Notes under the pieces: model-generated | What the model saw: the letters and a program-made list of their open reading frames with translations, nothing else | Told to the model about the DNA's origin: nothing | Databases searched by the model: none | Translations under genes and position numbers: made by a program | Origin: Candidatus Stammera capleta | GTDB taxonomy: Bacteria; Pseudomonadota; Gammaproteobacteria; Enterobacterales; Enterobacteriaceae | Length of the DNA: 64,000 nucleotides | Direction of reading: 5' to 3' | Assembly (NCBI GenBank): GCA_015134395.1 | Contig: CP043983.1 | Coordinates: forward strand, 63,426 to 127,425 | Shown here: in pieces, positions 1-64,000 of the stretch | How positions within the stretch are numbered: the first letter of the stretch is position 1 | How the letters are laid out: every line of letters begins with the position of its first letter

Positions 1-1
1 A

Positions 2-1201
2 GATATATGATTTGATTCAGGATCAACATGTTTTTCAATTATGAATCCAAAATTTAAAAAAAAAAAATATATTGATTTATATTTAGAAGGATCTGATCAA
101 TATAGAGGTTGATTTATGTCATCATTAATTATATATACAGCAATTAATAATTGTGCACCATGTAAAATTATATTATCTCATGGATTTATAGTTAATGATA
201 AAGGTAAAAAAATGTCTAAATCTTTAAAAAATAATCTTCATCCTAATAAAATAATAAATAAATTTGGTGCAGATATATTAAGATTATGAGTATCATCAAC
301 TAATTTTACAAATGATATACATATATCAGAAGAAATTATATTAAGAATAACTGAATTATATAGAAAAATAAGAAATACAATAAAATTTTTAGTATCAAAT
401 TTAGATAAATTTAATCCAAACAAAAATATAATAAATAAAAAAAAAATGATTTTAATAGATAAATGAATAATACATAAAACAAAAAAAACACAAGATAAAA
501 TCATTAATTTATATAAAAATTTTAAATTTTATAAAATAATAAAAATTATAATAAATTATTGTGTAATAGATTTAAGCTCATTATATTTAGATATAATAAA
601 AGATAGAAAATATACAATAAAAAAAAATACAATACCATTTTATAGTGCTCAAACAACTATGTGAATGATATTAGAATCTATAATAAAATGAATACTTCCA
701 ATATTATCATTTACAGCAGAAGAAATATGAAAATATTTACCAAGAAAAAAAAATAATAGTATATATGAAGAAAAATGATTTAATAAATTATTTAAATTAC
801 ATAAAAATAATAAAATAAATGAAAATATATGAAAAAAATTAATTATTATAAGAGTAAATTTTAATAAAATTATAGAAAAAATGAAATTAAAAAAAATAAT
901 AAATTCTTCTTTAGAAATAAAAGCAAAAATTTATTTAGAAAAAAATTTTTTTAATATTATAAAAAAAATGAAATTAGAATTAAAATATTTTTTTATAATT
1001 TCTAAAATAACTTTAAAAATAATAAATAAAAAAAAATATAATAATTTTTTTAAAATAAAATGCTCAAAATATAAAGGAATAAAATGTCAAAGATGTTGAC
1101 ATTATACAAAAAAAAATAATAATACAAAAAATTATTCTAATATATGTAATAGATGTATAAAAAATATTTTTGGAAAAGGAGAAAAAAGAAAATTTATATA
1201 A
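2..1201 (+). CDS. ileS: isoleucyl-tRNA synthetase, C-terminal ~400 aa (5' end outside window)
   Basis: Frame 2 read with TGA=Trp is open to TAA 1199-1201. [24 protein letters not shown] and the zinc knuckle CQRC-W-HY...ICNRC...GEKRKFI parallel E. coli IleS (CPRCWHY...ICGRC...GEKRKFA). Confidence 0.95.
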
Positions 1202-1209
1202 TAATTAAA

Positions 1210-2016
1210 TTAATATAAAATAAATAATTTATAAATTAATTTTATAAAAATACTAAAAATAGTATTATGTTCTATATTTAAAGTAACATTTAATCAAATT
1301 AACATAAATACTATAAAAAAATATTTAAATAAATTTTTATTTAAATTTATATAATAAAATTTAAAATTATTTAACATATATCATTTATATGATAAAAATA
1401 TATTTATAAAAACTAAAAATAAAAAAATAAACAAATATAAATTAAATGAATAATTTATAGGTAAATTTAAAGATATAGAATATATTATACCTGGTATAAA
1501 GTATAAAATAGATCACAAAGATATACTTAATAAATTTGGAAAAAATATTTTATATATTGGAATTAATAACATTCCAGATAAAAATAAAATAAAAGATTTT
1601 AAAGGACCAAAAAATTTACCTAATAAAATAAAAAAAAAAGTATTTTCTTTAAAAAAAGAAAAAAAATTTTTTAAATAAAAACTAGAAAAAAATATATTTT
1701 TTTTAAATTCATTTAAATATTTTTTATAATAAATACCTATAAAATAAGAAATAATATCTCCAAAAAAATAACCTATAATATTTAAAAAAAAACAAATATA
1801 AAAATTTAAAATTTTTTTACCTATTAAATAACCAATTATAAACATTATAAAACTACTTGGTATAAGTATTCCAATAAAAACTAAAGCTTCAAAAAAAGAA
1901 ATTAAAAATATAAAAAAATAAAATAAATATATATATTTAATAACATAATATTTTAAAAATAAATCTATATAATAAATATTATTTTTTAAAAAAATTTTTA
2001 AAATTTTTATAAACAT
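1210..2016 (-). CDS. DedA/SNARE-associated family inner-membrane protein with extended C-terminus
   Basis: Polytopic hydrophobic ORF with DedA-like signatures (FFEALVFIGILIPS, GDIISYFIG, GKFFGPLKSF..LSG, ..SLW). Track ORF 1513-2016 continues through TGA at 1513-1515 to TAA at 1210-1212, with about 100 further codons free of TAA/TAG. Confidence 0.6.
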
Positions 2017-2118
2017 TTTATATTATAAATTAATTATTAATTAAATTATATTATAAACTATTACTATTAATATTAATATATTTGTATTAACAATTATTTA
2101 AATAAAATAATAAAATTT

Positions 2119-2871
2119 ATGTATAAAGATTTAGGACAAAATTTTTTAATAAATAAAAAAATTATAAAAAAAATAATAAAATATATAAAACCAAAATCAA
2201 AACAAATATTTTTAGAAATAGGATGTGGGCATGGAGAATTAACAAAAGAAATAATAAAATATACAAATAATATAATAACTACAGAAATTGATTATAATTT
2301 ATATAAAAAAATAAAAAAAAAAATAAAAAAAATTAAAATATTAAACATTAATTTTTTAAATTTTAATTTCAAAAAATATTTTAAAAAAAAAATAAGAATA
2401 TTTGGAAATATACCATATTATATTACATATAAAATATTAATAAAATTAATTAAAAATTTTAATTTAATAAAAGATATACATATAATGTTACAAAAAGAAT
2501 TTGCATATAACTTAATAAAAAAAAAAGGAAATAAAAAATATTCTAAAATTACAGTATTAATAAACATATTTTTTAAAATTAAAATATTAATTCATATAAA
2601 AAAAAAATATTTTTTTCCAAAACCTAAAATAAACTCCATTTTTATAAAACTTAATCCAAATAAAATTAAATATAATTATAAAAATATAAAATATATTATT
2701 CATATTTTAAATAATGCATTTTTTAAAAAAAAAAAAAAAATAATTAATAACTTAAAAAAATTTATATCTATAAAAGAATTAAAAAAAATTAAAATAAACC
2801 CATTATTAAAATCTTATCAAGTATCAAAAAATAATTATTGTAAAATAATTAATTTTTTATTAAAAAAATAA
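2119..2871 (+). CDS. rsmA: 16S rRNA (adenine1518/1519-N6)-dimethyltransferase
   Basis: GQNFL...FLEIGCGHGELT SAM-binding motif, GNIPYYIT, and KsgA-like length (250 aa). Confidence 0.85.
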   Translation: MYKDLGQNFLINKKIIKKIIKYIKPKSKQIFLEIGCGHGELTKEIIKYTNNIITTEIDYNLYKKIKKKIKKIKILNINFLNFNFKKYFKKKIRIFGNIPYYITYKILIKLIKNFNLIKDIHIMLQKEFAYNLIKKKGNKKYSKITVLINIFFKIKILIHIKKKYFFPKPKINSIFIKLNPNKIKYNYKNIKYIIHILNNAFFKKKKKIINNLKKFISIKELKKIKINPLLKSYQVSKNNYCKIINFLLKK

Positions 2872-2873
2872 AA

Positions 2874-3131
2874 TTAATTTAAATTATTAATTAATTTATA
2901 TATTTTAGATTTATATCTAGAACATTTATTAAAATGTATAATTTTTTTAAAGGACAATTTATCTAAAATAGATTGTAATATTAAAAAATTTTTTAAAGCT
3001 AATTCTTTATTTTTATTTTTAATATTTAATTTAACTTTTTTAATATAAGTTTTTAACATAGATTTTTTATTAGAATTTATTTTATTCCTTAATTTATTTA
3101 TATATAATCTTTTAATAGAAGATTTTATCAT
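2874..3131 (-). CDS. rpsT: 30S ribosomal protein S20
   Basis: 85 aa basic protein aligned to E. coli S20 (..KKSMLKTYIKKV.., ..KKIIHFNK..R.KS). Confidence 0.85.
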   Translation of the reverse strand: MIKSSIKRLYINKLRNKINSNKKSMLKTYIKKVKLNIKNKNKELALKNFLILQSILDKLSFKKIIHFNKCSRYKSKIYKLINNLN

Positions 3132-3150
3132 TTTAATTACCTATATAAAA

Positions 3151-4824
<1,674 letters not shown>

Positions 4825-4980
4825 AAATTTTATCCAAAATATTTTATAATATATTTAAATAATTTATTTATATAAAAAATTAACTTATACTATATAATAA
4901 TTTAAATATTTAATTTTTATTTAAATAAATTTTAATTTATAAACATAAACTCTAAAAAAATCAAAATATAAAACTACAAA

Positions 4981-6774
4981 ATGATATTTTTATATAATAA
5001 AAAAAAAGATAATATTTTTTTTAAAAGAATAAAAACTATAATTATAATTATAAGTTTTATTATACTATTTTTAATTAATCATATATATAAATTACAAATA
5101 ATTGATTTTAAATATTATTACAAATTATCAAAAAAAAATTATACTAAAATAATAACAATAATACCAAATAGAGGAATTATTTTAGATAGAAATAATATAC
5201 CATTAGTAATAAATAAAAATTATTATTATATAAATATAATAACACATAAAATTAAAAAAAATAAAAAAATAATAAATAATATAAAAAAATTTTTTTATTT
5301 ATCAAATAAAGATATAAAATATATAAAAAATAAATTTAATAAATTTAACAAATATAAAAACAAAAATATTATAATATATAAAAAATTATCTTTAAAAGAA
5401 ATAAAAAATTTTTTTAAAAATAAAAAAATTTTAAAAGGAATATTTATTAAAAATTATAAAAAAAGATTTTATATTTATAAAAATATATTTTCACATGTAA
5501 TAGGTTATGTTTCAAAAAATAAAAATAATTATATAGGTAAAACTGGAATAGAAAAATATTATGAAAATATATTATATGGAAGTAAAGGATATAAAAAAAT
5601 AGTTTTTAGTAATAAAAATAAAATATTAAATAAAACTATAATTAAAAAAAAAATATCAGGTAAAAATATAAATATAACAATAGATATTTATTTACAAAAA
5701 TATATATTTAATTTAATAAAAAATAATACTGCTGCAATAATAATAACAAATCCAAAAAATGGAGAAATATTATCATTAGTATCTACTCCTAGTTATAATC
5801 CAAATATTTTTATAAATAAAATAAATAATATAAAATATATCAAAATAAAAAAAAATAAAAATAATCCATTTTTTAATAAAATAACACAAGGATTATATCC
5901 ACCAGCATCTACAATAAAACCATATATAGCAATAGGTGCATTAAAAAAAAATATTATAAAAAAAAATTTTAATTTATTTGATCCAGGATGATGAAAATTA
6001 CCAAAATCAAAAAAAATATTTTATGATTGAAAAAAATGAGGACATAAAAAAATAAATATAACAAAATCTATAGAAGAATCTTCAGATATTTTTTATTATC
6101 AAATAACTTATAATTTAGGTATAAAAAATTTAATAAAATGAATCAAAAAATTTGGTTATGGAAAAAAAACAGGAATAGATTTACCTAATGAAAAAATAGG
6201 ATTTATATTAAATAAAAATATAAAAAAAAAAAATAAATATTTATATCAAGGAGATATTATTCCTATAGGAATAGGTCAAGGATATTTAAATGCCACTCCT
6301 ATACAAATACATAAATCATTAATAATACTTATAAATAATGGATCAATAATAAATCCTCATTTATTATTAAAAATAGAAAATAAATATATTAAAATAAAAA
6401 TTAAAAAATATATAAATAATGTAAAAAATAAATATTGAAAAATTATAAAAAAAGCAATGTATGGAGTAATACATAAAAAAAATGGGACAGCTTATAAAAA
6501 TTTTAAAGGAATAAAATATAAATTAGCTGCTAAATCAGGAACAGCACAATTATATTCTATAAATAGAAATAAAAAAAATAAAAAATATAAAAAAATAAAT
6601 TTTAAAGATCATACATTAATGAATGTTTTTTTACCATATAAAAATCCAAAATTTGCTATTACAATTATATTAGAAAATGGAGGTAATGGACTTAAAATAG
6701 GAGAAATTATGAGAAAAATAACTGATTATATAATAATAAATAAAATAGATAAATTATATGATAAAAAAAATTAA
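4981..6774 (+). CDS. mrdA: penicillin-binding protein 2 (elongasome transpeptidase)
   Basis: N-terminal TM anchor. Motifs PPASTIKPY (SxxK), ESSDIF (SxD/N), AKSGTAQ (KSGT). Track fragments 4981-5991 and 6457-6774 share one frame joined through TGA codons. Confidence 0.9.
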
Positions 6775-7825
6775 AAAATTAGATATAATAATATTTATAT
6801 GTATATTATTATTATTAATTTATAGTTTAATTTTAATTTATACAGCAAGTAATAAAAATATTTATATAATATATAAAAGATTACTTCATATAATTTTAAG
6901 TATATTTATATTATTTTATATATCTAACATAGATATATCTTTTTTTAAAAAAAATGCAAAATTATTATATATAATATCTAATATATTATTAATAATAATA
7001 TTATTTTTTGGAAATATTAAAAATGGAGCTAAAAGATGAATTAATTTAGGTATATTTCAATTCCAACCATCAGAATTATGTAAAATAACAGTACCTTTAA
7101 TGATTACTAAAATAATAAATAATAAATTTCCTTTAAAAAATATAGATATATTATATTCTATATTAATAACATTATTACCAAGTTTATTAATATATTTACA
7201 ACCAGATTTAGGAACATCTATTTTAATAATATTATATGGAATAATAAATTTATATTTAGGAGGTATAAATAAAAAATTTATAATAGCATTTATAATAATT
7301 ACTATAATTAGTATACCTATATCTTGAAAATTTTTATTATATAAATATCAAAAAAAAAGAATAATTTCTTTATTATATAAAAAAAAAAATTTATTAAATG
7401 AAGGATATCATATATATCAATCTAAAATAGCTATAGGATCAGGAGGAATATATGGAAAAGGTATATTACTTGGAACTCAAACAAAATTTAAATTTATACC
7501 AGAAAATATAACAGATTTTATATTTACAATAATAGCAGAAGAATATGGATTTATAGGAATATGTTTTTTAATATTAATTTATAGTATATTATTTATAAAA
7601 ACTTTAATAATCATAAAAAAAAATAAAAATATATTTAATAAATTATTAATTTCTAATTTTATAATAAATTTTATAATACATATTTTTATAAATATTAGTA
7701 TGGTTAATGGTTTATTACCAGTAGTAGGTATTCCTTTACCTTTTATAAGTTATGGAGGTACAACATTAATAATAACAATGATTATATTTGGAATAATAAT
7801 GTCAGTTAAAAAAAAAAATTTTTAA
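6758..7825 (+). CDS. mrdB: SEDS peptidoglycan polymerase RodA
   Basis: Polytopic protein with IGSGGIYGKG..TDFIFT..AEEYGFIG and GIPLPFISYGGT motifs. Overlaps mrdA by 17 nt. E. coli order is mrdA-mrdB. Confidence 0.9.
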
Positions 7826-7827
7826 AA

Positions 7828-9030
7828 ATGAAAATTAAAAATAATAAATTTATTATATTAATATTTATAATATTAAATAATTTTAATTATATAAATGCAA
7901 AAAATATATATAAATATATAAATGTAAAATCATATATTTTAATAGATTATAATTCAAAAAAGATATTATCACAAAAAAATTATAATAAAAAATTACCACC
8001 AGCAAGTTTAACCAAAATAATGACTAGTTATATTAATTCAGATTTAATAAAAAAAAAAAAAATAAATAAAAATGATAAAATTAAAATAAATAAAAATTCT
8101 TGATTTAAAAATCCTATTTTTAAAAATTCATCATTAATGTTTTTAGAAAAAAAACAAATTGTAAATATAAATAATTTAAATAAAGGAATGATAATACAAT
8201 CTGGTAATGATGCTTCTGTAGCAATAGCTAATTATATTTCAGGTAATGAAAAAAATTTCATAAAATTAATGAATAAATATGTTAAAAAAATAAATTTAAA
8301 AAATACTAATTTTAAAAATTCACATGGATTAGATAGTAAAAATCAATATACTACATCTAAAGATATGGCAAAACTAAGTATTTTATTAATAAAAAATTTT
8401 CCAGAAACATATAAAATTTATAAAATAAAAAAATTTACATTTAATAAAATTAAACAAAAAAATAGAAATAATTTATTATGAAATAAATATTTTAATATAG
8501 ATGGTATAAAAACTGGACATACAGAAAAAGCTGGTTATAATTTAATAACATCAGCAAAAAAAAATAATACAAGATTAATATCAGTCATATTAGGAGCAAA
8601 ATCAATAAAAGAAAGAAACATTTATACAATAAAATTACTTAAATGAGGATTTAATAATTTTACTACAAAAAAAATAATAAATAAAAAAAAAATATTTAAA
8701 TATAAAAAAATATGACTTGGAGAAAATAATTTATTACCTATAGGTAATTATAATAATATATATATAACATACTATAATAAAAATAAAAAAAAAAACAAAA
8801 TAATTTATAAAATTTTTAAAACTATAAAAGCACCAATTAATAAATATCAAATAATAGGAAAAATAAATATAAATAAAAAAAGATTTGTATTTTTATTTTC
8901 TTTAAAAAAAATAAAAAAAGGAAATTATTTAAATATAATATTAGATTATATAAAATTAAATATAAAAAAATATATTTTTAAAATAAAAAAATATTTAAAA
9001 TTTTTAATAAATAATATATATGATATATAA
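7828..9030 (+). CDS. dacA: D-alanyl-D-alanine carboxypeptidase (PBP5/6 class)
   Basis: Signal-like N-terminus plus PPASLTKIMT (SxxK), QSGNDA (SxN) and KTGHT motifs. 400 aa. Sits after rodA as in E. coli (rlpA missing). Confidence 0.85.
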
Positions 9031-10111
9031 AATTAAAAAAATAAATAAAGTAATAGTAGCTTTATCAGGAGGAGTAGATTCTTCTGTAACAGCTTGAATA
9101 TTAAAACAATTAGGTTATCATGTAGAATGTGTTTTTATGAAATGTTGAGAAGAAAATGATAATAAAAATTTCTGTAATTCTATGAAAGATTATAAAGATG
9201 CAAAAAAAATATGTATTCTTTTAAATATAAAATTACATAAAATAAATTTTTCTACAGAATATTGAAATAAAGTTTTTAAAATTTTTATAAAAGAACAAAA
9301 AAAAGCTAAAACACCAAATCCTGATATATTATGTAATAAAGAAATAAAATTTAATATTTTTTTAAAATTCTCATTAAATGTTTTAAAAGGAAAATTTATT
9401 TCTACAGGACATTATGTTATTAAATATAAAAAAAATAAAAATATATTATTATTAAAAGGAAAAGATAAAAAAAAAGATCAAAGTTATTTTTTATATATTT
9501 TAACACAAAAAATAATAAAAAAATGTATATTTCCTTTAGGTTATTTATATAAAAAAAATGTAAGAAAAATAGCAAAAAATTTAAATTTAATTAATTATAA
9601 TAAAAAAAGTTCAAAAGGAATATGTTTTATAGGAAAAAAAAATTATTTTAAATTTATAAAAAAATATATAAATATTAAACCCGGTAAAATAATTAATACA
9701 AAAAAAAAATATATTGGAAAACATTTAGGATTATCTTTTTATACTATAGGACAACGTAAAAATTTAAATATAAATAATAGAAAAACAATACCATTTTTTG
9801 TAACAAATAAAAATATAAAATATAATCAATTAATTGTAGCAGAAGGAATAAAAAATAAAAATCTATATTCAAAAAAAATATATATAAAAAAAATACATTT
9901 TATTAATCCTAAATATAAAAAATTTAAAAAAATAATATGTAATATAAAAATAAGACATCAACAAAAAGAAAATATAAAATGTAAAATTTTAATCAACAAA
10001 AAAATTAAAATTATATTAAAAAAAAAAATATTCGCTATTACACCAGGTCAATCAGCTGTCTTTTATAGAAAAAATATATGTTTAGGTGGAGGTATAATAA
10101 AAAATAAATAA
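9020..10111 (+). CDS. mnmA: tRNA 2-thiouridine(34) synthase
   Basis: Hand translation gives KVIVALSGGVDSSVTAW (PP-loop), PNPDILCNKEIKF, KDQSYFLY, GICFIG, TPGQSAVFY..CLGGGII, all parallel to E. coli MnmA. The track shows no ORF because no in-frame start codon follows the TGA codons. Confidence 0.9.
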
Positions 10112-10117
10112 TATAAA

Positions 10118-12202
10118 TTAATAATAATAAGATAAATCAATAAACATTTTAAATATTTTACTAATTTCTTTTAATAAAAATAATCTATTGTTTTTAACAT
10201 TAATATTATTTACATTAATTTTTACAAATTTAAAAAAATTTTTAATTTTTTTAATAGATATAAAAAAATGTTTCATCAATTTTAAATAATTATATTTAAT
10301 AAAATAATAATTAATTTTTTTTTTTAAAAAAAATATATATTTATATAATATAAATTCCTCATTTTTTATAATAAATAATTTATTAAATTTAATATTTTCA
10401 GATATATTAAATTTTAATAAAATATTATTTATTCTTTTATTTATATTTACTAATTTTTTAAAATTATTAGAATTTTTTATATTAATAATTAAATCTAATC
10501 TATTTTTAATATCAAATAAATTAAAATAATTTAAATTAATAATAGATTTTATAATATTTTTTTTATAACCTAAAGATATTAATATACTTATAAAACGATT
10601 TATAATAAATTTTAAAATACATAATATATTATATTTATCAAAAAAATTTAAAAATGAAAATATAGAATATTTTACAATTTTATATAAATTAATATATATT
10701 TTATTACTTAAAATAACATTTATTATACAAAAAGATATATTTTTTAAACCATAAGGATCATTACTATTTTTTAAAAAAACAAAATTGTTTATTATAGAAA
10801 TACCAACTAAAGTATCTATTTTATCAATTAAAATAATAAAAATACAATAAATATCATTCAATATAAAATTATTAAATTTAAAAAAAATATAATGATTTTT
10901 AATAATTAAAGCTATTTTACTATTTATACCATCTAATAAAGCATAATTCATACCAATAATTCCATTTAATTTTGGATATTTCCTATATAAATGAGTAGAT
11001 AAATCACATTTTAAAAATAAAATTATATAATTAATAATATTTAAATTAATATTAAAATATTTATATATATTTTTAGATAAAAATAAAATTCTTTTAATTT
11101 TATCAAAATAACTTCCTAATTTTTCATAAAAAATAATATATTTTAATCTAGGTAAATAACTTATTAAATTAAATTTTCTATCTTTTAAAAATAAAAAATT
11201 AATATCATTTAATTTAGATTCAATATTTTTTTCATAACCTTTTATTATATTAGTATAATCATTAACTTCAATATTTATAATAACTATAAAATTATTTAAT
11301 AAATTATCATTAGAATCAAAAATAGAAAAACAATAATTTTTTTCTAAAATAAAAATTATAAATTCTTTTGGTAAAGATAAAAATTTTTTATTAAATTTAC
11401 ATATTATATATGTAGGTCATTCTGACATTAAAACTATTTTTTCAAAAAAACTATTACTATAATTAAAAAAAAAATTAAATTTAATAGATATTTTATTTAA
11501 AATTTTTAAAATTTTATTTTTTCTATAATTATAATCAACTATTATTTTTCCATATTTAAATAAATCATATATATAATTATTAGCATGTTTTAAAATAATA
11601 TTTTTATTACCAATAAATCTATGTCCTAATAAAATATTATTAGATTTTATACCAAAAATTTTTAATTTTATTATAAAATCATTAAACATTACAATTATAT
11701 TAGTAACAGGCATAAAAAAAATAAATTTATTTATACCTCATTTCATCGATCTAAAATTTTTTATTAAATAAATAAAAACATTATTTAAAATTTTACAAAT
11801 TAAAGAATCTATACTTTTAGGTAATATTTTTTTTTTAAAAAAAAATTTTTTTATACCATTATTATTAATAAAATTTATTTTATTAATATTTAATTTAAAT
11901 TTATTAATTCATCTTAATATTTTTTTATTATTAAAAAAATTTAAATTATTTTTATTTAAATTTAAACTAGGACCATAAATAATTTTATATTTTTTCTTTA
12001 ATTTTTGATAATAATTAAAATTATATATTAAACATGCTAATTTTCTTAAAGTAGTAAAAATTTTTATTTTAGAATAAAAAAAATAATTTTTTTTTAATTC
12101 ATATGATAAATAATTTTTAAAAATTTTATTTATTTTTTTTAAAATTTTAACAGATAATTCTTCTGTACATATTTCTATTAATAAAATACCATTATTAAAC
12201 AT
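10118..12202 (-). CDS. glyS: glycyl-tRNA synthetase beta subunit
   Basis: Three track fragments (10118-10951, 11417-11713, 11909-12202) share one frame, 694 aa. N-terminus ILLIEICTEEL resembles E. coli FLVEIGTEELP. Lies immediately downstream of glyQ. Confidence 0.85.
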
Positions 12203-12216
12203 TAAAATACCTAAAA

Positions 12217-13074
12217 TTATAAATTTAAATAAATATTAGCAATTTTAAAAAATAATTTTCTAATACGTAATATAAATCTTTGTCTTTCAATATTAGAAAA
12301 ATAATTTCTAGCATCTAATAAATTAAAATAATAAACTATTTTAATAGCAAATTCATATGAAATAATTATTAATGGATTATCTAAAGATAATAATCTTATA
12401 ATTTCAGATTCATAATTATTTATAGAATAAATTAAAAAATTAACATCTGAAAATTTTAAATTATAAATAGATTTTTCTATTTCATTTTTTAAAAAAATAT
12501 CTTTATAATATATTATACCATTTTTATTTTTATCTCATATTAAATCATAAATATTATCTTTATTCTGTAAATATAAAGCAATTCTTTCTAAACCATAAGT
12601 AATTTCAACTATAACTGGAATACAATTAAATCCAGCAATTTTTTGAAAATAAGTAAATTGACTAATTTCCATTCCATTTAATCAAATTTCTCATCCTAAT
12701 CCATATGCTCCTAAAGTAGGATTTTTTCAATTATTTTCAATAAAACGTAATTCATTAATACATAAATTAATACCTAAATATTTTAAAGAATTTAAATACA
12801 ATTTTTGTACATTTCCTAAAAATGGTTTTATTATTACTTGAAATTGATAATATTGTTGTAATTTATTAGAACTTTTACCATAAAAACTATCATTAGGTCT
12901 TCTACATAATTGTATATAATAAAAAAATAAATCTTTACCCTTTAAACAATTAAAAAAAGTTATAGGATGAAAAGTAGCAGCACCAATTTCAATATCTAAA
13001 GAATACATAACATAACTACCTAAATTAGATCAATATTTAGATAAATTAAAAATTAATTCTTGAAAAGTAAACAT
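12217..13074 (-). CDS. glyQ: glycyl-tRNA synthetase alpha subunit
   Basis: [45 protein letters not shown] and [10 protein letters not shown] parallel E. coli GlyQ. Stop is TAA at 12217-12219. Confidence 0.92.
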
Positions 13075-13079
13075 AAATA

Positions 13080-14165
13080 TTATTTAAATTTAAATGTTAA
13101 TCTATCATGATTTATACAACACATTAAATGATAACTAATAGTATTAGATAATTTAGCAACATTATCTATATTAATATTTTCACCTCATAATTCTACATAA
13201 GAACCTATATTTATATTAATATTATTCATTAAATCTACAACCATCATATCCATAGATATATATCCTAATATTTTAGCTTTAAAATAATTATCTATTAAAA
13301 CATAAGATTTATTAGATAATTGTCTAGGATATCCATCAGCATAACCACAAGCTACAACACCAACTAATCTGTTTATATTTGAAAAAAAACTATGATTATA
13401 ACCTATACCTGAACCTTTTTTAATTTTTCGTATACTAATTATTTTACTAAAAAAAGACATAACAGGTTTAAATCCATATTTTTTAATATCATTAAAATCT
13501 CCACTAGGAGAAGAACCATATAATAATATTCCTATTCTTAATCAATCATTAAATACATTATTTATATGTCACAATAATCCAGAAGAACTAAATATTGATA
13601 TATGATTAAATTTTAAAAAAGACAATTTTCTATAATTATTTAAATAATTATTTTTTGAATCATTTTTATTAGATTTAGCTAAATGAAACATTAATGATAT
13701 ATTTTTTATAAAATATTTTTTTTTTAATAAAAAATAATTTTTTTTAATATATTTAATATTAAAACCTAATCTATTTAAATCATTATTAAATTTTAAATAT
13801 ATATCTAATTTATAATTAAAAATTTTTATTTTATTTAATAAATTTATTTGTCAATTACTATGAATAACAATAATTAATTTTAATTCAAAACATAAATAAA
13901 TATCATCAATATCAAAATATCCTTCTAATAATAAAATATTACCTTTAAAACCTAATTTTCTTAAAATTAAAGCTTCATTTAAACTAACAACTGCAAATCC
14001 ATCTACATTTTTATAAATAAATTTATATAAATTATTTATACCATGTCCATATGCATTAGCTTTAAATACTACTCAAAATTTTTTATTAAAAGATAAATTA
14101 CGAATTAATAAAAAATTTTTTTTTAAATTACTAATATTTAATAAACAAAATATAGGTCTAACCAT
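13080..14165 (-). CDS. alr: alanine racemase
   Basis: VVFKANAYGHG (PLP lysine), VVACGYADGYPR, ISMDMMVVDL and ELWGE parallel E. coli Alr. 361 aa with TGA=Trp. Confidence 0.9.
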
Positions 14166-14254
14166 ATTATATTACATTTAATTTAATAAAATTTTATAAA
14201 ATATAATTTAAATATATTTAATAATAAATTTTATTAATATATTTATAAATAAAA

Positions 14255-14614
14255 TTATTTTCTATTTAAAATTTCTATATATGCCATTAGTGCATTATCA
14301 CCTTTTCTATAACCACATTTTAATATTCTAGTATAACCTCCAAAAATTTTTTTAAATCTAGGACCTAAAACATTTAATAATTTATAAATATTTTTTATAT
14401 TCCTTATTTTAGAAAATAATAAACGTCTAATATGTAAATTATTATTTTTAGAAAAAGTTATTAAAGGTTCTATAAATATTCTTAATTCTTTAGCTTTTGA
14501 TAAAGTAGTTTTAATTATTTCAAAATTTATTAATGAATTAATCATATTCCTAAACATTAATTTTCTATGACTACTATTACGATTTAATTTACGACCACGT
14601 TTTAAATGACGCAT
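14255..14614 (-). CDS. rplQ: 50S ribosomal protein L17
   Basis: [38 protein letters not shown] is near-identical to the E. coli L17 N-terminus. Confidence 0.95.
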
Positions 14615-14628
14615 AATATATCCTTTAA

Positions 14629-15636
14629 TTAATTATTTTTTTTTTTTAAAATAATATTTTTAGGAGGTCAATTATTTAATTTCATTCCTAATTTTAATCC
14701 CTTACTATATAATATATTTTTAATTTCTTCTAAAGATTTTTTACCTAAATTAGGAGTTTTTAATAATTCAGATTCAGTTTTTTGAACTAAATCTCCTATA
14801 TAATTTATAGATTCAGTTTTTAAACAATTAGCTGATCTTACTGTTAATTCTAAATCATCAACAAAGGATAATAAAATAGGATCAATTTTTATTTCTTTAT
14901 CTTTTACCTTGTTAATAGAATATTTATTTAAATCTACAAAAATATTTAATTGATTTATTAATATATAAGTAGCTTTATGAATAGCATATTCAGGTTTTAT
15001 AGTACCATTAGTTTCTACTTCTATAACTAATTTATCTAAATCATTTCTATTTTCAATTATAGAAGATTTAACTCTATAAGAAACACGATTAATAGGTGAA
15101 TATATAGAATCAACTAATAATTTACCTATTAATATATCATTATTTTTCACTAAAATATTTTTTCTAGATAAAGCAGAAACATAACCTTTTCCAAATTCTA
15201 CTTTAACACACATTTTTATAGAAGATTCAGATGAAGTTAAATTACAAATAACATAATTAAGATCAGATATATAAAATTCATTTGAAGAAGTAAAGTCAGA
15301 AGCTAAAACAGGACCAATACCTTTTTTATCTATAAATAATAAAGATTCATTTAATTCTTTATCTAATTTTATAGGTAAATATTTTAAATTCAAAATAATT
15401 TCTATAATATCTTCCATTAATCCTTCTTTAACACTATATTCATGTAATACTCCATCAATTTTTACTTCAGTAACAGCATATCCAGGTATAGAAGATAATA
15501 AAATACGTCTTAATACATTACCTAATGTATATCCAAAACCTTTTTCTAAAGGTTCAATTGTTATTTTAGAACATACTTTAGATATTTTTTTTATATTTAC
15601 TATTTTTGGTTTTAAACATTTTATTTTTGAAAACAT
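14629..15636 (-). CDS. rpoA: DNA-directed RNA polymerase alpha subunit
   Basis: Full-length RpoA homolog. The track ORF stops at TGA 14668-14670, but the sequence ..LGMKLNN-W-PPKNII matches the E. coli C-terminus ..LGMRLENWPPASI. True stop is TAA 14629-14631. Confidence 0.95.
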
Positions 15637-15655
15637 AATTATTAAATCCTATTAT

Positions 15656-16276
15656 TTATTTAGAATAATATTCTAAAACAAGATGTTCACGAATATCAGA
15701 AAAAAAATTTTTTCTATTAGGAAAATATTTTAAAAAACCTTTCATATTTTTAATATCTACTTCTAACCATATAGGTAATTCACGTTGTTTAAATAATTCT
15801 AATGAATATTTAATACGATCTTGATTTTTAGCTTTTTTTACTATTTCAATCACATCATTAATTTTAACTAAAAAAGAAGGTATATTTACAATTTTATTAT
15901 TAACCATAATAAGTTTATGATTTACTAATTGACGTGATTCATAACGAGTACACCCAAATCCCATTCTATAAACAATATTATCTAATCTTCTTTCTAAAAA
16001 AATTAATAAAATTTCTCCAGTATTACCTTTTAAACGAATAGATTTTTTATAATAATTTAAAAATTGTTTTTCTAAAATACCATATATACGACGAATTTTT
16101 TGTTTTTCTCTTAATTGTAAACCATAATCAGAAATTCTACTTTTTCTATAAATATGTTGACCAGGTAAACGATCTATTTTACATTTAGATTCTATACTAC
16201 GTATACCAGATTTTAAAAATAAATCAGTACCTTCACGACGACTTAATTTTAATTTTGCACCTAAATATTTTGCCAT
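15656..16276 (-). CDS. rpsD: 30S ribosomal protein S4
   Basis: [24 protein letters not shown].. is typical of S4. 206 aa, in the alpha operon. Confidence 0.95.
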
Positions 16277-16299
16277 TTTAATAATCCAAATAAATTTAA

Positions 16300-16689
16300 T
16301 TAAACACGTCTTTTTTTAGGAGGACGACAACCATTATGAGGAATAGGAGTAATATCATTAATATTAGTTATATTAAATCCAGCATTATGTAATGCCCTAA
16401 TACTAGATTCACGTCCAGGTCCAGGTCCATTAATCATAACTTTTAAATTTTTCATACCATATATTTTTATAATATTAGAACATTTTTCAGTAGCTATCTG
16501 AGCAGCAAATGGAGTAGATTTTCTAGAACCTCTAAATCCAGATCCTCCAGCAGTTGCTCAACCTAAAACATTACCATTTAAATCTGTAATACTTATAATA
16601 GTATTATTAAAAGAAGCATATATATATGCTATACCATTAATAATTTTTTTTCTTATTTTTTTTTTATTTTTTTTTAAAAAATTAGACAT
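16300..16689 (-). CDS. rpsK: 30S ribosomal protein S11
   Basis: Hand translation gives ..[53 protein letters not shown]. Contains one TGA=Trp. Confidence 0.93.
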
Positions 16690-16698
16690 AAATTTCCA

Positions 16699-17058
16699 TT
16701 AATTATTTTTTTTAAATTTATTTATTTTTTTACATGTTTTAGCATTTGTTTTTGTACGTTGACCTCTAACTGGTAAATTTTTACGATGACGAATACCACG
16801 ATAAGTATTTAAATCCATTAATCTTTTAATATTTAACATATTTTCTCTTCTTAAATCTCCTTCTAAAATATAATTAGATATATTTTTTCTAATTAATTCT
16901 ATTTGTTTATTATCTAAATCTTTTACTTTTGTAAAATAATTAATTTTATTTAAATCACATATTAATTTAGCACGAGATTTACCAATACCATAAATAGAAG
17001 TTAAAGCAAATAAAATAAATTTATTATTAATAATATTTACTCCTAATATTCTAATCAC
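16699..17058 (-). CDS. rpsM: 30S ribosomal protein S13
   Basis: MIRILGVNI..ALTSIYGIGKSRA matches S13. GTG start is preceded by AAGAGGA. Confidence 0.93.
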   Translation of the reverse strand: MIRILGVNIINNKFILFALTSIYGIGKSRAKLICDLNKINYFTKVKDLDNKQIELIRKNISNYILEGDLRRENMLNIKRLMDLNTYRGIRHRKNLPVRGQRTKTNAKTCKKINKFKKNN

Positions 17059-17082
17059 TATATCCTCTTTATAATATAATTA

Positions 17083-17199
17083 TTAACCTTGACGTTGTTT
17101 ATGTTTAGGATTATTTTTACAAATAACTCTTAATATACCATAACGTTTTACTATTTTACAAAAAAAACAAAATTTTTTTATGGAAGCTCTTACTTTCAT
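17083..17199 (-). CDS. rpmJ: 50S ribosomal protein L36
   Basis: 38-aa [41 protein letters not shown] lying between secY and rpsM. Confidence 0.9.
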
Positions 17200-17216
17200 A
17201 TATATATATATATAAT

Positions 17217-18524
17217 TTAATTATTTTTTTTTAATATAGAAAAATATTTATTAGACATCATTAATACTTGTATTTGAGAAATTAAATCCATAATAACTAT
17301 TATTACAATTAATAAAGAAGTACCTCCAAAATAAAATTGTATATTAAATATATAACGCATAAAATCAGGTATTAAACATATAATTGACATATATAAAGAA
17401 CTAAATAAAGTTAATCTTAATATAATCTTTTTTAAAAAAAAAGATGTATTTAATCCAGGTCTTATACCAGGAATATAAGCACCAGATTTTTTTAAATTAT
17501 CTGAAATATCATTAGGATTATACATTAATAATGTATAAAAAAAAGAAAAAAATATTATTAAAAATAAATATAACATTAAATAAAAAAAATTTTTATAATA
17601 AATTATTTTAATAATATTATTTAAAAAAAATAAATTAAAATAATTATTTAATCAAATAATAAAAATAGATGGAATTAATATAATACTTGAAGAAAAAATT
17701 GCAGGAATTACTCCAGACATATTTACTTTAAAAGGTAAAAAAGTATTATATGAATAAAAAGAATATTTTCCTATATATCTTCTAGAAGCATAATAAACAA
17801 GTATTTTTCTTTGAGACATTTCAATAAAAACTATAAAAAATATAATAAAAAAAATAAAAATTAAAATAATAAATAATTTAATATACGAAATATTATTTAT
17901 ATTATTAAATATAATTAATAAAGAATTAAATAAATTAGAAATTATACCTATAAAAATAATTAAAGATATACCATTACCTAAACCTTTTTCAGAAATTTGT
18001 TCTCCTAATCACATTAAAAACATAGTACCAGTAATTAAACTAAATATAGAAATTATATAAAAATTAAATTTATTAAATAATAATATATATTTAAAATCAT
18101 AAAATTTAACAAGAGTCATAGATATAAATATAGATTGTATAATAGATAAAAATAATGTTAAATATTTTGTATACTGATTAATTTTATATTTACCTATTAT
18201 TCCTTCTTTTTTTAAATTAATAAAATAAGAAAAAGTAACTGTTAATAATTGTATAATAATGGAAGAAGATATATACGGTATAATACCTAAAGCTAAAATA
18301 GAAGCATGTATTAAAGAACCTCCTGAAAATAAATTAAACATATTCATAAAATTATTATTATTATAATTTAAAAAGTTATTTAAATTATTAAAATTTATTC
18401 CAGGAATAGGTATAAAAGTTCCAATACGGAAAATTATAATTATAAAAAATAAAAAAATAAATCTATCCTTTAATTCTTGTAAACTACTAATAATATTATT
18501 TAATGAAATATTATTTATATTCAT
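17217..18524 (-). CDS. secY: preprotein translocase subunit SecY
   Basis: Two track fragments share one frame joined through TGA codons. 435 aa polytopic protein at the spc operon position. Confidence 0.92.
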
Positions 18525-18551
18525 ATAATTACCTTAAATTAAATATATTTA

Positions 18552-18983
18552 TTATTTTAATAATTTTATAATTTTAAATACACCAGAAGACATTTTAATA
18601 TTTTTATCAATAATATTAATTTTTTTTTTAATAAAATTACCATCTAATATTAATTTTACAATTTTAGTTTTTACATTAATTAAACGTTTTTTTTTTAATA
18701 AAAACATATTTATGTTAGATCCTTCACTAAATATATTTAAAGAACTTAAACATAATTCTTTAACATAAATATTTTTATTACTCTTAAAACCAAATTTAGG
18801 TATTCTACGATAAAATGGTGTTTGTCCACCTTCAAAATATTTATTAATTTTATAACCAGATCTAGATTTTTGTCCTTTATGACCTCTACCACTAGTTTTT
18901 CCTAATCCTGATCCTATACCTCTTCCTAAACGTTTATTTTTTTTAGATTTAATAATAGGATATAACTTATTTAAAGATAGCAT
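18552..18983 (-). CDS. rplO: 50S ribosomal protein L15
   Basis: ..[26 protein letters not shown].. is the L15 signature. 143 aa. Confidence 0.95.
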
Positions 18984-19016
18984 AATTTAAATACCTTATA
19001 ATATTTATATTTAAAC

Positions 19017-19514
19017 TTATAAAATTTCTTTTAAAAATTTACCTCTTTTATTAGCAATATATATAGGAGATTGCATTTTAGATAAAATTTTTATAGTTGC
19101 TTTTACAACATTTATAGGATTAGTAGATCCATAAATTTTTGATAAAATATTTTTTATTCCAGAAACTTCAAAAATAGCTCTCATAGATTTTCCAGCTATT
19201 ATACCAGTACCTTCACAAGCTGGTTTAATAAATATAATAGTATTAGCATATTTCCCTTTAATAGGATATCTTAAAGTACCTTTTTTATTTAATAAAATAT
19301 TTATCATATTTTTACGAGATTTATTTAAAGATTTTTGTATTGCTATAGGAACTTCACGAGCTTTACCATAACCATATCCAACTTTACCTTTACCATCACC
19401 AACAACAGTAAGAGCAGAAAAAGAAAATATTCTTCCACCTTTTACAGTTTTAGATATTCTATTTACAAATATTAATTTTTCTATATAATCATTATTATTA
19501 TTTAATTTTTTCAT
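19017..19514 (-). CDS. rpsE: 30S ribosomal protein S5
   Basis: ..[40 protein letters not shown].. is the S5 signature. Confidence 0.95.
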
Positions 19515-19531
19515 ATAAAATTTTTATATAA

Positions 19532-19891
19532 TTAAAATATCAATCCATATTTTCTAGCATTATTAGCTAATTTTTTAATACGTCCATGATATTTAAAACC
19601 AGAACGATCAAAAACTACATTATAAATACCTTTATTTATAGATCTTTTTGCTATTACTTTACCAATAATAGAAGCAGAAATTATATTACCAGTATTATTA
19701 TTATTAATAATTTTTTTTTCTAAAGTAGATGCAAATACTAAAACATTAGAATTTTTTCCTTCTTGTTTAATTATTTGAGCATAAATATGACAAGAAGTTT
19801 TATAAATTACTAAACGTATTTTATTAAATTTTTTTCAAATAAAACGTATTTTCCTACACCTACGCAAACGATTTTTTTTTTTATTTAACAT
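19532..19891 (-). CDS. rplR: 50S ribosomal protein L18
   Basis: Hand translation gives ..[16 protein letters not shown]...[26 protein letters not shown], with one TGA=Trp. Lies between rpsE and rplF. Confidence 0.88.
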
Positions 19892-19894
19892 AAT

Positions 19895-20437
19895 TTATTT
19901 AATTTTCTTTTTATGTTCTTTAATTTTTATAATTTCATTAAAATATCTTATACCTTTTCCTTGTTTATAACATTCTGGAGGACGATTATATCTTATTTCA
20001 GAAGCAACTTTACCTACTAATTGCTTATCATAACCTTCTATTAAAATTTCATTATTATTAAAACATTTTATTTTAATTCCTGAAGGGATAATATAATTAA
20101 TTATATAAGAAAAACCCAAATTTAAAAATAAAATATTATTTTTAATATAACATTTATATCCAATACCAACTAATAATAATTTTTTAGTAAAACCATATAT
20201 AAATCCAATTATAGTATTATTTATAATAGAACGAATAGTACCTGCATACATTCATGCATTATTATATTTTTTATTAATATTAAAATAAATTTTATTATTT
20301 TTATATAAAATAATAACTGCATCATGTATACGATATATAACTTTAATATTATTATTAATTAAATAAATATTTTTTCTTTTTATAATTATTTTAATATTTT
20401 TAGGAACTATAATAGGTTTTTTTGCAATACGAGACAT
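19895..20437 (-). CDS. rplF: 50S ribosomal protein L6
   Basis: Track ORFs 19895-20251 and 20252-20437 are contiguous, joined by TGA at 20252-20254. MSRIAKKPI.. N-terminus. TAGGAG Shine-Dalgarno upstream. Confidence 0.93.
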
Positions 20438-20449
20438 ATAATTAAACTC

Positions 20450-20848
20450 CTAAAAAATATAACAAATTATTTCTCCACCAATATTTAATAAACGAGCTTG
20501 TTTATCAGATAAAATCCCTTTAGAAGTAGAAATAATAACTAAACCAAAACCTGACATTATTATAGGTAATTTCTTACAAGATTTATATACACGTAAACCA
20601 GGACTACTAATTCTTTTAATTTTAGTTATGACAGGTTTATTATTATAATATTTTAAATAAATTAAAATTTTTTTTTTATAATTATTATAATTTATAATTT
20701 TAAAATTTTTTATAAATCCTTCACTATAAAATATATTTAATATAGATAATTTAAACTTAGAATAACATATTTTTACTATATTTTTTTTAACTAATTGTGA
20801 ATTTCTAATACATGTAAACATATCTCCTATAGGATCTTGCATACTCAT
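20450..20848 (-). CDS. rpsH: 30S ribosomal protein S8
   Basis: MSMQDPIGDMFTCIRN matches E. coli MSMQDPIADMLTRIRN. ATG at 20846-20848 is preferred over the TTG start of the track. Stop is TAG (20450-20452), the only TAG stop I saw. Confidence 0.93.
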   Translation of the reverse strand: MSMQDPIGDMFTCIRNSQLVKKNIVKICYSKFKLSILNIFYSEGFIKNFKIINYNNYKKKILIYLKYYNNKPVITKIKRISSPGLRVYKSCKKLPIIMSGFGLVIISTSKGILSDKQARLLNIGGEIICYIF

Positions 20849-20874
20849 AATTATCACCAAAAATAAATTTTAAA

Positions 20875-21180
20875 TTATCAACTTGATTTTTTTAAACCAG
20901 GAATATAACCCTTAACAGCAAATTCACGAAATTTAATTCTACTTAATCCAAATTTACGTAAATAACCATGAGATCTACCTGTTTGAATACATCTATTACG
21001 ATGTCTAACAATACTAGAATTTCTAGATAAAGACTGTAATTTTATTATAGCTTTTCATCTATCTTTACTATTAATATTAATATTAGAAATAATTTTTTTT
21101 AATTTAATTCTTTTATTATAAAATTTTTTTATTAATATTTTTCTTTTATTTTCACGTTCTATAATAGATTTTTTTGTCAT
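20875..21180 (-). CDS. rpsN: 30S ribosomal protein S14
   Basis: 101 aa. Ends ..[12 protein letters not shown] with the terminal Trp encoded by TGA (20878-20880) followed directly by TAA, as in E. coli ..GLKKASW. Confidence 0.92.
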
Positions 21181-21184
21181 AATA

Positions 21185-21724
21185 TTAATTTATTAATGGA
21201 AATTTAAATTGTTTAAATAATTCAATTGATTCATTTATATTATTTTTTATTATTATAAAAGATATATTAAGTCCATGTAAATAAGTTAATTTTTCATAAT
21301 CAATTTCTGGAAAAATAGTATTTTCTTTAATTCCTATATTTAAATTTCCATATTTATCAAAACATTTTTTTGAAAAACCTCTAAAATCTCTAATTCTAGG
21401 AATAACTATAAAAATTAATTTATCTAAAAAATTCCACATATTTTTTTTTCTTAAAGTAACTTTACAACCAATAGGAAAATTTTTACGAATTTTAAAATTA
21501 GATATAGATTTTTTTGATCTAGTTACTATAGGTTTTTGTCCAGTAATTAATTTTATATTTAATAATACATTATTTATTTTATTTTTTTCTAAAAATTTAT
21601 AATTTAAACCAACATTAATTACTATTTTAACTAATCTTGGAACTTGCATTATAGATGTATAATTAAATTTTTTAATTAATTTTTTACATATATTTTTTTT
21701 ATATAATTTTAATAATTTACTCAT
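21185..21724 (-). CDS. rplE: 50S ribosomal protein L5
   Basis: 179 aa at the spc operon position. ..MQVPRLVKIVINVG..,..RDFRG.. motifs. Confidence 0.93.
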   Translation of the reverse strand: MSKLLKLYKKNICKKLIKKFNYTSIMQVPRLVKIVINVGLNYKFLEKNKINNVLLNIKLITGQKPIVTRSKKSISNFKIRKNFPIGCKVTLRKKNMWNFLDKLIFIVIPRIRDFRGFSKKCFDKYGNLNIGIKENTIFPEIDYEKLTYLHGLNISFIIIKNNINESIELFKQFKFPLIN

Positions 21725-21728
21725 AATA

Positions 21729-22058
21729 TTATTTATAATTTAATATAGAATTATTATATTTTAAATAACGAACTTTTTTATTATTTACATATTTAAAACC
21801 AACTCTAGATAACTTTTTTTTATTTAAAATAAAACAAAAATGACTAATATTAGATATATCTATTCATTTTTCTTTTTTTAAAATACCTCCAATAATATTA
21901 TTACTAGGAATAGATTTTTGATGTTTAAAAACTAAATTAATTCCTTTAATAATAACTTTATTACGATTTTTTGATATATTTTTAATTATACCTTCTTTTC
22001 CTTTATCTTTACCACTAATAATAATAACTTTATCATTTACATTAAATTTATAAGTCAT
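21729..22058 (-). CDS. rplX: 50S ribosomal protein L24
   Basis: ..NDKVIIISGKDKGKEGIIK.. KOW motif. Track ORF continues through TGA 21864-21866 to TAA 21729-21731. Confidence 0.9.
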
Positions 22059-22075
22059 AAAATTCCAAATAAATA

Positions 22076-22444
22076 TTAAATTACTTCAGAAGCAAGAGAG
22101 ATAATTTTCATAAATTTATCACATCTTAATTCTCTAGAAATAGGACCAAAAATTCTAGTACCTAAAGGTTGTTCATTATCATTTAATATAACACAAGAAT
22201 TATTATCAAATCTTATAACAGAACTATCTAACCTTTTAATACCATATTTAGTACGTACAATTACTGCTTTTAACACATCACCTTTTTTTATTTTACTTTT
22301 AATTAATATTTCTTTAACAACAACTTTAATAATATCACTAATATTTGCATATCTACGCTTACTACCACCTAAAATCCTTATACACATAACAATTTTTGCT
22401 CCAGAATTATCAGCAACTGATAATAAAGATCTTTCTTGAATCAT
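22076..22444 (-). CDS. rplN: 50S ribosomal protein L14
   Basis: [26 protein letters not shown].. is highly conserved L14. Confidence 0.96.
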
Positions 22445-22459
22445 ATATTATTCCTATAT

Positions 22460-22714
22460 TTATTTATAAATTAATTTATTAAAAATTCAAGATTTTTTTT
22501 TTGAAATAGGTCTACATTCTTTTATTTCTATAAAATTACCAATTCTACATTTATTAAATTCATCATGAACATATATTTTAGAATTTTTTTTTATAAATTT
22601 ATTATAAATTTTATGTTTTATAAATCTAAAAATATTTACAATTATAGTTTTATTCATACTATTACTAATAACATAACCTTTAATTTTTTTTATTTTTTTT
22701 ATTTTTTTTTTCAT
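22460..22714 (-). CDS. rpsQ: 30S ribosomal protein S17
   Basis: ..[28 protein letters not shown] matches E. coli ..ECRPLSKTKSW with Trp=TGA (22487-22489). TAA at 22460-22462. Confidence 0.92.
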
Positions 22715-22901
22715 ATTTTTTTAATCAAATAAATGTTTTAACTTTAGCTATATTTTTTTTAATTTTATTTATTAAATGAGTTTTTTTAAAATCATTAGAT
22801 AATAATTGCATACGAATATTAAAACTTTCTCTTAATAATATAAATAAAATATTTTTTAATTCTTTAATATTTTTATTTTTTAAAAATTTACAGTTAATCA
22901 T
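22680..22901 (-). CDS. rpmC: 50S ribosomal protein L29 (3' end depends on reading TGA 22725-22727 as Trp)
   Basis: [32 protein letters not shown]... parallels E. coli L29 (..ELNTELLNLLREQFNLRMQ). The first TAA in frame is 22680-22682, 35 nt inside rpsQ. Confidence 0.8.
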
Positions 22902-23311
22902 AATATTTTTTTTTTTATAACAAATATAGTTTTTATAGATAATTTATCACTAGCTAATTTAAAAGCTTTTTTTGCTAAAGATTCACTAACACCATCTAAT
23001 TCATATAAAATTTTTCCTGGTTTTATAACAGCAACTCAATATTCTACATTACCTTTACCTTTACCCATACGAATTTCTAAAGGTTTTTTAGTAATTGGTT
23101 TATCAGGAAAAATTCTAATTCACATAGAACCTTGTTTTTTTATAGTACGAGTAATTACTCTACGAGCAGATTCTATTTGTTTTGAAGATATACTACCTCT
23201 AGTAATAGCTTTTAAAGCAAACTTTCCAAAAATAATTTTAATATCATTTGATAAACCTTTATTTCTACCTTTTTGCATTTTTCTATATTTAGTTTTTTTT
23301 GGTTGAAGCAT
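22880..23311 (-). CDS. rplP: 50S ribosomal protein L16
   Basis: [19 protein letters not shown].. N-terminus, with internal TGA codons. Reads through an ATGA junction with rpmC to TAA 22880-22882. Confidence 0.92.
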
Positions 23312-24035
23312 TATTTTTTCCTATAAAAGATTTTTTATGAATTCTTTTAAAATATTTTTTTATATTAAAAAAATTAGTACCATATTGTTTAATAGGATAA
23401 AATTTATCTAATATTTCACCTTTAAATACTCAAACTTTAACACCAATAACACCATAATTAGTTAAAGCTTTTTTAAAACTATAATCTATATCAGCTCTTA
23501 AAGTATGTAAAGGAACTCTTCCTTCCCTATATCATTCTCTTCTAGCTATTTCAGTTCCTCCTAATCTACCACTTACTTCTATTTTAATTCCTTTTATTCC
23601 TAATCTTAAAGCATTATTTATAACTCTTTTCATAACCCTTCTAAACATCATTCTTCTTTCTAATTGAGAAACAATATTATCAGCTATTAATTTAGAATCT
23701 AATTCAGGTCTACGAATTTCAGAAATATTAATTTGACAAGGTATACATGTAATTTTATTAATTTCATTTTTTAATTTTTCTATATCTTCTCCTTTTTTAC
23801 CAATTATTATTCCAGGACGAGCGGTATAAATAGTAATTTTAATACTTTTTTTTGCAAATCTTTCAATTAATATCTTAGATACTAAAGCTTTATATAATTT
23901 TTTATTTAAAAATTTCCTTATTTTATAATCATTATATAAATTAATAGCAAAATCTTTTTTATTAGAAAATCAAAAAGAATTTCACATTTTTGTTATACCT
24001 AAACGAATAATATTAGGATTAACTTTTTGACCCAT
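23289..24035 (-). CDS. rpsC: 30S ribosomal protein S3
   Basis: [14 protein letters not shown].. and ..[30 protein letters not shown].. match S3. The 3' end overlaps the rplP start by 23 nt. Confidence 0.92.
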
Positions 24036-24051
24036 ATAATATTTACCTTTA

Positions 24052-24384
24052 TTATTTATCAGAAACTATTATTGTAATATGACTACTTCTTTTTAATATA
24101 TAATTAACTCTACCTTTAGCTCTTGGATTTATACGTTTTAAAAAAGAAGCATTATCTATATATATTTTAGATATTTTTAAAATATCTTTATTAATACCAA
24201 AATTATGTAAAGCATTTGAAATAGCAGATTTCAAAACTTTTTTAATTAAAAATGCAGATTTTTTATTAATAAAAGACAAAATATTATATGCTATAATAAC
24301 ATTTTTACCTCTAATTAAATTAGCAATTAATCTAAGTTTTTGAGTAGATGATCTAATATATTTTCCTCTAGAAAGAATATTCAT
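24052..24384 (-). CDS. rplV: 50S ribosomal protein L22
   Basis: 110 aa. ..RSSTQKLRLIANLIRGK.. is the L22 signature. S10 operon order. Confidence 0.93.
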   Translation of the reverse strand: MNILSRGKYIRSSTQKLRLIANLIRGKNVIIAYNILSFINKKSAFLIKKVLKSAISNALHNFGINKDILKISKIYIDNASFLKRINPRAKGRVNYILKRSSHITIIVSDK

Positions 24385-24399
24385 ATAAACCTTTATAAA

Positions 24400-24681
24400 T
24401 TAATCTTTTATATTTTTTTTTTCATTAGATAAATGCCCTCTAAAAGTTCTAGTCGGAGAAAATTCACCTAATTTATGTCCAACCATATCTTCTGTAATAT
24501 ATACAGGAATATGAATTTTACCATTATATACAGATATAGTTAAACCAATCATATTAGGTAAAATAGTAGAACGACGAGATCAAGTTTTTATAGGAGATTT
24601 ATCATTACTATTAATAGCTTTTTCAACTTTTTTAAATAAATGAAAATCAATAAATGGACCTTTTTTAAAAGAACGAGACAT
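24400..24681 (-). CDS. rpsS: 30S ribosomal protein S19
   Basis: [12 protein letters not shown]...[50 protein letters not shown]. Trp is TGA. Confidence 0.94.
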
Positions 24682-24699
24682 AATTTTAAACCTTTAATA

Positions 24700-25524
<825 letters not shown>

Positions 25525-25527
25525 AAT

Positions 25528-25833
25528 TTATTTTAATAAGTTATTCAATTTTAAATTTTGTCCTTTTTTTAATATTATATAAACTTTTTTTCAAGTTTTT
25601 CTATAACCTATATTATTTTTATTAATTTTTTTTTTTCCTTTAATTAATAAAGTTCTAATTTTTTTAATTTTTATATTTAAAAATTTATTTATAATATTAT
25701 AAATTTCTAATTTATTTATATTTCTACTAACTTTAAAAACTAAAGTATTATATTTTTTATATAAAATAGAAGATTTTTCAGAAAAATAAAGTCTTTTAAT
25801 AAAATTAACACAATTATAAATTCCATTATTCAT
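25528..25833 (-). CDS. rplW: 50S ribosomal protein L23
   Basis: ..GYRKT-W-KKVYIILKKGQNL parallels E. coli ..GRRSDWKKAYVTLKEGQNL. TAA at 25528-25530. Confidence 0.9.
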
Positions 25834-25834
25834 A

Positions 25835-26443
25835 TTATTTTAACCTATTTTCAATAATTTTAATAACATTTAAAGTACAAATTATATTTTTAAATTTTAT
25901 TAAATTAATAATATTTATATTATTAACATTACATATGTTAACATTATATAAATTACGAGAAGCTAAAAATAAATTTTTATTAAATTTTTCTGTAATAATT
26001 AACATTTTTTTAAATAAATAAATATCTTTAAATTTATTTATAAATAATTTTGTCTTTGGTAAAGATAAATTAATATCATTAAAAACATGTAATCTAAATT
26101 CTTTAATAAGTTCTGATAAAATCATTTTTAAAGAATTAATATACATTTTTTTATTAATTTTAGAATAATATTTTTTAGGTTTAGAAGCAAAAGTCACACC
26201 ACCTGAACGTCATATAGGACTTTTAAAAGATCCAGCTCTAGCTCTACCTGTCCCTTTTTGTCTTCAAGGCTTTCTATTAGATCCTTTAACATCACTTCTA
26301 GATTTTTGAGAAACATTACCTTTTCTTTTATTATATTGACAAGATTTAATTACTTGATGTACTAAAGACATATTTAAAGAAATATTAAAAACATTATCAG
26401 ATAATATTATTTTATTATTAGTATCTTTTAAAAATATATACAT
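25835..26443 (-). CDS. rplD: 50S ribosomal protein L4
   Basis: ..[33 protein letters not shown].. matches E. coli L4, with both Trp encoded by TGA. Confidence 0.94.
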
Positions 26444-26459
26444 AAAAATCTCTAATAAA

Positions 26460-27068
26460 TTATTTAATTGAAGATTTAATTATTAAATTACTATTATTAA
26501 AACCTGATACAGATCCTTTAATTAATAAAATATTTTTTTTTTCATATATTTCTATAATTTTTAAACATTTAATAGTAACTTTATTATTACCTAAATGACC
26601 TGACATTTTTTTTCCTTTTAAAACTCTTCCAGGACTTTGATTTTGACCTATAGAACCAGGAGCTCTATGAGAAAGAGAATTACCATGAGTTTTATTTTGA
26701 GAACTAAAATTTCATCTTTTTATAGTACCAGAAAATCCTTTTCCTTTAGAAATACCTGTTATATCAACTTTATTAATATTTTTTAATAATTTAACATTAA
26801 GTTCTTGACCAATATTATAATGTATTTCTTTTATATAAGGTATTTCTAATAATCCAATTCCTGGTTTTATATTTATTTTTTTATAAAAACCTAATTTACA
26901 CTTATTATTTTTTTTTTTTAATCCAAAAGAAATTTGTACTTTATTTATATCTTTTTTTATACAAGTAATAATATTTCTATTAATAAAAATTATACTAACA
27001 GGAATAGAAATACCATTTTTAGTAAATATTCTTGTCATACCTATCTTTTTACCAATTAATACAATCAT
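26460..27068 (-). CDS. rplC: 50S ribosomal protein L3
   Basis: [16 protein letters not shown]..,..[35 protein letters not shown]. Confidence 0.94.
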
Positions 27069-27073
27069 ATTTA

Positions 27074-27385
27074 TTAACCTAAACTAATTTTAACATCAAC
27101 TCCAGAAGCTAAATTTAATTTCATTAGTGCATCAACAGTTTTATCAGTAGGTTCTACAATATCAATTAAACGTTTATGAGTTCTAATTTCATATTGATCT
27201 CTAGCATCTTTATCAACATGAGGCGAAACTAATATAGTAAAACGTTCAATAGATGTTGGTAAAGGAATAGGACCTCTAACTTGAGCACCAGTTTTTTTAG
27301 CAGTTTCTATAATTTCTATAGTAGAAATATCTATTAATCTATGATCAAAAGATCTTAATTTAATACGTATTCTTTGATTTATCAT
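27074..27385 (-). CDS. rpsJ: 30S ribosomal protein S10
   Basis: [31 protein letters not shown].. is highly conserved S10. Confidence 0.97.
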
Positions 27386-27408
27386 AATATAAAAATAATT
27401 AAATAAAA

Positions 27409-28593
27409 TTATAAAATTATTTTACTAACTATACCAGCTCCTACTGTTTTTCCACCTTCTCTAATAGCAAAACGTAAACCTTCATTCATAGCTATAGGAT
27501 TAAATAATTTAACTAAAATTTTAACATTATCTCCAGGCATAACCATTTCTATATTTTTAGGTAATTCTATAGTTCCAGTAACATCAGTTGTACGAAAATA
27601 AAATTGAGGACGATAACCTTTTAAGAAAGGAGTATGTCTTCCTCCTTCTTCTTTTGAAAGAACATAAACTTCAGACTCAAAATAAGTATGAGGATTTATA
27701 GTTCCAGGTTTAACTAATACCTGTCCTCTTTCAATATCTTCTCTTTTTATACCTCTTAATAAAATACCAACATTTTCTCCAGCTCTACCTTCATCAAGTA
27801 ATTTTCTAAACATTTCAATTCCAGTACATATAGATTTTTTAGTTTCACGTATACCTACTATTTCTAATTCTTCACCAACTTTTATAATACCTTTTTCTAT
27901 TCTTCCAGTAACAACTGTTCCTCTACCCGATATAGAAAATATATCTTCAATAGGTAATAAAAAAGATTCATCAATATCTCTCTTAGGATTAGGTATATAA
28001 GTATCTAATACATTAGATAAATTTAATATTTTATCTTCCCATTTTTTTATACCATCTAATGCTTTTAAAGCAGATCCTCTAATTATAGGAGTATTATTTC
28101 CAGGAAATTCATATTGATTTAAAATATCTCTAACTTCCATTTCAACTAATTCTAATAACTCTTCATCATTAACCATATCACATTTATTTAAAAATACAAC
28201 TATATACGGAACACCAACTTGTCTAGCTAATAAAATATGTTCTCTAGTTTGAGGCATAGGACCATCTGTAGCAGAAACAACTAAAATAGCTCCATCCATT
28301 TGAGCAGCACCAGTAATCATATTTTTAATATAATCAGCATGTCCAGGACAATCAACATGAGCATAATGTCTTAATTTAGTATCATATTCAACATGAGATG
28401 TATTAATTGTTATACCACGAGCTTTTTCTTCAGGAGCATTATCTATTTGATCAAAAGCACGAGCTTCACCACCATATTTTTTAGCTAAAATAGTAGTAAT
28501 TGCCGAAGTTAAAGTAGTTTTACCATGATCAACATGACCAATTGTTCCTACATTTATATGAATTTTAGAACGATTAAATTTTTCTTTTGACAT
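27409..28593 (-). CDS. tuf: elongation factor Tu
   Basis: 394 aa with [17 protein letters not shown] and NKCD motifs. Visibly GC-richer than its surroundings and uses TGG for Trp. Confidence 0.98.
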
Positions 28594-28617
28594 AATTTAT
28601 ACCTTTTATTTTATTTA

Positions 28618-30759
28618 TTATTTATTACGTAATTTTACTATTTTTTCACAAATATTATCAGGAGTTATAACATATTTATAAAATTCCATAGAATATAAAG
28701 CACGACCTTGAGTTTGAGATCTTAAATCTGTAGCATAACCAAACATTTCACTTAAAGGTACATTACATTTAATTAATTTACTTAAATTAATATCATTAAT
28801 AGATTTAATTATACCTCTTCTTCTATTTAAATCACCCACAACATCACCCATATATTTTTCAGGAGTTTCTACTTCAACTTTCATAATTGGTTCTAATAAA
28901 GATGGTTTAGATTTTAAAAATGCTTTTTTAAAAGCTATAGAAGCAGCCATTTTAAAAGCAATTTCAGATGAATCAACATCATGATAAGATCCAAAAAATA
29001 ATCTTACTTTTATATTAGTCACTGGATAACCAGCTAATGGACCAGATTTTAATTGTTCACGAATACCTTTATCTATAGCAGATATATATTCATTAGGTAT
29101 AACTCCTCCTTTTATATCATTTATAAAATAATAACCATTTTTAGATAAACTATATTCTGAAAAATTTAAAGGATATAAATCTATAACAACATGTCCATAT
29201 TGACCTCTACCTCCTGTTTGTTTTATATATTTACCTTCAATATTTTTAGAACAATTTAATACAGTTTCTCTATAAGCAACTTCTGGTTTTCCTATATTAC
29301 AATTAACATTAAACTCTCTTTTCATTCTATCTACAATAATTTCTAAATGTAATTCACCCATACCAGAAATTATTGTTTGATTAGATTCAAGATCAAAAAA
29401 ATTTTTAAAAGAAGGATCTTCTCTAGATAATTTATATAAAGCAATACTCATTTTTTCCTGATCTAATTTAGTTTTAGGTTCTAAAGCTATTGAAATAACA
29501 GGAACAGGAAATTCAATTTTTTCTAAAATAATAGGATTATTTATATCACATAAAGTATCTCCAGTAAAAACATCTTTTAAACCAATAGCAGCTGCTATAT
29601 CACCAGCAAATACTTTTTTTATTTCTTCTTTTTTATTTGCATGCATCTGAACAATACGACCAATTCTTTCACGTTTATTTCTAGTAGAATTTAAAATTAT
29701 ATCTCCAGATTTTAAAGATCCAGAATATATTCTTAAAAATGTTAAATTTCCTACAAAAGGATCATTTACAACTTTAAAAGCTAAAGATGAAAAATTTTCA
29801 TTATCACTAATAATACGATTTATATAAACATTTTTTTTAATATCAAAACCAATTATTTTATTTAAATCTATTGGAGAAGGTAAATAATCTATAATACAAT
29901 CTAATAAACATTGAATTCCTTTATTTTTAAATGCAGAACCACAAGTAACTAATAAAATTTTATTATTTAAAACATTTTTTCTTAAAATTAATTTAATTTC
30001 TTCTATAGAATAATCAATCCCTTCAAAATATTTATTCATCATAAATTCAGATGAATCAGCTATAAATTCAATAATTTTTTGACGTCAAAAATAAGATATA
30101 TCATATATTTTACTATTTTTAGTAATATTATATATATTATATTTTAAACCTAAATTATCATTTTTTCATATTATTGATTTAAAATTAATTAAATCTACTA
30201 ATCCACAAAAATTATTTTCTAAACCTATAGGTATTTGTATAGGTAAAACTTTAATACAAAATTTTTTTTTTAAATCATCAATAATATTAAAAAAATTAGA
30301 ACCAACCCTATCCATTTTATTTATAAAAGCTATACGAGGAACATTATATTTATTTACTTGTTTCCAAACAGTTTCTGATTGAGGTTGTACTCCTCCAACA
30401 GAACAATAAACCATAACAGCTCCATCTAATACTCTCATAGATCTTTCTACTTCTATAGTAAAATCAACATGACCTGGAGTATCTATAATATTAATTCTAT
30501 AAGGATCTTTAAATTGTTTAAACATACCAGATCAAAAAGCTGTTGTAGCTGCAGATGTTATAGTTATACCTCTTTCTTGTTCTTGTTCCATTCAATCCAT
30601 AGTAGCTGTACCTTTATGAACTTCACCTAATTTATAATTAACACCAGTATAAAATAAAATACGTTCAGTAAGAGTAGTTTTACCAGCATCAATATGAGCA
30701 CTTATACCAATATTTCTATAATTAAATATAGATGTTTTACGTGATATTATATTATTCAT
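28618..30759 (-). CDS. fusA: elongation factor G
   Basis: Track fragments 28618-30042 and 30166-30525 plus the N-terminal part (..[20 protein letters not shown]..) share one frame joined by TGA codons. 713 aa. Confidence 0.96.
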
Positions 30760-30762
30760 AAT

Positions 30763-31233
30763 TTATCACCTATAATGAGCAAAAGCTTTATTAGATTCAG
30801 CCATACGATGAATTTCTTCACGTTTTTTTATAGCAAAACCTTTATTATTTATAGCATCTAATAATTCATCTGCTAAATTTAAAAACATTTTTTTCTTTAA
30901 TCTTTTTTTAGCAGATAATATAATTCAACGTATAGCTAAAGTATAACCTCTTAAAGGTCTAACTTCTATTGGTATTTGATAAGTAGTTCCACCTACTCTA
31001 CGAGATTTAATTTCTACAATAGGTTTAACATTATTAATAGCTAATTCTAATAAATCTAATCTATTTTTTTTTATTTTTTTATATAAAATATCTAAAGAAC
31101 GATATAAAATTTTTTCTGCTATAGATTTTTTACCATTTAACATTAATATATTAACAAATTTAGTAACTAACTTAGAATTATATATATAATCTGGAATAAT
31201 TTTTCTATTATTAATAACACTACGACGTGACAT
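30763..31233 (-). CDS. rpsG: 30S ribosomal protein S7
   Basis: Ends ..NKAFAHYR-W with Trp=TGA (30766-30768) followed directly by TAA, matching the conserved S7 tail AHYRW. Confidence 0.94.
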
Positions 31234-31256
31234 ATAATAACTCCAAAATAAAACTA

Positions 31257-31625
31257 TTAACTTTTTTTTACTCCATATTTAGAACGAGATTTTTTTCTAT
31301 TTTTAACTCCAAAACAATCTAGAGAACCACGTATAACGTGATATCTTACTCCTGGTAAATCTTTAACTCTTCCTCCTCTAATTAAAACCATAGAATGTTC
31401 TTGTAAATTATGACCTTCACCAGGTATATAAGCAGTTACTTCAAATTTATTAGATAAACGTACCCTACAAACTTTTCTTAAAGCAGAATTAGGTTTTTTA
31501 GGAGTAGTTGTATAAACTTTAATACATACACCTTTTTTTTGAGGACAATTATTTAAAGCTGGAACATTATTTCTAAATAATTTACGTTTTCTAGATTTAC
31601 GTATTAATTGATTAATAGTAGACAT
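31257..31625 (-). CDS. rpsL: 30S ribosomal protein S12
   Basis: [13 protein letters not shown]..,..[19 protein letters not shown].. is the S12 signature. Confidence 0.97.
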
Positions 31626-31671
31626 TAATTTCCTTTAATAATAAAATTATTTAAATATTTATAAATTATTA

Positions 31672-31823
31672 ATATATTTATATATTTATATATTTATATA
31701 TTTATATATTTATAATATTTATATATTTATATATTTATATATTTATATATTTATATATTTATATATTTATATATTATATATTTATATATTTATATATTTA
31801 TATATTTATATATTTATATATTT
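31672..31823. repeat. tandem array, 19 copies of the 8-bp unit ATATATTT (one 9-nt and one 7-nt variant)
   Basis: Counted by hand: 5 units, ATAATATTT (31712-31720), 6 units, ATATATT (31769-31775), 6 units. Lies in the divergent spacer between rpsL and tRNA-Cys. Confidence 0.9.
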
Positions 31824-31989
31824 ATATAAATAATTATATTAATAAATTTCAATAAATAAAATAATATAATTATATATTACTATATTTTATACATTTTTTT
31901 CAACAAAATATTAAAATTTAAATTTATATTAAATAAATAATTAAATTTATAATATTTTTTTATAAAATATTATATAATATATAATATTT

Positions 31990-32060
31990 AGCGTGTTGGC
32001 AGAAAGGTAATGCAGTGGATTGCAAATCCATATATTCCGGTTCAATTCCGGAACACGCTT
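31990..32060 (+). tRNA. cysT: tRNA-Cys (GCA)
   Basis: AGCGTGT/ACACGCT acceptor stem, anticodon arm GTGGA-TTGCAAA-TCCAT, T arm TCCGG-TTCAATT-CCGGA, U73 discriminator. Closely parallels E. coli tRNA-Cys. No encoded CCA. Confidence 0.9.
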
Positions 32061-32078
32061 ATTTTTTTTTAAATAAAA

Positions 32079-32164
32079 GCCCTAGTGGTGGAATAGGTAG
32101 ACACAAGGGACTTAAAATCCCTCGATTAAATAAAATCATGCGGGTTCGAATCCCGCCTTGGGTA
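32079..32164 (+). tRNA. leuZ: tRNA-Leu (UAA), long variable arm
   Basis: GCCCTAG TGGTGGAATAGGTAGACAC AAGGGA-CTTAAAA-TCCCT ... GCGGGTTCGAATCCCGC CTTGGGT A parallels E. coli tRNA-Leu(UAA). G1/U72 and U5/U68 are non-Watson-Crick pairs. No CCA. Confidence 0.88.
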
Positions 32165-32182
32165 TTTATTATTAATAATAAT

Positions 32183-32629
32183 ATGTCTATATTAAAAATA
32201 TTGTTTTATCCTAATAAAATATTGAGAGAAAAAAGTAAAATAGTAAAAAAATATGATAATATACTAAAAAAGAATATATTAAATATGTTTGATACAATGT
32301 ATAAAAATAATGGAATAGGATTATCTGCTATTCAAGTAAATATAAATAAATCTATAATAATAATAGATATATTAAAAGAAAAAAATAGTAAATTAATTTT
32401 TATAAATCCTAAAATTATAAATAAAAAAGGATATATTAAAAGTAAAGAAAGTTGTTTATCTATTCCTAATAAAAATATAATTATAAAAAGATATAAATAT
32501 ATTAATATAAAAGCTAATAATATTTTAGGAAAAAAAATTATATTTAAATGTAAAAATTTACTATCAATATGTATACAACATGAAATAGATCATATAAATG
32601 GAAAATTAATAATAGATTACAATAAGTAA
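32183..32629 (+). CDS. def: peptide deformylase
   Basis: GIGLSAIQV, ESCLSIP and QHEIDHINGK (HExxH) motifs. The true ATG at 32183 follows the two tRNAs. The track ORF start at 32015 runs through the tRNA genes and is spurious. Confidence 0.92.
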   Translation: MSILKILFYPNKILREKSKIVKKYDNILKKNILNMFDTMYKNNGIGLSAIQVNINKSIIIIDILKEKNSKLIFINPKIINKKGYIKSKESCLSIPNKNIIIKRYKYINIKANNILGKKIIFKCKNLLSICIQHEIDHINGKLIIDYNK

Positions 32630-33579
32630 TGAAAATTAAAAAAAATAATATAAATATTTTATTTATAGGAACAAATGAATTTGCTTTATATCATTTAAAA
32701 AAAATAATTAAATATTCTGAATTTAAAATATTAAAAATAATAACAAAAAAAAAAGATATTAAATCAAAAAATTCTATTTATAAAATAGCAAAAAAATATA
32801 AAATTAATATTTCATATATAAATACTATAAAAAAATTAAATAAAATAAAAAAAGAATTACTAAATTTAAATATAGATATTGCTATAATAGCATCTTATGG
32901 ATTAATAATTCCAAAAAATATATTTAATATATCTAAATTTGGTTTTTTAAATATACATTCTTCGTTATTACCTAAATGAAAAGGTCCTGCTCCAATACAA
33001 AGAAGTATATTATATGGAGATAAAATTACTGGATTTACTTTTATTAAAATAAATAAATTAGTAGATTCAGGTAAAATAATATATCAAAAAAAAATTAAAA
33101 TAAAAAATAAAGATAATTATAATTCAATATATAAAAAAATAAAAAAAAAAAGTTCAAATAAATTACCAAAAATAATAAAAAAAATATTTTTTAATAAAAT
33201 TAAATTAATTAATCAAAATAAAAAATATACAACCTATGCTAAAAAAATATTAAAAAAAGAAGGATTAATTATATGAAAAAAAAATAATGCAAATATTATA
33301 GAAAAAAAATTTAAAGCTTTTATAAAATGACCAAAAACTTTTTTTTATTATAAAAATTATATTATATTTATTTGATCTTTAAAAATAGATAAAAAATATT
33401 TTTATAAAAATAAACCTGGTACAATATTAATTTACAAAAATAATGAATTAAAAATATCAACAAAAACATTTCCTATAATAATTAATAAATTACAATTAAA
33501 TAATAATAAAATTATATCAGTATTAGATTTAATTAATTCTAAACCTAATTTTTTTATAGAAGGAAAAATATTAAATTAA
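32629..33579 (+). CDS. fmt: methionyl-tRNA formyltransferase
   Basis: ..FLNIHSSLLPK-W-KGPAPIQRSIL parallels E. coli HGSLLPRWRGAAPIQ. 316 aa. 1-nt overlap (TAATG) with def. Confidence 0.9.
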
Positions 33580-33612
33580 TATAACAATAATAAAATATTA
33601 AATTAATTATAA

Positions 33613-34368
33613 TTAATTTAATAATTTTTTATAAAAAAAATCAAACATTATTATTCCATAAGCAACTGATACATTCAAAGAATTTATATTTTTTATAGAA
33701 ATATTAAATAATATATCACATTTTTTTTTTAAAGATTTCTTTATTCCACTTTTTTCTGAACCTAAAATTAAAGCAAAAGATTTTAATTTATTAAAACTAT
33801 AATTATGTAAAAAATTTTTACTTTTTAAACATGTTCCTAATATAATAATATTATTTTTTTTAAAAAAAGATACTATATTATTTAAATTATTTACTTCCAA
33901 AATAAATATTTTATATATAGCTCCCATAGAAACTTTATGAACTATACTATTTAAAATAGAAGCTGAATAATTTTTACTTATTATAATACCAGTAATTCCA
34001 AAAGCAACAGCTGTTCTAATACATGAACCTAAATTATAAGGACTATTTATATTATCTAAAATTAAAAAAATTTTTTTTTTTTTATTATTTTTTATTATAT
34101 AATATAAATCACTTAAATTTTTTTTAAATATATTATTACTAACATAAGCAATAATTCCCTGATGTACAACATTTAATTTATAAAATTTTTTTTTAAACAA
34201 AAAATTTTCTATAATTTCAAAAAATACTTTTTTTAATATAATTAAATTTTTTAATTCTAATATTTTTTTATTTTTTTTATTCTTACATAAAAATATTTTT
34301 TTTATATAAATATGCTTATAATTTAATAAATTTTTAATTGTATTAATACCATAAAATATTTTATACAT
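33613..34368 (-). CDS. rlmB: SpoU-family 23S rRNA 2'-O-methyltransferase (RlmB-like)
   Basis: SpoU/TrmH motifs (LILDNINSPYNLGSCIRTA, LILGSEKSGI, SLNVSVAYGI) plus an N-terminal substrate-binding-like extension. Position is colinear with E. coli hflX...rnr-rlmB. Confidence 0.75.
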   Translation of the reverse strand: MYKIFYGINTIKNLLNYKHIYIKKIFLCKNKKNKKILELKNLIILKKVFFEIIENFLFKKKFYKLNVVHQGIIAYVSNNIFKKNLSDLYYIIKNNKKKKIFLILDNINSPYNLGSCIRTAVAFGITGIIISKNYSASILNSIVHKVSMGAIYKIFILEVNNLNNIVSFFKKNNIIILGTCLKSKNFLHNYSFNKLKSFALILGSEKSGIKKSLKKKCDILFNISIKNINSLNVSVAYGIIMFDFFYKKLLN

Positions 34369-34372
34369 AATT

Positions 34373-35659
34373 TTAATTATATTTTTTATATTTATTTATA
34401 AAAGAATATTTTTTTAATAAATATACAAATTCATTTTTTGTTAATAAAATATCAATATAATAATCATATCCATTATAACTTCATTCATTTATAATACATT
34501 TTTTATAATATAAAAATTTTTTTATTAAATATACAAAATTAATTGGAATACAAATATTATATTTATTTTTATTTAATAATAAATAACTATTAATTATTTT
34601 ATATATTAAATTAATTCCTATTTTTTTTTTAGCTGAAATTCATATTTTTTCATAAAAATTATTATAATTTATTTTATTCTTATTATTAAAACCTTTTATT
34701 TTATCTATTTTATTCATTACTAATATAACTGGAATATTTTTATTATATATAATATTATTCAATATATTATTAACTATATTAATATAATTATTAAAATATA
34801 TATTTGATATATCTACTATATGTAATATAAGTTGTGATTTATTAATTTCATATAATGTACTTTTAAAAGCATTACTAATACTTTTAGGTAAATTTCTTAT
34901 AAAACCAATAGTATCAGATAATAAAATATCACAATAAAAATTAAAATTTTTAATCCTTCTTATATATGTATCTAAAGTTGAAAAATAATTATTTTTAGAT
35001 TCTAATTTAGATTTTGTTAATAAATTAAATAATGTAGATTTACCAGAATTAGTATAACCAACTAAAGAAATTATTGGAATATTATATTTTTTTCTAAGTT
35101 CTCTACTATTATTTTTTTGATAATTTATTTTTTTTAAATTTACTTTTATTTTTTTAATTTTTTTTTTTATAATTCTTCTATCTATTTCTATTTGTTTTTC
35201 ACCAGGACCAGAAATATTTTTTATACCACCTCTTTGACGCTCTAAATGACTTCATTTTCTTATTAAACGAGTACTTAAATAATTTAAATAAGCTAATTTA
35301 ACTTGTAATTTACCATAATTAGTAATTGCTCTTTTTTTAAAAATATTTAATATTATATTTGTTCTATTTAAAATAGAACATTTAAAAATTTTTTTTAAAT
35401 TATATTCTTGTGTACTTTTAAATACAATATTAATTAATAATTGAGAAAACTTTTCTTTTTTTATAATATTATATATTTCATTTAATTTTCCAATACCAAA
35501 AAAATATTTTCTATTAGGTATTTTAATATTAATTCTTATAAATTTATTTATTAATATTCCAGACGATAAAACTAATTTTTTAAATTCATTTTCTTCTATA
35601 ATATTAAATTTATTTATATATATATATATAACTAAATTTTTATTTTTTAATAAATACAT
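34373..35659 (-). CDS. hflX: ribosome-associated GTPase HflX
   Basis: ..LERQRGGI...GPGEKQIEIDRR.., G1 GYTNSGKSTLFN, DTIGFI and NKID motifs. 428 aa with TGA=Trp. Follows miaA. Confidence 0.88.
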
Positions 35660-35661
35660 AA

Positions 35662-36612
35662 TTAACCATTAATTAATTTATTTATAAAATTAAATATTTT
35701 ATTAATACATTTTTTATAATTATCTAAAATTATAATATAAGAATCAGGTCATTTTTTTAATCAAGTAATTTGTTTTTTAATTAAAAATATAGTATTTTTA
35801 ATACTTAAATTTATCATATCAGAATAAGATATTTTTTTTTCAATATACAATCACATTTGTTTATATCCTATACATTTTATTGAAGGCATATTTATATTTA
35901 AATCACCACGATTATATAATTTTAATACTTCATTTTCAAAACCTAAATCTAACATTTTATAAAATCTTTTTTTTATATTTTTAATTAATATTTCTTTATT
36001 ACTTGGTAAAATAATAATTTTATTTATATTAAAATTTAAATATAATTTAGATATTTTTTTATGAAAAGATAAATTTTTATTAGTTAAAAAAAATATTTCT
36101 AAATTTCTAATTATTCTATATTTATCATTATAATGAATATTAATAGCAGATTCTTTATCTATTTTATATAATAGATTATATACATATTTATTATTATATT
36201 TATTAAAAAGCATATTTATATATTTTCTTATATATTTATTAGAACCTGGTAATTTATATAAACCATTAAATAATACATTATAATACATCATAGTACCACC
36301 AACTAACAAAGGAATTTTTTTATTTACATTTAAAATATTATAAATTTCATTTTTTACGTCAATAAAAAATTTATTAACTGAATAAGAATCTCTTGGATCT
36401 AAAATATTAATTAAACTATGAGGAAATAACTTTAATTCATTAAAAGTTGGTTTAGCAGTTCCTATATTTAATTCTTTATATATTAAACCAGAATCTACAC
36501 TAATTATATTAATAGGTAATAATTTACATAATTCCATAGCAATTAAAGTTTTTCCAATACCTGTAGGTCCTAAAATACAAAAAATATTATTTTTATAATT
36601 ATTTATATTCAT
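35662..36612 (-). CDS. miaA: tRNA dimethylallyltransferase
   Basis: P-loop ILGPTGIGKT, ..SVDSGLIYKELNIGTAKP.., ..LVGGTMMY... 316 aa (same as E. coli) once TGA codons are read through. Confidence 0.9.
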
Positions 36613-36853
36613 AAATTATTTATTAATATGTAATATAATTATTAAATTAATAAATATATTTATATTTAATTATTTATATTAAAATAAATATATAAATTTA
36701 ATAAATATAATTTATATATTTTAATTTTATTAAATTTAAATAAATTAATAAAAATATAATATTAATATTTTATAAAATTAATTTATATACAATTAATTTA
36801 TATAAATATATTATTAATTAAATATTAAATTATTAATATTTTAATAAATATAA

Positions 36854-37657
36854 TTAACATATTTTATTTATAAAATTATTTAAACCCAAATAAATATATT
36901 TTACTAATTTATTTTGATATATATTATTTATTAATTTTTTTTCTTCCTTAGGATTACTAATATATCCTATTTCAATTAAAACTGATGGAATATTTATTAA
37001 AGATAAAATAGCTAAATTAGAATATTGAGGAATACATTTATATTTATTTAAACCAATAAATTTTTTAAAAATATTAATTATTTCATTAGCTAATGTAAAA
37101 CTATTTTTATGATCTTTATTATTCTTATTATAATTTATATTTAATAATTTATTATTAAATTTTCTAAAAATTCATATTGAAGGACCATAAACATATTTAT
37201 ATTTAAAAGAATCTGTATGAATAGATAAAAATAAATTTGTCTTATTATTTTTAATAATATTTAATCTTTTTTTTAATGATAAATATTTATCATCATTTCT
37301 AGTTAAATAAACATTAAATTTACTATTTATATTAATTAAATTTAATAATTTTTTAGCTATAATTAAATTAATATCTTTTTCTTTAGAACCATAATAACCT
37401 AATGCTCCAGGATCAAAACCACCATGACCAGCATCTATTGTAATATTTAATTTACACTTATTTAATTTTTTATTTATTTTATATTTATTTTTTTTAATAT
37501 AAATATATTTTTTTTTATTCTTATTAATATTATTAATATTATTAAAATTAATTTTATTAAAATATATTTTTTTTATTTTTAAAACATTTTTTTTTGAAAC
37601 AACATCACCTAATAAAATATTAATAAAAAAAACAAAAATATATAAAATAATATACAT
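36854..37657 (-). CDS. amiB: N-acetylmuramoyl-L-alanine amidase (Amidase_3 catalytic domain only)
   Basis: N-terminal TM/signal, ITIDAGHGGFDPGA, LSIHTDS and PSVLIEIGYISNPKEE motifs. Position upstream of miaA as in E. coli amiB-(mutL)-miaA. 267 aa, shorter than E. coli AmiB. Confidence 0.82.
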
Positions 37658-37998
37658 ACTAAAAATTTAAAATTAATATATTGTTATAAAATAAAAATAA
37701 TAAATATTAAATACTTTTATAATTTTATAATTAAATATAAAAATAATTTAATAAAATTAATAGTTTATTAAATATTTTATTAATAAAATTTATATAATAA
37801 ATTTATATAAATATTAATTATTTATTTATAAAATTAAATTTATATAAAAATTAACAAATAACAAAATTAATTATTTTATAATAACATAATTTTATAATAA
37901 ATAATTATAATATATTATTATTATTAAAATTTTTAAATATAAATATATAATTTAATAAAAATTTTAATAATAAATACTATGATTAACATATTTTTAAA

Positions 37999-38071
37999 AG
38001 CGGAAAACGAGTCTCGAACTCGTGACCTTAACCTTGGCAAGGTTATACTCTACCAACTGAGCTATTTCCGC
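37999..38071 (-). tRNA. glyV: tRNA-Gly (GCC)
   Basis: The reverse complement GCGGAAATAGCTCAGTTGGTAGAGTATAACCTTGCCAAGGTTAAGGTCACGAGTTCGAGACTCGTTTTCCGCT is near-identical to E. coli tRNA-Gly(GCC). No CCA. Confidence 0.95.
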
Positions 38072-38615
38072 AAATTAAATATTTATTACGATAATATTTT
38101 AATTCATATATAGAATTTTTTATATCAAATAAAGAATTATGACAATTTTTTTTGTTTAAATTATTTTTTTTATTAGGAAATCATCTTCTAATTAATTCTT
38201 TTAAAGTACTAACATCTATATTTCTATAATGAAAATAAGATTCTAATTTTGGCATATATTTAAACAAAAATCTTCTATCTTGAAAAATAGTATTTCCACA
38301 CATAGGAGAACAATACTTAGGAACCCATTTTTTTAAAAATAATAAAGTATTAAATTCAGCATATAATTCATTAAAAGTACTTTTTTTAACTTTATCAATT
38401 AACCCATTAAAATTATGTACATTTAAATTTCAATTATTCATTTTATCTAAATATTTATTATTTTGATGTATAACTATACTTGGTCCTATATCTAAAATAT
38501 TTAAATTACTATTAGTAACTATAGTAGAAATTTCAATTATTTTATCTTTATCAGGATTTAATCCTGTCATTTCTAAATCTATTCAAATTAAATTATTACT
38601 ATCATATTTATACAT
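38043..38615 (-). CDS. orn: oligoribonuclease (3' end runs into tRNA-Gly)
   Basis: [21 protein letters not shown].., ..[40 protein letters not shown].. parallel E. coli Orn. After ..YYRNKYLI the frame has no stop until TAA 38043-38045, inside the tRNA. Confidence 0.9.
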
Positions 38616-38629
38616 AAATTATTTAATTT

Positions 38630-38703
38630 CGGTACGAACGGGACTCGAACCCGTGACCTCCAGCGTGACAGGCTGATATTCTAACCAACTGAACTACCGT
38701 ACC
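38630..38703 (-). tRNA. aspT: tRNA-Asp (GUC)
   Basis: The reverse complement GGTACGGTAGTTCAGTTGGTTAGAATATCAGCCTGTCACGCTGGAGGTCACGGGTTCGAGTCCCGTTCGTACCG parallels E. coli tRNA-Asp. Lies 10 nt downstream of 5S. Confidence 0.95.
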
Positions 38704-38713
38704 ATAAATATAA

Positions 38714-38833
38714 TTTCTGGCAGCGTCTTACTCTCGCATAAGAAAATTCTTACACTACCATCAGCGCTATGACATTTCACTTCTGAGTTCGGAATGGATT
38801 CAGGTGGTACTATCATGCTATTACCGCCAGAAA
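38714..38833 (-). rRNA. rrf: 5S ribosomal RNA
   Basis: The reverse complement aligns with E. coli 5S (..CTGGCGG..CCGAACTCAGAAGTGAAA..GATGGTAGTGT..ATGCGAGAGTA..CTGCCAG). Ends are accurate to a few nt. Confidence 0.93.
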
Positions 38834-38841
38834 ATATAAAA

Positions 38842-38856
38842 CATTTTTAGGTTATG

Positions 38857-38864
<8 letters not shown>
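38842..38864 (-). promoter_or_regulatory. 3' arm of 23S processing stem (pairs with 41765-41787)
   Basis: CATTTTTAGGTTATGAAGTTAAG on the + strand at 38842-38864 is the exact reverse complement of 41765-41787, giving a 23/23 match. Confidence 0.8.
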
Positions 38865-41764
<2,900 letters not shown>

Positions 41765-41771
<7 letters not shown>

Positions 41772-41787
41772 TCATAACCTAAAAATG
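41765..41787 (-). promoter_or_regulatory. 5' arm of 23S processing stem (pairs with 38842-38864)
   Basis: CTTAACTTCATAACCTAAAAATG is a perfect 23-nt inverted repeat bracketing the 23S gene. Confidence 0.8.
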
Positions 41788-41814
41788 TCTTATAAAACGA
41801 TTTTTAAAGAATAA

Positions 41815-41886
41815 TGTCCTCTAAGGGATTCGAACCCATATTATCGCCGTGAAAGAGCGATGTCCTAACCCTTAGACGAAGAAGAC
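41815..41886 (-). tRNA. gltU: tRNA-Glu (UUC), 16S-23S spacer tRNA
   Basis: The reverse complement GTCTTCTTCGTCTAAGGGTTAGGACATCGCTCTTTCACGGCGATAATATGGGTTCGAATCCCTTAGAGGACA parallels E. coli tRNA-Glu. No CCA. Confidence 0.95.
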
Positions 41887-41955
41887 TAATATGTATTTAT
41901 TTATTTATATATAATATATATATATATATGACACTTGTATATAATCAAAATTTAA

Positions 41956-43508
<1,553 letters not shown>

Positions 43509-43705
43509 ACAAAACAACAAAAATTCTCAAATAAAAACATTTAAGAATCAAATAATTCTCTTATTAAGATTATTTTACAAGTGCATATATATTATATCTT
43601 TAAAAGAACAAAAACACGTAAAACTTATTAAAATATAGTTTAACAAAAAAAAAAAAATAAAACAAGTATAATATAATAATTTTATATTAATATATATTAA
43701 TATAT

Positions 43706-44158
43706 TTAAACAGATAATATATTTATAATAAAATTTATTTTATTTTGTTTATATAAAATTATATTTATTAAATATTCACCTAAATATTTTAACGAACCAT
43801 TAGGTAAAATAATAGATTTTTTAGGAAATTTTAATTTTATTCTTTTTAATAAAATTTTATATATATCAATAGATTTTAAAGAATTAAATAATTTACCATT
43901 TTTACCAGATTTATAATATAACCTTAATGGAGATAATAAATTTATTTTATTAAAAATTTTAGTAAAATAAATTATTTTTTTATTTTCTAAAAAATTAATA
44001 TCTTTATGTTTTTTATTAAATTTTAAAATATTTTTTTTATTAGCAATTAATACTTTATTATAAGGTATAAGATAATTTCTTGCATAACCAGATTTAACAT
44101 TAATAATATCACCAATTTTACCTAATTTATTTTTTTTTAAAATAATAACCTTTACCAT
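43706..44158 (-). CDS. rplI: 50S ribosomal protein L9
   Basis: MVKVIILKK..LGKIGDIINVKSGYARNYLIP parallels E. coli L9 [32 protein letters not shown]. Confidence 0.92.
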   Translation of the reverse strand: MVKVIILKKNKLGKIGDIINVKSGYARNYLIPYNKVLIANKKNILKFNKKHKDINFLENKKIIYFTKIFNKINLLSPLRLYYKSGKNGKLFNSLKSIDIYKILLKRIKLKFPKKSIILPNGSLKYLGEYLINIILYKQNKINFIINILSV

Positions 44159-44182
44159 ATTTTATTATAACCTGTAATAAAT

Positions 44183-44410
44183 TTATTTATGTAAATCAGT
44201 ATAAGGTAATAAAGCTAAATATCTAGCACGTTTTATTGCAACAGATAACTTTCTTTGATATTTAGAAGAAATACCAGTAATTCTAGAAGGTATAATTTTA
44301 TTACATTCAGTAATATATTTTTTTAATAAATCTATATTTTTATAATCAATTTCTTTTATTTTATTTTTAGTAAAATAACAATATTTTTTACTTTTATTAA
44401 ATTTAAACAT
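44183..44410 (-). CDS. rpsR: 30S ribosomal protein S18
   Basis: ..[48 protein letters not shown] is the S18 signature. Confidence 0.94.
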
Positions 44411-44435
44411 AATTTTATAAACCTAATTTTATAAA

Positions 44436-44723
44436 TTATTTAATAAATTTTTTTCTAATAATTAAAAATCTTAATACATTATTATTTAATTCTAAATCAT
44501 TTTTTATTAAATTAATTGTATTAACATTAACTTTAATATTAATAACAATATAATAAGCTCTATTATTATTTTTTATTTTATAAGATAAATATTTTAAACC
44601 TAATTTTTCTAATTTATAAATTTTACCATTAGAATTTATAATTTTAGAATAATAACTTATTATATCATTAATATATATATCTTTATTATAAAAAATCATT
44701 ATAACAATTTCATAATCACGCAT
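44436..44723 (-). CDS. rpsF: 30S ribosomal protein S6
   Basis: MRDYEIVIMI.. (compare MRHYEIVFMV in E. coli). Operon position rpsF-(priB)-rpsR-rplI. Confidence 0.88.
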   Translation of the reverse strand: MRDYEIVIMIFYNKDIYINDIISYYSKIINSNGKIYKLEKLGLKYLSYKIKNNNRAYYIVINIKVNVNTINLIKNDLELNNNVLRFLIIRKKFIK

Positions 44724-45092
44724 AAATAATCCTATTATTAATAAATATAATATTAAATTATAAATAATTTAAAATATAAAAATATTATTAATAATTAAAA
44801 TAAAAACATAATCAATTATTTAATTATAATAAATTAATGTATAAATTATAAAAACCTTAAAATAAATTATTATACTATATATATAAATAATAAAATAAAT
44901 ATTTATTATATTATTTTATATTAATAAATATAAATATTAATATAAATTAATAAATATAATTTTATAAATTTAATATATATTATTATTAAATAAATAAATA
45001 ATAAATATTTTATTAATATTAAAATATATAATATAAATTATTATTATTAATTTAAATATAATTATTAATAATATTATAATATTATAAATAAA

Positions 45093-45479
45093 TTAACGTT
45101 TAGAATATTGATGTCTACAACGAGATTTACGTAATCCATATTTTTTTCTTTCAACTTTTCTAGAATCACGTGTTAATAAATTATAATTTTTTAATTTTCT
45201 ACGAAAACTATTATCATATTTTAATATTATTCTACTTATACCATGTCTAATAGCAATAACTTGACTACAAATTCCACCACCTTTTACAGTTATATATAAA
45301 TCATGATTATTTAAAAATAAATCATTATTAATAACTTTAAATGGTTGTAAAATAATTTTTTGTTTTATTTTACAATTAAAATATTTATAATAAATAATTT
45401 TATTAATAAATATTTTTCCAGAACCATTTTTTAAAAAAATTCTAGCTGAAGAAGTTTTACGACGTCCAGTACTATACAT
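45093..45479 (-). CDS. rpsI: 30S ribosomal protein S9
   Basis: ..YSTGRRKTSSARIFLK.GSGKI..,..TRDSRKVERKKYGLRKSRCRHQYSKR is the S9 signature. Confidence 0.95.
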   Translation of the reverse strand: MYSTGRRKTSSARIFLKNGSGKIFINKIIYYKYFNCKIKQKIILQPFKVINNDLFLNNHDLYITVKGGGICSQVIAIRHGISRIILKYDNSFRRKLKNYNLLTRDSRKVERKKYGLRKSRCRHQYSKR

Positions 45480-45488
45480 ATAATTTCC

Positions 45489-45899
45489 TTATAAATTAAT
45501 TAAAACAGGTTTCTGAGAAATATGTAAATGATTAGAAAAAGAATATATTTTTAATCTCTTTAAATAACAATAACCTAAATAATTTTTTGGTAACATACCT
45601 TTAACAGCTTTTTTAATTATATATTCAGGAGATTTTTTTAACATTTCTTTAAAAGAAATACTTTTTAAATTACCTATATAACCACTATGACGATAATAAA
45701 TTTTATTATTCATTTTATTACCAGTAACTAATATTTTTTTAACATTTATTAATATAACAAAATTACCAGTATCTTTATACGGTAAATAATTACTTTTATT
45801 TTTACCCATAAGTAATGGTATAATTCTAGTTATTAATCTACCTAAAATTTTATTTTTACAATTAAATAAATATCAATTTAAGTTATTATTATTATTCAT
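45489..45899 (-). CDS. rplM: 50S ribosomal protein L13
   Basis: N-terminal ..NWYLFNCKNKILGRL.. (Trp=TGA) joins track ORF 45489-45809 (..YRHSGYIGNLK..). Upstream of rpsI. Confidence 0.92.
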
Positions 45900-45923
45900 A
45901 ATTATAATTTCTATAAAATATTA

Positions 45924-47378
45924 TTAATTTATACCACCAACAATCATAGAATCAATTTTTAAAGATGGTTGACCTATTCCAACAGGAATATTTTGACCAT
46001 CTTTACAACAAACTCCATTACCAAAATCTAATTTAAAATCATTAGCTACCATACTTATTTTATTTAAAATATCAATTCCATAACCTATTAATGTAATTCC
46101 TTTTATAGGTAAAGAAATTTTTTTATTTTTAATTAAATATCCTTCTAAAACTGTAAATACAAATTTACCAGAAATAGTATCTACTTGACCTCCAGATAAA
46201 TGAACAATATATAATCCATAATCTATACTATCTATAATATCAATAAAATTATCTTTACCAGGTAATAAATATGTATTAGTCATTCTAGGTATAGGTAAAT
46301 GAGCATAAGATTCTCTTCTTGCATTACCAGTAGATTTCATATTCATTAAACGTGCATTTAATTTATCTAACATAAAAGATACTAAAATACCATTTTTAAT
46401 TAAAAAATTTTTATTTGTTAAAGTTCCTTCATCATCTATATTAATAGAACCTCTACTTTCATAAATAGTACCATCATCAATTATATTACATAAACTAGAA
46501 GCAATTTTTTTATTTAATAAATTACTATATATAGAAGAACCTTTATTTATACAATCTCCCTCTAAACCATGACCAATTGCTTCATGAAATAACACACCAG
46601 GAGAACCAGAACCTAAAACAATAGGCATTTTACCTGCCGGAGGTATAATTGCATATAAATTATTAATACCTATTCTTACAGCTTCTTTAGCTCAATATTT
46701 TACTACCGAAATATTATCATATTTTTTACAAATTAATTTATCATAAGAATAACGACCACCTCCTCCACTTAAACCTATTTCTCTTAAATTATCTTTTTCA
46801 ACTTGAACTTTTATTGATAAACATGTTAAAGGTTTTATATCACCAATAAAAACATTATCATTAGATAATATAAGAATAATTTCATAATTACAAAACAATT
46901 TTAAAGAAACATAATTAACCCTACAATCTATTTTTCTTATAAAATTATCTAGATAAAATAATAAATCATATTTATTATTATATGATAATAAATTTAAAGA
47001 TAAATTATTAAATTTATAAAAAGAATTAATACAAGGAGAAAAAAATAATTTTTTTTTTTTCTTAAAAAAATTACTAGAATAAACATTATTTACTTTTTTA
47101 ATACAATCTAATATAGATTTATAATTAATTTCATTAGAATATGAAAAAATAGTTTTTTCACCAGAAACAATTCTTATTCCAACACCATTTATACTATTTA
47201 AAGAAACATTTTTAATAACTTTATTTTCTAAAAATAAACATTCAGAAATAGAATCTTGAAAAAAAATATCACTATAACTTTTATTATTATAAGGTAAATA
47301 AGAAACCATATTTAATAAATCATTCTCAGAAATATTGTTATTATATAAAATATTTTCATAAATTATATCTTTATTCAT
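45924..47378 (-). CDS. tldD: TldD-family metalloprotease
   Basis: Two track fragments share one frame, 484 aa. [11 protein letters not shown] (HExxxH) and the C-terminal ..[14 protein letters not shown] are typical of TldD/PmbA. Confidence 0.88.
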
Positions 47379-47852
47379 ATAAAATTAAAATTATTAATTA
47401 AATAAAAATTATTAAATATTAATTAAATAAATAAAACATAAAATTAAAATAATAACTATACTATAATATATATTATATATATAAATTAAAATTTTAATAA
47501 AATTATAAATAAATATTAAATTAATAATATTAAATAAAATTTAAAGTTAAAAATTAAATTATTTATATATTTACTAAAATTATTTAATAAATTTTAATAT
47601 TTAATATATAAATTATAAATAAATATAATTAAAATTAATTAATTTATATTTATATTTAATATAAAATAAATATAAATATAATATTAATATAATTCTAAAT
47701 AAAAATATTTAAATAAAATATTTAGATAAATTTATTTAATAAATAAATTATAAAATAAATAAACTTAATAAAAATAAAATTTATTATATAATTTAATTTT
47801 AATTAATAAAATTTAATATTAAATATATAAATAAATATAATATAATAATATT

Positions 47853-48911
<1,059 letters not shown>

Positions 48912-49131
48912 TCAAATTTTAAAATTTATATTATATTAAAATATAAAAATATTTAAATAAATAATAATAATTATATACTAATATAATTAAATAATTTATT
49001 TAAATAATATTTATTTATATTAACTTTAAATTAATATTTAAATTTGATATTATTAATTTTTATAAATAATTTTAAATTTATAAAATAAAATTATTAACAT
49101 AATAATCAAAATAAATTAATATAATAATAAA

Positions 49132-49461
49132 ATGTATGCAATAATTTCAATAGGAAAAAAACAATATAAAGTAAAAAAAAATAATAATATTATTATAGAA
49201 AATATAAATAAACCTATAGGAAAAGAAATAATATTTAAAAAAAAAAATATAATAATGATTTTTTATAAAAAAAAAATATTGTATAAAAAAAAAGATATAA
49301 ATTTGTTTATAATAAAAACAAAAATAATATCACATTTTAAAAATAAAAAAATTAAAATATTAAAATTTAAAAGAAGAAAAAATTATAAAAGAAATAAAGG
49401 ATATAAACAAAAATTAACAAAAATAAAAATAAATTATATAGGTAAAAAAAATGGCTCATAA
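49132..49461 (+). CDS. rplU: 50S ribosomal protein L21
   Basis: [14 protein letters not shown].. (compare MYAVFQSGGKQHRV). Immediately upstream of and overlapping rpmA. Confidence 0.88.
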
Positions 49462-49708
49462 AAAAGCTGGTGGTTCTACTAAAAATGGAAGAGATTCTAA
49501 TTCCAAAAGATTAGGAATAAAACATTTTGGAGGAGAATATATTAATAAAGGATATATAATTTTAAAACAAAGAGGAACTAAATTTCATGCAGGATTTAAT
49601 GTAGGATGTGGAAAAGATCATACATTATATGCATTAAAAGATGGAAAAATAAAATTTACAAAAAAGGGAATAAATAAACGAAAATTTATTAATATAATTG
49701 AAAAATAA
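49451..49708 (+). CDS. rpmA: 50S ribosomal protein L27
   Basis: [27 protein letters not shown]..,..[23 protein letters not shown] is the L27 signature. Confidence 0.96.
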
Positions 49709-49728
49709 TTTTATAAATAAATAAATAT

Positions 49729-49769
49729 TATATATATATATATATATATTTCTATATATATATATATAT
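49729..49769. repeat. two (TA)n microsatellite runs separated by TTC
   Basis: The sequence is mostly TATATA..., interrupted by TTC at about 49750-49752. Lies in the rpmA-greA spacer and is self-complementary. Confidence 0.85.
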
Positions 49770-49797
49770 TATGATAATTATATTAAAAGGAGATATA

Positions 49798-50268
49798 ATG
49801 AACTATATATTAATGACAATTAAAGGAGAAAAAAATTTAAGAAAAAAATTAGAATTTTTAAAAAAAAATAAAAGACCTCATATTATATCATTAATATCAA
49901 ATGCAAGAAAATTTGGAGATTTAAAAGAAAATGCTGAATATCATGCAGCAAAAGAAGAACAAATAATATGTGAAAAAAAAATTAAAGAAATAGAATATAA
50001 ATTAATGTATGCAAAAATTATTGATGTATCTAAAATAGATAAAAAAAATAAAATTGTATTTGGATCAAAAATAAAAATATTAAATATAAATATAAAAAAA
50101 ATTTTTACATATTATATAGTAGGCGATGATGAATCAAACATAAAAAAAAAATTAATATCAATTAATTCACCATTAATAAAAGCATTAATAGGAAAAAAAA
50201 AAAATGATATTATTATAATAAATACACCAAAAGGTAAAGTTAAATATAAAATAATAAATATTAAATAA
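49798..50268 (+). CDS. greA: transcript cleavage factor GreA
   Basis: MNYILMTIKGEKNLRKKLEFLK..RP.II..I..AR.FGDLKENAEYHAAKEEQ parallels E. coli GreA. AAGGAG at 49787-49792 favours ATG 49798 over the track start at 49771. Confidence 0.92.
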   Translation: MNYILMTIKGEKNLRKKLEFLKKNKRPHIISLISNARKFGDLKENAEYHAAKEEQIICEKKIKEIEYKLMYAKIIDVSKIDKKNKIVFGSKIKILNINIKKIFTYYIVGDDESNIKKKLISINSPLIKALIGKKKNDIIIINTPKGKVKYKIINIK

Positions 50269-50330
50269 TATTATTAATAATTTTAAAATAACTAATATAA
50301 TAATTATTACTATATAATAAATATTATAAA

Positions 50331-50939
50331 ATGAAAAAAAAAAAAATAATATATTTAAAATCTAATAATATATATACAAAACTAGCAAAAAAAAATAATC
50401 TAAGATCCAGATCCTGATTTAAAATATATGAAATACAAAAAAAAACTAATATAATAAAAAAAAATGATAATATTATAGATTTAGGATCATCTCCAGGAGG
50501 TTGATCAAAATTTTTATCTAAAAAAATAAATAAAATAGGTAAAATATTTAGTTGTGATATAAAACCTATGAAATATATAAAAAAAGTTAAATTTATAAAA
50601 GGTGATATTAGTAATATTAAAACAATAAAAAAAATAATTAAAATAACTAAGAATTATAAAATAAATACAATTTTATCAGATATATCACCAAATATATCAG
50701 GTATCAAAGAAATAGATTATCCTAAATTTAAAAAAATAATAAAAAATATAATTTTATTATTTAATAAAAAATTAAAAAAAAATGGTAATTTAATAATCAA
50801 AATATTTTTAGGTAAAAATTTTTCTTATATTATAAAAAAAATTAAAAAAATATTTAAATTTATTAAAATATATAAACCTCAGTCTTCATATTCTTTTTCA
50901 AAAGAAATATATATAATTGCGTTATATTATAAAAAATAA
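50331..50939 (+). CDS. rlmE: 23S rRNA U2552 2'-O-methyltransferase
   Basis: ..LRSRS-W-FKIYEIQ..,..DLGSSPGG-W-SKF.. parallel E. coli RlmE (RSRAWFKLDEIQ, DLGAAPGGWSQ). Upstream of ftsH as in E. coli. Confidence 0.9.
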
Positions 50940-50967
50940 ACTATTTAAATTTTATTAATTAAATTAT

Positions 50968-52794
50968 ATGATAAAAAATTTACTTTTTTGATTAACTGTA
51001 ACAATAATAGTAATGTCTACTTTTCAAAGTATAAGGCAAAAAAAATATAACCTTAAAATAGATTATTCTAGTTTTTTATCAGATATAAAAAACAATAATA
51101 TTAAAGAAGTAAAAATAAATGGTAAAGAAATAAATGTAATCAAAAAAAATAATAATAAATATACAACTTATATACCAATAAATGATTTAACTTTATTAAA
51201 TAAATTAATAAATAAAAATATTAAAATTAATAGTACACCAATTTCAGAACCAAATTTAATAATTTCTATTATAATATCATGATTACCATTAATAATATCA
51301 ATTTTAGTATGATTATTTTTTATAAAACAAATTTATAATAATAGTAAAGGAGCTTTATTTTTTGGAAAAAGTAGAGCTAAAACATTAATTAAAAATAATA
51401 TAAAAACAACTTTTAAAGATATTGCTGGATGTAATGAAGCAAAAGAAGAAGTTAAAGAAATAGTAGAGTATTTAAAAACTCCAAATAAATTTAAAAAATT
51501 AGGTGGAAAAATACCAAAAGGTATATTAATGATTGGATCACCTGGTACAGGAAAAACATTATTAGCAAAAGCTATAGCTGGAGAAGCTAAAGTACCATTT
51601 TATAATATATCAGGATCAGATTTTGTGGAAATGTTTGTAGGAATAGGAGCATCTAGAGTAAGAGATATGTTTTATCAAGCTAAAAAAAATTGTCCATGTA
51701 TAATATTTATAGATGAAATTGATGCTGTAGGAAGACGTAGAGGTATAAATTTTAGTGGAGGACATGACGAAAGAGAACAAACATTAAATCAAATTTTAGT
51801 TGAAATGGATGGTTTTAATAGTAATGAAGAAATAATAATAATTGCAGCTACTAATAGACCAGACGTATTAGATCCAGCATTAATGAGATCAGGGAGATTT
51901 GATAGAAGAATTATAGTAGATTTACCAGATATAAATGGAAGAAAAGAAATAATTAAAATACATACAAGAAATATACCATTAAATAAAGATGTAAATATAG
52001 ATATTATTTCAAAAAGTATACCAGGTTTTTCTGGAGCTGATATAGCAAATTTAATAAATGAAGCTGCATTATTCGCAGCAAAATATAATAAAAAAAATGT
52101 TTCTATGAAAGAATTTGAAAAAGCAAAAGATAAAATAATAATGGGAACAGAAAGAAAATCACTAGTTATGACAAATGATCAAAAAGAACTTGCTGCATAC
52201 CATGAATCAGGACATACAATAGTAGGTGAACTAATACCAAATCATGATCCAGTACATAAAGTTACTATAATACCTAGAGGAAAATCATTAGGAACAACAT
52301 TTTTTTTACCAGAAAATGATAATTTTAATATTAGTTTAAATAAATTAGAAAGTAAAATATCTACTTTATATGGAGGAAGAATAGCTGAAGAAATTATTTA
52401 TGGAAAAAAAAATATATCTACAGGTGCTAGTAATGATATTAAAATAGCAACAATAATAGCTAAAAATATGGTAACAAAATGAGGATTTTCTAAAGAAATA
52501 GGACCTATATCATATATAGATGATGAAGAAATAATTTATACTAATAAAATAATAAAAAATAAAAATTTTTCAAATTATATATCTGAAAAAATAGATAAAG
52601 AAATAAAAAAAATAATAAATAAAAATTATTTACGTGCAAAAAATATAATTATAAAAAATATAAATATATTACATAAAATGAAAAATAAATTAATAAAATA
52701 TGAAACATTAAATAAAAATCAAATAAAAAAAATTATATATAAATCAAAAATAAATAATTTAATTAAAAATAATATTAAAAATAAAAGAGATTAA
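50968..52794 (+). CDS. ftsH: ATP-dependent zinc metalloprotease FtsH
   Basis: MIKNLLF-W-L.. N-terminus, Walker [26 protein letters not shown] zinc site. All fragments share one frame, 608 aa. Confidence 0.96.
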
Positions 52795-52795
52795 A

Positions 52796-53071
52796 ATGTA
52801 TAAAATATTTTCAATAATATTTTTATTTATTTGTATAATTTTAATAACTATAATAATATCTACACCTAGTAAAAATAATATTATAGGTGCATCTATAAAT
52901 ACAGATAATACAATTATTACATCAAAATTTTTTAAAAATACATTAAATTCAATTATTATAATATTTGCTATATTATTTTATTCAGTAGCATTAATATTAA
53001 ATTTAATACATAATAATAAAATTAATAAATTATATAATCAAAAATATATTAAAATATTTAAAAATAAATAA
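52796..53071 (+). CDS. secG: preprotein translocase subunit SecG
   Basis: 91-aa two-TM protein starting MY... Sits directly upstream of a tRNA-Leu, as with E. coli secG-leuU. Sequence similarity alone is weak. Confidence 0.65.
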   Translation: MYKIFSIIFLFICIILITIIISTPSKNNIIGASINTDNTIITSKFFKNTLNSIIIIFAILFYSVALILNLIHNNKINKLYNQKYIKIFKNK

Positions 53072-53092
53072 ATTTATATTAAACCGAGATGG

Positions 53093-53163
53093 TGAAAAGG
53101 TAAACACGCTACTTTAAGATAGTAGTTTTATTTAAATTGCGGGTTCGAATCCCGCTCTCGGCA
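53093..53163 (+). tRNA. leuU: tRNA-Leu with anticodon AAG (leuU position), long variable arm
   Basis: ACCGAGA TGGTGAAAAGGTAAACAC G CTACT-TTAAGAT-AGTAG TTTTATTTAAATT GCGGG-TTCGAAT-CCCGC TCTCGGC A. The perfect 5-bp anticodon stem fixes the 7-nt loop, so positions 34-36 are AAG. A1 is opposite C72. No CCA. Confidence 0.8.
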
Positions 53164-53316
53164 AAATATATTCTTCAACTATAATATTAAATAAATTTCT
53201 ATATTTAATATCTCTAATATATAATAAATACATTTAAATAATCATTAATAAATAATATTTATAAATATATCTTTAATAAATAAATACCTTATATATTTTA
53301 ATTGAGGCATATTAAA

Positions 53317-54360
53317 ATGAATAAAGATATTTTAATAATGACAGAAGCTGTATCAAATAAAAAATCCTTACCAAAAGAAATAATATTTAAAGTATTAGAA
53401 AATGCATTAACTATAGTAATAAATAAAAAATATAAAAAAAAAATAGATATAAAAATAAATATAAATAGAAAAAATGGAAAATTTTATATATATAGAAGAT
53501 GAATTGTAGTAAAAAAAGTTAAAAAACCTAATATAGAAATAAATATTAATGAAGCCATTAATAAAAATAAAAAAATAAAAATTGGAGATTTTATAAAAAA
53601 TAAAATAAAAAAAATAAATTTTGATAGAATAACTACACAAAAAGCAAAAAAAATTATAATAAAAAAAATAAAAGAAGAAAAAAAAAAAATCATTTTAAAA
53701 AAAATAAAACAAAGAAAAGGACAAATTATTACAGGATTTATAAAAAAATTATATAAAAATTATTCAATAATAGATATAGGAAATGATATAGAAATAAAAT
53801 TATTAAAAAAAGATATGCTTTTAAATGAAAAATTAAAAATAGGAAAAAAAATCAAAGGAGTTATATATAATATAAAAAAATATAATAATGAATATGAAAT
53901 ATTAATTACTAGATCACAAATAATAATGATAAAAGAATTATTAAAAATAGAGATACCAGAAATAAAAAAAAAAATCATAAAAATAAAATCTATATCACGT
54001 AAACCAGGTTTAAGATCAAAAATAGCTGTAATAAGTAAAGATAAACGTATAGATGCTATAGGTGCATGTATTGGTATAAAAGGTTCTAGAATAAAAGCAA
54101 TATCTAATGAATTATCTGGAGAAAAAATAGATATAATTTTATGAAATAAAAATATTAAAAAATTCATAATTAATACTTTACTACCAATAATAATATATAA
54201 TATATCAATAAATTATAAAAAAAAAATTATAAATATAAGTATAGAAACAAAAAATTTAGCTCAAATTATAGGAAAAAATGGACAAAATATAAAATTAATA
54301 TCTAAATTAATTGGATGAGAAATAAATGTAATAAGTATAAAAAATATAAAAATAACTTAA
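53317..54360 (+). CDS. nusA: transcription termination/antitermination factor NusA (lacks the enterobacterial C-terminal acidic repeats)
   Basis: MNKDILIMTEAVSNKKSLPKEIIFKVLE parallels E. coli [28 protein letters not shown]. Also ..RIDAIGACIGIKGSRIKAIS.EL.GEKIDII.W.. and ..IGKNGQNIKLIS.L.GWEINV. 347 aa against 495 in E. coli. Confidence 0.93.
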
Positions 54361-54378
54361 ATAATTATTAATAAATAT

Positions 54379-56170
54379 ATGTTAATAAAAAAAAAAAATT
54401 ATAATATAAAAAATAATATAAATAAATTTAAAAAAAAAAATAAAATATTAAATAAAAAATACTATAAAAAAAAAATAAAAAAAAATATATTTAAAAAAAA
54501 AAAAAATATTAGATTTTTTAAAAATAAAATAAATAAAAATATTAAAAAAAATAAAATAAATAAAAATATTAAAAAAAAATAAAATAAATAAAAATATTAA
54601 AAAAAATAAAATAAATAAAAATATTAAAAAAAACAAAAACTTTATATTAAAATATAAAAATATATTAAAAAAATTATTTTTATTAAAAAAAAAAAAACAA
54701 TATATAAGAGCACCAATTATAACAATAATGGGACATGTAAATCATGGAAAAACATCATTAATTGATTGTATAAAAAATACTAAATTAGTAGATAAAGAAA
54801 AAGGAAATATAACTCAAAATATAAATGCATATTATATTAATAATAAATATGAAAAATTAACAATAATAGATACTCCAGGACATTCTATATTTTCAGATAT
54901 GAGAATAATTGGAATTAATATTACAGATATTATTATATTAATAATTGCAATAGATGATGGAATAATGAAAGAAACTAAAGAAATAATAAATTATTCAAAA
55001 AAATATAATATACCAATAATAATAGTTTTAAATAAAATAGATAAAAAAGAATATATTAATAATATAGAAAAAATTAAAAAAAAAATATATAAATATAATA
55101 TTATTAACAATAAATTAAATAAAAATAATATTTTTATAAAAATATCTACAAAATTAAAAATTGGTATAGATAAATTAATAAAAAATATATCATTAAAAAA
55201 AAAAAAACTAAAACTTAAAGTAAATTTAAATACTATAACATCAGGAATAATATTAGAATCTAAAAAAGATAAAAAAAGAGGAATATTAACATATTTAATA
55301 ATAAAGAAAGGAATATTAAAAACAAATGATATTATATTATGTAATAATAAATATGGAAAAATAAAAGCAATATTTAATGATATAAATAAAAAAATAAATT
55401 ATGCTTTACCATCAATGCCAGTAAAAATTTTAGGATTAAAATATATATCCCCTTCAGGAAATAAATTTACTATTATAAATAACATTAAAATAGTTAAAAA
55501 AATAATTGAGTATAAAAATAAAAATAAAAATAAAATAATAAAAAATAATAATAATAATTATAATATAAATTTTTTTAATAATAAAAAAAATAAATTAAAT
55601 ATAATAATAAAAACAAATTCTTATGGATCTATTAATACTATAGATAAAATAATTAAAAAAAATTTTAATAATATAAAAATAATATCTTCAAATATTGGAG
55701 ATATTAATAAAACAGATATAACATTAGCAAATATAAGTAAATCTGTAATAATAGCTTATAATGTAAAAATTGAAAACTCAATAAAAAAATATATATATAT
55801 ATATAAAAACAAAATATATTTTTTTGAAATAATACATAAAATATTTAATAAATTAAAAAAAATAATAGAAAAAAATAATATTAATAAATTAAATATAAAA
55901 ATAACAGGTAAAGCAATAATAAAAAATATATTTAAATTATCTAAATCAAAATATATAGCTGGATGTAAAATTATAAATGGTTATATTAAAAATAATAATA
56001 GTATAAAAATAATAAGAAATAATAAAATTATTTGTAATAGTAAAATAAAATCTTTAAAAAGATTTAAAAAACAAATAAATATAGCTAAAAAAAATACAGA
56101 ATGTGGTATTATTATAAAAAATTTTTCAAAAATAAAAATTGGAGATATAATAGAATCTATAAATAATTAA
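54379..56170 (+). CDS. infB: translation initiation factor IF-2, interrupted by a +1 frameshift in an A9 tract (54571-54579)
   Basis: The Lys/Asn-rich N-terminal ORF (frame 1, 54379-54582) and the GTPase/C-terminal ORF (frame 2; ..YIRAPIITIMGHVNHGKTSL.., DTPGH, NKID) are separated by one extra A. Total length is 3n+1. Confidence 0.85.
54523..54631 (+). repeat. 4 tandem 27-nt coding repeats (AATAAAATAAATAAAAATATTAAAAAA = NKINKNIKK), second copy 28 nt
   Basis: The T positions repeat at spacings of 27, 28 and 27 nt. A-runs between units are 8, 9, 8 and 8 long. Confidence 0.9.
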
Positions 56171-56182
56171 ATAAATATTAAT

Positions 56183-56545
56183 ATGTATAAATCAATTAAA
56201 AATAAAAAAATAAATAAAAAAATAAAAAAAAAAATTACACAAATAATAATAAAATATAATTATATAATAGGTAAAAAAAATATAATATGTATTAATTATT
56301 TATATATATCTAAAAATTATTCATATATAAAAATATATATAAATTTCTTAAATATTAAAAATATAAATATTATAAATAATAAAAAAAATAAATTACAAAA
56401 ATTAGAAAAATATATTAAAAATATTATAATAAAAATAAAATATTTTAAATATATAAAAAAAATATATTTTATATATGATAATTTTATATATAAAACAAAT
56501 AATTTATTTAAAAAAATTAAAAATATTAATAAATATATAAAATAA
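56183..56545 (+). CDS. rbfA: ribosome-binding factor A
   Basis: 120 aa directly after infB as in E. coli. Weak but positionally consistent motifs (..ISKNYSYIKIYINFLN.. vs ..SRDLAYAKVYVTFLN.., ..IYFIYDN.. vs ..TFFYDNS..). Confidence 0.65.
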   Translation: MYKSIKNKKINKKIKKKITQIIIKYNYIIGKKNIICINYLYISKNYSYIKIYINFLNIKNINIINNKKNKLQKLEKYIKNIIIKIKYFKYIKKIYFIYDNFIYKTNNLFKKIKNINKYIK

Positions 56546-56574
56546 AATAATTAAATATAATTAAAAGGATAAAA

Positions 56575-57267
56575 ATGAAAAAAATAGTCTTAATAAGACA
56601 TGGTGAAAGTTTATGAAATAAAAAAAATATATTTACTGGATGAACTGATATAAAATTATCAAAAAAAGGAATAAAAGAAGCAAAAAATGCAGGTATATTA
56701 TTAAAAAAAAACAATTTCATTTTTGATTATGCATATACATCCTTTTTAAAAAGAGCTATACATACTTTATGAAAAATATTATATGCATTAGATTTATCAT
56801 GAATAAATATAACTAAAAGTTGAAAATTAAATGAAAGACATTATGGTAAATTACAAGGTTATAATAAAAATGAAATAAGCAAAATATATGGAAAAAAAAA
56901 AGTACTTGAATGAAGAAGAAGTTATAAAATATCCCCTCCTAAAATAAAAAATAATGATAAAAGATATCCAGGTAATGAAATAAAATATAAAAAATTAAAA
57001 CATAATGAAATACCAATAGGAGAAAGTTTATTAGATACTTTTAATAGAGTAATACCTTATTGAAAAAATAATATAAAAAATAAATTAAAAAAAAAATCTA
57101 CAATAATTATTGTTGCACATGGTAATTCATTAAGAGCTTTAATAAAATATTTAGATAAAATATCAGATAAAAAAATAATTAATTTAAACATACCAACAGG
57201 TATACCTTTAATTTATGAATTTAAAAATAATTTTGATATATATAATAAATATTATATAAAAAAATAA
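56575..57267 (+). CDS. gpmA: 2,3-bisphosphoglycerate-dependent phosphoglycerate mutase
   Basis: [34 protein letters not shown].., ..ERHYG.LQG.., ..[11 protein letters not shown].. are dPGM signatures. 230 aa. Confidence 0.92.
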
Positions 57268-57268
57268 A

Positions 57269-57340
57269 TGGCCCCTATCGGATTCGAACCAATGACCAAG
57301 CGATTATGAGTCGCCTGCTCTACCACTGAGCTAAAGGGCC
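57269..57340 (-). tRNA. ileX: tRNA with CAU anticodon, most similar to lysidine-dependent tRNA-Ile2
   Basis: The reverse complement is GGCCCTTTAGCTCAGTGGTAGAGCAGGCGACTCATAATCGCTTGGTCATTGGTTCGAATCCGATAGGGGCCA. Acceptor and anticodon arm (GGCGA-CTCATAA-TCGCT) match my recollection of E. coli ileX rather than elongator or initiator Met. Confidence 0.75.
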
Positions 57341-57402
57341 AACAATATGGAATTTTAACAAGAAAAATAAATTAATTCAAGTTTATTAAATAAAATAATA
57401 TA

Positions 57403-57996
57403 TTAATTTTCATATTTAAATATTTTTACCATAGCAGGTCTTAATAATCTATCATTCATAATATATCCATCTTGAAGAATAGATATAATAATATTATCTT
57501 TATTTTTATCTTTTGATTTTTCAATAATCATAGCTTGATGATAATCAGGATCAAATTTTATATTCACTTTATTTATTACTGAAATATTAAATTTTTTTAT
57601 AACTAATAAAAGATTTTTTAATGTTAAATTAATACCCTCATATATAACTTTTAAATTTAAATTTTTATTTTTTTTATTTTTTAAAGCATTTTTTAAATCA
57701 TCTATAATAGGTAAAATATTTATAGCAAATTTTTCTAAAGAATATTTATATATATTTTCAATATTTTTTTCATTACGTTTTCTAATATTTTCTAAATCAG
57801 CTTTTGAACGTAATTTTATATTATTTATATTTTTTTCTAAATTAAATATTTTTTTTTTTAATTTATTAATATATTTTTTTTTTTTTTTTAATTTTAAATT
57901 TATTTTTTTAAATTTATCTTTAAAATTATTAATATTATTTTTATCATTTAAATTATTTATATTTTTTTTTAAATTAACATTATTCTTTATATTCAT
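57403..57996 (-). CDS. grpE: nucleotide exchange factor GrpE
   Basis: ..LRSKADLENIRKR.. and the C-terminal ..DPDYHQAMI..,..GY..NDRLLRPAMV are typical GrpE. AAGGAG (58004-58009) lies 7 nt before ATG 57996, which is preferred over the track start at 58047. 197 aa. Confidence 0.9.
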   Translation of the reverse strand: MNIKNNVNLKKNINNLNDKNNINNFKDKFKKINLKLKKKKKYINKLKKKIFNLEKNINNIKLRSKADLENIRKRNEKNIENIYKYSLEKFAINILPIIDDLKNALKNKKNKNLNLKVIYEGINLTLKNLLLVIKKFNISVINKVNIKFDPDYHQAMIIEKSKDKNKDNIIISILQDGYIMNDRLLRPAMVKIFKYEN

Positions 57997-58179
57997 TAAT
58001 TTTCTCCTTAATAATAATAAATTAAAACTATAATAATTATCATACAATAAATTTAAATAATAAATTATTTTAAAAATAAAATTTAAATATAATTTTAAAT
58101 CTGATAAAATATAAATAAATAAAAATTAAATAATAAATTTACTAAAAATTATTTTAATTAATAAAATATAAATATATTA

Positions 58180-58635
58180 ATGAAAAAATATATTATAAAA
58201 AATAAAAAAGTTTATTATAATTATATAATAAAAAAAAAATTTACAGCTGGAATTTTATTAAAAGGATGAGAAGTTAAATCTATTAAAAAAAAAAATATAA
58301 ATATAGAAAATAGTTATGTTAAAATAGAAAAAAATAATAATATTTATATAATAGGTTTTAAAATAAAACCATTAATTAATAATATTAATATATTTAAAAA
58401 AAAAAATAGAAAAATAAAAATTTTATTAAAAAAAAAAGAAATAAATTATCTTTATAAAAAAAATAAAATTAAAGGATTTACTATAATAGTTATATCATTA
58501 ATATTAAAAAAACCATGATATAAAATAATTATAGGATTATCTAAAGGAAAAAAAAAATATAATAAAAAAAATTTTATATTAAATAAAGAATGAAAAAAAA
58601 AAAAAAATATTAATAAAAATATTGATTTATATTAA
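58180..58635 (+). CDS. smpB: SsrA-binding protein
   Basis: ..FTAGILLKG-W-EVKSIK.., ..RKIKILLKKKEI..L, ..GFTII..SL..K..W.K..IGL.KGKK parallel E. coli SmpB. Adjacent to ssrA. Confidence 0.9.
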
Positions 58636-58673
58636 ATATTAATTTATATTATATAATTAATTTTATTAATTTA

Positions 58674-59021
58674 GGGGCTGTTTGGATTTGACAAAATATA
58701 CAAATTTTAATGAGCATGTCGAGGAAACGGTAGGCCGCGTAAAAAACCGTAAATTAATCGCAAAAAATAATAGTTACGCATTAGCAGCTTAAAAACTGTT
58801 AAGCCATTTTTTATATTTATTTTATCTCTTTATTTATATAAAAAATGTTAATATAAAAGAGATATAATTATAGAAGTCTATATCTATAATAGAAATTTTA
58901 TTAGACTAATTGATTATTATTTTTTTTTATTTATATTAATCAATGAACTAAAAATAAAATAAACATGTAGTATCAAAAAAATACGTTATTTTGGACGCGG
59001 GTTCGAATCCCGCCAGCTCCA
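58674..59021 (+). ncRNA. ssrA: tmRNA (SsrA), tag reading frame 58760-58792 = AKNNSYALAA*
   Basis: 5' GGGGCTGTTTGGATTTGAC... and 3' ..GGACGCGGGTTCGAATCCCGCCAGCTCCA form the tRNA-Ala-like domain. GCAAAAAATAATAGTTACGCATTAGCAGCTTAA parallels the E. coli tag ANDENYALAA. Confidence 0.95.
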
Positions 59022-59028
59022 TATTATT

Positions 59029-59100
59029 AGGTGATTAGCTCAGTGGTAGAGCTTCTCTTTTACAAGGAGAAGGTCAATGGTTCAATTCCATTATCACCTA
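59029..59100 (+). tRNA. tRNA-Val (UAC)
   Basis: AGGTGAT TA GCTCAGTGGTAGAGC T TCTCT-TTTACAA-GGAGA AGGTC AATGG-TTCAATT-CCATT ATCACCT A parallels E. coli tRNA-Val(UAC) with an A1-U72 pair. No CCA. Confidence 0.9.
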
Positions 59101-59112
59101 ATTTAATTTAAA

Positions 59113-60441
59113 TTAATATTTTATTTTAAATAACATATTATTATAAATAATATCTAATAAAATTAAATTTAAATTATATTTATTAATATTTAATTTTTTC
59201 TTAATAATATTTAAAATATTTTTATAAAAATCTTTATTTATTTTTTTATTAAATTTTTTATAAATTAAATTAATAACTTTATCTATACGATTTTTTAATA
59301 AAATATTATTATTAGGTATAGAAATTTTTTTTATTTTAAATTTTATATTTTTCTTTAAATTATATAAAAATTTTAATTCTTTTTTTTCTATAAATAAAAT
59401 AGCTTTTCCTATTTTATCAAATCTTCCAGTTCTACCTATTCTATGTATATATGAATTATAATCTATAGGTAAATCATAATTAATTATTAAATCAACTAAT
59501 TTTATATCTAAACCTCTAGAAGCTATATCAGTAGCTATTAAAATAGATATTTTTCCATTACGAAAATCATTAATAATTTTTTCTCTTAAATTTTGATTCA
59601 TATCTCCATTTAAAGGAGAACAAATATAACCATATTTTTCAATAAAATTAGATAATTTTACAGTAAAAATTTTAGTACGTACAAAAATAATTAAAGCATT
59701 AAATTTTTCTATTTCTAAAAATTTCATTAAAATATTTAATTTAAATTTATAAGAATAAATTAAACAATAATATTGATAAATATTTTCAGGTAAAATATTT
59801 TTATAATTATCTAAAGATAAATTTATTTCTTTAGGAAATTTCATAAATCTATAAATAATTTTTTTTATTTTTTCAGACATTGTAGCAGAAAATAAAACTG
59901 TCTGATGTTTAAATTTAATATTTAAAATAATTTTTTTAACATCATTAATAAATCCCATTTTAAACATTTCATCAGCTTCATCTAATACTAAAAATTTAAT
60001 TTTTAATAAATTTAAAGTTTTACGTTTTAAATGATCTAATAATCTACCTGGAGTAGCAATAATAATATTAGGTTTTTTTTTTAAACCTAAAAATTGAATA
60101 TTATATTTTTGACCACCATATAATGATAATATTTTAATATTTTTAATATATTTAGAAAATAAAATAAAAGAATTAGTTATTTGTATAACTAATTCTCTAA
60201 CAGGTGCTAAAACTAAAACTTGTAAATTATTATTATTTAATAAAATTTTATTTAACAAAGGTAATACAAATGATGCTGTTTTTCCACTTCCAGTCTTAGC
60301 AATACCTAAAATATCATGTCCTTCTAAAAATAAAGGTATACAAATTTTTTGTATTTTAGTAGGTTTAATATAACCAATTTCCTTAATTACTTTTAATAAT
60401 TCATTTTTTAATTTAAATTTATTAAAATAAAAATTTTTCAT
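59113..60441 (-). CDS. deaD: DEAD-box ATP-dependent RNA helicase (DeaD/CsdA-like, short form)
   Basis: AKTGSGKTASF (motif I), DEAD, SAT, ARGLD and HRIGRTGR motifs. Neighbour of pnp as in E. coli pnp-(nlpI)-deaD. 442 aa. Confidence 0.88.
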   Translation of the reverse strand: MKNFYFNKFKLKNELLKVIKEIGYIKPTKIQKICIPLFLEGHDILGIAKTGSGKTASFVLPLLNKILLNNNNLQVLVLAPVRELVIQITNSFILFSKYIKNIKILSLYGGQKYNIQFLGLKKKPNIIIATPGRLLDHLKRKTLNLLKIKFLVLDEADEMFKMGFINDVKKIILNIKFKHQTVLFSATMSEKIKKIIYRFMKFPKEINLSLDNYKNILPENIYQYYCLIYSYKFKLNILMKFLEIEKFNALIIFVRTKIFTVKLSNFIEKYGYICSPLNGDMNQNLREKIINDFRNGKISILIATDIASRGLDIKLVDLIINYDLPIDYNSYIHRIGRTGRFDKIGKAILFIEKKELKFLYNLKKNIKFKIKKISIPNNNILLKNRIDKVINLIYKKFNKKINKDFYKNILNIIKKKLNINKYNLNLILLDIIYNNMLFKIKY

Positions 60442-60465
60442 AATATTTAAATAAATAATTTAATT

Positions 60466-62583
60466 TTATTTATATTTTTTTTTAATACTTAATTTAATTC
60501 TTTTATTATTATCTATATTTAAAACTTTAACATATATATGTTGACCTACTTTAAAATAATCAAAAATATTTTTATTTCTATTTTTTAAATATATTTTTGA
60601 AATATGAACTAATCCTTCTTTATTTTTTAAAAAAGATACAAATAAACCAAAACTTACTATTTTAATAATTTTACCTAAATATACAGAACCTAATCTTATA
60701 TTATTAATAATTTCTTTTATATCATTTACTACATTATTAATATTTTTTTGATTATTAGAAATAATACTAATAAAACCATCATTATTAACTTCTATTAAAC
60801 AATTATTTTTTTCAGTAAGAGATTTAATTACAGAACCCCCTTTACCAATAATATTTTTAATTTTATTAATATTAATTTTAAATTTATATATTTTAGGAGC
60901 ATAAAAAGATAAATATTTATTAGGTTTATTAATAAAACTATTCATTTTATCTAAAATAAAAAATCTTGCATAATTAGATTTCTTTAAAGAAAAAATAACA
61001 TCTTCATATGTTATATTATTAATTTTCATATCCATTTGTAAAGCATTAATACCTTTATAAGTACCAATAATTTTAAAATCCATATCACCTAATCTATCTT
61101 CATCACCAATTATATCTGAAAGTATAATATTTTTATTATTTGTTTTAATTAAACCCATAGCTATTCCAGACACATGATTTTTAATAGGTACTCCTGCATC
61201 CATTAAAGCTAAAGAAGCACCACAAACAGAAGCCATAGAAGAAGAACCATTAGATTCCAAAATATCTGATACTATTCTTAAAGTATAAGGAAATTTTTTA
61301 ATACAAGGTAATATCGGTAAAATACCTTTTTTTGCTAAATATCCATGACCAATTTCTCTACGTTTAGGAATACCAATATTACCAATTTCACCTACAGAAT
61401 ATGGTGGAAAATTATAATGAAAAATAAAATTATCTAAACGCTCTCCTAAAAATACATCATTAAAAATTTGAGCATCTCTTGAAGTACCTAAAGTAACAGT
61501 TACTAAAGCTTGAGTTTCACCTCTAGTAAAAAGAGATGAACCATGAACTCTTTTTGGTAAAAATCCTACTTTAATATCTATATCTCTTATATCATTTTCA
61601 TATCTTCCATCTATTCTTAAATTAAAATCTAATAATTTTTTTATAATTATTTCTTTTTCTAATTTAAATATTTTATTTTTAATTAAATAATTTTTAAATA
61701 TATTTTTTTTATTTAATTCTATAATTAAATTATTTTCAATTAATTTTAAATTATTATTTCTATTTTTTTTATTTAAATTATTAAAATAAATTTCTTTAAT
61801 ATCCTTAATACAATAATTATATATATAATTATTTATATCATCAGAAAAATCTTCATATAAATAATTAAAATTTATATTAGAAAAATTAGAAAAATAAATA
61901 TTTTTATTTTTTTCAGTAAAAATATTAATATTATCTATTATAGATTTAAAATTATCATAAGCAAAATTAATACCATCTATAATAAATCTTTCATGTAAAT
62001 TATTAGAAGAAGAATCAATCATAAATATATAATCTTTTGTTCCAACAACTATTAAATTTAATAAACTTAAATTAATTTCAGATAAACTAGGATTTAATAT
62101 ATAATTATTATTTATATATCCTATACGAGCAACACCTAAAGTTTTAATACCAGGTATACCAGAAATATTTAAAGCAGCAGAAACTGCAATAATAGAAATT
62201 ATATCAGTATTAATTTGTGGATTTACAGAAATAACATTAACAATAATTTGTATATCATTTAAAAAATTTTTCTTAAATAAAGGACGAACAGATCTATCAA
62301 TTAATCTAGATATAATAATTTCTATATCACTAGATCTACCTTCTCTTCTAAAAAAACTACCAGGTATTTTACCAATAGAATAAAATTTTTCTTGATAATT
62401 AACTGTAAGAGGTAAAAATTTTTGATCAAAATTAGGTTCATCATTACATACAATTGTTGCTATTACAACTGTATCATCCATACTAGCTAAAACTGAAGAA
62501 GTAGATTGACGAGCTATAAAACCATTCTCTAATTTAATTATATTTCTACCATATTTAAATTCTAAAACATTATATTCCAACAA
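60466..62583 (-). CDS. pnp: polynucleotide phosphorylase
   Basis: 705 aa. MLEYNVLEFKYGRN..LENG..ARQSTSSVLASMDDT parallels E. coli PNPase. KH and S1 domains at the C-terminus. TTG start, as in E. coli pnp. Confidence 0.96.
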   Translation of the reverse strand: MLEYNVLEFKYGRNIIKLENGFIARQSTSSVLASMDDTVVIATIVCNDEPNFDQKFLPLTVNYQEKFYSIGKIPGSFFRREGRSSDIEIIISRLIDRSVRPLFKKNFLNDIQIIVNVISVNPQINTDIISIIAVSAALNISGIPGIKTLGVARIGYINNNYILNPSLSEINLSLLNLIVVGTKDYIFMIDSSSNNLHERFIIDGINFAYDNFKSIIDNINIFTEKNKNIYFSNFSNINFNYLYEDFSDDINNYIYNYCIKDIKEIYFNNLNKKNRNNNLKLIENNLIIELNKKNIFKNYLIKNKIFKLEKEIIIKKLLDFNLRIDGRYENDIRDIDIKVGFLPKRVHGSSLFTRGETQALVTVTLGTSRDAQIFNDVFLGERLDNFIFHYNFPPYSVGEIGNIGIPKRREIGHGYLAKKGILPILPCIKKFPYTLRIVSDILESNGSSSMASVCGASLALMDAGVPIKNHVSGIAMGLIKTNNKNIILSDIIGDEDRLGDMDFKIIGTYKGINALQMDMKINNITYEDVIFSLKKSNYARFFILDKMNSFINKPNKYLSFYAPKIYKFKININKIKNIIGKGGSVIKSLTEKNNCLIEVNNDGFISIISNNQKNINNVVNDIKEIINNIRLGSVYLGKIIKIVSFGLFVSFLKNKEGLVHISKIYLKNRNKNIFDYFKVGQHIYVKVLNIDNNKRIKLSIKKKYK

Positions 62584-62630
62584 AATAATTTTCCTTGTAT
62601 TTAAAATTAAATTTAAATTAATATAAATAA

Positions 62631-62888
62631 TTAATAACGTAAATTTAAATCTTTTATAATATTATTATATTTATTTAAATCATTTAATTTAATATATTTC
62701 AATATTTTACGACGTTTAAAAATTAATTTTAATAAACCAATTTTACTATGAAAATCTTTTTTAAAATAAGATAAATGTTTCTGTAATTTATTTATACGTA
62801 AACTTAATAATATAACTTGAATTTCACTAGAACCACAATTATTTATATCTTTTTTATAATTATTAATAATTTTTTTATAATTAATCAT
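62631..62888 (-). CDS. rpsO: 30S ribosomal protein S15
   Basis: ..GSSEIQVILLS.RINKLQ.H....KKD.HS..GLL....RRK.L.Y.. is the S15 signature. Upstream of pnp. Confidence 0.92.
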   Translation of the reverse strand: MINYKKIINNYKKDINNCGSSEIQVILLSLRINKLQKHLSYFKKDFHSKIGLLKLIFKRRKILKYIKLNDLNKYNNIIKDLNLRY

Positions 62889-62927
62889 ATATTACTATAA
62901 TATTAAATTTTTAATTTAAATTTAAAT

Positions 62928-62952
62928 ATTAAAGTCCTTAATGGACTTTAAT
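62928..62952 (-). terminator. stem-loop downstream of groEL (candidate intrinsic terminator or RNA-stabilising hairpin)
   Basis: ATTAAAGTCC-TTAAT-GGACTTTAAT is a perfect 10-bp stem whose G/C bases stand out in an otherwise A/T-only spacer. No clean U-tract. Confidence 0.5.
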
Positions 62953-63000
62953 ATTTTAATAACATTAAATAATGAAATAAATAAATATTAAATAAATTTA

Positions 63001-64000
63001 TTACATCATACCCCCCATTCCTCCCATACCACCACCACCATTAATGTTAGGATTTGGATTATTTATTTCAGATTTTTCATTTTTAGGTAAATCAGTAATC
63101 ATACATTCTGTAGTAACCATTAAACCAGCAACTGAAGCTGCATATTGTAAAGCAGAACGAGTAACTTTAGTAGGATCTAAAATACCCATATTTATCATAT
63201 CACCATATTTTTCTGTAGCAGCATTATATCCATAATTACCATTACCAGCTTTTACATTATTAGCAACTACAGAAGGTTCATCACCAGTATTAGAAACTAT
63301 TTGACGTAAAGGTGATTCCATAGCTTTTAAAGCTACTCTTATACCAACATTTTGATCTTCATTTTGAGCAGTTAAATTATTTAATCTTGCTGCTACTCTA
63401 ACTAAAGCTACACCACCTCCAGCAACCACACCTTCTTCTACAGCTGCTCTAGTAGCATGTAAAGCATCTTCTACTCTTGCTTTTTTTTCTTTCATTTCAA
63501 CTTCTGTTGCTGCTCCAACTTTTAATACAGCAACACCACCAGCTAATTTTGCTACTCTTTCTTGTAATTTTTCTTTATCATAATCAGAAGTAGCTTCATC
63601 TATTTGTTGACGTATTTGACTAATACGATTAGATATTTCTTTTTGACAACCAGATCCATCTATAATAGTAGTAGTATCTTTATTAATAATTACTTTTTTA
63701 GCATTACCTAAATCATTCATATTAACTTTTTCTAATTCCATTCCAATTTCTTCAGAAACAACATTGCCATTAGTTAAAATAGCAATATCTTGTAACATAG
63801 ATTTACGTCTATCACCAAAACCTGGAGATTTAACAGCAGCTACTTTAACAATACCTCTCATATTATTTACTACTAAAGTAGCTAAAGCTTCACCTTCAAC
63901 ATCTTCTGCGATTACTAATAAAGGTTTGTTTGATTTAGCTACAGATTCTAATATAGGTAACATTTCACGAATATTAGATATTTTTTTTTCTACTAATAAA
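63001..64000 (-). CDS. groEL: chaperonin GroEL, C-terminal ~333 aa (5' end outside window)
   Basis: ..[57 protein letters not shown].. and the GGM-repeat tail [12 protein letters not shown]. Confidence 0.97.

What the first reader, a model, noticed from the sequence alone, without database searches (positions are those of the whole stretch)
1..64000. UGA is a sense (Trp) codon throughout; stops are TAA with a single TAG
In-frame TGA sits exactly where E. coli orthologs have conserved Trp.
- ileS: CQRC-TGA-HY (1097-1099) vs CPRCWHY.
- rpoA: NN-TGA-PP (14668-14670) vs ENWPP.
- rplD: KP-W-RQKG and PI-W-RSGG.
- rplW: T-W-KK.
- rpsQ: KKS-W.
- fmt: LPK-W-KG.
- orn: [11 protein letters not shown].
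- smpB: G-W-EVKS.
- gpmA: ESL-W-N and TG-W-TD.
- rlmE: PGG-W-S.
- ftsH: LF-W-L.
- pgi: KS-W-NNL.

rpsN (20878-20880) and rpsG (30766-30768) end in TGA-TAA, reproducing the conserved C-terminal Trp of S14 and S7.

Under the standard code more than 30 essential genes, including most ribosomal proteins, would be truncated. TGG is still used, for example in tuf.

Every stop I determined is TAA except rpsH, which uses TAG at 20450-20452 inside the rplF TAGGAG Shine-Dalgarno.

The synteny and the tRNA-Glu rRNA spacer indicate an Enterobacterales-type gammaproteobacterium. The well-known UGA=Trp symbionts I can recall (Hodgkinia, Zinderia, Nasuia) are alpha- or betaproteobacteria. A gammaproteobacterial case therefore deserves lineage identification.
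Basis: partly seen in the sequence, partly recalled or inferred. Interest (0 to 1): 0.8.

Follow-up and report, generated by a model that had tools for sequence, protein, structure and literature searches.

The report
UGA-as-tryptophan code in Stammera symbiont

Summary
With TGA read as sense, the window holds 73 protein genes. Forty of them carry in-frame TGA, with 114 TGA against 5 TGG. Seventy-two end in TAA and one, rpsH, ends in TAG. I aligned 55 genes to E. coli K-12. Of 84 aligned TGA codons, 81 sit opposite an E. coli Trp (chance P about 1e-161). No other codon deviates from the standard code.

The lineage is not new. The 16S gene matches the published pan-Stammera FISH probe exactly and is 91-94.5% identical to the two relatives' 16S genes I fetched. 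PNPase, Orn and L16 are 100% identical to proteins on a 281,294-bp NCBI contig. About 40 relatives lie on single contigs of 212-326 kb. One contig length equals a published Stammera genome size exactly. Candidatus Stammera capleta (Enterobacteriaceae, tortoise-beetle symbiont) has been annotated with table 4 since Salem et al. 2017.

The literature reports a CCA anticodon on its tRNA-Trp, not UCA. It also reports that prfB is lost in most strains but kept in five basal code-11 strains. Neither gene lies in this window.

Verdict: real, correctly interpreted, already known.

The parts
1..64000 (.). Chromosome segment of a Candidatus Stammera capleta strain, read with translation table 4. It holds 73 CDS, one rRNA operon, 8 tRNAs and tmRNA.
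2..1201 (+). 3' part of ileS with 10 in-frame TGA codons. Nine lie opposite E. coli Trp, including 1097-1099 (CQRC-W-HY). The stop is TAA.
14255..27385 (-). The alpha, spc and S10 ribosomal-protein operons in E. coli order. The rpoA TGA is at 14668-14670 and the rpsN terminal TGA at 20878-20880. rpmD is missing.
20450..20452 (-). The only TAG stop in the window. It ends rpsH and lies inside the TAGGAG Shine-Dalgarno sequence of rplF, whose ATG is at 20437.
22898..22900 (-). TGA at codon 138 of rplP, overlapping the rpmC ATG as ATGA. It marks a former stop position. Relative L019 has TAA here, giving an L16 of 137 aa. Relative L020 has TGT (Cys). Read as Trp, it extends L16 by 6 aa (WLTVNF).
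22725..22727 (-). TGA at codon 59 of rpmC, near the C-terminus. Read as Trp, it gives a 15-aa tail (the Trp included) that overlaps the rpsQ start.
27409..31625 (-). str operon: rpsL, rpsG, fusA, tuf. rpsG ends TGA-TAA (30766-30768, opposite the terminal Trp of S7). fusA has 4 TGA, all opposite Trp. tuf keeps a single TGG.
35662..36612 (-). miaA, the tRNA i6A37 dimethylallyltransferase, retained and itself carrying 3 TGA codons at Trp positions. I infer it is a possible helper for UGA reading by tRNA-Trp.
   Evidence: for the gene; its role is inference from E. coli genetics recalled from memory
38629..43510 (-). Single rRNA operon: 16S (41956-43510), tRNA-Glu (41815-41886), 23S (38856-41771), 5S (38715-38831), tRNA-Asp (38629-38704). 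No tRNA-Trp follows tRNA-Asp, unlike E. coli rrnC.
42910..42935 (+). Exact match to the pan-Stammera 16S FISH probe SCA600. The probe is complementary to the rRNA, which is encoded on the minus strand.

Best explanation
The window is part of the roughly 281-kb chromosome of a strain of Candidatus Stammera capleta. This is the genome-reduced, extracellular, pectin-degrading Enterobacteriaceae symbiont of tortoise and hispine leaf beetles (Cassidinae). The strain uses NCBI translation table 4. UGA is decoded as tryptophan and supplies about 96% of Trp codons. Termination uses only UAA, and rarely UAG.

Likely mechanism:
- Extreme AT mutational pressure drives TGG to TGA.
- Release factor 2 has been lost, so nothing competes for UGA.
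- The single tRNA-Trp, which in Stammera keeps the CCA anticodon, reads UGA by a C-A mismatch at the wobble position. A37 isopentenylation by MiaA may help.
- RF1 handles UAA and UAG.
- Former stop positions that mutate to TGA simply lengthen the protein to the next in-frame TAA, as seen in L16.

Shown here: UGA sits at conserved Trp positions; no gene in the window needs UGA as a stop; no other codon is changed; the organism belongs to the Stammera clade; the relatives sampled do the same.

Taken from the literature and not tested for this strain: loss of prfB and the CCA anticodon.

Inferred: the near-cognate decoding step and the role of MiaA.
For: Codon evidence:
- 81 of 84 aligned TGA codons lie opposite E. 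coli Trp in 55 genes, P about 1e-161, and no other codon deviates.
- 114 TGA against 5 TGG. Stops are 72 TAA and 1 TAG, with no TGA stop needed.
- Nine further proteins match NCBIfam models full-length with W at TGA.

Identity evidence:
- The window's code-4 Orn (3 TGA) and L16 (3 TGA) are 100% identical over their full length to proteins on a 281,294-bp NCBI contig. The gene models held in that collection for this genome therefore also read TGA as Trp.
- The pan-Stammera probe SCA600 matches the 16S exactly. E. coli differs at 4 positions of the probe target.
- 16S identity is 94.5% to GCA_036689335.1 and 91.3% to GCA_036689545.1, against 84.9% to E. coli.
- These assemblies belong to the same accession series as GCA_036689315.1, which the gTranslate preprint names as Ca. 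S. capleta.
- About 40 NCBI relatives lie on single contigs of 212-326 kb. This fits the 49 Stammera genomes of 0.22-0.34 Mb and 13.9-20.4% GC.
- One contig of 268,407 bp equals the size given for the plasmid-free Stammera of Terpsis quadrimaculata.
- The relatives' loci are syntenic with the window and also place TGA at Trp positions: 18, 24 and 20 such codons.

Relic stop: at L16 codon 138 the window has TGA, one relative has TGT (Cys) and another has TAA. The tail is therefore translated in at least the TGT relative.

Literature: Stammera is a known code-4 lineage with prfB absent and trnW CCA.
Against: - prfB and tRNA-Trp are outside the window and outside every relative locus I could fetch. 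The loss of RF2 and the anticodon are not verified for this strain.
- No assembly record or paper names this exact sequence. The species assignment rests on the probe match, similarity, accession series and genome sizes.
- No protein or RNA data were available.
- The TGA codons at rplP codon 138 and rpmC codon 59 would also give sensible protein lengths if read as stops.
- The 16S decoding centre (530 loop, helix 34 including C1054, helix 44) is identical to E. coli. It offers no ribosomal explanation for efficient UGA reading by a CCA anticodon.
Confidence: 0.95

Rival explanations
1. The reassignment is incomplete or ambiguous. RF2 is still present, and UGA is partly read through by tRNA-Trp and partly terminates, as proposed for the Providencia siddallii symbiont of Haementeria acuecueyetzin.
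For: - Some Stammera assemblies that use code 4 are reported to contain prfB.
- Two TGA codons lie near the C-termini of rplP and rpmC, where a stop would give E. coli-like protein lengths.
- prfB status could not be checked for this strain.
Against: - 96% of Trp codons are TGA and 55% of genes contain TGA, including most ribosomal proteins, EF-G, SecY and FtsH. Partial termination would be crippling.
- None of the 73 genes needs TGA as its stop.
- At the rplP site a relative has TGT (Cys) with the same tail and the same TAA stop, so the tail is translated there.
- P. siddallii PSAC has only 20% of genes with UGA and keeps about nine UGA stops.
Confidence: 0.03
2. This is an undescribed gammaproteobacterial symbiont lineage, separate from Stammera, that changed UGA to Trp independently.
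For: - The scan of GTDB species representatives found no close relative.
- No named database record was recovered.
- The Chelymorpha alternans-specific Stammera probe SAL227 does not match.
Against: - Stammera is reported to be absent from GTDB because its genomes fail the quality criteria. That explains the empty result.
- The pan-Stammera probe matches exactly.
- 16S is 91-94.5% identical to two fetched genomes of the accession series named as Stammera.
- Gene order is collinear with the relatives.
- Contig sizes match the published Stammera table.
- SAL227 was designed for a single host's strain.
Confidence: 0.03
3. UGA is a genuine stop and the genes are pseudogenes of a decaying genome. 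Alternatively, UGA is corrected to UGG in the mRNA, or it encodes another residue such as Gly, Cys or Sec.
For: None specific. Under table 11 the ORFs are fragmented: 45.9 kb lies in ORFs of at least 100 codons, against 68.7 kb under table 4.
Against: - The reading frame continues without shifts after every TGA, and downstream sequence stays conserved.
- TGA pairs with Trp in 81 of 84 cases. Gly, Cys and Sec are not seen.
- Truncation would hit 40 of 73 genes, most of them essential.
- To my knowledge, U-to-G or A-to-G codon correction of this kind is not known in bacteria.
Confidence: 0.01

Closest known systems
Candidatus Stammera capleta, translation table 4 (Salem et al. 2017; 50 genomes in Garcia-Lozano et al. 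2024)
   Same: - Enterobacteriaceae symbiont with a 0.22-0.34 Mb genome and 14-20% GC.
- UGA read as Trp in more than half of the genes: 62% reported for the species, 55% in this window.
- The 16S probe target and gene order also agree.
   Different: Nothing essential. This strain has lost mutS, mutL, truB and tsaE at sites where some relatives keep them. It also carries tRNA-Leu(AAG) where a relative has GAG. The host species was not determined.
Hodgkinia cicadicola and Nasuia deltocephalinicola
   Same: UGA read as Trp in tiny insect-symbiont genomes, with prfB lost.
   Different: They are alpha- and betaproteobacteria, and their tRNA-Trp anticodon has changed to UCA. Stammera keeps CCA.
Zinderia insecticola and Fastidiosibacteraceae XS4
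   Same: UGA read as Trp with tRNA-Trp(CCA) retained.
   Different: Their tRNA-Trp has a 4-bp anticodon stem, proposed to enable UGA reading. Stammera is reported to have the ordinary 5-bp stem. XS4 keeps RF2.
Providencia siddallii symbiont of Haementeria acuecueyetzin
   Same: An Enterobacterales symbiont with UGA at Trp positions and tRNA-Trp(CCA).
   Different: It is at an intermediate stage. Only 20% of genes carry UGA, a UGA-interrupted prfB is present, and about nine genes still appear to stop at UGA. In this window no UGA stop is needed.
Mycoplasmatales and Entomoplasmatales (the original table 4 users)
   Same: UGA read as Trp, low GC, RF2 absent.
   Different: They belong to Bacillota. 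Nearly all have a tRNA-Trp(UCA), usually alongside CCA.

Membership tests
Translation table 4 (UGA = Trp) | In-frame UGA at conserved tryptophan positions of orthologs | tested here: met
   81 of 84 aligned TGA codons lie opposite E. coli Trp in 55 genes, P 7e-162.
Translation table 4 (UGA = Trp) | UGA not needed as a terminator; genes end in UAA or UAG | tested here: met
   72 TAA and 1 TAG among 73 CDS. The two near-terminal TGA codons in rplP and rpmC are ambiguous. At the rplP site a relative has a Cys codon with the same tail.
Translation table 4 (UGA = Trp) | No other codon reassigned | tested here: met
   A codon-by-codon tally against aligned E. coli residues shows only TGA deviating. 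The other flagged codons have fewer than 20 observations each.
Translation table 4 (UGA = Trp) | Release factor 2 (prfB) absent or inactive | not testable with these tools
   prfB is not in the window, and the rest of the genome could not be fetched. The literature reports it absent in most Stammera and present in five basal code-11 strains.
Translation table 4 (UGA = Trp) | A tRNA able to read UGA as Trp (UCA anticodon or an altered CCA tRNA) | not testable with these tools
   There is no tRNA-Trp in the window or in the fetched relative loci. The literature reports CCA with a 5-bp anticodon stem and never UCA in Stammera.
Candidatus Stammera capleta | 16S rRNA carrying the Stammera signature and clustering with Stammera genomes | tested here: met
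   The SCA600 probe matches exactly at 42910-42935. 16S identity to GCA_036689335.1 and GCA_036689545.1 is 94.5% and 91.3%. No full phylogeny was built.
Candidatus Stammera capleta | Single chromosome of 0.2-0.34 Mb, 14-20% GC, highly syntenic among strains | tested here: met
   The source contig is 281,294 bp. Window GC is 18% including the rRNA operon. Gene order is collinear with L006, L015 and L016.
Candidatus Stammera capleta | Pectinolytic enzymes (polygalacturonase, rhamnogalacturonan lyase) and a cassidine beetle host | not testable with these tools
   No such genes lie in this 64-kb window.

The most novel reading that the evidence does not exclude
In this strain about 96% of Trp codons are UGA. 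If its only tRNA-Trp has a CCA anticodon with a normal 5-bp anticodon stem, as reported for every Stammera genome, then efficient UGA decoding relies on a feature not yet described. It would be neither a UCA anticodon nor a shortened anticodon stem, and the 16S decoding centre is unchanged (I found it identical to E. coli). Candidates are a Hirsh-type change in the tRNA body, an unusual C34 or A37 modification, or simply near-cognate reading made sufficient by the absence of RF2.
Probability: 0.35. Interest if true: 0.45.

Novelty: already known. Interest (0 to 1): 0.12.

Why it matters
It matters mainly for annotation. Table 11 would truncate 40 of the 73 genes here, so table 4 must be used.

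Biologically the window is a clean example of a known case. Stammera is one of the few gammaproteobacteria with UGA read as Trp, and it does this without a UCA anticodon. A 2026 preprint reports that basal Stammera strains still use code 11 and keep prfB. The clade is therefore a good natural series for studying how a stop codon is captured.

The L16 site found here adds a small concrete example. The same position holds TAA, TGA or TGT in different strains. This shows how stops that mutate to TGA extend proteins once RF2 is gone.

None of this changes what is already published about the code itself.

Tried and rejected
- GTDB genome scan with RpoA: only distant MAGs at 37-46% identity. Published reports that Stammera is excluded from GTDB explain this.
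- Exact-protein look-ups for EF-Tu and PNPase: not on record, so the rest of the source genome could not be read.
- Cluster look-up: no names or accessions.
- Paper searches for CP144785, GCA_036689295, SRR27267667 and SRR10017626: no hits.
- Search for contig lengths in the Stammera supplement: no hits, because the published sizes include plasmids. The one plasmid-free genome (268,407 bp) matched afterwards.
- Strain-specific probe SAL227 for the Chelymorpha alternans symbiont: no match. The window is therefore not that strain.
- Probe Tor971: judged uninformative, because from memory it targets a universally conserved 16S stretch. Not searched.
- Hunt for tRNA-Trp:
  - ARAGORN and Rfam on the window found none.
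  - ARAGORN on relatives around the rRNA operon and the replication origin found none.
  - blastn with E. coli trpT found no trace, not even in the 420-nt spacer after tRNA-Asp in L016.
- The first tally on the relatives showed TGA opposite Cys and stop. Inspection showed these came from antisense shadow ORFs, not real genes.
- Dual stop/sense use of TGA at rplP: considered and judged unlikely, because a relative has TGT at that codon with the same tail.
- Host assignment from chromosome size (Ischnocodia annulus or Physonota sp. would fit 281 kb plus one plasmid): too weak to claim.
Full report
1. THE OBSERVATION

The window is extremely AT-rich: 12-24% GC outside the rRNA operon, and 18% overall. 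Read with the standard bacterial code it is fragmented. With TGA as sense, ORFs tile it (45.9 kb against 68.7 kb in ORFs of at least 100 codons).

A non-overlapping code-4 gene set, plus rpmJ and a corrected def start, gives 73 CDS covering 84% of the window. Forty of them contain in-frame TGA. There are 114 TGA against 5 TGG. Stops are 72 TAA and one TAG.

I fetched E. coli K-12 loci covering the orthologs and aligned the code-4 translations with tblastn. Fifty-five genes aligned over 12,253 columns. Of 84 aligned TGA codons, 81 face an E. coli Trp. Trp is 0.89% of the aligned E. coli residues, so the binomial probability is 7e-162. All 5 aligned TGG codons also face Trp.

This includes the terminal TGA-TAA of rpsN and rpsG. 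It also includes the rpsH TAG at 20450-20452 inside TAGGAG, upstream of the rplF ATG.

A codon-by-codon tally shows no other reassignment. Nine proteins without a fetched E. coli counterpart match NCBIfam models end to end when TGA is read as W: MrdA, RodA, DacA, MnmA, alanine racemase, RlmB, HflX, TldD and RsmA.

2. WHAT ORGANISM IT IS

The order of the ribosomal operons and the rRNA operon (16S, tRNA-Glu, 23S, 5S, tRNA-Asp) follow E. coli rrnC. A scan of GTDB species representatives found nothing close. Two papers state that Stammera and similar tiny genomes fail GTDB quality control and are absent from it, which explains the empty result.

Protein searches were informative:
- PNPase, Orn and L16 from the window are each 100% identical, over their full length, to proteins on a 281,294-bp NCBI contig.
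- Orn and L16 contain three TGA-encoded Trp each. The gene models held in that collection for this genome therefore also read TGA as Trp.
- About 40 further NCBI proteins, at 58-72% PNPase identity, lie on single contigs of 212-326 kb. Only after these come Buchnera and other Enterobacteriaceae symbionts at 51-55%.
- Relatives resolve to assemblies GCA_036689295.1, GCA_036689335.1, GCA_036689545.1 and GCA_015140255.1.
- The gTranslate preprint names GCA_036689315.1, from the same accession series, as Candidatus Stammera capleta.

The published Stammera data fit:
- 49-50 genomes of 0.22-0.34 Mb and 13.9-20.4% GC.
- The pan-Stammera 16S FISH probe SCA600 matches the window's 16S with no mismatch. 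E. coli differs at four positions of the target.
- The 16S is 94.5% and 91.3% identical to the two relatives I fetched, and 84.9% to E. coli.
- A Logan contig from run SRR10017626 is 100% identical to window 22683-25004.

I conclude, with confidence of about 0.95, that the window comes from a Stammera capleta strain. The strain is not the Chelymorpha alternans one, because probe SAL227 does not match. The host species remains undetermined.

3. RELATIVES

The three relative loci fetched at that stage (L006, L015, L016) are collinear with the window. In their real genes TGA also sits at E. coli Trp positions: 18, 24 and 20 codons. Apparent exceptions came from antisense shadow ORFs.

4. MECHANISM

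Shown here:
- UGA is a Trp codon and supplies 96% of Trp codons.
- No gene in the window needs UGA as a stop.
- Only UAA and UAG terminate.

Not in the window are tRNA-Trp and prfB. tRNA-Trp does not follow tRNA-Asp as it does in E. coli rrnC. No remnant is detectable, even in a relative with a 420-nt spacer at that site.

For the species, the literature reports:
- prfB is absent and trnW has a CCA anticodon (PMC10540940 Table 2).
- The anticodon stem is the normal 5-bp form, unlike Zinderia and XS4 (PMC13092985).
- No Stammera genome has a UCA tRNA, while five basal genomes keep prfB and use code 11 (gTranslate preprint).

The most likely mechanism has three elements. AT pressure converts TGG to TGA. 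RF2 is lost, which removes competition at UGA. tRNA-Trp(CCA) then reads UGA as a near-cognate codon.

miaA is retained in the window (35662-36612). From my own knowledge of E. coli genetics, its i6A37 product is needed for efficient UGA suppression by tRNA-Trp. This link is inference.

The 16S decoding centre (530 loop, helix 34 with C1054, helix 44) is identical to E. coli. I therefore see no ribosomal adaptation at the classical sites.

5. A SMALL EXTRA FINDING

rplP has a TGA at codon 138, overlapping the rpmC start as ATGA. rpmC has a TGA at codon 59. Read as stops, both would give E. coli-like protein lengths.

Across Stammera L16 proteins, the residue at codon 138 is Trp or Cys where L16 carries a tail, and shorter versions end just before this position or a few residues earlier. 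At the DNA level, codon 138 is TGA in the window, TGT in L020 and TAA in L019, where L16 is 137 aa. This is a stop position that has become sense in code-4 lineages, lengthening L16 by six residues. The Cys variant shows the tail is translated, which argues against a dual stop/sense meaning. The rpmC site remains ambiguous.

6. COMPARISON AND VERDICT

This is a member of a known case, not a new one. Stammera is listed as a table-4 user in Codetta's reference table, in Manzano-Marin et al. 2023, and in the 2025-2026 papers on Actinomycetota and gTranslate. Other gammaproteobacterial cases are also published: Providencia siddallii PSAC and Fastidiosibacteraceae XS4.

Its prediction of a UCA anticodon is probably wrong for this lineage.

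Novelty: already known. Interest: low (0.12). The one open point is how a CCA tRNA-Trp with a normal stem decodes nearly all Trp codons as UGA. The literature already flags this question, and it cannot be addressed from this window.

Noticed in passing
window 53083-53163 (+): The tRNA-Leu next to secG has anticodon AAG. The syntenic tRNA has GAG in relative L006 and in E. coli (leuU). A34 is unusual in bacterial tRNAs other than tRNA-Arg(ACG). In the window's CDS the CUN codon counts are CTT 53, CTC 0, CTA 18 and CTG 0, so the change fits the extreme AT bias. How CUA is read is unknown.
   Followed up: partly
window 22880-22900 (-), with L019 and L020: L16 carries a 6-aa tail (WLTVNF) that begins at a TGA overlapping the rpmC start codon as ATGA. 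The same codon is TAA in one Stammera relative and TGT in another. It is a stop position that became sense, extending the protein.
   Followed up: yes
window 22680-22727 (-): rpmC has a TGA at codon 59. Read as Trp, it gives a Lys/Asn-rich 15-aa tail (the Trp included) that overlaps the rpsQ start by 35 nt. Read as a stop, L29 would be 58 aa against 63 in E. coli. The two readings could not be told apart.
   Followed up: partly
window 44724-45092, 36613-36853, 56546-56574; relatives L015, L016, L006: This strain lacks mutS, mutL and truB at the sites where relatives carry them. It also lacks tsaE, which relative L016 carries between orn and amiB. Only short AT-rich spacers remain, with no detectable remnants. 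Both mismatch-repair genes that belong in this region are therefore gone.
   Followed up: partly
window 18984-19016: rpmD (ribosomal protein L30) is absent. rpsE and rplO are separated by only 33 nt, and tblastn with E. coli L30 finds nothing. rpmJ (L36) is present at 17083-17199.
   Followed up: yes
window 54361-56170 (+): IF2 is short: 480 aa from the first ATG, against 562 aa in relative L006 and 890 aa in E. coli. The 367-nt region upstream holds a Lys/Asn-rich 67-aa ORF in another frame. This may be a decayed or frameshifted N-terminal domain.
   Followed up: partly
window 38043-38071 (-): The last 9 sense codons and the stop codon of the orn ORF overlap the 5' part of tRNA-Gly(GCC) by 29 nt. 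The orn-tRNA-Gly synteny is as in E. coli (orn-glyVXY).
   Followed up: no
window 38616-38628 and rRNA operon 38629-43510 (-): The single rRNA operon has the E. coli rrnC layout, but trpT is missing after tRNA-Asp. orn starts 13 nt further on. The same holds in two relatives. The 16S decoding-centre sequences are identical to E. coli.
   Followed up: yes
window 1210-2016 (-): A 268-aa, very hydrophobic ORF with 3 in-frame TGA has no NCBIfam match. It lies where E. coli has lspA after ileS, but on the opposite strand. Its identity is unknown.
   Followed up: no
window 47379-47852: A 474-nt gap between tldD and mreB contains no ORF of at least 25 codons and no RNA-family match. This is long for such a compact genome.
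   Followed up: no

Follow-up and report, generated by a model that had tools for sequence, protein, structure and literature searches.

The oligoribonuclease gene of Candidatus Stammera runs into a downstream tRNA-Gly gene in a conserved 29-nt overlap

In mitochondria, incomplete stop codons (T or TA) are completed by polyadenylation. Overlaps of protein genes with tRNA genes have been described as well, both in mitochondria (cox1 and tRNA-Lys of Armadillidium vulgare, as cited in PMC8124441) and in bacteria. The bacterial example is the overlap of selB with selC, the gene for tRNA-Sec, in Dyella and Luteibacter, in which selB stops only within the tRNA, at nt 46-48, and the C-terminal extension of the protein is translated tRNA sequence, while close relatives stop before the tRNA (PMC8124441, Mukai 2021). 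In the same, purely bioinformatic study it was proposed that processing of the tRNA gives rise to a non-stop mRNA. How a coding sequence is parted from a tRNA on the same transcript has been described for E. coli secG-leuU, where RNase P cleaves once, at tRNA nt +1, the co-transcript has a half-life of under 30 s, and decay of the freed mRNA then depends on PNPase and PAP I (PMC2241853, Mohanty and Kushner). In the reduced genome of the symbiont Blattabacterium 139 gene overlaps have been counted, and Carsonella shows the same trend, with same-strand overlaps arising via stop-codon loss (PMC2768785). Hansen and Moran 2012, writing on symbiont tRNAs, make no mention of overlaps.

Here, we describe an overlap of orn, encoding oligoribonuclease, with a tRNA gene in a window (the whole stretch of DNA that was analysed, 64,000 nt) of Candidatus Stammera capleta. 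The genome from which the window is taken is about 281 kb in size, has 18% GC and uses genetic code 4. On the minus strand, the 3' end of orn reads ...GAA TTA AAA TAT TAT CGT AAT AAA TAT TTA ATT TGC GGA AAT AGC TCA GTT GGT AGA GTA TAA, and the frame contains no stop ahead of the gene for tRNA-Gly(GCC); its first stop is a TAA inside this tRNA, on the same strand (Table 1). An initial annotation of the window had already pointed this out, and the minus-strand sequence and the placement of the tRNA by ARAGORN and Rfam agree with it. Both programs set the tRNA at 37999-38071, which also confirms the proposed first tRNA nucleotide, the G of the TGC codon (38071), and the location of the TAA in the anticodon stem and the resulting nine-residue tail CGNSSVGRV were likewise borne out by the sequence and an alignment with E. 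coli Orn. Judged from such comparisons, residues 182-190 are a true extension, since the E. coli Orn alignment reaches no further than residue 180-181 and the match to the NCBIfam model of Orn stops at residue 182. AlphaFold2 assigned residues 183-190 a pLDDT below 50 and no secondary structure, and in this model the tail looks disordered after the last helix, and harmless. C-terminal extensions of similar length are present in natural Orn homologues (e.g. 2gbz, 194 aa). A second in-frame stop for the orn frame lies at tRNA nt 42-44. A long ORF enters only one of the nine tRNA/tmRNA genes of the window, tRNA-Gly, where the open frame spans 182 codons compared to at most 47 for all other gene/phase combinations.

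Table 1. Positions in the window of the orn/tRNA-Gly locus, its neighbours and genes for RNA processing and ribosome rescue
Feature	Position	Strand	Basis or remark
tRNA-Gly(GCC), 73 nt, CCA not encoded	37999..38071	-	ARAGORN; Rfam, 68.5 bits
orn (oligoribonuclease) CDS	38043..38615	-	Code 4: ATG 38615-38613, 190 codons, TAA 38045-38043
orn/tRNA-Gly overlap, 29 nt	38043..38071	-	TAA 38045-38043 = tRNA nt 27-29, 5' strand of the anticodon stem
Tail codons TGC GGA AAT AGC TCA GTT GGT AGA GTA (CGNSSVGRV)	38046..38072	-	Past the natural Orn C-terminus; only the first T lies outside the tRNA gene
Spacer from tRNA-Asp 3' end to orn ATG, 14 nt	38616..38629	-	No room for a promoter
tRNA-Asp(GUC), directly upstream of orn	38630..38703	-	ARAGORN, Rfam
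rRNA operon 16S - tRNA-Glu - 23S - 5S	38715..43510	-	Rfam, tRNA-Glu call; orn and tRNA-Gly at its tail
secG, 11-nt spacer, then tRNA-Leu	52796..53163	+	SecG TIGR00810, tRNA-Leu call, sequence
smpB (SsrA-binding protein)	58180..58635	+	NCBIfam NF003843, E = 1.4e-36, 125.5 bits, just below the cutoff of 130
tmRNA (ssrA), tag AKNNSYALAA	58674..59021	+	ARAGORN; Rfam RF00023, 142.5 bits
pnp (PNPase), stop-to-stop ORF	60466..62661	-	NCBIfam TIGR03591, 811 bits

Translated with table 11, the orn ORF is broken by three TGA codons, a point missing from the initial annotation. In the alignment, these codons fall at Trp columns (W11, W62 and W145) that are invariant among Orn homologues. When code 4 (TGA = Trp) was applied, orn became one uninterrupted ORF of 190 codons, and the ORF content of the window rose from 15.3k aa to 23.1k aa. 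Annotation pipelines that use table 11, or that ban CDS/tRNA overlaps, would call the gene a pseudogene or shorten it. Orn is an exonuclease that degrades very short RNAs, including dinucleotides. The window protein aligns with residues 5-180 of the 181 of E. coli Orn, scores 262.7 bits against the curated Orn equivalog NF003765 of NCBIfam (cutoff 106; residues 5-182 covered) and matches Orn chains in the PDB down to E = 1e-67. A protein identical to it (P0001) is on record from an NCBI contig of 281,294 bp. The catalytic DEDDh residues (D13, E15, D113, H159 and D164) show no variation among the 12 Stammera-type sequences or across a 28-sequence alignment, and dN/dS amounts to 0.22-0.39 within the clade that carries the overlap, versus 0.27 for one pair without it. 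These two results indicate, at the level of sequence, that orn is still under constraint and functional. Under code 4 the ORF is intact in 12 of 12 genomes.

The tRNA gene appears to be equally well preserved. The cloverleaf of tRNA-Gly is 100% paired in 13 sequences (231/231 stem cells), with compensatory changes at four pairs, 5-68, 27-43, 28-42 and 52-62, among them the two (27-43 and 28-42) that create the TAA. The acceptor pairs G1-C72, C2-G71 and G3-C70, as well as T73 (U73), are invariant. We take these acceptor-stem pairs and U73 to be identity elements for GlyRS. By these comparisons tRNA-Gly(GCC) is intact, and selection has kept its cloverleaf canonical. All eight genomes with the overlap have the TAA at nt 27-29, as do three of five others, and we considered its retention as a sign of selection; this was rejected, as the difference falls short of significance (hypergeometric probability about 0.13) and the genomes do not represent independent lineages.

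The overlap was compared over 12 related genomes of 281-326 kb. In eight of these orn overlaps tRNA-Gly by 29 nt, identical in position and phase, and in the other four it has its own stop. Seven independently assembled genomes (L081, L083, L084, L085, L086, L087 and L090) thus share the overlap with the window, although the identity between the Orn of the window and that of the other genomes is only 64-68%. The adjacency of orn and tRNA-Gly is ancestral synteny, common to E. coli and Shewanella. The spacer between the two genes measures 210 nt in E. coli and shortens to 61, 32 and then 18 nt from one basal lineage to the next. In a neighbour-joining tree of 2523 ungapped columns of 23S, 5S and tRNA-Asp, with E. 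coli as outgroup, the clade with the overlap received 93% bootstrap support. The overlap is kept in eight of the nine descendants of one ancestor, and the single reversal, L088, carries one more homopolymer nucleotide than its sister L086 (99% support). Including L088, there are four lineages with a separate stop, and their spacers range from 5 to 61 nt. On this tree the overlap arose once, after stepwise shrinkage of the spacer, and it is real and inherited across the clade. Among the genomes that carry it, the overlapped 28 nt show only two substitutions, T17A and A26G, both synonymous in the orn frame. The comparison with related genomes, which the initial annotation had suggested, therefore turned out in its favour: the ancestral adjacency of orn and glyV and the collapse of the spacer to a negative length are well supported by the series of spacers, and the sequencing correction that it had named as a possible refutation is excluded by the agreement of eight genomes. 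Of note, a contig search with Orn, used for background only, matched solely free-living Methylococcales, Shewanella and similar bacteria, probably because genomes with code 4 obtain low tblastn scores and a good number of them do not pass GTDB quality control.

At the tail of the rRNA operon, orn is directly flanked by tRNA genes, 14 nt upstream and -29 nt downstream. The spacers are short in the relatives too, with 14-35 nt between tRNA-Asp and orn in 10 of 12 genomes. Nine genomes have retained tsaE, which follows tRNA-Gly after 12-18 nt in eight of them and after 30 nt in L089. A motif scan found no promoter-like sites on the minus strand from 5S to the orn ATG, and no coding-strand promoter- or terminator-like sites flanking orn, a scan that is nearly uninformative at 18% GC. 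Since these spacers leave no space for promoters or terminators, orn, tRNA-Asp and tRNA-Gly are likely co-transcribed as a tRNA-punctuated unit at the tail of the rRNA operon. The likeness to mitochondrial tRNA punctuation, which had been noted before, is thus stronger than was stated, considering the tRNA-Asp ~14 nt upstream, the position at the rRNA operon tail, and the tsaE gene 12-18 nt after tRNA-Gly in most relatives.

The overlap is probably a heritable by-product of deletional compaction and not a dedicated regulatory device, with tailed Orn being made from uncut transcripts and RNase P turning the others into non-stop mRNA. Deletions would have taken away the stop of orn together with the entire spacer, so that the frame would run on to the first downstream in-frame stop, the TAA formed by tRNA nt 27-29. 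This TAA presumably exists because AT drift turned the anticodon-stem pairs C27-G43 and G28-C42, as found in E. coli, into U27-A43 and A28-U42. Most likely, orn is expressed from a long rRNA-operon co-transcript, because it sits between tRNA-Asp and tRNA-Gly at the operon tail. Ribosomes that translate this co-transcript before processing would produce active Orn with the disordered nine-residue tail, and an RNase P cut at tRNA nt +1 would free tRNA-Gly and leave an orn 3' end without a stop. The stop-less fragment would be degraded by exonucleases such as PNPase, which is a candidate both for the 3' exonuclease and for the tailing enzyme acting on cleaved orn mRNA, and ribosomes stalled on it would be rescued by tmRNA-SmpB. 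The tmRNA and SmpB that had been placed at 58180-59021 were recovered with ARAGORN, Rfam and NCBIfam. This system is retained almost universally in bacteria, so its presence lends only non-specific support. The two fates of the transcript, cut by RNase P to a non-stop mRNA for tmRNA or left uncut to yield Orn with nine extra residues, seem reasonable, since they match the model for selB-selC (PMC8124441) and the separation of secG-leuU by RNase P (PMC2241853). The initial annotation went too far in assuming that an uncut, translated copy yields no tRNA, as a molecule may first be translated and then processed by RNase P. If the cut were as fast as in E. coli secG-leuU, most orn mRNA would be stop-less and the tagged Orn destroyed, which sits awkwardly with this reading because orn is conserved under purifying selection. 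The overlap would be tolerated as neutral or slightly costly.

It is unlikely that the overlap is instead a selected regulatory coupling, in which each transcript would serve for either tRNA-Gly or full-length Orn but not for both, and RNase P would hold Orn synthesis down despite very strong transcription of the rRNA operon, much as the homeostasis model proposes for selB-selC. Behind an rRNA operon orn would otherwise be over-expressed, the same logic has been proposed for selB-selC (PMC8124441), and the overlap has survived in nearly all descendants through substantial divergence. The only substitutions within it are silent in the orn frame, but with no more than two such changes this means little. 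Moreover, the four lineages with a separate stop, the reversal included, do well, the second in-frame stop means that the exact TAA is not critical, and the stepwise shrinkage of the spacer fits passive deletion bias. We know of no functional link between Orn and tRNA-Gly, let alone one that calls for balanced levels.

Equally doubtful is the idea that tRNA-Gly is transcribed separately, from a promoter inside the 3' part of orn, with the orn mRNA forming another, rarely processed population. There would then be little competition between the two products and little non-stop mRNA. AT-rich DNA is rich in promoter-like hexamers, and one weak minus-strand promoter match was found within orn (38536-38508). 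However, the region contains 12 promoter-like matches compared to 14.8 +/- 3.7 in shuffled sequence, and the coding strand has no match immediately ahead of the tRNA. Furthermore, any orn transcript that reaches its stop contains at least tRNA nt 1-29, and if no terminator intervenes the whole tRNA is part of it, which would make it an RNase P substrate anyway.

A third possibility, of comparably low probability, is stop completion in the manner of mitochondria. In this case RNase P would leave an mRNA ending in ...AUU U-3', which A-tailing by poly(A) polymerase I or PNPase would turn into UAA, resulting in Orn of natural length (...NKYLI) without a tail and with no need for ribosome rescue. 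In all eight genomes with the overlap the phase is T|GC, which puts a U at codon position 1 directly in front of the tRNA. The same phase is needed to reach the TAA at tRNA nt 27-29, which makes it non-discriminating, and it also follows from a single origin combined with selection against frameshifts. In addition, 11 of 12 genomes have a T at position -1, as expected at 18% GC; among the four without the overlap only L089, with a G, departs from this. The minimal spacing of orn between tRNAs resembles tRNA-punctuated mitochondrial transcripts, PNPase is encoded in the window, and non-templated A residues were present on about 24% of the clones derived from E. coli secG-leuU, whose released mRNA depends for its decay on PAP I and PNPase (PMC2241853), but bacterial A-tails mark RNA for decay and not for translation. 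Our literature searches turned up no case of stop completion by tailing in bacteria. The fuller version, in which the rRNA operon tail of Stammera is expressed by true tRNA punctuation and the UAA of orn is made post-transcriptionally by A-tailing, is slightly less probable still. If true, it would be the first mitochondrial-style stop-codon completion in a bacterium, and in a free-standing (extracellular) one with a genome that converges on organelle architecture. Programmed frameshifting onto hidden out-of-frame TAAs was also considered and set aside as unnecessary, as AT-rich DNA is expected to contain such TAAs; a conserved slippery site followed by a structure was not evident. Finally, an artefact or a dying pseudogene is effectively refuted by the comparative data, for although AT-rich, homopolymer-rich sequence is prone to indel errors and L088 differs from L086 by a single homopolymer nucleotide, eight independently assembled genomes agree on the identical overlap, which rejects a sequencing error, and the ORF is intact under code 4 in every genome, with its active site preserved, purifying selection persisting and an NCBIfam score far over the cutoff, which rejects decay.

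What makes the locus a natural test case is that an essential-type housekeeping mRNA and an elongator tRNA come from the same 29 nt, so that translation termination stands in conflict with RNase P processing in a bacterium whose RNA-processing equipment is minimal. The spacers in this one symbiont clade, going from 210 nt through 61, 32 and 18 nt to -29 nt, form a time series of organelle-like compaction, in which the overlapped state persists through long divergence. Public Stammera RNA-seq data, which cover one of these symbionts (PRJNA1199456, PMC12905250; dual RNA-seq, PMC13538373), make non-stop mRNA, tailed protein and A-completed stops testable.

Similar cases exist, and the orn locus shares features with each of them. 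As in selB-selC, an ORF runs into a tRNA on the same strand and stops inside it, the overlap is conserved at the same position and yet dispensable, as some relatives have a separate stop, and the description is based on bioinformatics. In contrast, the selB-selC partners are functionally linked, SelB binding Sec-tRNA-Sec, and they reside in large genomes where a regulatory role has been argued, whereas orn and tRNA-Gly are unrelated housekeeping partners lacking such a protein-tRNA link, in a genome of about 0.28 Mb with code 4, stepwise loss of the spacer and a location at the rRNA operon tail. With mitochondria the region has in common an mRNA flanked by tRNAs almost without spacers, a compact AT-rich genome and TGA read as Trp, and the T in codon position 1 before the tRNA is one that A-tailing could in principle extend to UAA. 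In contrast to mitochondria, the orn frame finds a complete TAA inside the tRNA, and Stammera presumably has a standard RNase P, tmRNA-SmpB rescue and tails that promote decay; in the window, one of nine RNA genes is overlapped, compared to widespread overlaps in such mitochondrial genomes. E. coli secG-leuU likewise consists of a coding sequence followed by a same-strand tRNA with no intervening promoter, but secG has retained a stop, located 14 nt ahead of the tRNA, and the RNase P cut there gives no non-stop message, whereas orn has none ahead of the tRNA and would be cleaved 27 nt before its stop codon begins. The ordinary counterpart is present in the window itself, as its secG has its own stop just before the same-strand tRNA-Leu. 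Like the overlaps of Blattabacterium and Carsonella, the orn overlap combines deletion bias with a lost stop that extends an ORF into the downstream gene and is tolerated in a compact genome, and genome reduction most likely brought it about as a tolerated side effect. The overlaps reported for these symbionts join one coding sequence to another, whereas orn runs into the gene for a structured RNA, which has to be excised from the shared transcript.

The 3' end of orn, on the minus strand, reads ...TAT TAT CGT AAT AAA TAT TTA ATT TGC GGA AAT AGC TCA GTT GGT AGA GTA TAA. The first nucleotide of tRNA-Gly(GCC) is the G of the TGC codon (38071), and the TAA (38045-38043) corresponds to tRNA nucleotides 27-29 in the 5' strand of the anticodon stem. 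The missing stop before the tRNA, the tRNA start within TGC and the TAA in the anticodon stem, all proposed in the initial annotation, were thus confirmed by the sequence, ARAGORN and Rfam. In the standard bacterial code, three TGA codons interrupt the orn frame. These codons align with invariant tryptophan columns of Orn (W11, W62 and W145), and reading the window with code 4 (TGA as Trp) raises its ORF content from 15.3k to 23.1k amino acids, so that the organism reads TGA as tryptophan and orn forms one ORF. The alignment with E. coli Orn spans residues 5-180 of 181, and the match to the NCBIfam Orn model covers residues 5-182 (262.7 bits). Both end before the nine-residue tail CGNSSVGRV that the initial annotation had recognised, and this tail is predicted to be a genuine Orn extension encoded by the tRNA gene. 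Of the tRNA and tmRNA genes in the window, nine in all, only tRNA-Gly is entered by a long ORF.

The window has a GC content of 18.2%, preserves the Enterobacterales order orn, tRNA-Gly, amiB and miaA seen in E. coli, and keeps envelope genes. An identical Orn is encoded on a 281,294-bp NCBI contig, and its nearest relatives lie on contigs that are complete and measure 291-326 kb (CP144790, CP144796, CP144802, CP144805, CP144828, CP144833, CP144834, CP144853, CP144859, CP145602 and CP043993). Candidatus Stammera capleta is an extracellular, pectinolytic symbiont of tortoise beetles, and this species is the sole described Enterobacterales-type insect symbiont with code 4, this GC range and retained envelope genes (PMC13462651; bioRxiv 10.1101/2023.12.12.571295). 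From these three properties we infer that the compared genomes are Ca. Stammera capleta.

Eight of the 12 genomes (the window, L081, L083, L084, L085, L086, L087 and L090) carry the identical overlap of 29 nt, without a stop before the tRNA and in the phase T|GC GGA AAT AGC TCA GTT GGT AGA GTR TAA, while the Orn bodies of the other overlap genomes are only 64-68% identical to that of the window. In the remaining four, orn has its own stop (see table). A neighbour-joining tree of the 23S/5S/tRNA-Asp flank (2523 ungapped columns, E. coli outgroup) places L082, L089 and L091 as successive branches at the base and all overlap genomes in one clade (bootstrap 93%). L088 lies inside this clade as sister of L086 (99% support); a single additional homopolymer nucleotide, absent from L086, brings a hidden TAA into frame. 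This 1-nt length change is located in a T/A homopolymer tract (L088:3520-3560 versus L086:3520-3560), with the in-frame TAA 5 nt before tRNA-Gly. L088 has naturally reverted from the overlap, and a sequencing error in the homopolymer would be a less likely explanation for an Illumina assembly. E. coli has 210 nt between the two genes, and the free-living Shewanella, Psychromonas and Aeromonadaceae have no less than about 115 nt. The simplest history is a stepwise loss, from 210 nt to 61, 32 and 18 nt in the basal Stammera lineages, followed by an overlap that was gained once and lost once, and the collapse of the ancestral spacer to a negative length, as originally suggested, is borne out by these distances.

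Features of the window, and related orn loci with a separate stop
Feature	Position	Strand	Detail
orn	38615-38043	minus	single 190-codon ORF, code 4
tRNA-Gly(GCC)	37999-38071	minus	ARAGORN and Rfam in agreement
rRNA operon, tRNA-Asp and spacer up to orn	38616-43510	minus	rRNA operon tail
tsaE loss site	37658-37998	minus	
tsaE/mutL loss, second stretch	36616-36853	minus	
tRNA-Leu	53083-53163	plus	downstream of secG
SmpB	58180-58635	plus	
gpmA/tRNA-Met	57267-57341		extreme RNA-gene packing
tmRNA/tRNA-Val	59021-59029		extreme RNA-gene packing
L082 orn			own stop TAA, spacer to tRNA-Gly 61 nt
L089 orn			own stop TAG, spacer about 32 nt
L091 orn			own stop TAG, spacer 18 nt
L088 orn			own stop TAA, spacer 5 nt

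Sequence constraint indicates that both orn and tRNA-Gly remain functional. The dN/dS of orn is 0.22-0.39 for close pairs within the overlap clade, similar to the 0.27 of a non-overlap pair, and none of the 12 genomes departs from the DEDDh catalytic residues. In the 12 symbiont tRNA-Gly sequences and E. coli glyV, all 231 stem cells of the cloverleaf are paired, with compensatory changes at four pairs. The pairs that form the stop are C27-G43 and G28-C42 in E. coli versus U27-A43 and A28-U42 in the symbionts, except that L091, sister to the overlap clade, retains C27-G43. The TAA thus arose through AT drift in a stem, and the orn frame now makes use of it. A second in-frame stop, TAA or TAG, is present at tRNA nucleotides 42-44. 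In the alignment of these tRNAs, the overlap genomes differ within the shared 28 nt at just two sites, T17A and A26G, both synonymous in the orn frame, and A7G (Asn to Ser if in the orn frame) is confined to L088, where the overlap is lost; with so few events, this pattern carries little weight. The AlphaFold2 model of Orn has a confident core (mean pLDDT 88.4), a final helix ending at residue 180 and unstructured residues 183-190 (pLDDT below 50). Since the modelled tail is disordered and certain natural Orn homologues are extended at the C-terminus by a similar length, the nine residues should be tolerated.

The minus-strand order is 16S, tRNA-Glu, 23S, 5S, tRNA-Asp, a 14-nt spacer, orn and the overlapping tRNA-Gly. 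The spacer between tRNA-Asp and orn is 14-35 nt in 10 of the 12 genomes, and tsaE starts 12-18 nt past tRNA-Gly in eight of the nine tsaE-bearing genomes (30 nt in L089). Neither tRNA-Asp nor tRNA-Gly encodes CCA. This organization implies a putative long co-transcript punctuated by tRNAs, which would comprise rrn, tRNA-Asp, orn, tRNA-Gly, tsaE, amiB, mutL and miaA. That orn and tRNA-Gly have separate promoters is unlikely: a promoter and terminator motif scan of the coding strand flanking orn found none, although such a scan weighs little at 18% GC. The 14 nt behind tRNA-Asp are too short to hold a separate orn promoter. In the window genome tsaE is absent between tRNA-Gly and amiB, where 341 nt of AT-rich sequence without an open frame remains. 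L081 and L084 lack tsaE too, whereas the other nine genomes have it. Since amiB is directly followed by miaA, mutL is absent from the window genome as well, which points to the loss of t6A-synthesis and mismatch-repair genes in particular lineages.

The account we consider most probable, with reasonable though far from full confidence, is a passive dual use of the overlap. Ribosomes that finish before processing would stop at the TAA within the tRNA and release Orn with the nine-residue tail. An RNase P cut would free tRNA-Gly and leave a stop-less orn mRNA, which could be trimmed by exonucleases such as PNPase (encoded in the window), and stalled ribosomes could be rescued by tmRNA-SmpB. The presence of both tmRNA and SmpB in the window, as first annotated, is supported by ARAGORN, Rfam and NCBIfam matches. 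In E. coli, a single RNase P cut at tRNA nucleotide +1 separates the parts of the secG-leuU co-transcript, which has a half-life under 30 s, and the freed secG mRNA decays fast, dependent on PNPase and PAP I (PMC2241853). The same secG-tRNA-Leu pair occurs in the window with a spacer of 11 nt. The initial view that an uncut, translated transcript yields no tRNA was too strict, since translation followed by processing of the same molecule is compatible with the arrangement, and tRNA-Gly could still be obtained from it. Both fates proposed in the initial annotation, a cut that leaves a non-stop message and read-through into the tail, are nevertheless plausible. Mitochondria-like stop completion, in which the cut leaves ...AUU U and A-tailing makes UAA, fits the conserved T|GC phase, but this phase is equally needed to reach the TAA in the tRNA, and with T at -1 in 11 of the 12 genomes (G in L089) the sequence does not discriminate; we regard it as improbable. 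Selected regulatory coupling, modelled on selB-selC homeostasis (PMC8124441), has a similarly small chance, as Orn is not known to be functionally connected with tRNA-Gly, and overlap-free lineages survive. Loss of the spacer in steps, the L088 reversal and the normal stops of four lineages speak for an overlap that is tolerated, not selected. An artefact or pseudogene is highly implausible and refuted by the comparative data: the agreement of eight genomes excludes both a sequencing error as the cause and the correction restoring an upstream stop that the initial annotation had considered.

The tRNA-Leu downstream of secG has the anticodon AAG (A34; loop TTAAGAT), and its acceptor stem (ACCGAGA...TCTCGGC-A) seems to begin with an A1-C72 mismatch. 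With the exception of tRNA-Arg(ACG), bacterial tRNAs are not known to carry A34 often, so that it becomes a question how this genome decodes CUN codons. The gpmA stop (57267, plus strand) abuts the opposite-strand tRNA-Met with a spacer of 0-1 nt, and only 6-7 nt separate the tmRNA 3' end from tRNA-Val. SmpB is divergent and Lys/Asn-rich, and scores 125.5 bits, slightly under the NCBIfam curated cutoff of 130, so that automatic annotation might leave the protein unnamed.

In the literature, of which our coverage is incomplete, we found no report of an orn/tRNA-Gly overlap, nor any of bacterial symbionts with tRNA punctuation. In reduced symbiont genomes, loss of a stop commonly gives rise to same-strand overlaps (PMC2768785), and arrangements of the present kind have been described before. 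In the work of Mukai (2021), selB ORFs contain or enter the tRNA-Sec gene on the same strand; the selB stop of Dyella and Luteibacter is located inside the tRNA at nucleotides 46-48, whereas close relatives stop before the tRNA, and processing was proposed to make non-stop mRNA (PMC8124441). That study also cites mitochondrial tRNAs embedded in protein genes. The orn/tRNA-Gly overlap is of the same kind as selB-selC, with a stop inside a same-strand tRNA and relatives with a separate stop. What is new is the pairing of a housekeeping exonuclease gene with that of an elongator tRNA, the setting at the rRNA operon tail of a ~0.28 Mb code-4 genome with tRNAs flanking both sides, and the clear phylogenetic series of spacer collapse. 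To a specialist this would be neat rather than startling, but it sets translation termination against tRNA processing in a bacterium, a conflict that is directly testable with existing public RNA-seq (PMC12905250, PMC13538373).

Follow-up and report, generated by a model that had tools for sequence, protein, structure and literature searches.

A secG-linked tRNA-Leu gene of Candidatus Stammera with a derived, lineage-specific A34 (AAG) anticodon

The window analysed here is a 64-kb stretch of a 281,294-bp chromosome of Candidatus Stammera. Stammera lives in cassidine leaf beetles as a pectinolytic symbiont, and its published genomes measure 216-341 kb, with a GC content of 14-20% and genetic code 4 (10.1101/2023.12.12.571295). 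Outside the rRNA operon the GC content of the window is 12-22%, and the nearest relatives of its EF-Tu and FtsH lie on contigs of 245-326 kb (e.g., CP144808, CP062308 and CP043980). Composition, genetic code and an affinity to Enterobacterales all agree with Stammera. ARAGORN detected nine tRNA/tmRNA genes in the window, among them tRNA-Leu(aag), which stands in the local gene order rlmE-ftsH-secG-tRNA-nusA-infB-rbfA (Table 1). In fusA (28618-30759) in-frame TGA codons occupy positions of conserved EF-G tryptophans, and the window as a whole contains about 110 in-frame TGA codons and 5-6 TGG codons. These observations indicate that UGA is read as Trp, in keeping with the known use of code 4 in Stammera.

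Table 1. Features of the tRNA-Leu(AAG) locus and of the second leucine tRNA gene discussed in the text; positions are those of the window.
Feature	Position	Strand	Basis or remark
tRNA-Leu(UAA)	32079..32164	+	ARAGORN; reader of UUA/UUG, about 96% of the leucine codons of the window
secG	52796..53071	+	stop codon 11 nt before the tRNA gene; Pfam SecG in relatives
tRNA-Leu(AAG), class II, 81 nt	53083..53163	+	ARAGORN, Rfam RF00005, synteny and alignment with ten Stammera genomes and E. coli
A1	53083	+	opposite C72 (53162); only non-standard pair of the cloverleaf
Anticodon arm CUACU[UUAAGAU]AGUAG	53109..53125	+	stem 53109-53113 / 53121-53125
Anticodon A34-A35-G36	53116..53118	+	direct reading; A34 = 53116
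C72 and discriminator A73	53162..53163	+	direct reading, ortholog alignment
nusA, 347 aa (code 4)	53317..54360	+	downstream neighbour; Pfam NusA domains in relatives

From its 5' end the tRNA reads ACCGAGA-UG-GUG-AAAAGGUAAA-CAC-G-CUACU-[UUAAGAU]-AGUAG, and after the anticodon arm it continues with UUUUAUUUAAAUU-GCGGG-UUCGAAU-CCCGC-UCUCGGC-A. A sequence-only reading of this DNA had described a perfect anticodon stem, a loop TTAAGAT and hence the anticodon AAG; direct reading, ARAGORN and Rfam all bear this out, the stem being a perfect 5-bp helix. The same reading had placed the start of the gene at 53093, which is 10 nt too far in. In the search of the whole window the gene scored 52.9 bits with RF00005 (gathering score 29, E = 1.6e-8). 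A better-scoring alternative fold would have spoken against the AAG anticodon, and it was sought with Rfam and with free-energy folding; no alternative fold and no other RNA family outscored the tRNA model for 53083-53163. The thermodynamic fold retains the anticodon hairpin, the acceptor stem and the T arm (z = -2.7). In the Rfam alignment only the 1:72 pair is flagged, in agreement with the A1/C72 mismatch noticed earlier, whereas standard pairing holds for the other 20 stem pairs, and both the T arm and G18G19 are preserved. The variable region comprises 13 nt, and the variable arm consists of A and U throughout. In E. coli the discriminator base A73 belongs to the leucine identity elements. 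The 3' CCA is unencoded in the leuU orthologs of Stammera, including the gene of the window (53164-53170), whereas E. coli leuU encodes it. Thus, maturation of the Stammera tRNAs must depend on a CCA-adding enzyme, as it does for the many tRNAs of Buchnera that likewise lack an encoded CCA (PMC3439896).

Several further features of the window concern its other genes. The site between rpsF and rpsI (44724-45092), which is the mutS locus in most relatives, is a 370-nt spacer composed only of A and T, and no match to mutS was found anywhere in the window. A MutS of 812-857 aa is kept between rpsF and rpsI in the relatives L007 and L009-L013 and is gone in L006. The loss of mutS may be the cause of the faster, transition-rich divergence of the window lineage. 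The gene truB, encoding tRNA pseudouridine-55 synthase, is missing between rbfA and gpmA (56546-56574) and had no match elsewhere in the window; at the rbfA-gpmA site it is present in L009-L013 and absent from L006 and L007, and this T-loop modification enzyme appears to have been lost in some Stammera lineages. In place of mreC and mreD, a gap of 475 nt (47379-47852) separates a tldD-like gene from mreB, and mreC gave no match in the window; the two genes are also missing in L010, L011 and L013 and are present in L006, L007 and L012. Downstream of nusA, the nusA-infB spacer (54358-54697) is filled by a degenerate A/T tandem array with periods of 27 and 55, and, ahead of the first ATG (54728), the IF2 frame carries on through K/N-rich repeats in which the frame changes. 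Counted from this ATG, infB encodes about 480 aa in comparison to 505-653 aa in relatives, which may reflect loss of the N-terminal part, initiation at a non-ATG codon or slippage in the repeats.

The origin of the AAG anticodon was addressed by comparing the secG-tRNA locus in ten other Stammera genomes, picked across an FtsH tree. The secG-tRNA arrangement is common to the window, to these ten genomes and to E. coli, and the anticodon at this locus is GAG in 10 out of 10 of the other Stammera genomes and in E. coli. In the neighbour-joining tree of FtsH, the outgroups of which were Buchnera, Blochmannia, Wigglesworthia, a Donacia symbiont and Erwinia haradaeae, the window lineage is nested within Stammera and flanked on either side by lineages with GAG. 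This implies that A34 is a derived state that arose by a single G-to-A transition. The loops of L014 and L015 (UUGAGAU) differ from that of the window (UUAAGAU) only at position 34.

The gene had been assigned to the leuU position downstream of secG, with an E. coli homolog carrying GAG and G1, and the E. coli genomes confirm this assignment. There, leuU lies 14 nt after secG, has the anticodon GAG and G1 opposite U72, and is 100% identical in sequence across E. coli genomes. Both genes belong to class II, carry A73 and follow the secG stop codon after a short spacer; C27, U28, A29, C30, U41, A42 and G43 of the anticodon stem and the T arm are conserved between them. E. coli leuU has G34, G37, the G1.U72 pair and an encoded CCA, whereas the gene of the window has A34, A37, A1.C72, no CCA, a D-loop shorter by 1 nt and an all-A/U variable arm. 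Transitions can account for the substitutions at 34, 37 and 72 alike (G34A, G37A and probably U72C).

The departures from the orthologs raise an alternative in which the gene is a dispensable copy heading for loss, with A34, A37, the D-loop and A1/C72 as damage, or in which the A of the anticodon is an assembly or sequencing error. The gene has the lowest score of all tRNAs in the window, its D-loop lacks 1 nt relative to every ortholog, and its 1:72 pair is mismatched. The missing mutS would fit decay as well, and a tRNA-Leu(UAG) with unmodified U34, if present, could read all four CUN codons by superwobble and make the gene redundant (PMC3439896). However, the orthologs score 54.1-60.6 bits, i.e., 1.2-7.7 bits above the gene of the window, which therefore lies only 1.2 bits under the lowest-scoring ortholog (L011, 54.1 bits) and far above the threshold. 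The standard state of the other stem pairs, together with the intact T arm and G18G19, also speaks against decay, as does the finding that A37 and 1:72 mismatches occur in orthologs that retain GAG. Moreover, the secG-linked tRNA-Leu is kept in 11 out of 11 Stammera genomes spanning the FtsH tree, and the origin of the clade reportedly dates to the Paleocene (10.1101/2023.12.12.571295). The base call at 53116 comes from one assembly of this lineage, but in a sequence that is otherwise lineage-specific, a mistake is unlikely to have fallen precisely on the wobble base. We therefore consider decay or error quite improbable. The reading of the gene as a tRNA pseudogene was rejected on score and pairing and on its retention in all 11 genomes. 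With a score close to that of its orthologs, a single mismatched pair and retention throughout the genus sample, we conclude that the tRNA-Leu(AAG) gene is predicted to be functional and not decaying.

The 1:72 pair was examined in the 11 Stammera orthologs in the homologous register; for L007, L014 and L016, ARAGORN places the acceptor stem one base out of this register. The pair is A-U in five orthologs, G.U in two, A.G in two, C-G in one and A.C in one, the last being the gene of the window; the A1.G72 mismatches are those of L011 (12079-12162) and L015 (5206-5290). To judge from these sequences, the terminal acceptor pair is weakly constrained across Stammera. A1 is present in 8 of the 11 orthologs, mostly paired with U72, and as it is the common state of the genus, the mismatch in the window stems from C72. 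This weakens the earlier view of A1 as a mark of erosion under AT pressure; if the ancestor had A1-U72, the change to C72 even goes against AT pressure. At position 37, A (53119 in the window) is shared by the window, L013, L014 and L015, i.e., by 4 of the 11 orthologs, and most of the orthologs have G37. The m1G37 modification introduced by TrmD is usual for CUN-reading tRNA-Leu, and it is impossible on the four tRNAs with A37.

We next considered the leucine codons that the tRNA could serve. Among about 17,600 codons of the window, counted with code 4 after removal of spurious ORFs over the rRNA genes, leucine is encoded by TTA 1511 times, TTG 33 times, CTT 53 times and CTA 18 times, and CTC and CTG do not occur; the hand-curated gene list gave 50 CTT, 16 CTA, no CTC and no CTG. 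Thus, CUN codons make up 0.4% of the codons of the window. In seven GAG-bearing relatives (about 42,600 codons) we counted 182 CTT, 165 CTA, 10 CTC and 5 CTG codons, and opposite the CTC codons of the relatives the window has TTA or ATT. The CTA codons noted before in mnmA and infB and the CTT codons in ileS were all found. In rpsL, rpsJ, rplO, ftsH, rlmE and the tldD-like gene, CTA codons of the window fall on sites where Leu is conserved throughout the relatives, which indicates that CUA is still read as leucine. In the ftsH region the CTT:CTA ratio was 18:7 in the window and 182:165 in the relatives (P = 0.064), and the share of CUN was about half that of the relatives (0.47% versus 0.85%). 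In the ribosomal-protein region the ratios did not differ between the window and the relatives (22:8 versus 18:8). A shift in codon usage was therefore rejected as proof of changed CUA decoding, being a trend in the first region and absent from the second. Instead of plain AT bias, the higher CTT:CTA ratio and the rarer CUN codons could reflect a change in how CUA is decoded.

G34 does not read codon-final A, and the sole gain of G34 over A34 is the reading of CUC. Since CUC is absent from the codons of the window, the special role of G34 is gone. At the same time, the relatives with G34 use CUA about as often as CUU, and as G34 cannot read A, the genus must possess a separate reader of CUA. 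This reader is probably a tRNA-Leu(UAG) encoded outside the window. ARAGORN found no gene for a GAG tRNA-Leu in the 64 kb of the window (64 of 281 kb). Buchnera retains the Leu tRNAs with GAG, UAG and UAA anticodons, and the family boxes of reduced genomes lose anticodons of the GNN type earlier than those of the UNN type (PMC3439896). The sequence-only reading had left three options, namely another CUN-reading tRNA, deamination of A34 to I34 or unusually relaxed decoding; this frame was right, and the CUA use of the relatives favours the first of them.

Taken together, these observations suggest that the gene is probably a functional, lineage-specific G34-to-A34 ortholog of leuU with mostly unmodified A34, working beside a separate reader of CUA. 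Extreme AT mutation pressure, with mutS gone from its syntenic site, would have led to the disappearance of CUC and CUG. Since G34 was needed solely for CUC, the G-to-A transition at position 34 would then have become tolerable. The tRNA with A34 would read CUU by a Watson-Crick A34:U pair, and CUA, which persists at conserved Leu sites of essential genes, would be read by tRNA-Leu(UAG) encoded outside the window. We infer that this genome encodes tRNA-Leu(UAG) and that most molecules of tRNA-Leu(AAG) carry A34 rather than I34. The loss of mismatch repair and the AT pressure form a plausible background for the drift of the anticodon after CUC had vanished. A G34-to-A34 change in a tRNA of a GNN family box is reportedly tolerated in the Salmonella proL G34A mutant of Chen et al. 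from 2002.

The separate reader of CUA could be dispensed with if unmodified A34 alone decoded the whole CUN box by undiscriminating or two-out-of-three reading after the loss of tRNA-Leu(UAG). Stammera genomes have a minimal set of 28-31 tRNA genes (10.1101/2023.12.12.571295) and CUN codons are rare in the window, which would fit such a loss, and reading of whole boxes by unmodified A34 has been proposed for Mycoplasma tRNA-Thr(AGU) and yeast mitochondrial tRNA-Arg(ACG) (PMC11066159). However, an unmodified AAG anticodon in E. coli read CUU (4.3%) and CUC (1.5%) in vivo, and reading of CUA and CUG was not detectable (PMC11066159), whereas CTA persists in the window at conserved Leu sites of rpsL, rpsJ and ftsH. 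In addition, Stammera genomes of similar size have 29-30 tRNAs and thus do not fall below the modal number of 29 (10.1101/2023.12.12.571295). We regard decoding of the whole box by A34 as highly improbable, and a CUU reader accompanied by tRNA-Leu(UAG) remains the reading that we prefer.

A34 in bacteria had been described as normally confined to tRNA-Arg(ACG), which is contradicted by Streptococcus, Lactobacillaceae and Oenococcus (PMC13249217, PMC11472039) and by metagenome cases. According to a GtRNAdb survey, nearly all bacterial tRNA-Leu(AAG) genes are found in Bacilli (PMC13249217). As at the secG-linked locus of the window, a CUY-reading tRNA-Leu with encoded A34 stands in for the GAG gene in the Lactobacillales type, and the genomes are likewise AT-rich and encode Leu mainly by UUA; they also have a separate tRNA-Leu(UAG), such as is predicted for Stammera (PMC13249217, PMC11472039). 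The Lactobacillales type differs in that A34 is family-wide, I34 editing has been shown and the use of CUU and CUC is raised (PMC13249217, PMC11472039), whereas the Stammera case concerns a single lineage of a gammaproteobacterial symbiont in which CUC is absent from the window and CUN is rare. The gene of the window also shares A34 in a family box with Mycoplasma tRNA-Thr(AGU), yeast mitochondrial tRNA-Arg(ACG) and an orthogonal E. coli tRNA(AAG), for which the decoding or modification states were measured (PMC11066159). Buchnera is a reduced enterobacterial symbiont with single-copy tRNAs like Stammera, and it retains TadA and I34 on tRNA-Arg(ACG), but it differs in having kept G34 in tRNA-Leu(GAG) and the standard genetic code (PMC3439896). 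We found no discussion of an A34 tRNA-Leu in Stammera or other gammaproteobacterial symbionts in the searched literature on Stammera and on tRNA inosine.

Metagenomes were scanned with a pattern combining a leuU-like D-arm and an anticodon arm with AAG. The pattern matched 13 contigs, and tRNA-Leu(aag) was present in 12 of them, which indicates that the G34-to-A34 switch in leuU-type tRNAs is rare but recurrent. Two JGI metagenome contigs of uncultured bacteria, L019 (3110-3195; 61% GC) and L021 (1649-1734; 42% GC), carry a secG-linked tRNA-Leu(AAG). CUC is a major codon on L019 (50/1661), and its coexistence with the AAG anticodon suggests I34 outside the Bacilli, unless another CUC-reading tRNA is encoded elsewhere in that genome. 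The JGI contig Ga0307987_1005411 (L027), from a reduced genome with 20% GC, has tRNA-Leu(AAG) at 5361-5449, adjoining prfA and alaS. Its codons (CTC 0, CTT 12, CTA 8) follow the pattern of the window, and it is possibly a parallel case of the change from G34 to A34 under AT pressure.

These cases raise the question whether the A34 of the window is deaminated. If the symbiont TadA converted it to I34, the resulting tRNA-Leu(IAG) would read CUU, CUC and CUA, and this may have made tRNA-Leu(UAG) dispensable. Full editing of tRNA-Leu(AAG) to IAG is documented in S. pyogenes, S. mutans and O. oeni (PMC11472039, PMC13249217), where the editing TadA has a broadened specificity with the loop consensus YUAMGRA (PMC11472039). 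The loop of the window, UUAAGAU, fits this consensus at six of seven positions, the exception being position 38, which is U and not the A of the Lactobacillales type. U33, G36 and A37 are also common to the loop of the window and the TadA substrate loop YUACGAA. However, TadA of the E. coli type is strict and does not edit the streptococcal tRNA-Leu(AAG) (PMC11472039). When AAG was placed in the tRNA-Arg2 loop of an orthogonal tRNA, about 15% was edited in E. coli; A37G abolished the editing, and each tested change at positions 32, 37 or 38 blocked the editing of AAG or AUG anticodons (PMC11066159). The loop of the window has A37, like tRNA-Arg(ACG), but U32 and U38 in place of C and A, so a TadA of the enterobacterial type might edit it weakly or not at all. 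Partial deamination of A34 to I34 is possible.

As to the enzyme itself, tblastn of the window with E. coli TadA as the query gave only a chance match (E = 2.4), and the Pfam domain lists of 11 relative loci contain no deaminase. In the relatives CGT makes up 94-97% of the CGN box, and rare CGA codons stand at invariant Arg positions of MreB, GrpE, FtsH and NusA; the dominance of CGU together with these CGA codons suggests an I34 tRNA-Arg(ACG), and hence TadA, in the genus. The share of CTA below that of the relatives is likewise what would be expected from weak I:A reading of CUA, and L019 shows the AAG anticodon together with abundant CUC. On the other hand, CUC, the codon with the most to gain from I34, is absent from the window, and the use of CUU and CUC is not raised over that of the GAG-bearing relatives (no CUC, and the halved CUN share of the ftsH region). 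The AAG anticodon is also a single autapomorphy with no sign of co-evolution of the enzyme. Considering this evidence, we find it rather unlikely that I34 on this tRNA has taken over the reading of CUU, CUC and CUA. That a Stammera TadA of the enterobacterial type edits tRNA-Leu(AAG) to IAG, helped by an A37 already gained in several Stammera lineages and by a loosened specificity of a degenerate enzyme, appears unlikely as well. If it does, wobble inosine would have expanded outside the Bacilli independently and very recently, the present state being a single mutation past its origin; a minimal genome could then cover CUU, CUC and CUA with one tRNA.

Bacteria rarely carry A34 in tRNAs other than tRNA-Arg, and whether it is edited decides which codons can be read. 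The gene described here lies one transition away from ten sister genomes with G34 and thus offers a clean natural experiment on two questions: whether an anticodon can follow the extinction of its codon under AT pressure, and whether a TadA of the enterobacterial type accepts a leucine substrate. It is also a warning for the annotation of tiny genomes that codon-reading tables are not transferable from relatives. If tRNA-Leu(AAG) is an unmodified reader of CUU beside tRNA-Leu(UAG), as we favour, it would represent a tidy, modest case of the co-evolution of tRNAs and codons.

Follow-up and report, generated by a model that had tools for sequence, protein, structure and literature searches.

Frameshifts in poly(A) tracts are a known kind of lesion in the genomes of insect symbionts. 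According to the summary of Tamas et al. 2008 in PMC5009743, 12–50% of the transcripts of frameshifted poly(A) genes are corrected in Buchnera and Blochmannia. The genome of Blochmannia vafer contains eight poly(A)-frameshifted genes, including dnaX, dnaG, and pth (PMC3017870). On runs of nine A or T, the RNA polymerase of bacteria slips and extends the transcript by up to six nucleotides (PMC5009743). At the A9/T9 sites of Thermus thermophilus dnaX and of other bacterial genes, the realignment of the polymerase produces a ladder of transcripts, some of which are in another frame; these sites are conserved and yield two products (PMC5009743). The tssM gene of Citrobacter rodentium is described in PMC4256274 as interrupted at a poly(A) run, full-length protein being produced from slipped transcripts; the case has been demonstrated experimentally, and it concerns a non-essential secretion gene of a free-living enteric pathogen. 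In the transcriptomes of Buchnera, 151 of 157 insertions and 16 of 57 deletions are located in homopolymeric runs, slippage in such runs is overwhelmingly a +1 insertion, and no restored reading frames were found (PMC5574713). Sliding of the E. coli ribosome requires approximately A11 and is weak at A9 and A10 (PMC4363877).

In prfB-type +1 frameshifting, a stop codon of the 0 frame occupies the A site when the tRNA in the P site re-pairs in the +1 frame. The E. coli isoforms of translation initiation factor IF2 (IF2-alpha, -beta, and -gamma) arise by internal initiation within infB.

Here we describe an infB gene that is split between two reading frames at a run of nine A. It belongs to a Candidatus Stammera-like symbiont of Cassidinae leaf beetles, the genome of which has a GC content of 18% and uses genetic code 4, in which TGA encodes tryptophan. 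The analysed stretch of DNA, hereafter the window, is 64,000 nucleotides long. The initial annotation of this DNA pointed to poly(A) frameshifts in Buchnera and Blochmannia as a precedent, and the precedent is real (PMC5009743, PMC3017870). As in those genes, infB carries a single indel in a sense-strand run of at least nine A, the gene is otherwise intact and functionally important, the organism is an AT-rich, vertically transmitted insect symbiont, and the public annotation gives a truncated product. By contrast, the correction required in infB is −1 or +2 on a run of only nine A, and its rescue is putative. Some frameshifts in Blochmannia are conserved between species, whereas the infB lesion is common to no relative and lies in a dispensable low-complexity leader, not in a catalytic region. 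Unlike the dnaX-type sites, it is unique to its lineage, and its 0-frame product is a low-complexity peptide of 67 residues.

Reading frames of the infB locus

The order nusA-infB-rbfA (Table 1) is that of the operon, and the locus is syntenic with that of the sister genome L007. Between 54379 and 54579, stop maps of the three frames contain no stops in frame 1, eight in frame 2, and sixteen in frame 3. Beyond 54580, frame 1 has seven stops by 54655, and frame 2 continues over 536 codons without one. The split-frame pattern is not the result of chance. The last upstream stop in frame 2 is at 54557-54559, after which nothing interrupts the frame between 54560 and its terminal stop, ending at 56170; its first ATG, GTG, or TTG codon is at 54728 and immediately precedes the P-loop motif. 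Because frames 1 and 2 are jointly open only over 54560-54579, and the A9 tract lies inside this interval, a single one-nucleotide event at the tract is the only lesion of the gene. Both halves of infB are otherwise pristine, and the leader in frame 1 is free of any decay.

Table 1 Features of the infB locus, with positions counted from the first nucleotide of the window
Feature	Position	Strand	Description
nusA	53317..54360	+	Immediately upstream of infB; two TGA (Trp) codons read through
infB 5′ segment, frame 1	54379..54582	+	ATG and 66 further codons; K/N-rich N-terminal extension
Tandem 27-nt repeat	54523..54631	+	Four units, each encoding NKINKNIKK; identical save for an extra A in unit 2
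Frame-2 ORF	54560..56170	+	536 codons and stop; repeat units 3-4, linker, IF2 G domain, domain II, C-terminal domains
Interval open in frames 1 and 2	54560..54579	+	From stop maps of all three frames
A9 tract	54571..54579	+	Frame-switch site; extra A here, A8 in other units
Frame-1 stop of infB leader	54580-54582	+	TAA; closes 67-codon ORF
YIRAPIITI codons, frame 2	54701..54727	+	Conserved G-domain start; adjoins ATG 54728 upstream
Publicly annotated infB CDS	54728..56170	+	480 aa; N-terminus MGHVNHGKT
rbfA	56183..56545	+	Immediately downstream of infB

The frame switch is located in a repeat array. The 27-nt unit AATAAAATAAATAAAAATATTAAAAAA has exact matches at 54523, 54550, 54578, and 54605, with spacings of 27, 28, and 27 nt, and the A runs of the array are A8 (54544-51), A9 (54571-79), A8 (54599-606), and A8 (54626-33). 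Units 1 and 2 are in the register of frame 1 and units 3 and 4 in that of frame 2, and the peptide NKINKNIKK is encoded throughout. Tandem Repeats Finder reports arrays with periods of 27 and 55 at this site. The closest relative contains only one similar peptide unit.

The initial annotation had claimed this anatomy, and its coordinates were reproduced: the N-terminus in frame 1 up to the TAA, the opening of frame 2 without a canonical start before 54728, and, by exact matches, the four units with their spacing and the A9. It had further stated that deleting one A restores an IF2 of about 597 residues. The deletion does restore the gene; however, the resulting 1791 nt encode 596 residues and a stop. 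A protein of this length falls within the range of 558–660 residues of most relatives.

IF2 body in frame 2

The product of frame 2 has the features of a genuine IF2: a G domain with the P-loop GHV[DN]HGKT, the IF-2 and domain II modules, and the nusA-infB-rbfA context. The annotated 480-residue part matches PF00009, PF11987, and PF22042 (recorded as GTP_EFTU, IF-2, and EF-G_D2), and the frame-2 body matches the G domains of solved IF2 structures with E = 1e-47. The annotated product is 100% identical to P0001, an NCBI record from a 281,294-bp contig.

In translational GTPases, a RAPIITI-type segment forms the first β-strand of the G-domain sheet. The corresponding motif RxPIxTI(M/L) precedes GHV[ND]HGKT in 46 of 46 relatives, including those with naturally short N-termini. 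The alignments with IF2 G domains from the PDB start at RAPIITIMGHV, and the tblastn match obtained with the sister IF2 as a query begins at 54701. The offset of one residue before the P-loop motif in the annotated product is unique among 47 proteins. Because the 480-residue product does not include the conserved segment, the entry of translation into frame 2 has to lie before 54701.

Comparison with relatives and other assemblies

The frameshift is absent from all of the approximately 40 other Stammera-like IF2 sequences that were retrieved, and all relatives retrieved keep infB. Therefore, no evolutionary conservation argues for maintenance of the frameshift. The nearest of these relatives is 59-60% identical, and none is a close strain, so that persistence of the lesion across strains or species was not encountered in this set. 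Since the protein collection contains no homolog above 59% identity, no A8 version of the gene is on record. Look-ups of the exact 480-residue IF2 and RbfA proteins returned no encoding contigs from independent assemblies, and a cluster look-up returned a single NCBI record for the 480-residue IF2 and no entry for the 67-residue leader. A scan of a genome collection yielded only three divergent Stammera species representatives. A comparative-genomics preprint on Stammera and its supplement do not mention infB (10.1101/2023.12.12.571295); the genomes that it describes have 0-13 predicted pseudogenes each.

The N-terminal extension of IF2

The leader in frame 1 resembles the N-terminus of the relative P0003 beyond what is expected from composition (z = 3.0; the score was reached by 1 of 300 shuffles). 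In five related lineages, however, IF2 naturally lacks a long extension and has only 12-21 residues before GHV[ND]HGKT. The short form has been confirmed at the DNA level in L003, in which infB starts directly after nusA. That the short IF2s of relatives are themselves frameshift artefacts was considered and rejected for P0037; L003 has no room for a leader after nusA. The five lineages indicate that the long extension is dispensable in the clade. The initial annotation described an essential infB as split, which is correct with regard to the reading frame but overstated, because what has been put out of frame is a K/N-rich extension of low complexity that these lineages do without.

The isoforms of E. 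coli IF2 provide a parallel in the same gene, since an N-terminally shortened IF2 is functional and the N-terminal region is not required for the core function. The E. coli starts are, however, in-frame canonical GUG or AUG codons located well upstream of the G domain, whereas frame 2 of the present infB has no canonical start before the P-loop. A canonical internal start for an IF2 isoform has been rejected because frame 2 offers none before 54728.

Putative frame correction at the A9 tract

The explanation that accounts best for the locus, although we rate it at somewhat less than an even chance, is that the additional A is a real and recent lesion, and that the frame is restored at the tract through a slip of RNA polymerase (−1 or +2) or of the ribosome (+1). 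A lineage-specific 27-nt tandem repeat would have expanded recently inside the fast-evolving K/N-rich extension of IF2. Replication slippage may then have lengthened the A8 run at the end of repeat unit 2 by one A, which would have placed the ATG-initiated leader and the IF2 body one base out of register. Functional IF2 would come from the minority of decoding events in which the frame is corrected within the 20-nt interval 54560-54579. Slippage of RNA polymerase on the A9/T9 hybrid could generate A8 transcripts (−1) or A11 transcripts (+2, with one extra lysine). Alternatively, tRNA-Lys could slip by +1 on AAA AAA AAA UAA, in which a 0-frame stop directly follows the run. Correction at the longer tracts upstream (A10-A14) was rejected because the stops of frame 2 up to 54557-54559 leave only 54560-54579. 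We infer that A9 is probably the true genomic state and that slippage may supply the IF2 protein. No canonical start gives a complete G domain in frame 2, and those genes of the window in which starts were checked use ATG, GTG, or TTG; the former makes a frame-correcting minority the most likely source of functional IF2.

The efficiency of such a rescue would be limited. A9 sits at the low end of the lengths required for slippage of RNA polymerase and sliding of the ribosome, and the direction required, −1 or +2, is the disfavoured one, since homopolymer slippage in Buchnera is mostly a +1 insertion. The infB gene contains eight other in-frame runs, from A9 to A14; the infB transcripts expected to be faithful amount to 43% if 10% slippage occurs at each tract, and to 6% if the value is 30%. 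Slippage high enough for rescue would therefore wreck most infB transcripts, which implies a small yield of correct IF2. The ribosomal route resembles prfB in that a 0-frame stop comes directly after a slippery P-site codon (AAA AAA AAA TAA at 54571-54582, with AAA UAA in the P and A sites). Unlike prfB, the infB site has neither phylogenetic conservation nor autoregulatory logic, and re-pairing on AAU would be imperfect unless the slip occurred one codon earlier inside the run. Stimulatory elements were also absent: no G-containing Shine-Dalgarno (SD)-like motif is located within more than 50 nt upstream of the A9, and the RNA downstream of it has no predicted structure (MFE −4.1 kcal/mol, z = −0.63).

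Alternative explanations

The alternatives listed in the initial annotation, an assembly or homopolymer sequencing error and an N-terminally truncated IF2, were well chosen. Consensus error, within-host polymorphism, and a non-canonical internal start are serious rivals of frame correction. The first two share the assumption that A9 is not the true or the only genomic state: the additional A may be an error of consensus or assembly, or A8 and A9 may coexist within the host or within a polyploid cell, with A8 copies supplying IF2. We regard this as possible but doubtful. A consensus error would look the same in the sequence as the poly(A) lesions of insect symbionts. The difference is of exactly one nucleotide in a homopolymer, it is located inside four otherwise perfect repeats, it affects a universally essential gene, and it is unique among approximately 40 related genes; moreover, an error, or an allele of very recent origin, would be expected to leave both halves pristine. 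The related public Stammera genomes were obtained from PCR-based libraries of DNA pooled from 1-3 beetles, sequenced by Illumina 2x150, assembled with the metagenome assembler MEGAHIT, and curated using the reads to remove local errors (10.1101/2023.12.12.571295), and the present genome presumably belongs to this set. However, an Illumina consensus is normally reliable at A9, the read-based curation removed local assembly errors, and genuine poly(A) frameshifts are on record for essential genes of other symbionts. The coding DNA of the window (54 kb) contains 108 sense-strand runs of at least nine A, approximately 2 per kb and up to A16, of which all but the infB A9 (107 of 108) are in frame. 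Approximately 68 genes of the window are intact, and none of the 21 other complete genes called at the sister locus L007 is split. The clean state of the rest of the window and of L007 indicates that assemblies of this type are not generally homopolymer-noisy.

A less probable explanation, which we consider unlikely, accepts A9 as real and derives a short IF2 from a non-canonical start in frame 2 (ATA, ATT, or TTA) between 54560 and approximately 54700, where ribosomes released at the TAA at 54580 might reinitiate. In this case, the leader in frame 1 would amount to a short upstream ORF heading for decay, and the genome would be part-way to the short IF2 of other lineages. The five lineages with 12-21 residues before the P-loop motif, including L003 with infB directly after nusA, are consistent with such a product, as is a 509-residue chain of E. 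coli IF2 in the PDB, the N-terminus of which lies a few residues ahead of RAPVVTIMGHV. Codons ATA, ATT, and TTA occur several times in frame 2, with one ATA located 2 nt past the TAA, and codons of this type are rare alternative starts in NCBI tables 4 and 11. However, near-cognate initiation in E. coli typically reaches at most 1% of that at AUG, no SD-like motif is present throughout 54560-54700, and the leader is undecayed. No gene of the window needs a non-canonical start: neither ATT nor ATA was found to serve as a start in its other genes, and the apparent exceptions, rpsM and pnp, start with GTG and TTG, respectively, each with an SD motif.

It is very improbable that the annotated 480-residue protein is itself the functional IF2. 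No canonical start precedes its ATG at 54728 in frame 2, the public annotation carries this start, and an AAGAG motif is located upstream, although approximately 15 nt away. However, the protein begins one residue before the P-loop and lacks the RAPIITI that all 46 relatives have and that aligns in the solved G domains, and the YIRAPIITI codons are still perfectly conserved immediately upstream of its start. The truncated IF2 from 54728, which the initial annotation offered as an alternative, is unlikely because this conserved segment of the G domain would be lost. The annotated CDS most likely arose in annotation as a consequence of the frameshift, and the 480-residue protein is almost certainly not the real product of the gene; the public infB annotation deserves a flag.

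The least probable explanation, which we consider very unlikely, is that infB is a true pseudogene and initiation proceeds without a symbiont-encoded IF2: a frameshift is formally present and pseudogenes are predicted in related genomes, but the 536-codon body is free of stops where the off-frames have one every 4-8 codons, all G-domain motifs are intact, the gene is kept in all relatives retrieved, and IF2 is, to our knowledge, universal in bacteria.

Implications for Stammera

The infB case is less dramatic than a broken essential gene would suggest, because the displaced part is a low-complexity extension, one of 108 A runs is affected, and Blochmannia provides precedents (PMC3017870). If frame correction at the A9 is real, IF2 would join dnaX, dnaG, and pth of Blochmannia among the core information-processing genes that are kept frameshifted in tiny symbionts. 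Long A runs are approximately ten times as dense as in B. vafer: there are 108 of them in 54 kb of coding sequence, against 153 in the whole B. vafer genome (PMC3017870). Such an extreme density raises the question of how RNA polymerase and the ribosome keep frame at all. It also raises the question of whether the infidelity that would rescue infB taxes every other gene.

It is conceivable, although we do not expect it, that A9 is fixed, so that IF2 would be made only by low-frequency frame correction at the poly(A) tract or by near-cognate internal initiation, and the genome would be a snapshot of the loss of the extension, towards the short IF2 of sister lineages. How much of a universal translation factor is made would then be determined by the infidelity of the polymerase or the ribosome. 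The infB case suggests a route by which the N-terminal extension of IF2 may have been lost in some Stammera lineages.

Reading frames and repeats of infB

The infB gene of Candidatus Stammera capleta is divided between two reading frames, and the switch from one to the other lies in an array of 27-nucleotide repeats, which is also detected by Tandem Repeats Finder. The leader open reading frame begins 19 nucleotides after the stop codon of nusA, in a region (54200–54900) composed almost entirely of A and T. The repeat units are spaced by 27, 28, and 27 nucleotides; units 1 and 2 match the register of the leader, units 3 and 4 that of the body, and the runs at their junctions are A8, A9 (54571–54579), A8, and A8. 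Deletion of one A results in a 1791-nucleotide infB encoding a product of 596 residues. Within 54379–54579 the leader frame contains no stop codon, whereas the remaining two frames contain 8 and 16; beyond 54580 the leader frame accumulates seven stops by 54655, whereas the body frame contains none across 536 codons. This two-frame pattern is not a product of chance. The two frames are jointly open only in the 20 nucleotides 54560–54579, which include the A9 run. The limited extent of this interval, together with the distribution of stops, shows that infB has exactly one lesion, and any frame correction in DNA, in RNA, or by the ribosome must fall there. Correction at the long tracts located upstream (A12, A11, A10, A9, and A14) would be of no use, because they are outside the interval. 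The initial annotation, which described infB as split by one extra A, is correct in all coordinates and counts, as verified by open reading frame maps, exact repeat matches, and the one-A deletion.

Features of infB and of the surrounding window
Feature	Coordinates	Strand	Remark
infB leader ORF	ATG 54379 to TAA 54580–54582	+	67 residues, Lys/Asn-rich
Frame-2 ORF (IF2 body)	last upstream stop 54557–54559; stop ends 56170	+	536 codons open
27-nt unit AATAAAATAAATAAAAATATTAAAAAA	54523, 54550, 54578, 54605	+	four exact copies
Long run	2725–2740		A16
Long run	8049–8062		A14
Long run	57874–57889		T16 on +, sense A16; in grpE
Long run	58593–58607		A15; in smpB
smpB and tmRNA	58165–59021		tag AKNNSYALAA; adjacent, both retained
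mreC/mreD-like/truB gaps	47385–47852 and 56545–56551		sister genome (L007) 2143–3449 and 12129–12839

Genome background

Stammera are foregut symbionts of leaf beetles (Cassidinae) and degrade pectin. The window has a GC content of 18% and the same gene order as the sister genome CP144780.1, and its IF2 body is 51–60% identical to IF2 proteins encoded by genomes of Candidatus Stammera capleta (CP1447xx). The nusA reading frame (53302–54360) contains two TGA codons where the protein has conserved Trp; therefore, TGA encodes Trp (genetic code 4), and open reading frame lists based on table 11 fragment genes. The use of code 4 in Stammera was already known (10.1101/2023.12.12.571295). A C-terminal extension of NusA (…SVFTLEKFANFSIPDLKKIDNNIDSQKARNLIMTARNICWF) is present in a relative's locus, L003 (~2700–2960, compared with window 54200–54360), and absent from NusA of the window (352 residues) and of CP144780.1 (342 residues). 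Searches with tblastn found no match to mreC, the adjoining 160-residue mreD-like gene, or truB anywhere in the window; all three are present in the syntenic block of CP144780.1. The window retains mreB, at 92% identity to CP144780.1, as well as mrdA and rodA.

The annotated product and the start of the G domain

The earliest ATG, GTG, or TTG of the body frame, at 54728, is translated as MGHVNHGKT. The 480-residue product starting there exactly matches an NCBI protein encoded by one contig of 281,294 bp, in whose record the leader is unannotated. We counted the residues that precede the P-loop motif GHV[ND]HGKT in the IF2 of 46 relatives: none has fewer than 12, and RxPIxTI(M/L) is present in all. 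The annotated IF2 has one residue there and is the sole such case beside the 46 relatives. The segment YIRAPIITI is still encoded in the body frame immediately upstream of 54728, and alignments with solved IF2 G domains (2lkc, 6o7k) start at RAPIITIMGHV. Judged from this conservation, the real IF2 product must enter the body frame upstream of ~54701, and the 480-residue annotation is most likely a by-product of the frameshift.

Most related IF2 proteins have Lys/Asn-rich low-complexity extensions of 79–174 residues. They often contain lineage-specific tandem peptide repeats, which differ among P0014 (eight copies of NIFNKKNLKKK), P0006, P0009, and P0007, whereas P0002, P0011, P0024, and P0042 retain a recognizable segment resembling the IF2 N-terminal domain. 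The leader resembles the N-terminus of the relative P0003 beyond composition (z = 3.0; 1 of 300 shuffles equalled the score). Five Stammera lineages among the 46 have lost the extension entirely, with just 12–21 residues preceding the P-loop motif; in L003 infB begins directly after nusA, so the short N-terminus there is genuine. The comparison indicates that the long extension is clearly expendable in the Stammera clade, and replication slippage appears to be the main source of change in this region.

Poly(A) runs in coding sequences

The coding DNA of the window (~54 kb) contains 108 sense-strand A runs of at least nine nucleotides (44 A9, 32 A10, 17 A11, 7 A12, 4 A13, 1 A14, and 3 of 15–16), 32 of which reach 11 or more; 153 such runs have been reported for the whole genome of Blochmannia vafer (PMC3017870). 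Lysine in the IF2 body is encoded by 115 AAA codons and one AAG. The A9 tract itself is ordinary for the window, and it is the only run of the 108 that breaks a frame: about 68 other genes are intact, and so is every one of the 21 further complete genes that were called at the sister locus.

Possible origins of the frameshift and routes to a functional IF2

We tentatively favor a real lesion that is corrected at the tract, at somewhat less than even probability. RNA polymerase slipping on A9 could produce A8 or A11 transcripts; bacterial slippage on nine-A/T runs is established (PMC5009743). The rescue of poly(A)-frameshifted genes in Buchnera and Blochmannia, invoked in the initial annotation, is real, with 12–50% of transcripts corrected in the cases summarized by a review (PMC5009743; PMC3017870). 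By contrast, slippage in the Buchnera transcriptome is chiefly +1 insertion (151 of 157 insertions but 16 of 57 deletions are in runs) and no restored frames were seen (PMC5574713), which counts against a high rescue yield. Since infB has eight further in-frame runs of A9–A14, we infer that slippage sufficient for good rescue would ruin most of its transcripts, leaving a calculated ~43% faithful at 10% slippage per tract and 6% at 30%. Trans-translation by the retained smpB and tmRNA would clear ribosomes stalled on the slipped products. Alternatively, the ribosome could slip by +1 on AAA AAA AAA UAA, where re-pairing within the run would be perfect and the zero-frame stop could supply a pause; however, in E. 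coli the ribosome does not slide robustly on runs shorter than A11 (PMC4363877). Neither an SD-like stimulator upstream of A9 nor RNA structure downstream of it was found (minimum free energy −4.1 kcal/mol, z = −0.63).

Less probable, yet deserving of weight, is that the consensus is wrong or that A8 and A9 alleles coexist within the host. The difference is a single nucleotide of a homopolymer within perfect repeats, the gene is universally essential and free of secondary decay, and the frameshift is unique against about 40 relatives. The public Stammera set, to which we infer that this genome belongs, was assembled by MEGAHIT from Illumina 2×150 data obtained from 1–3 beetles, and the reads were used to curate local errors of the assemblies; the genomes were annotated under code 4 and have 0–13 predicted pseudogenes each (10.1101/2023.12.12.571295). 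This curation speaks for a real majority allele, as does the type of data, most likely Illumina here, in which an A9 consensus is normally reliable. Two further points on that side are that every other long run of the window is in frame and that the biological precedent is well documented (PMC3017870).

It is improbable that IF2 is made by non-canonical initiation in the body frame at ATA, ATT, or TTA, perhaps by reinitiation after the TAA, which would yield a short N-terminus like that occurring in sister lineages. The genes checked start with ATG, GTG (rpsM, 17058–17079, minus strand), or TTG (pnp, ~62580, minus strand), with an evident GAGG or AAGGA upstream of each of the latter two, and non-canonical starts are unsupported elsewhere in the window. 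The triplets AGG, GGA, or GAG occur 18 to 4 nucleotides upstream of 26 of 53 genes against a background of 14%, which shows that SD-led initiation persists at this GC content; 54560–54700 lacks them. What little probability remains is shared by a true pseudogene and the truncated IF2 from 54728, an option of the initial annotation made unlikely by the missing RAPIITI segment, whose counterpart is kept in all 46 relatives and in the solved G domains.

Relation to known systems and implications

The frameshift of infB is not of the prfB type, because it has neither stimulator nor conservation, nor does the gene encode an E. coli-type internal-start isoform, because it lacks a canonical in-frame start. 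In structure the case follows the genes of Buchnera and Blochmannia that carry poly(A) frameshifts, since the gene is otherwise intact and its one indel lies in a tract of nine or more nucleotides, but it lacks the conservation of their maintained frameshifts. The earlier interpretation is partly supported: its anatomy, its list of alternatives, and its precedent are sound. The results flag the public 480-residue annotation and point to an extreme coding poly(A) load in this Stammera genome. In E. coli, RNA polymerase slips from ~A9 and ribosomes slide from A11; measured against this, such a density of long runs would imply either heavy phenotypic frameshifting or unusually frame-faithful machinery. 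If the lesion is not real, it is an annotation or consensus issue; if it is, infB would join the known poly(A)-frameshifted genes of symbionts.
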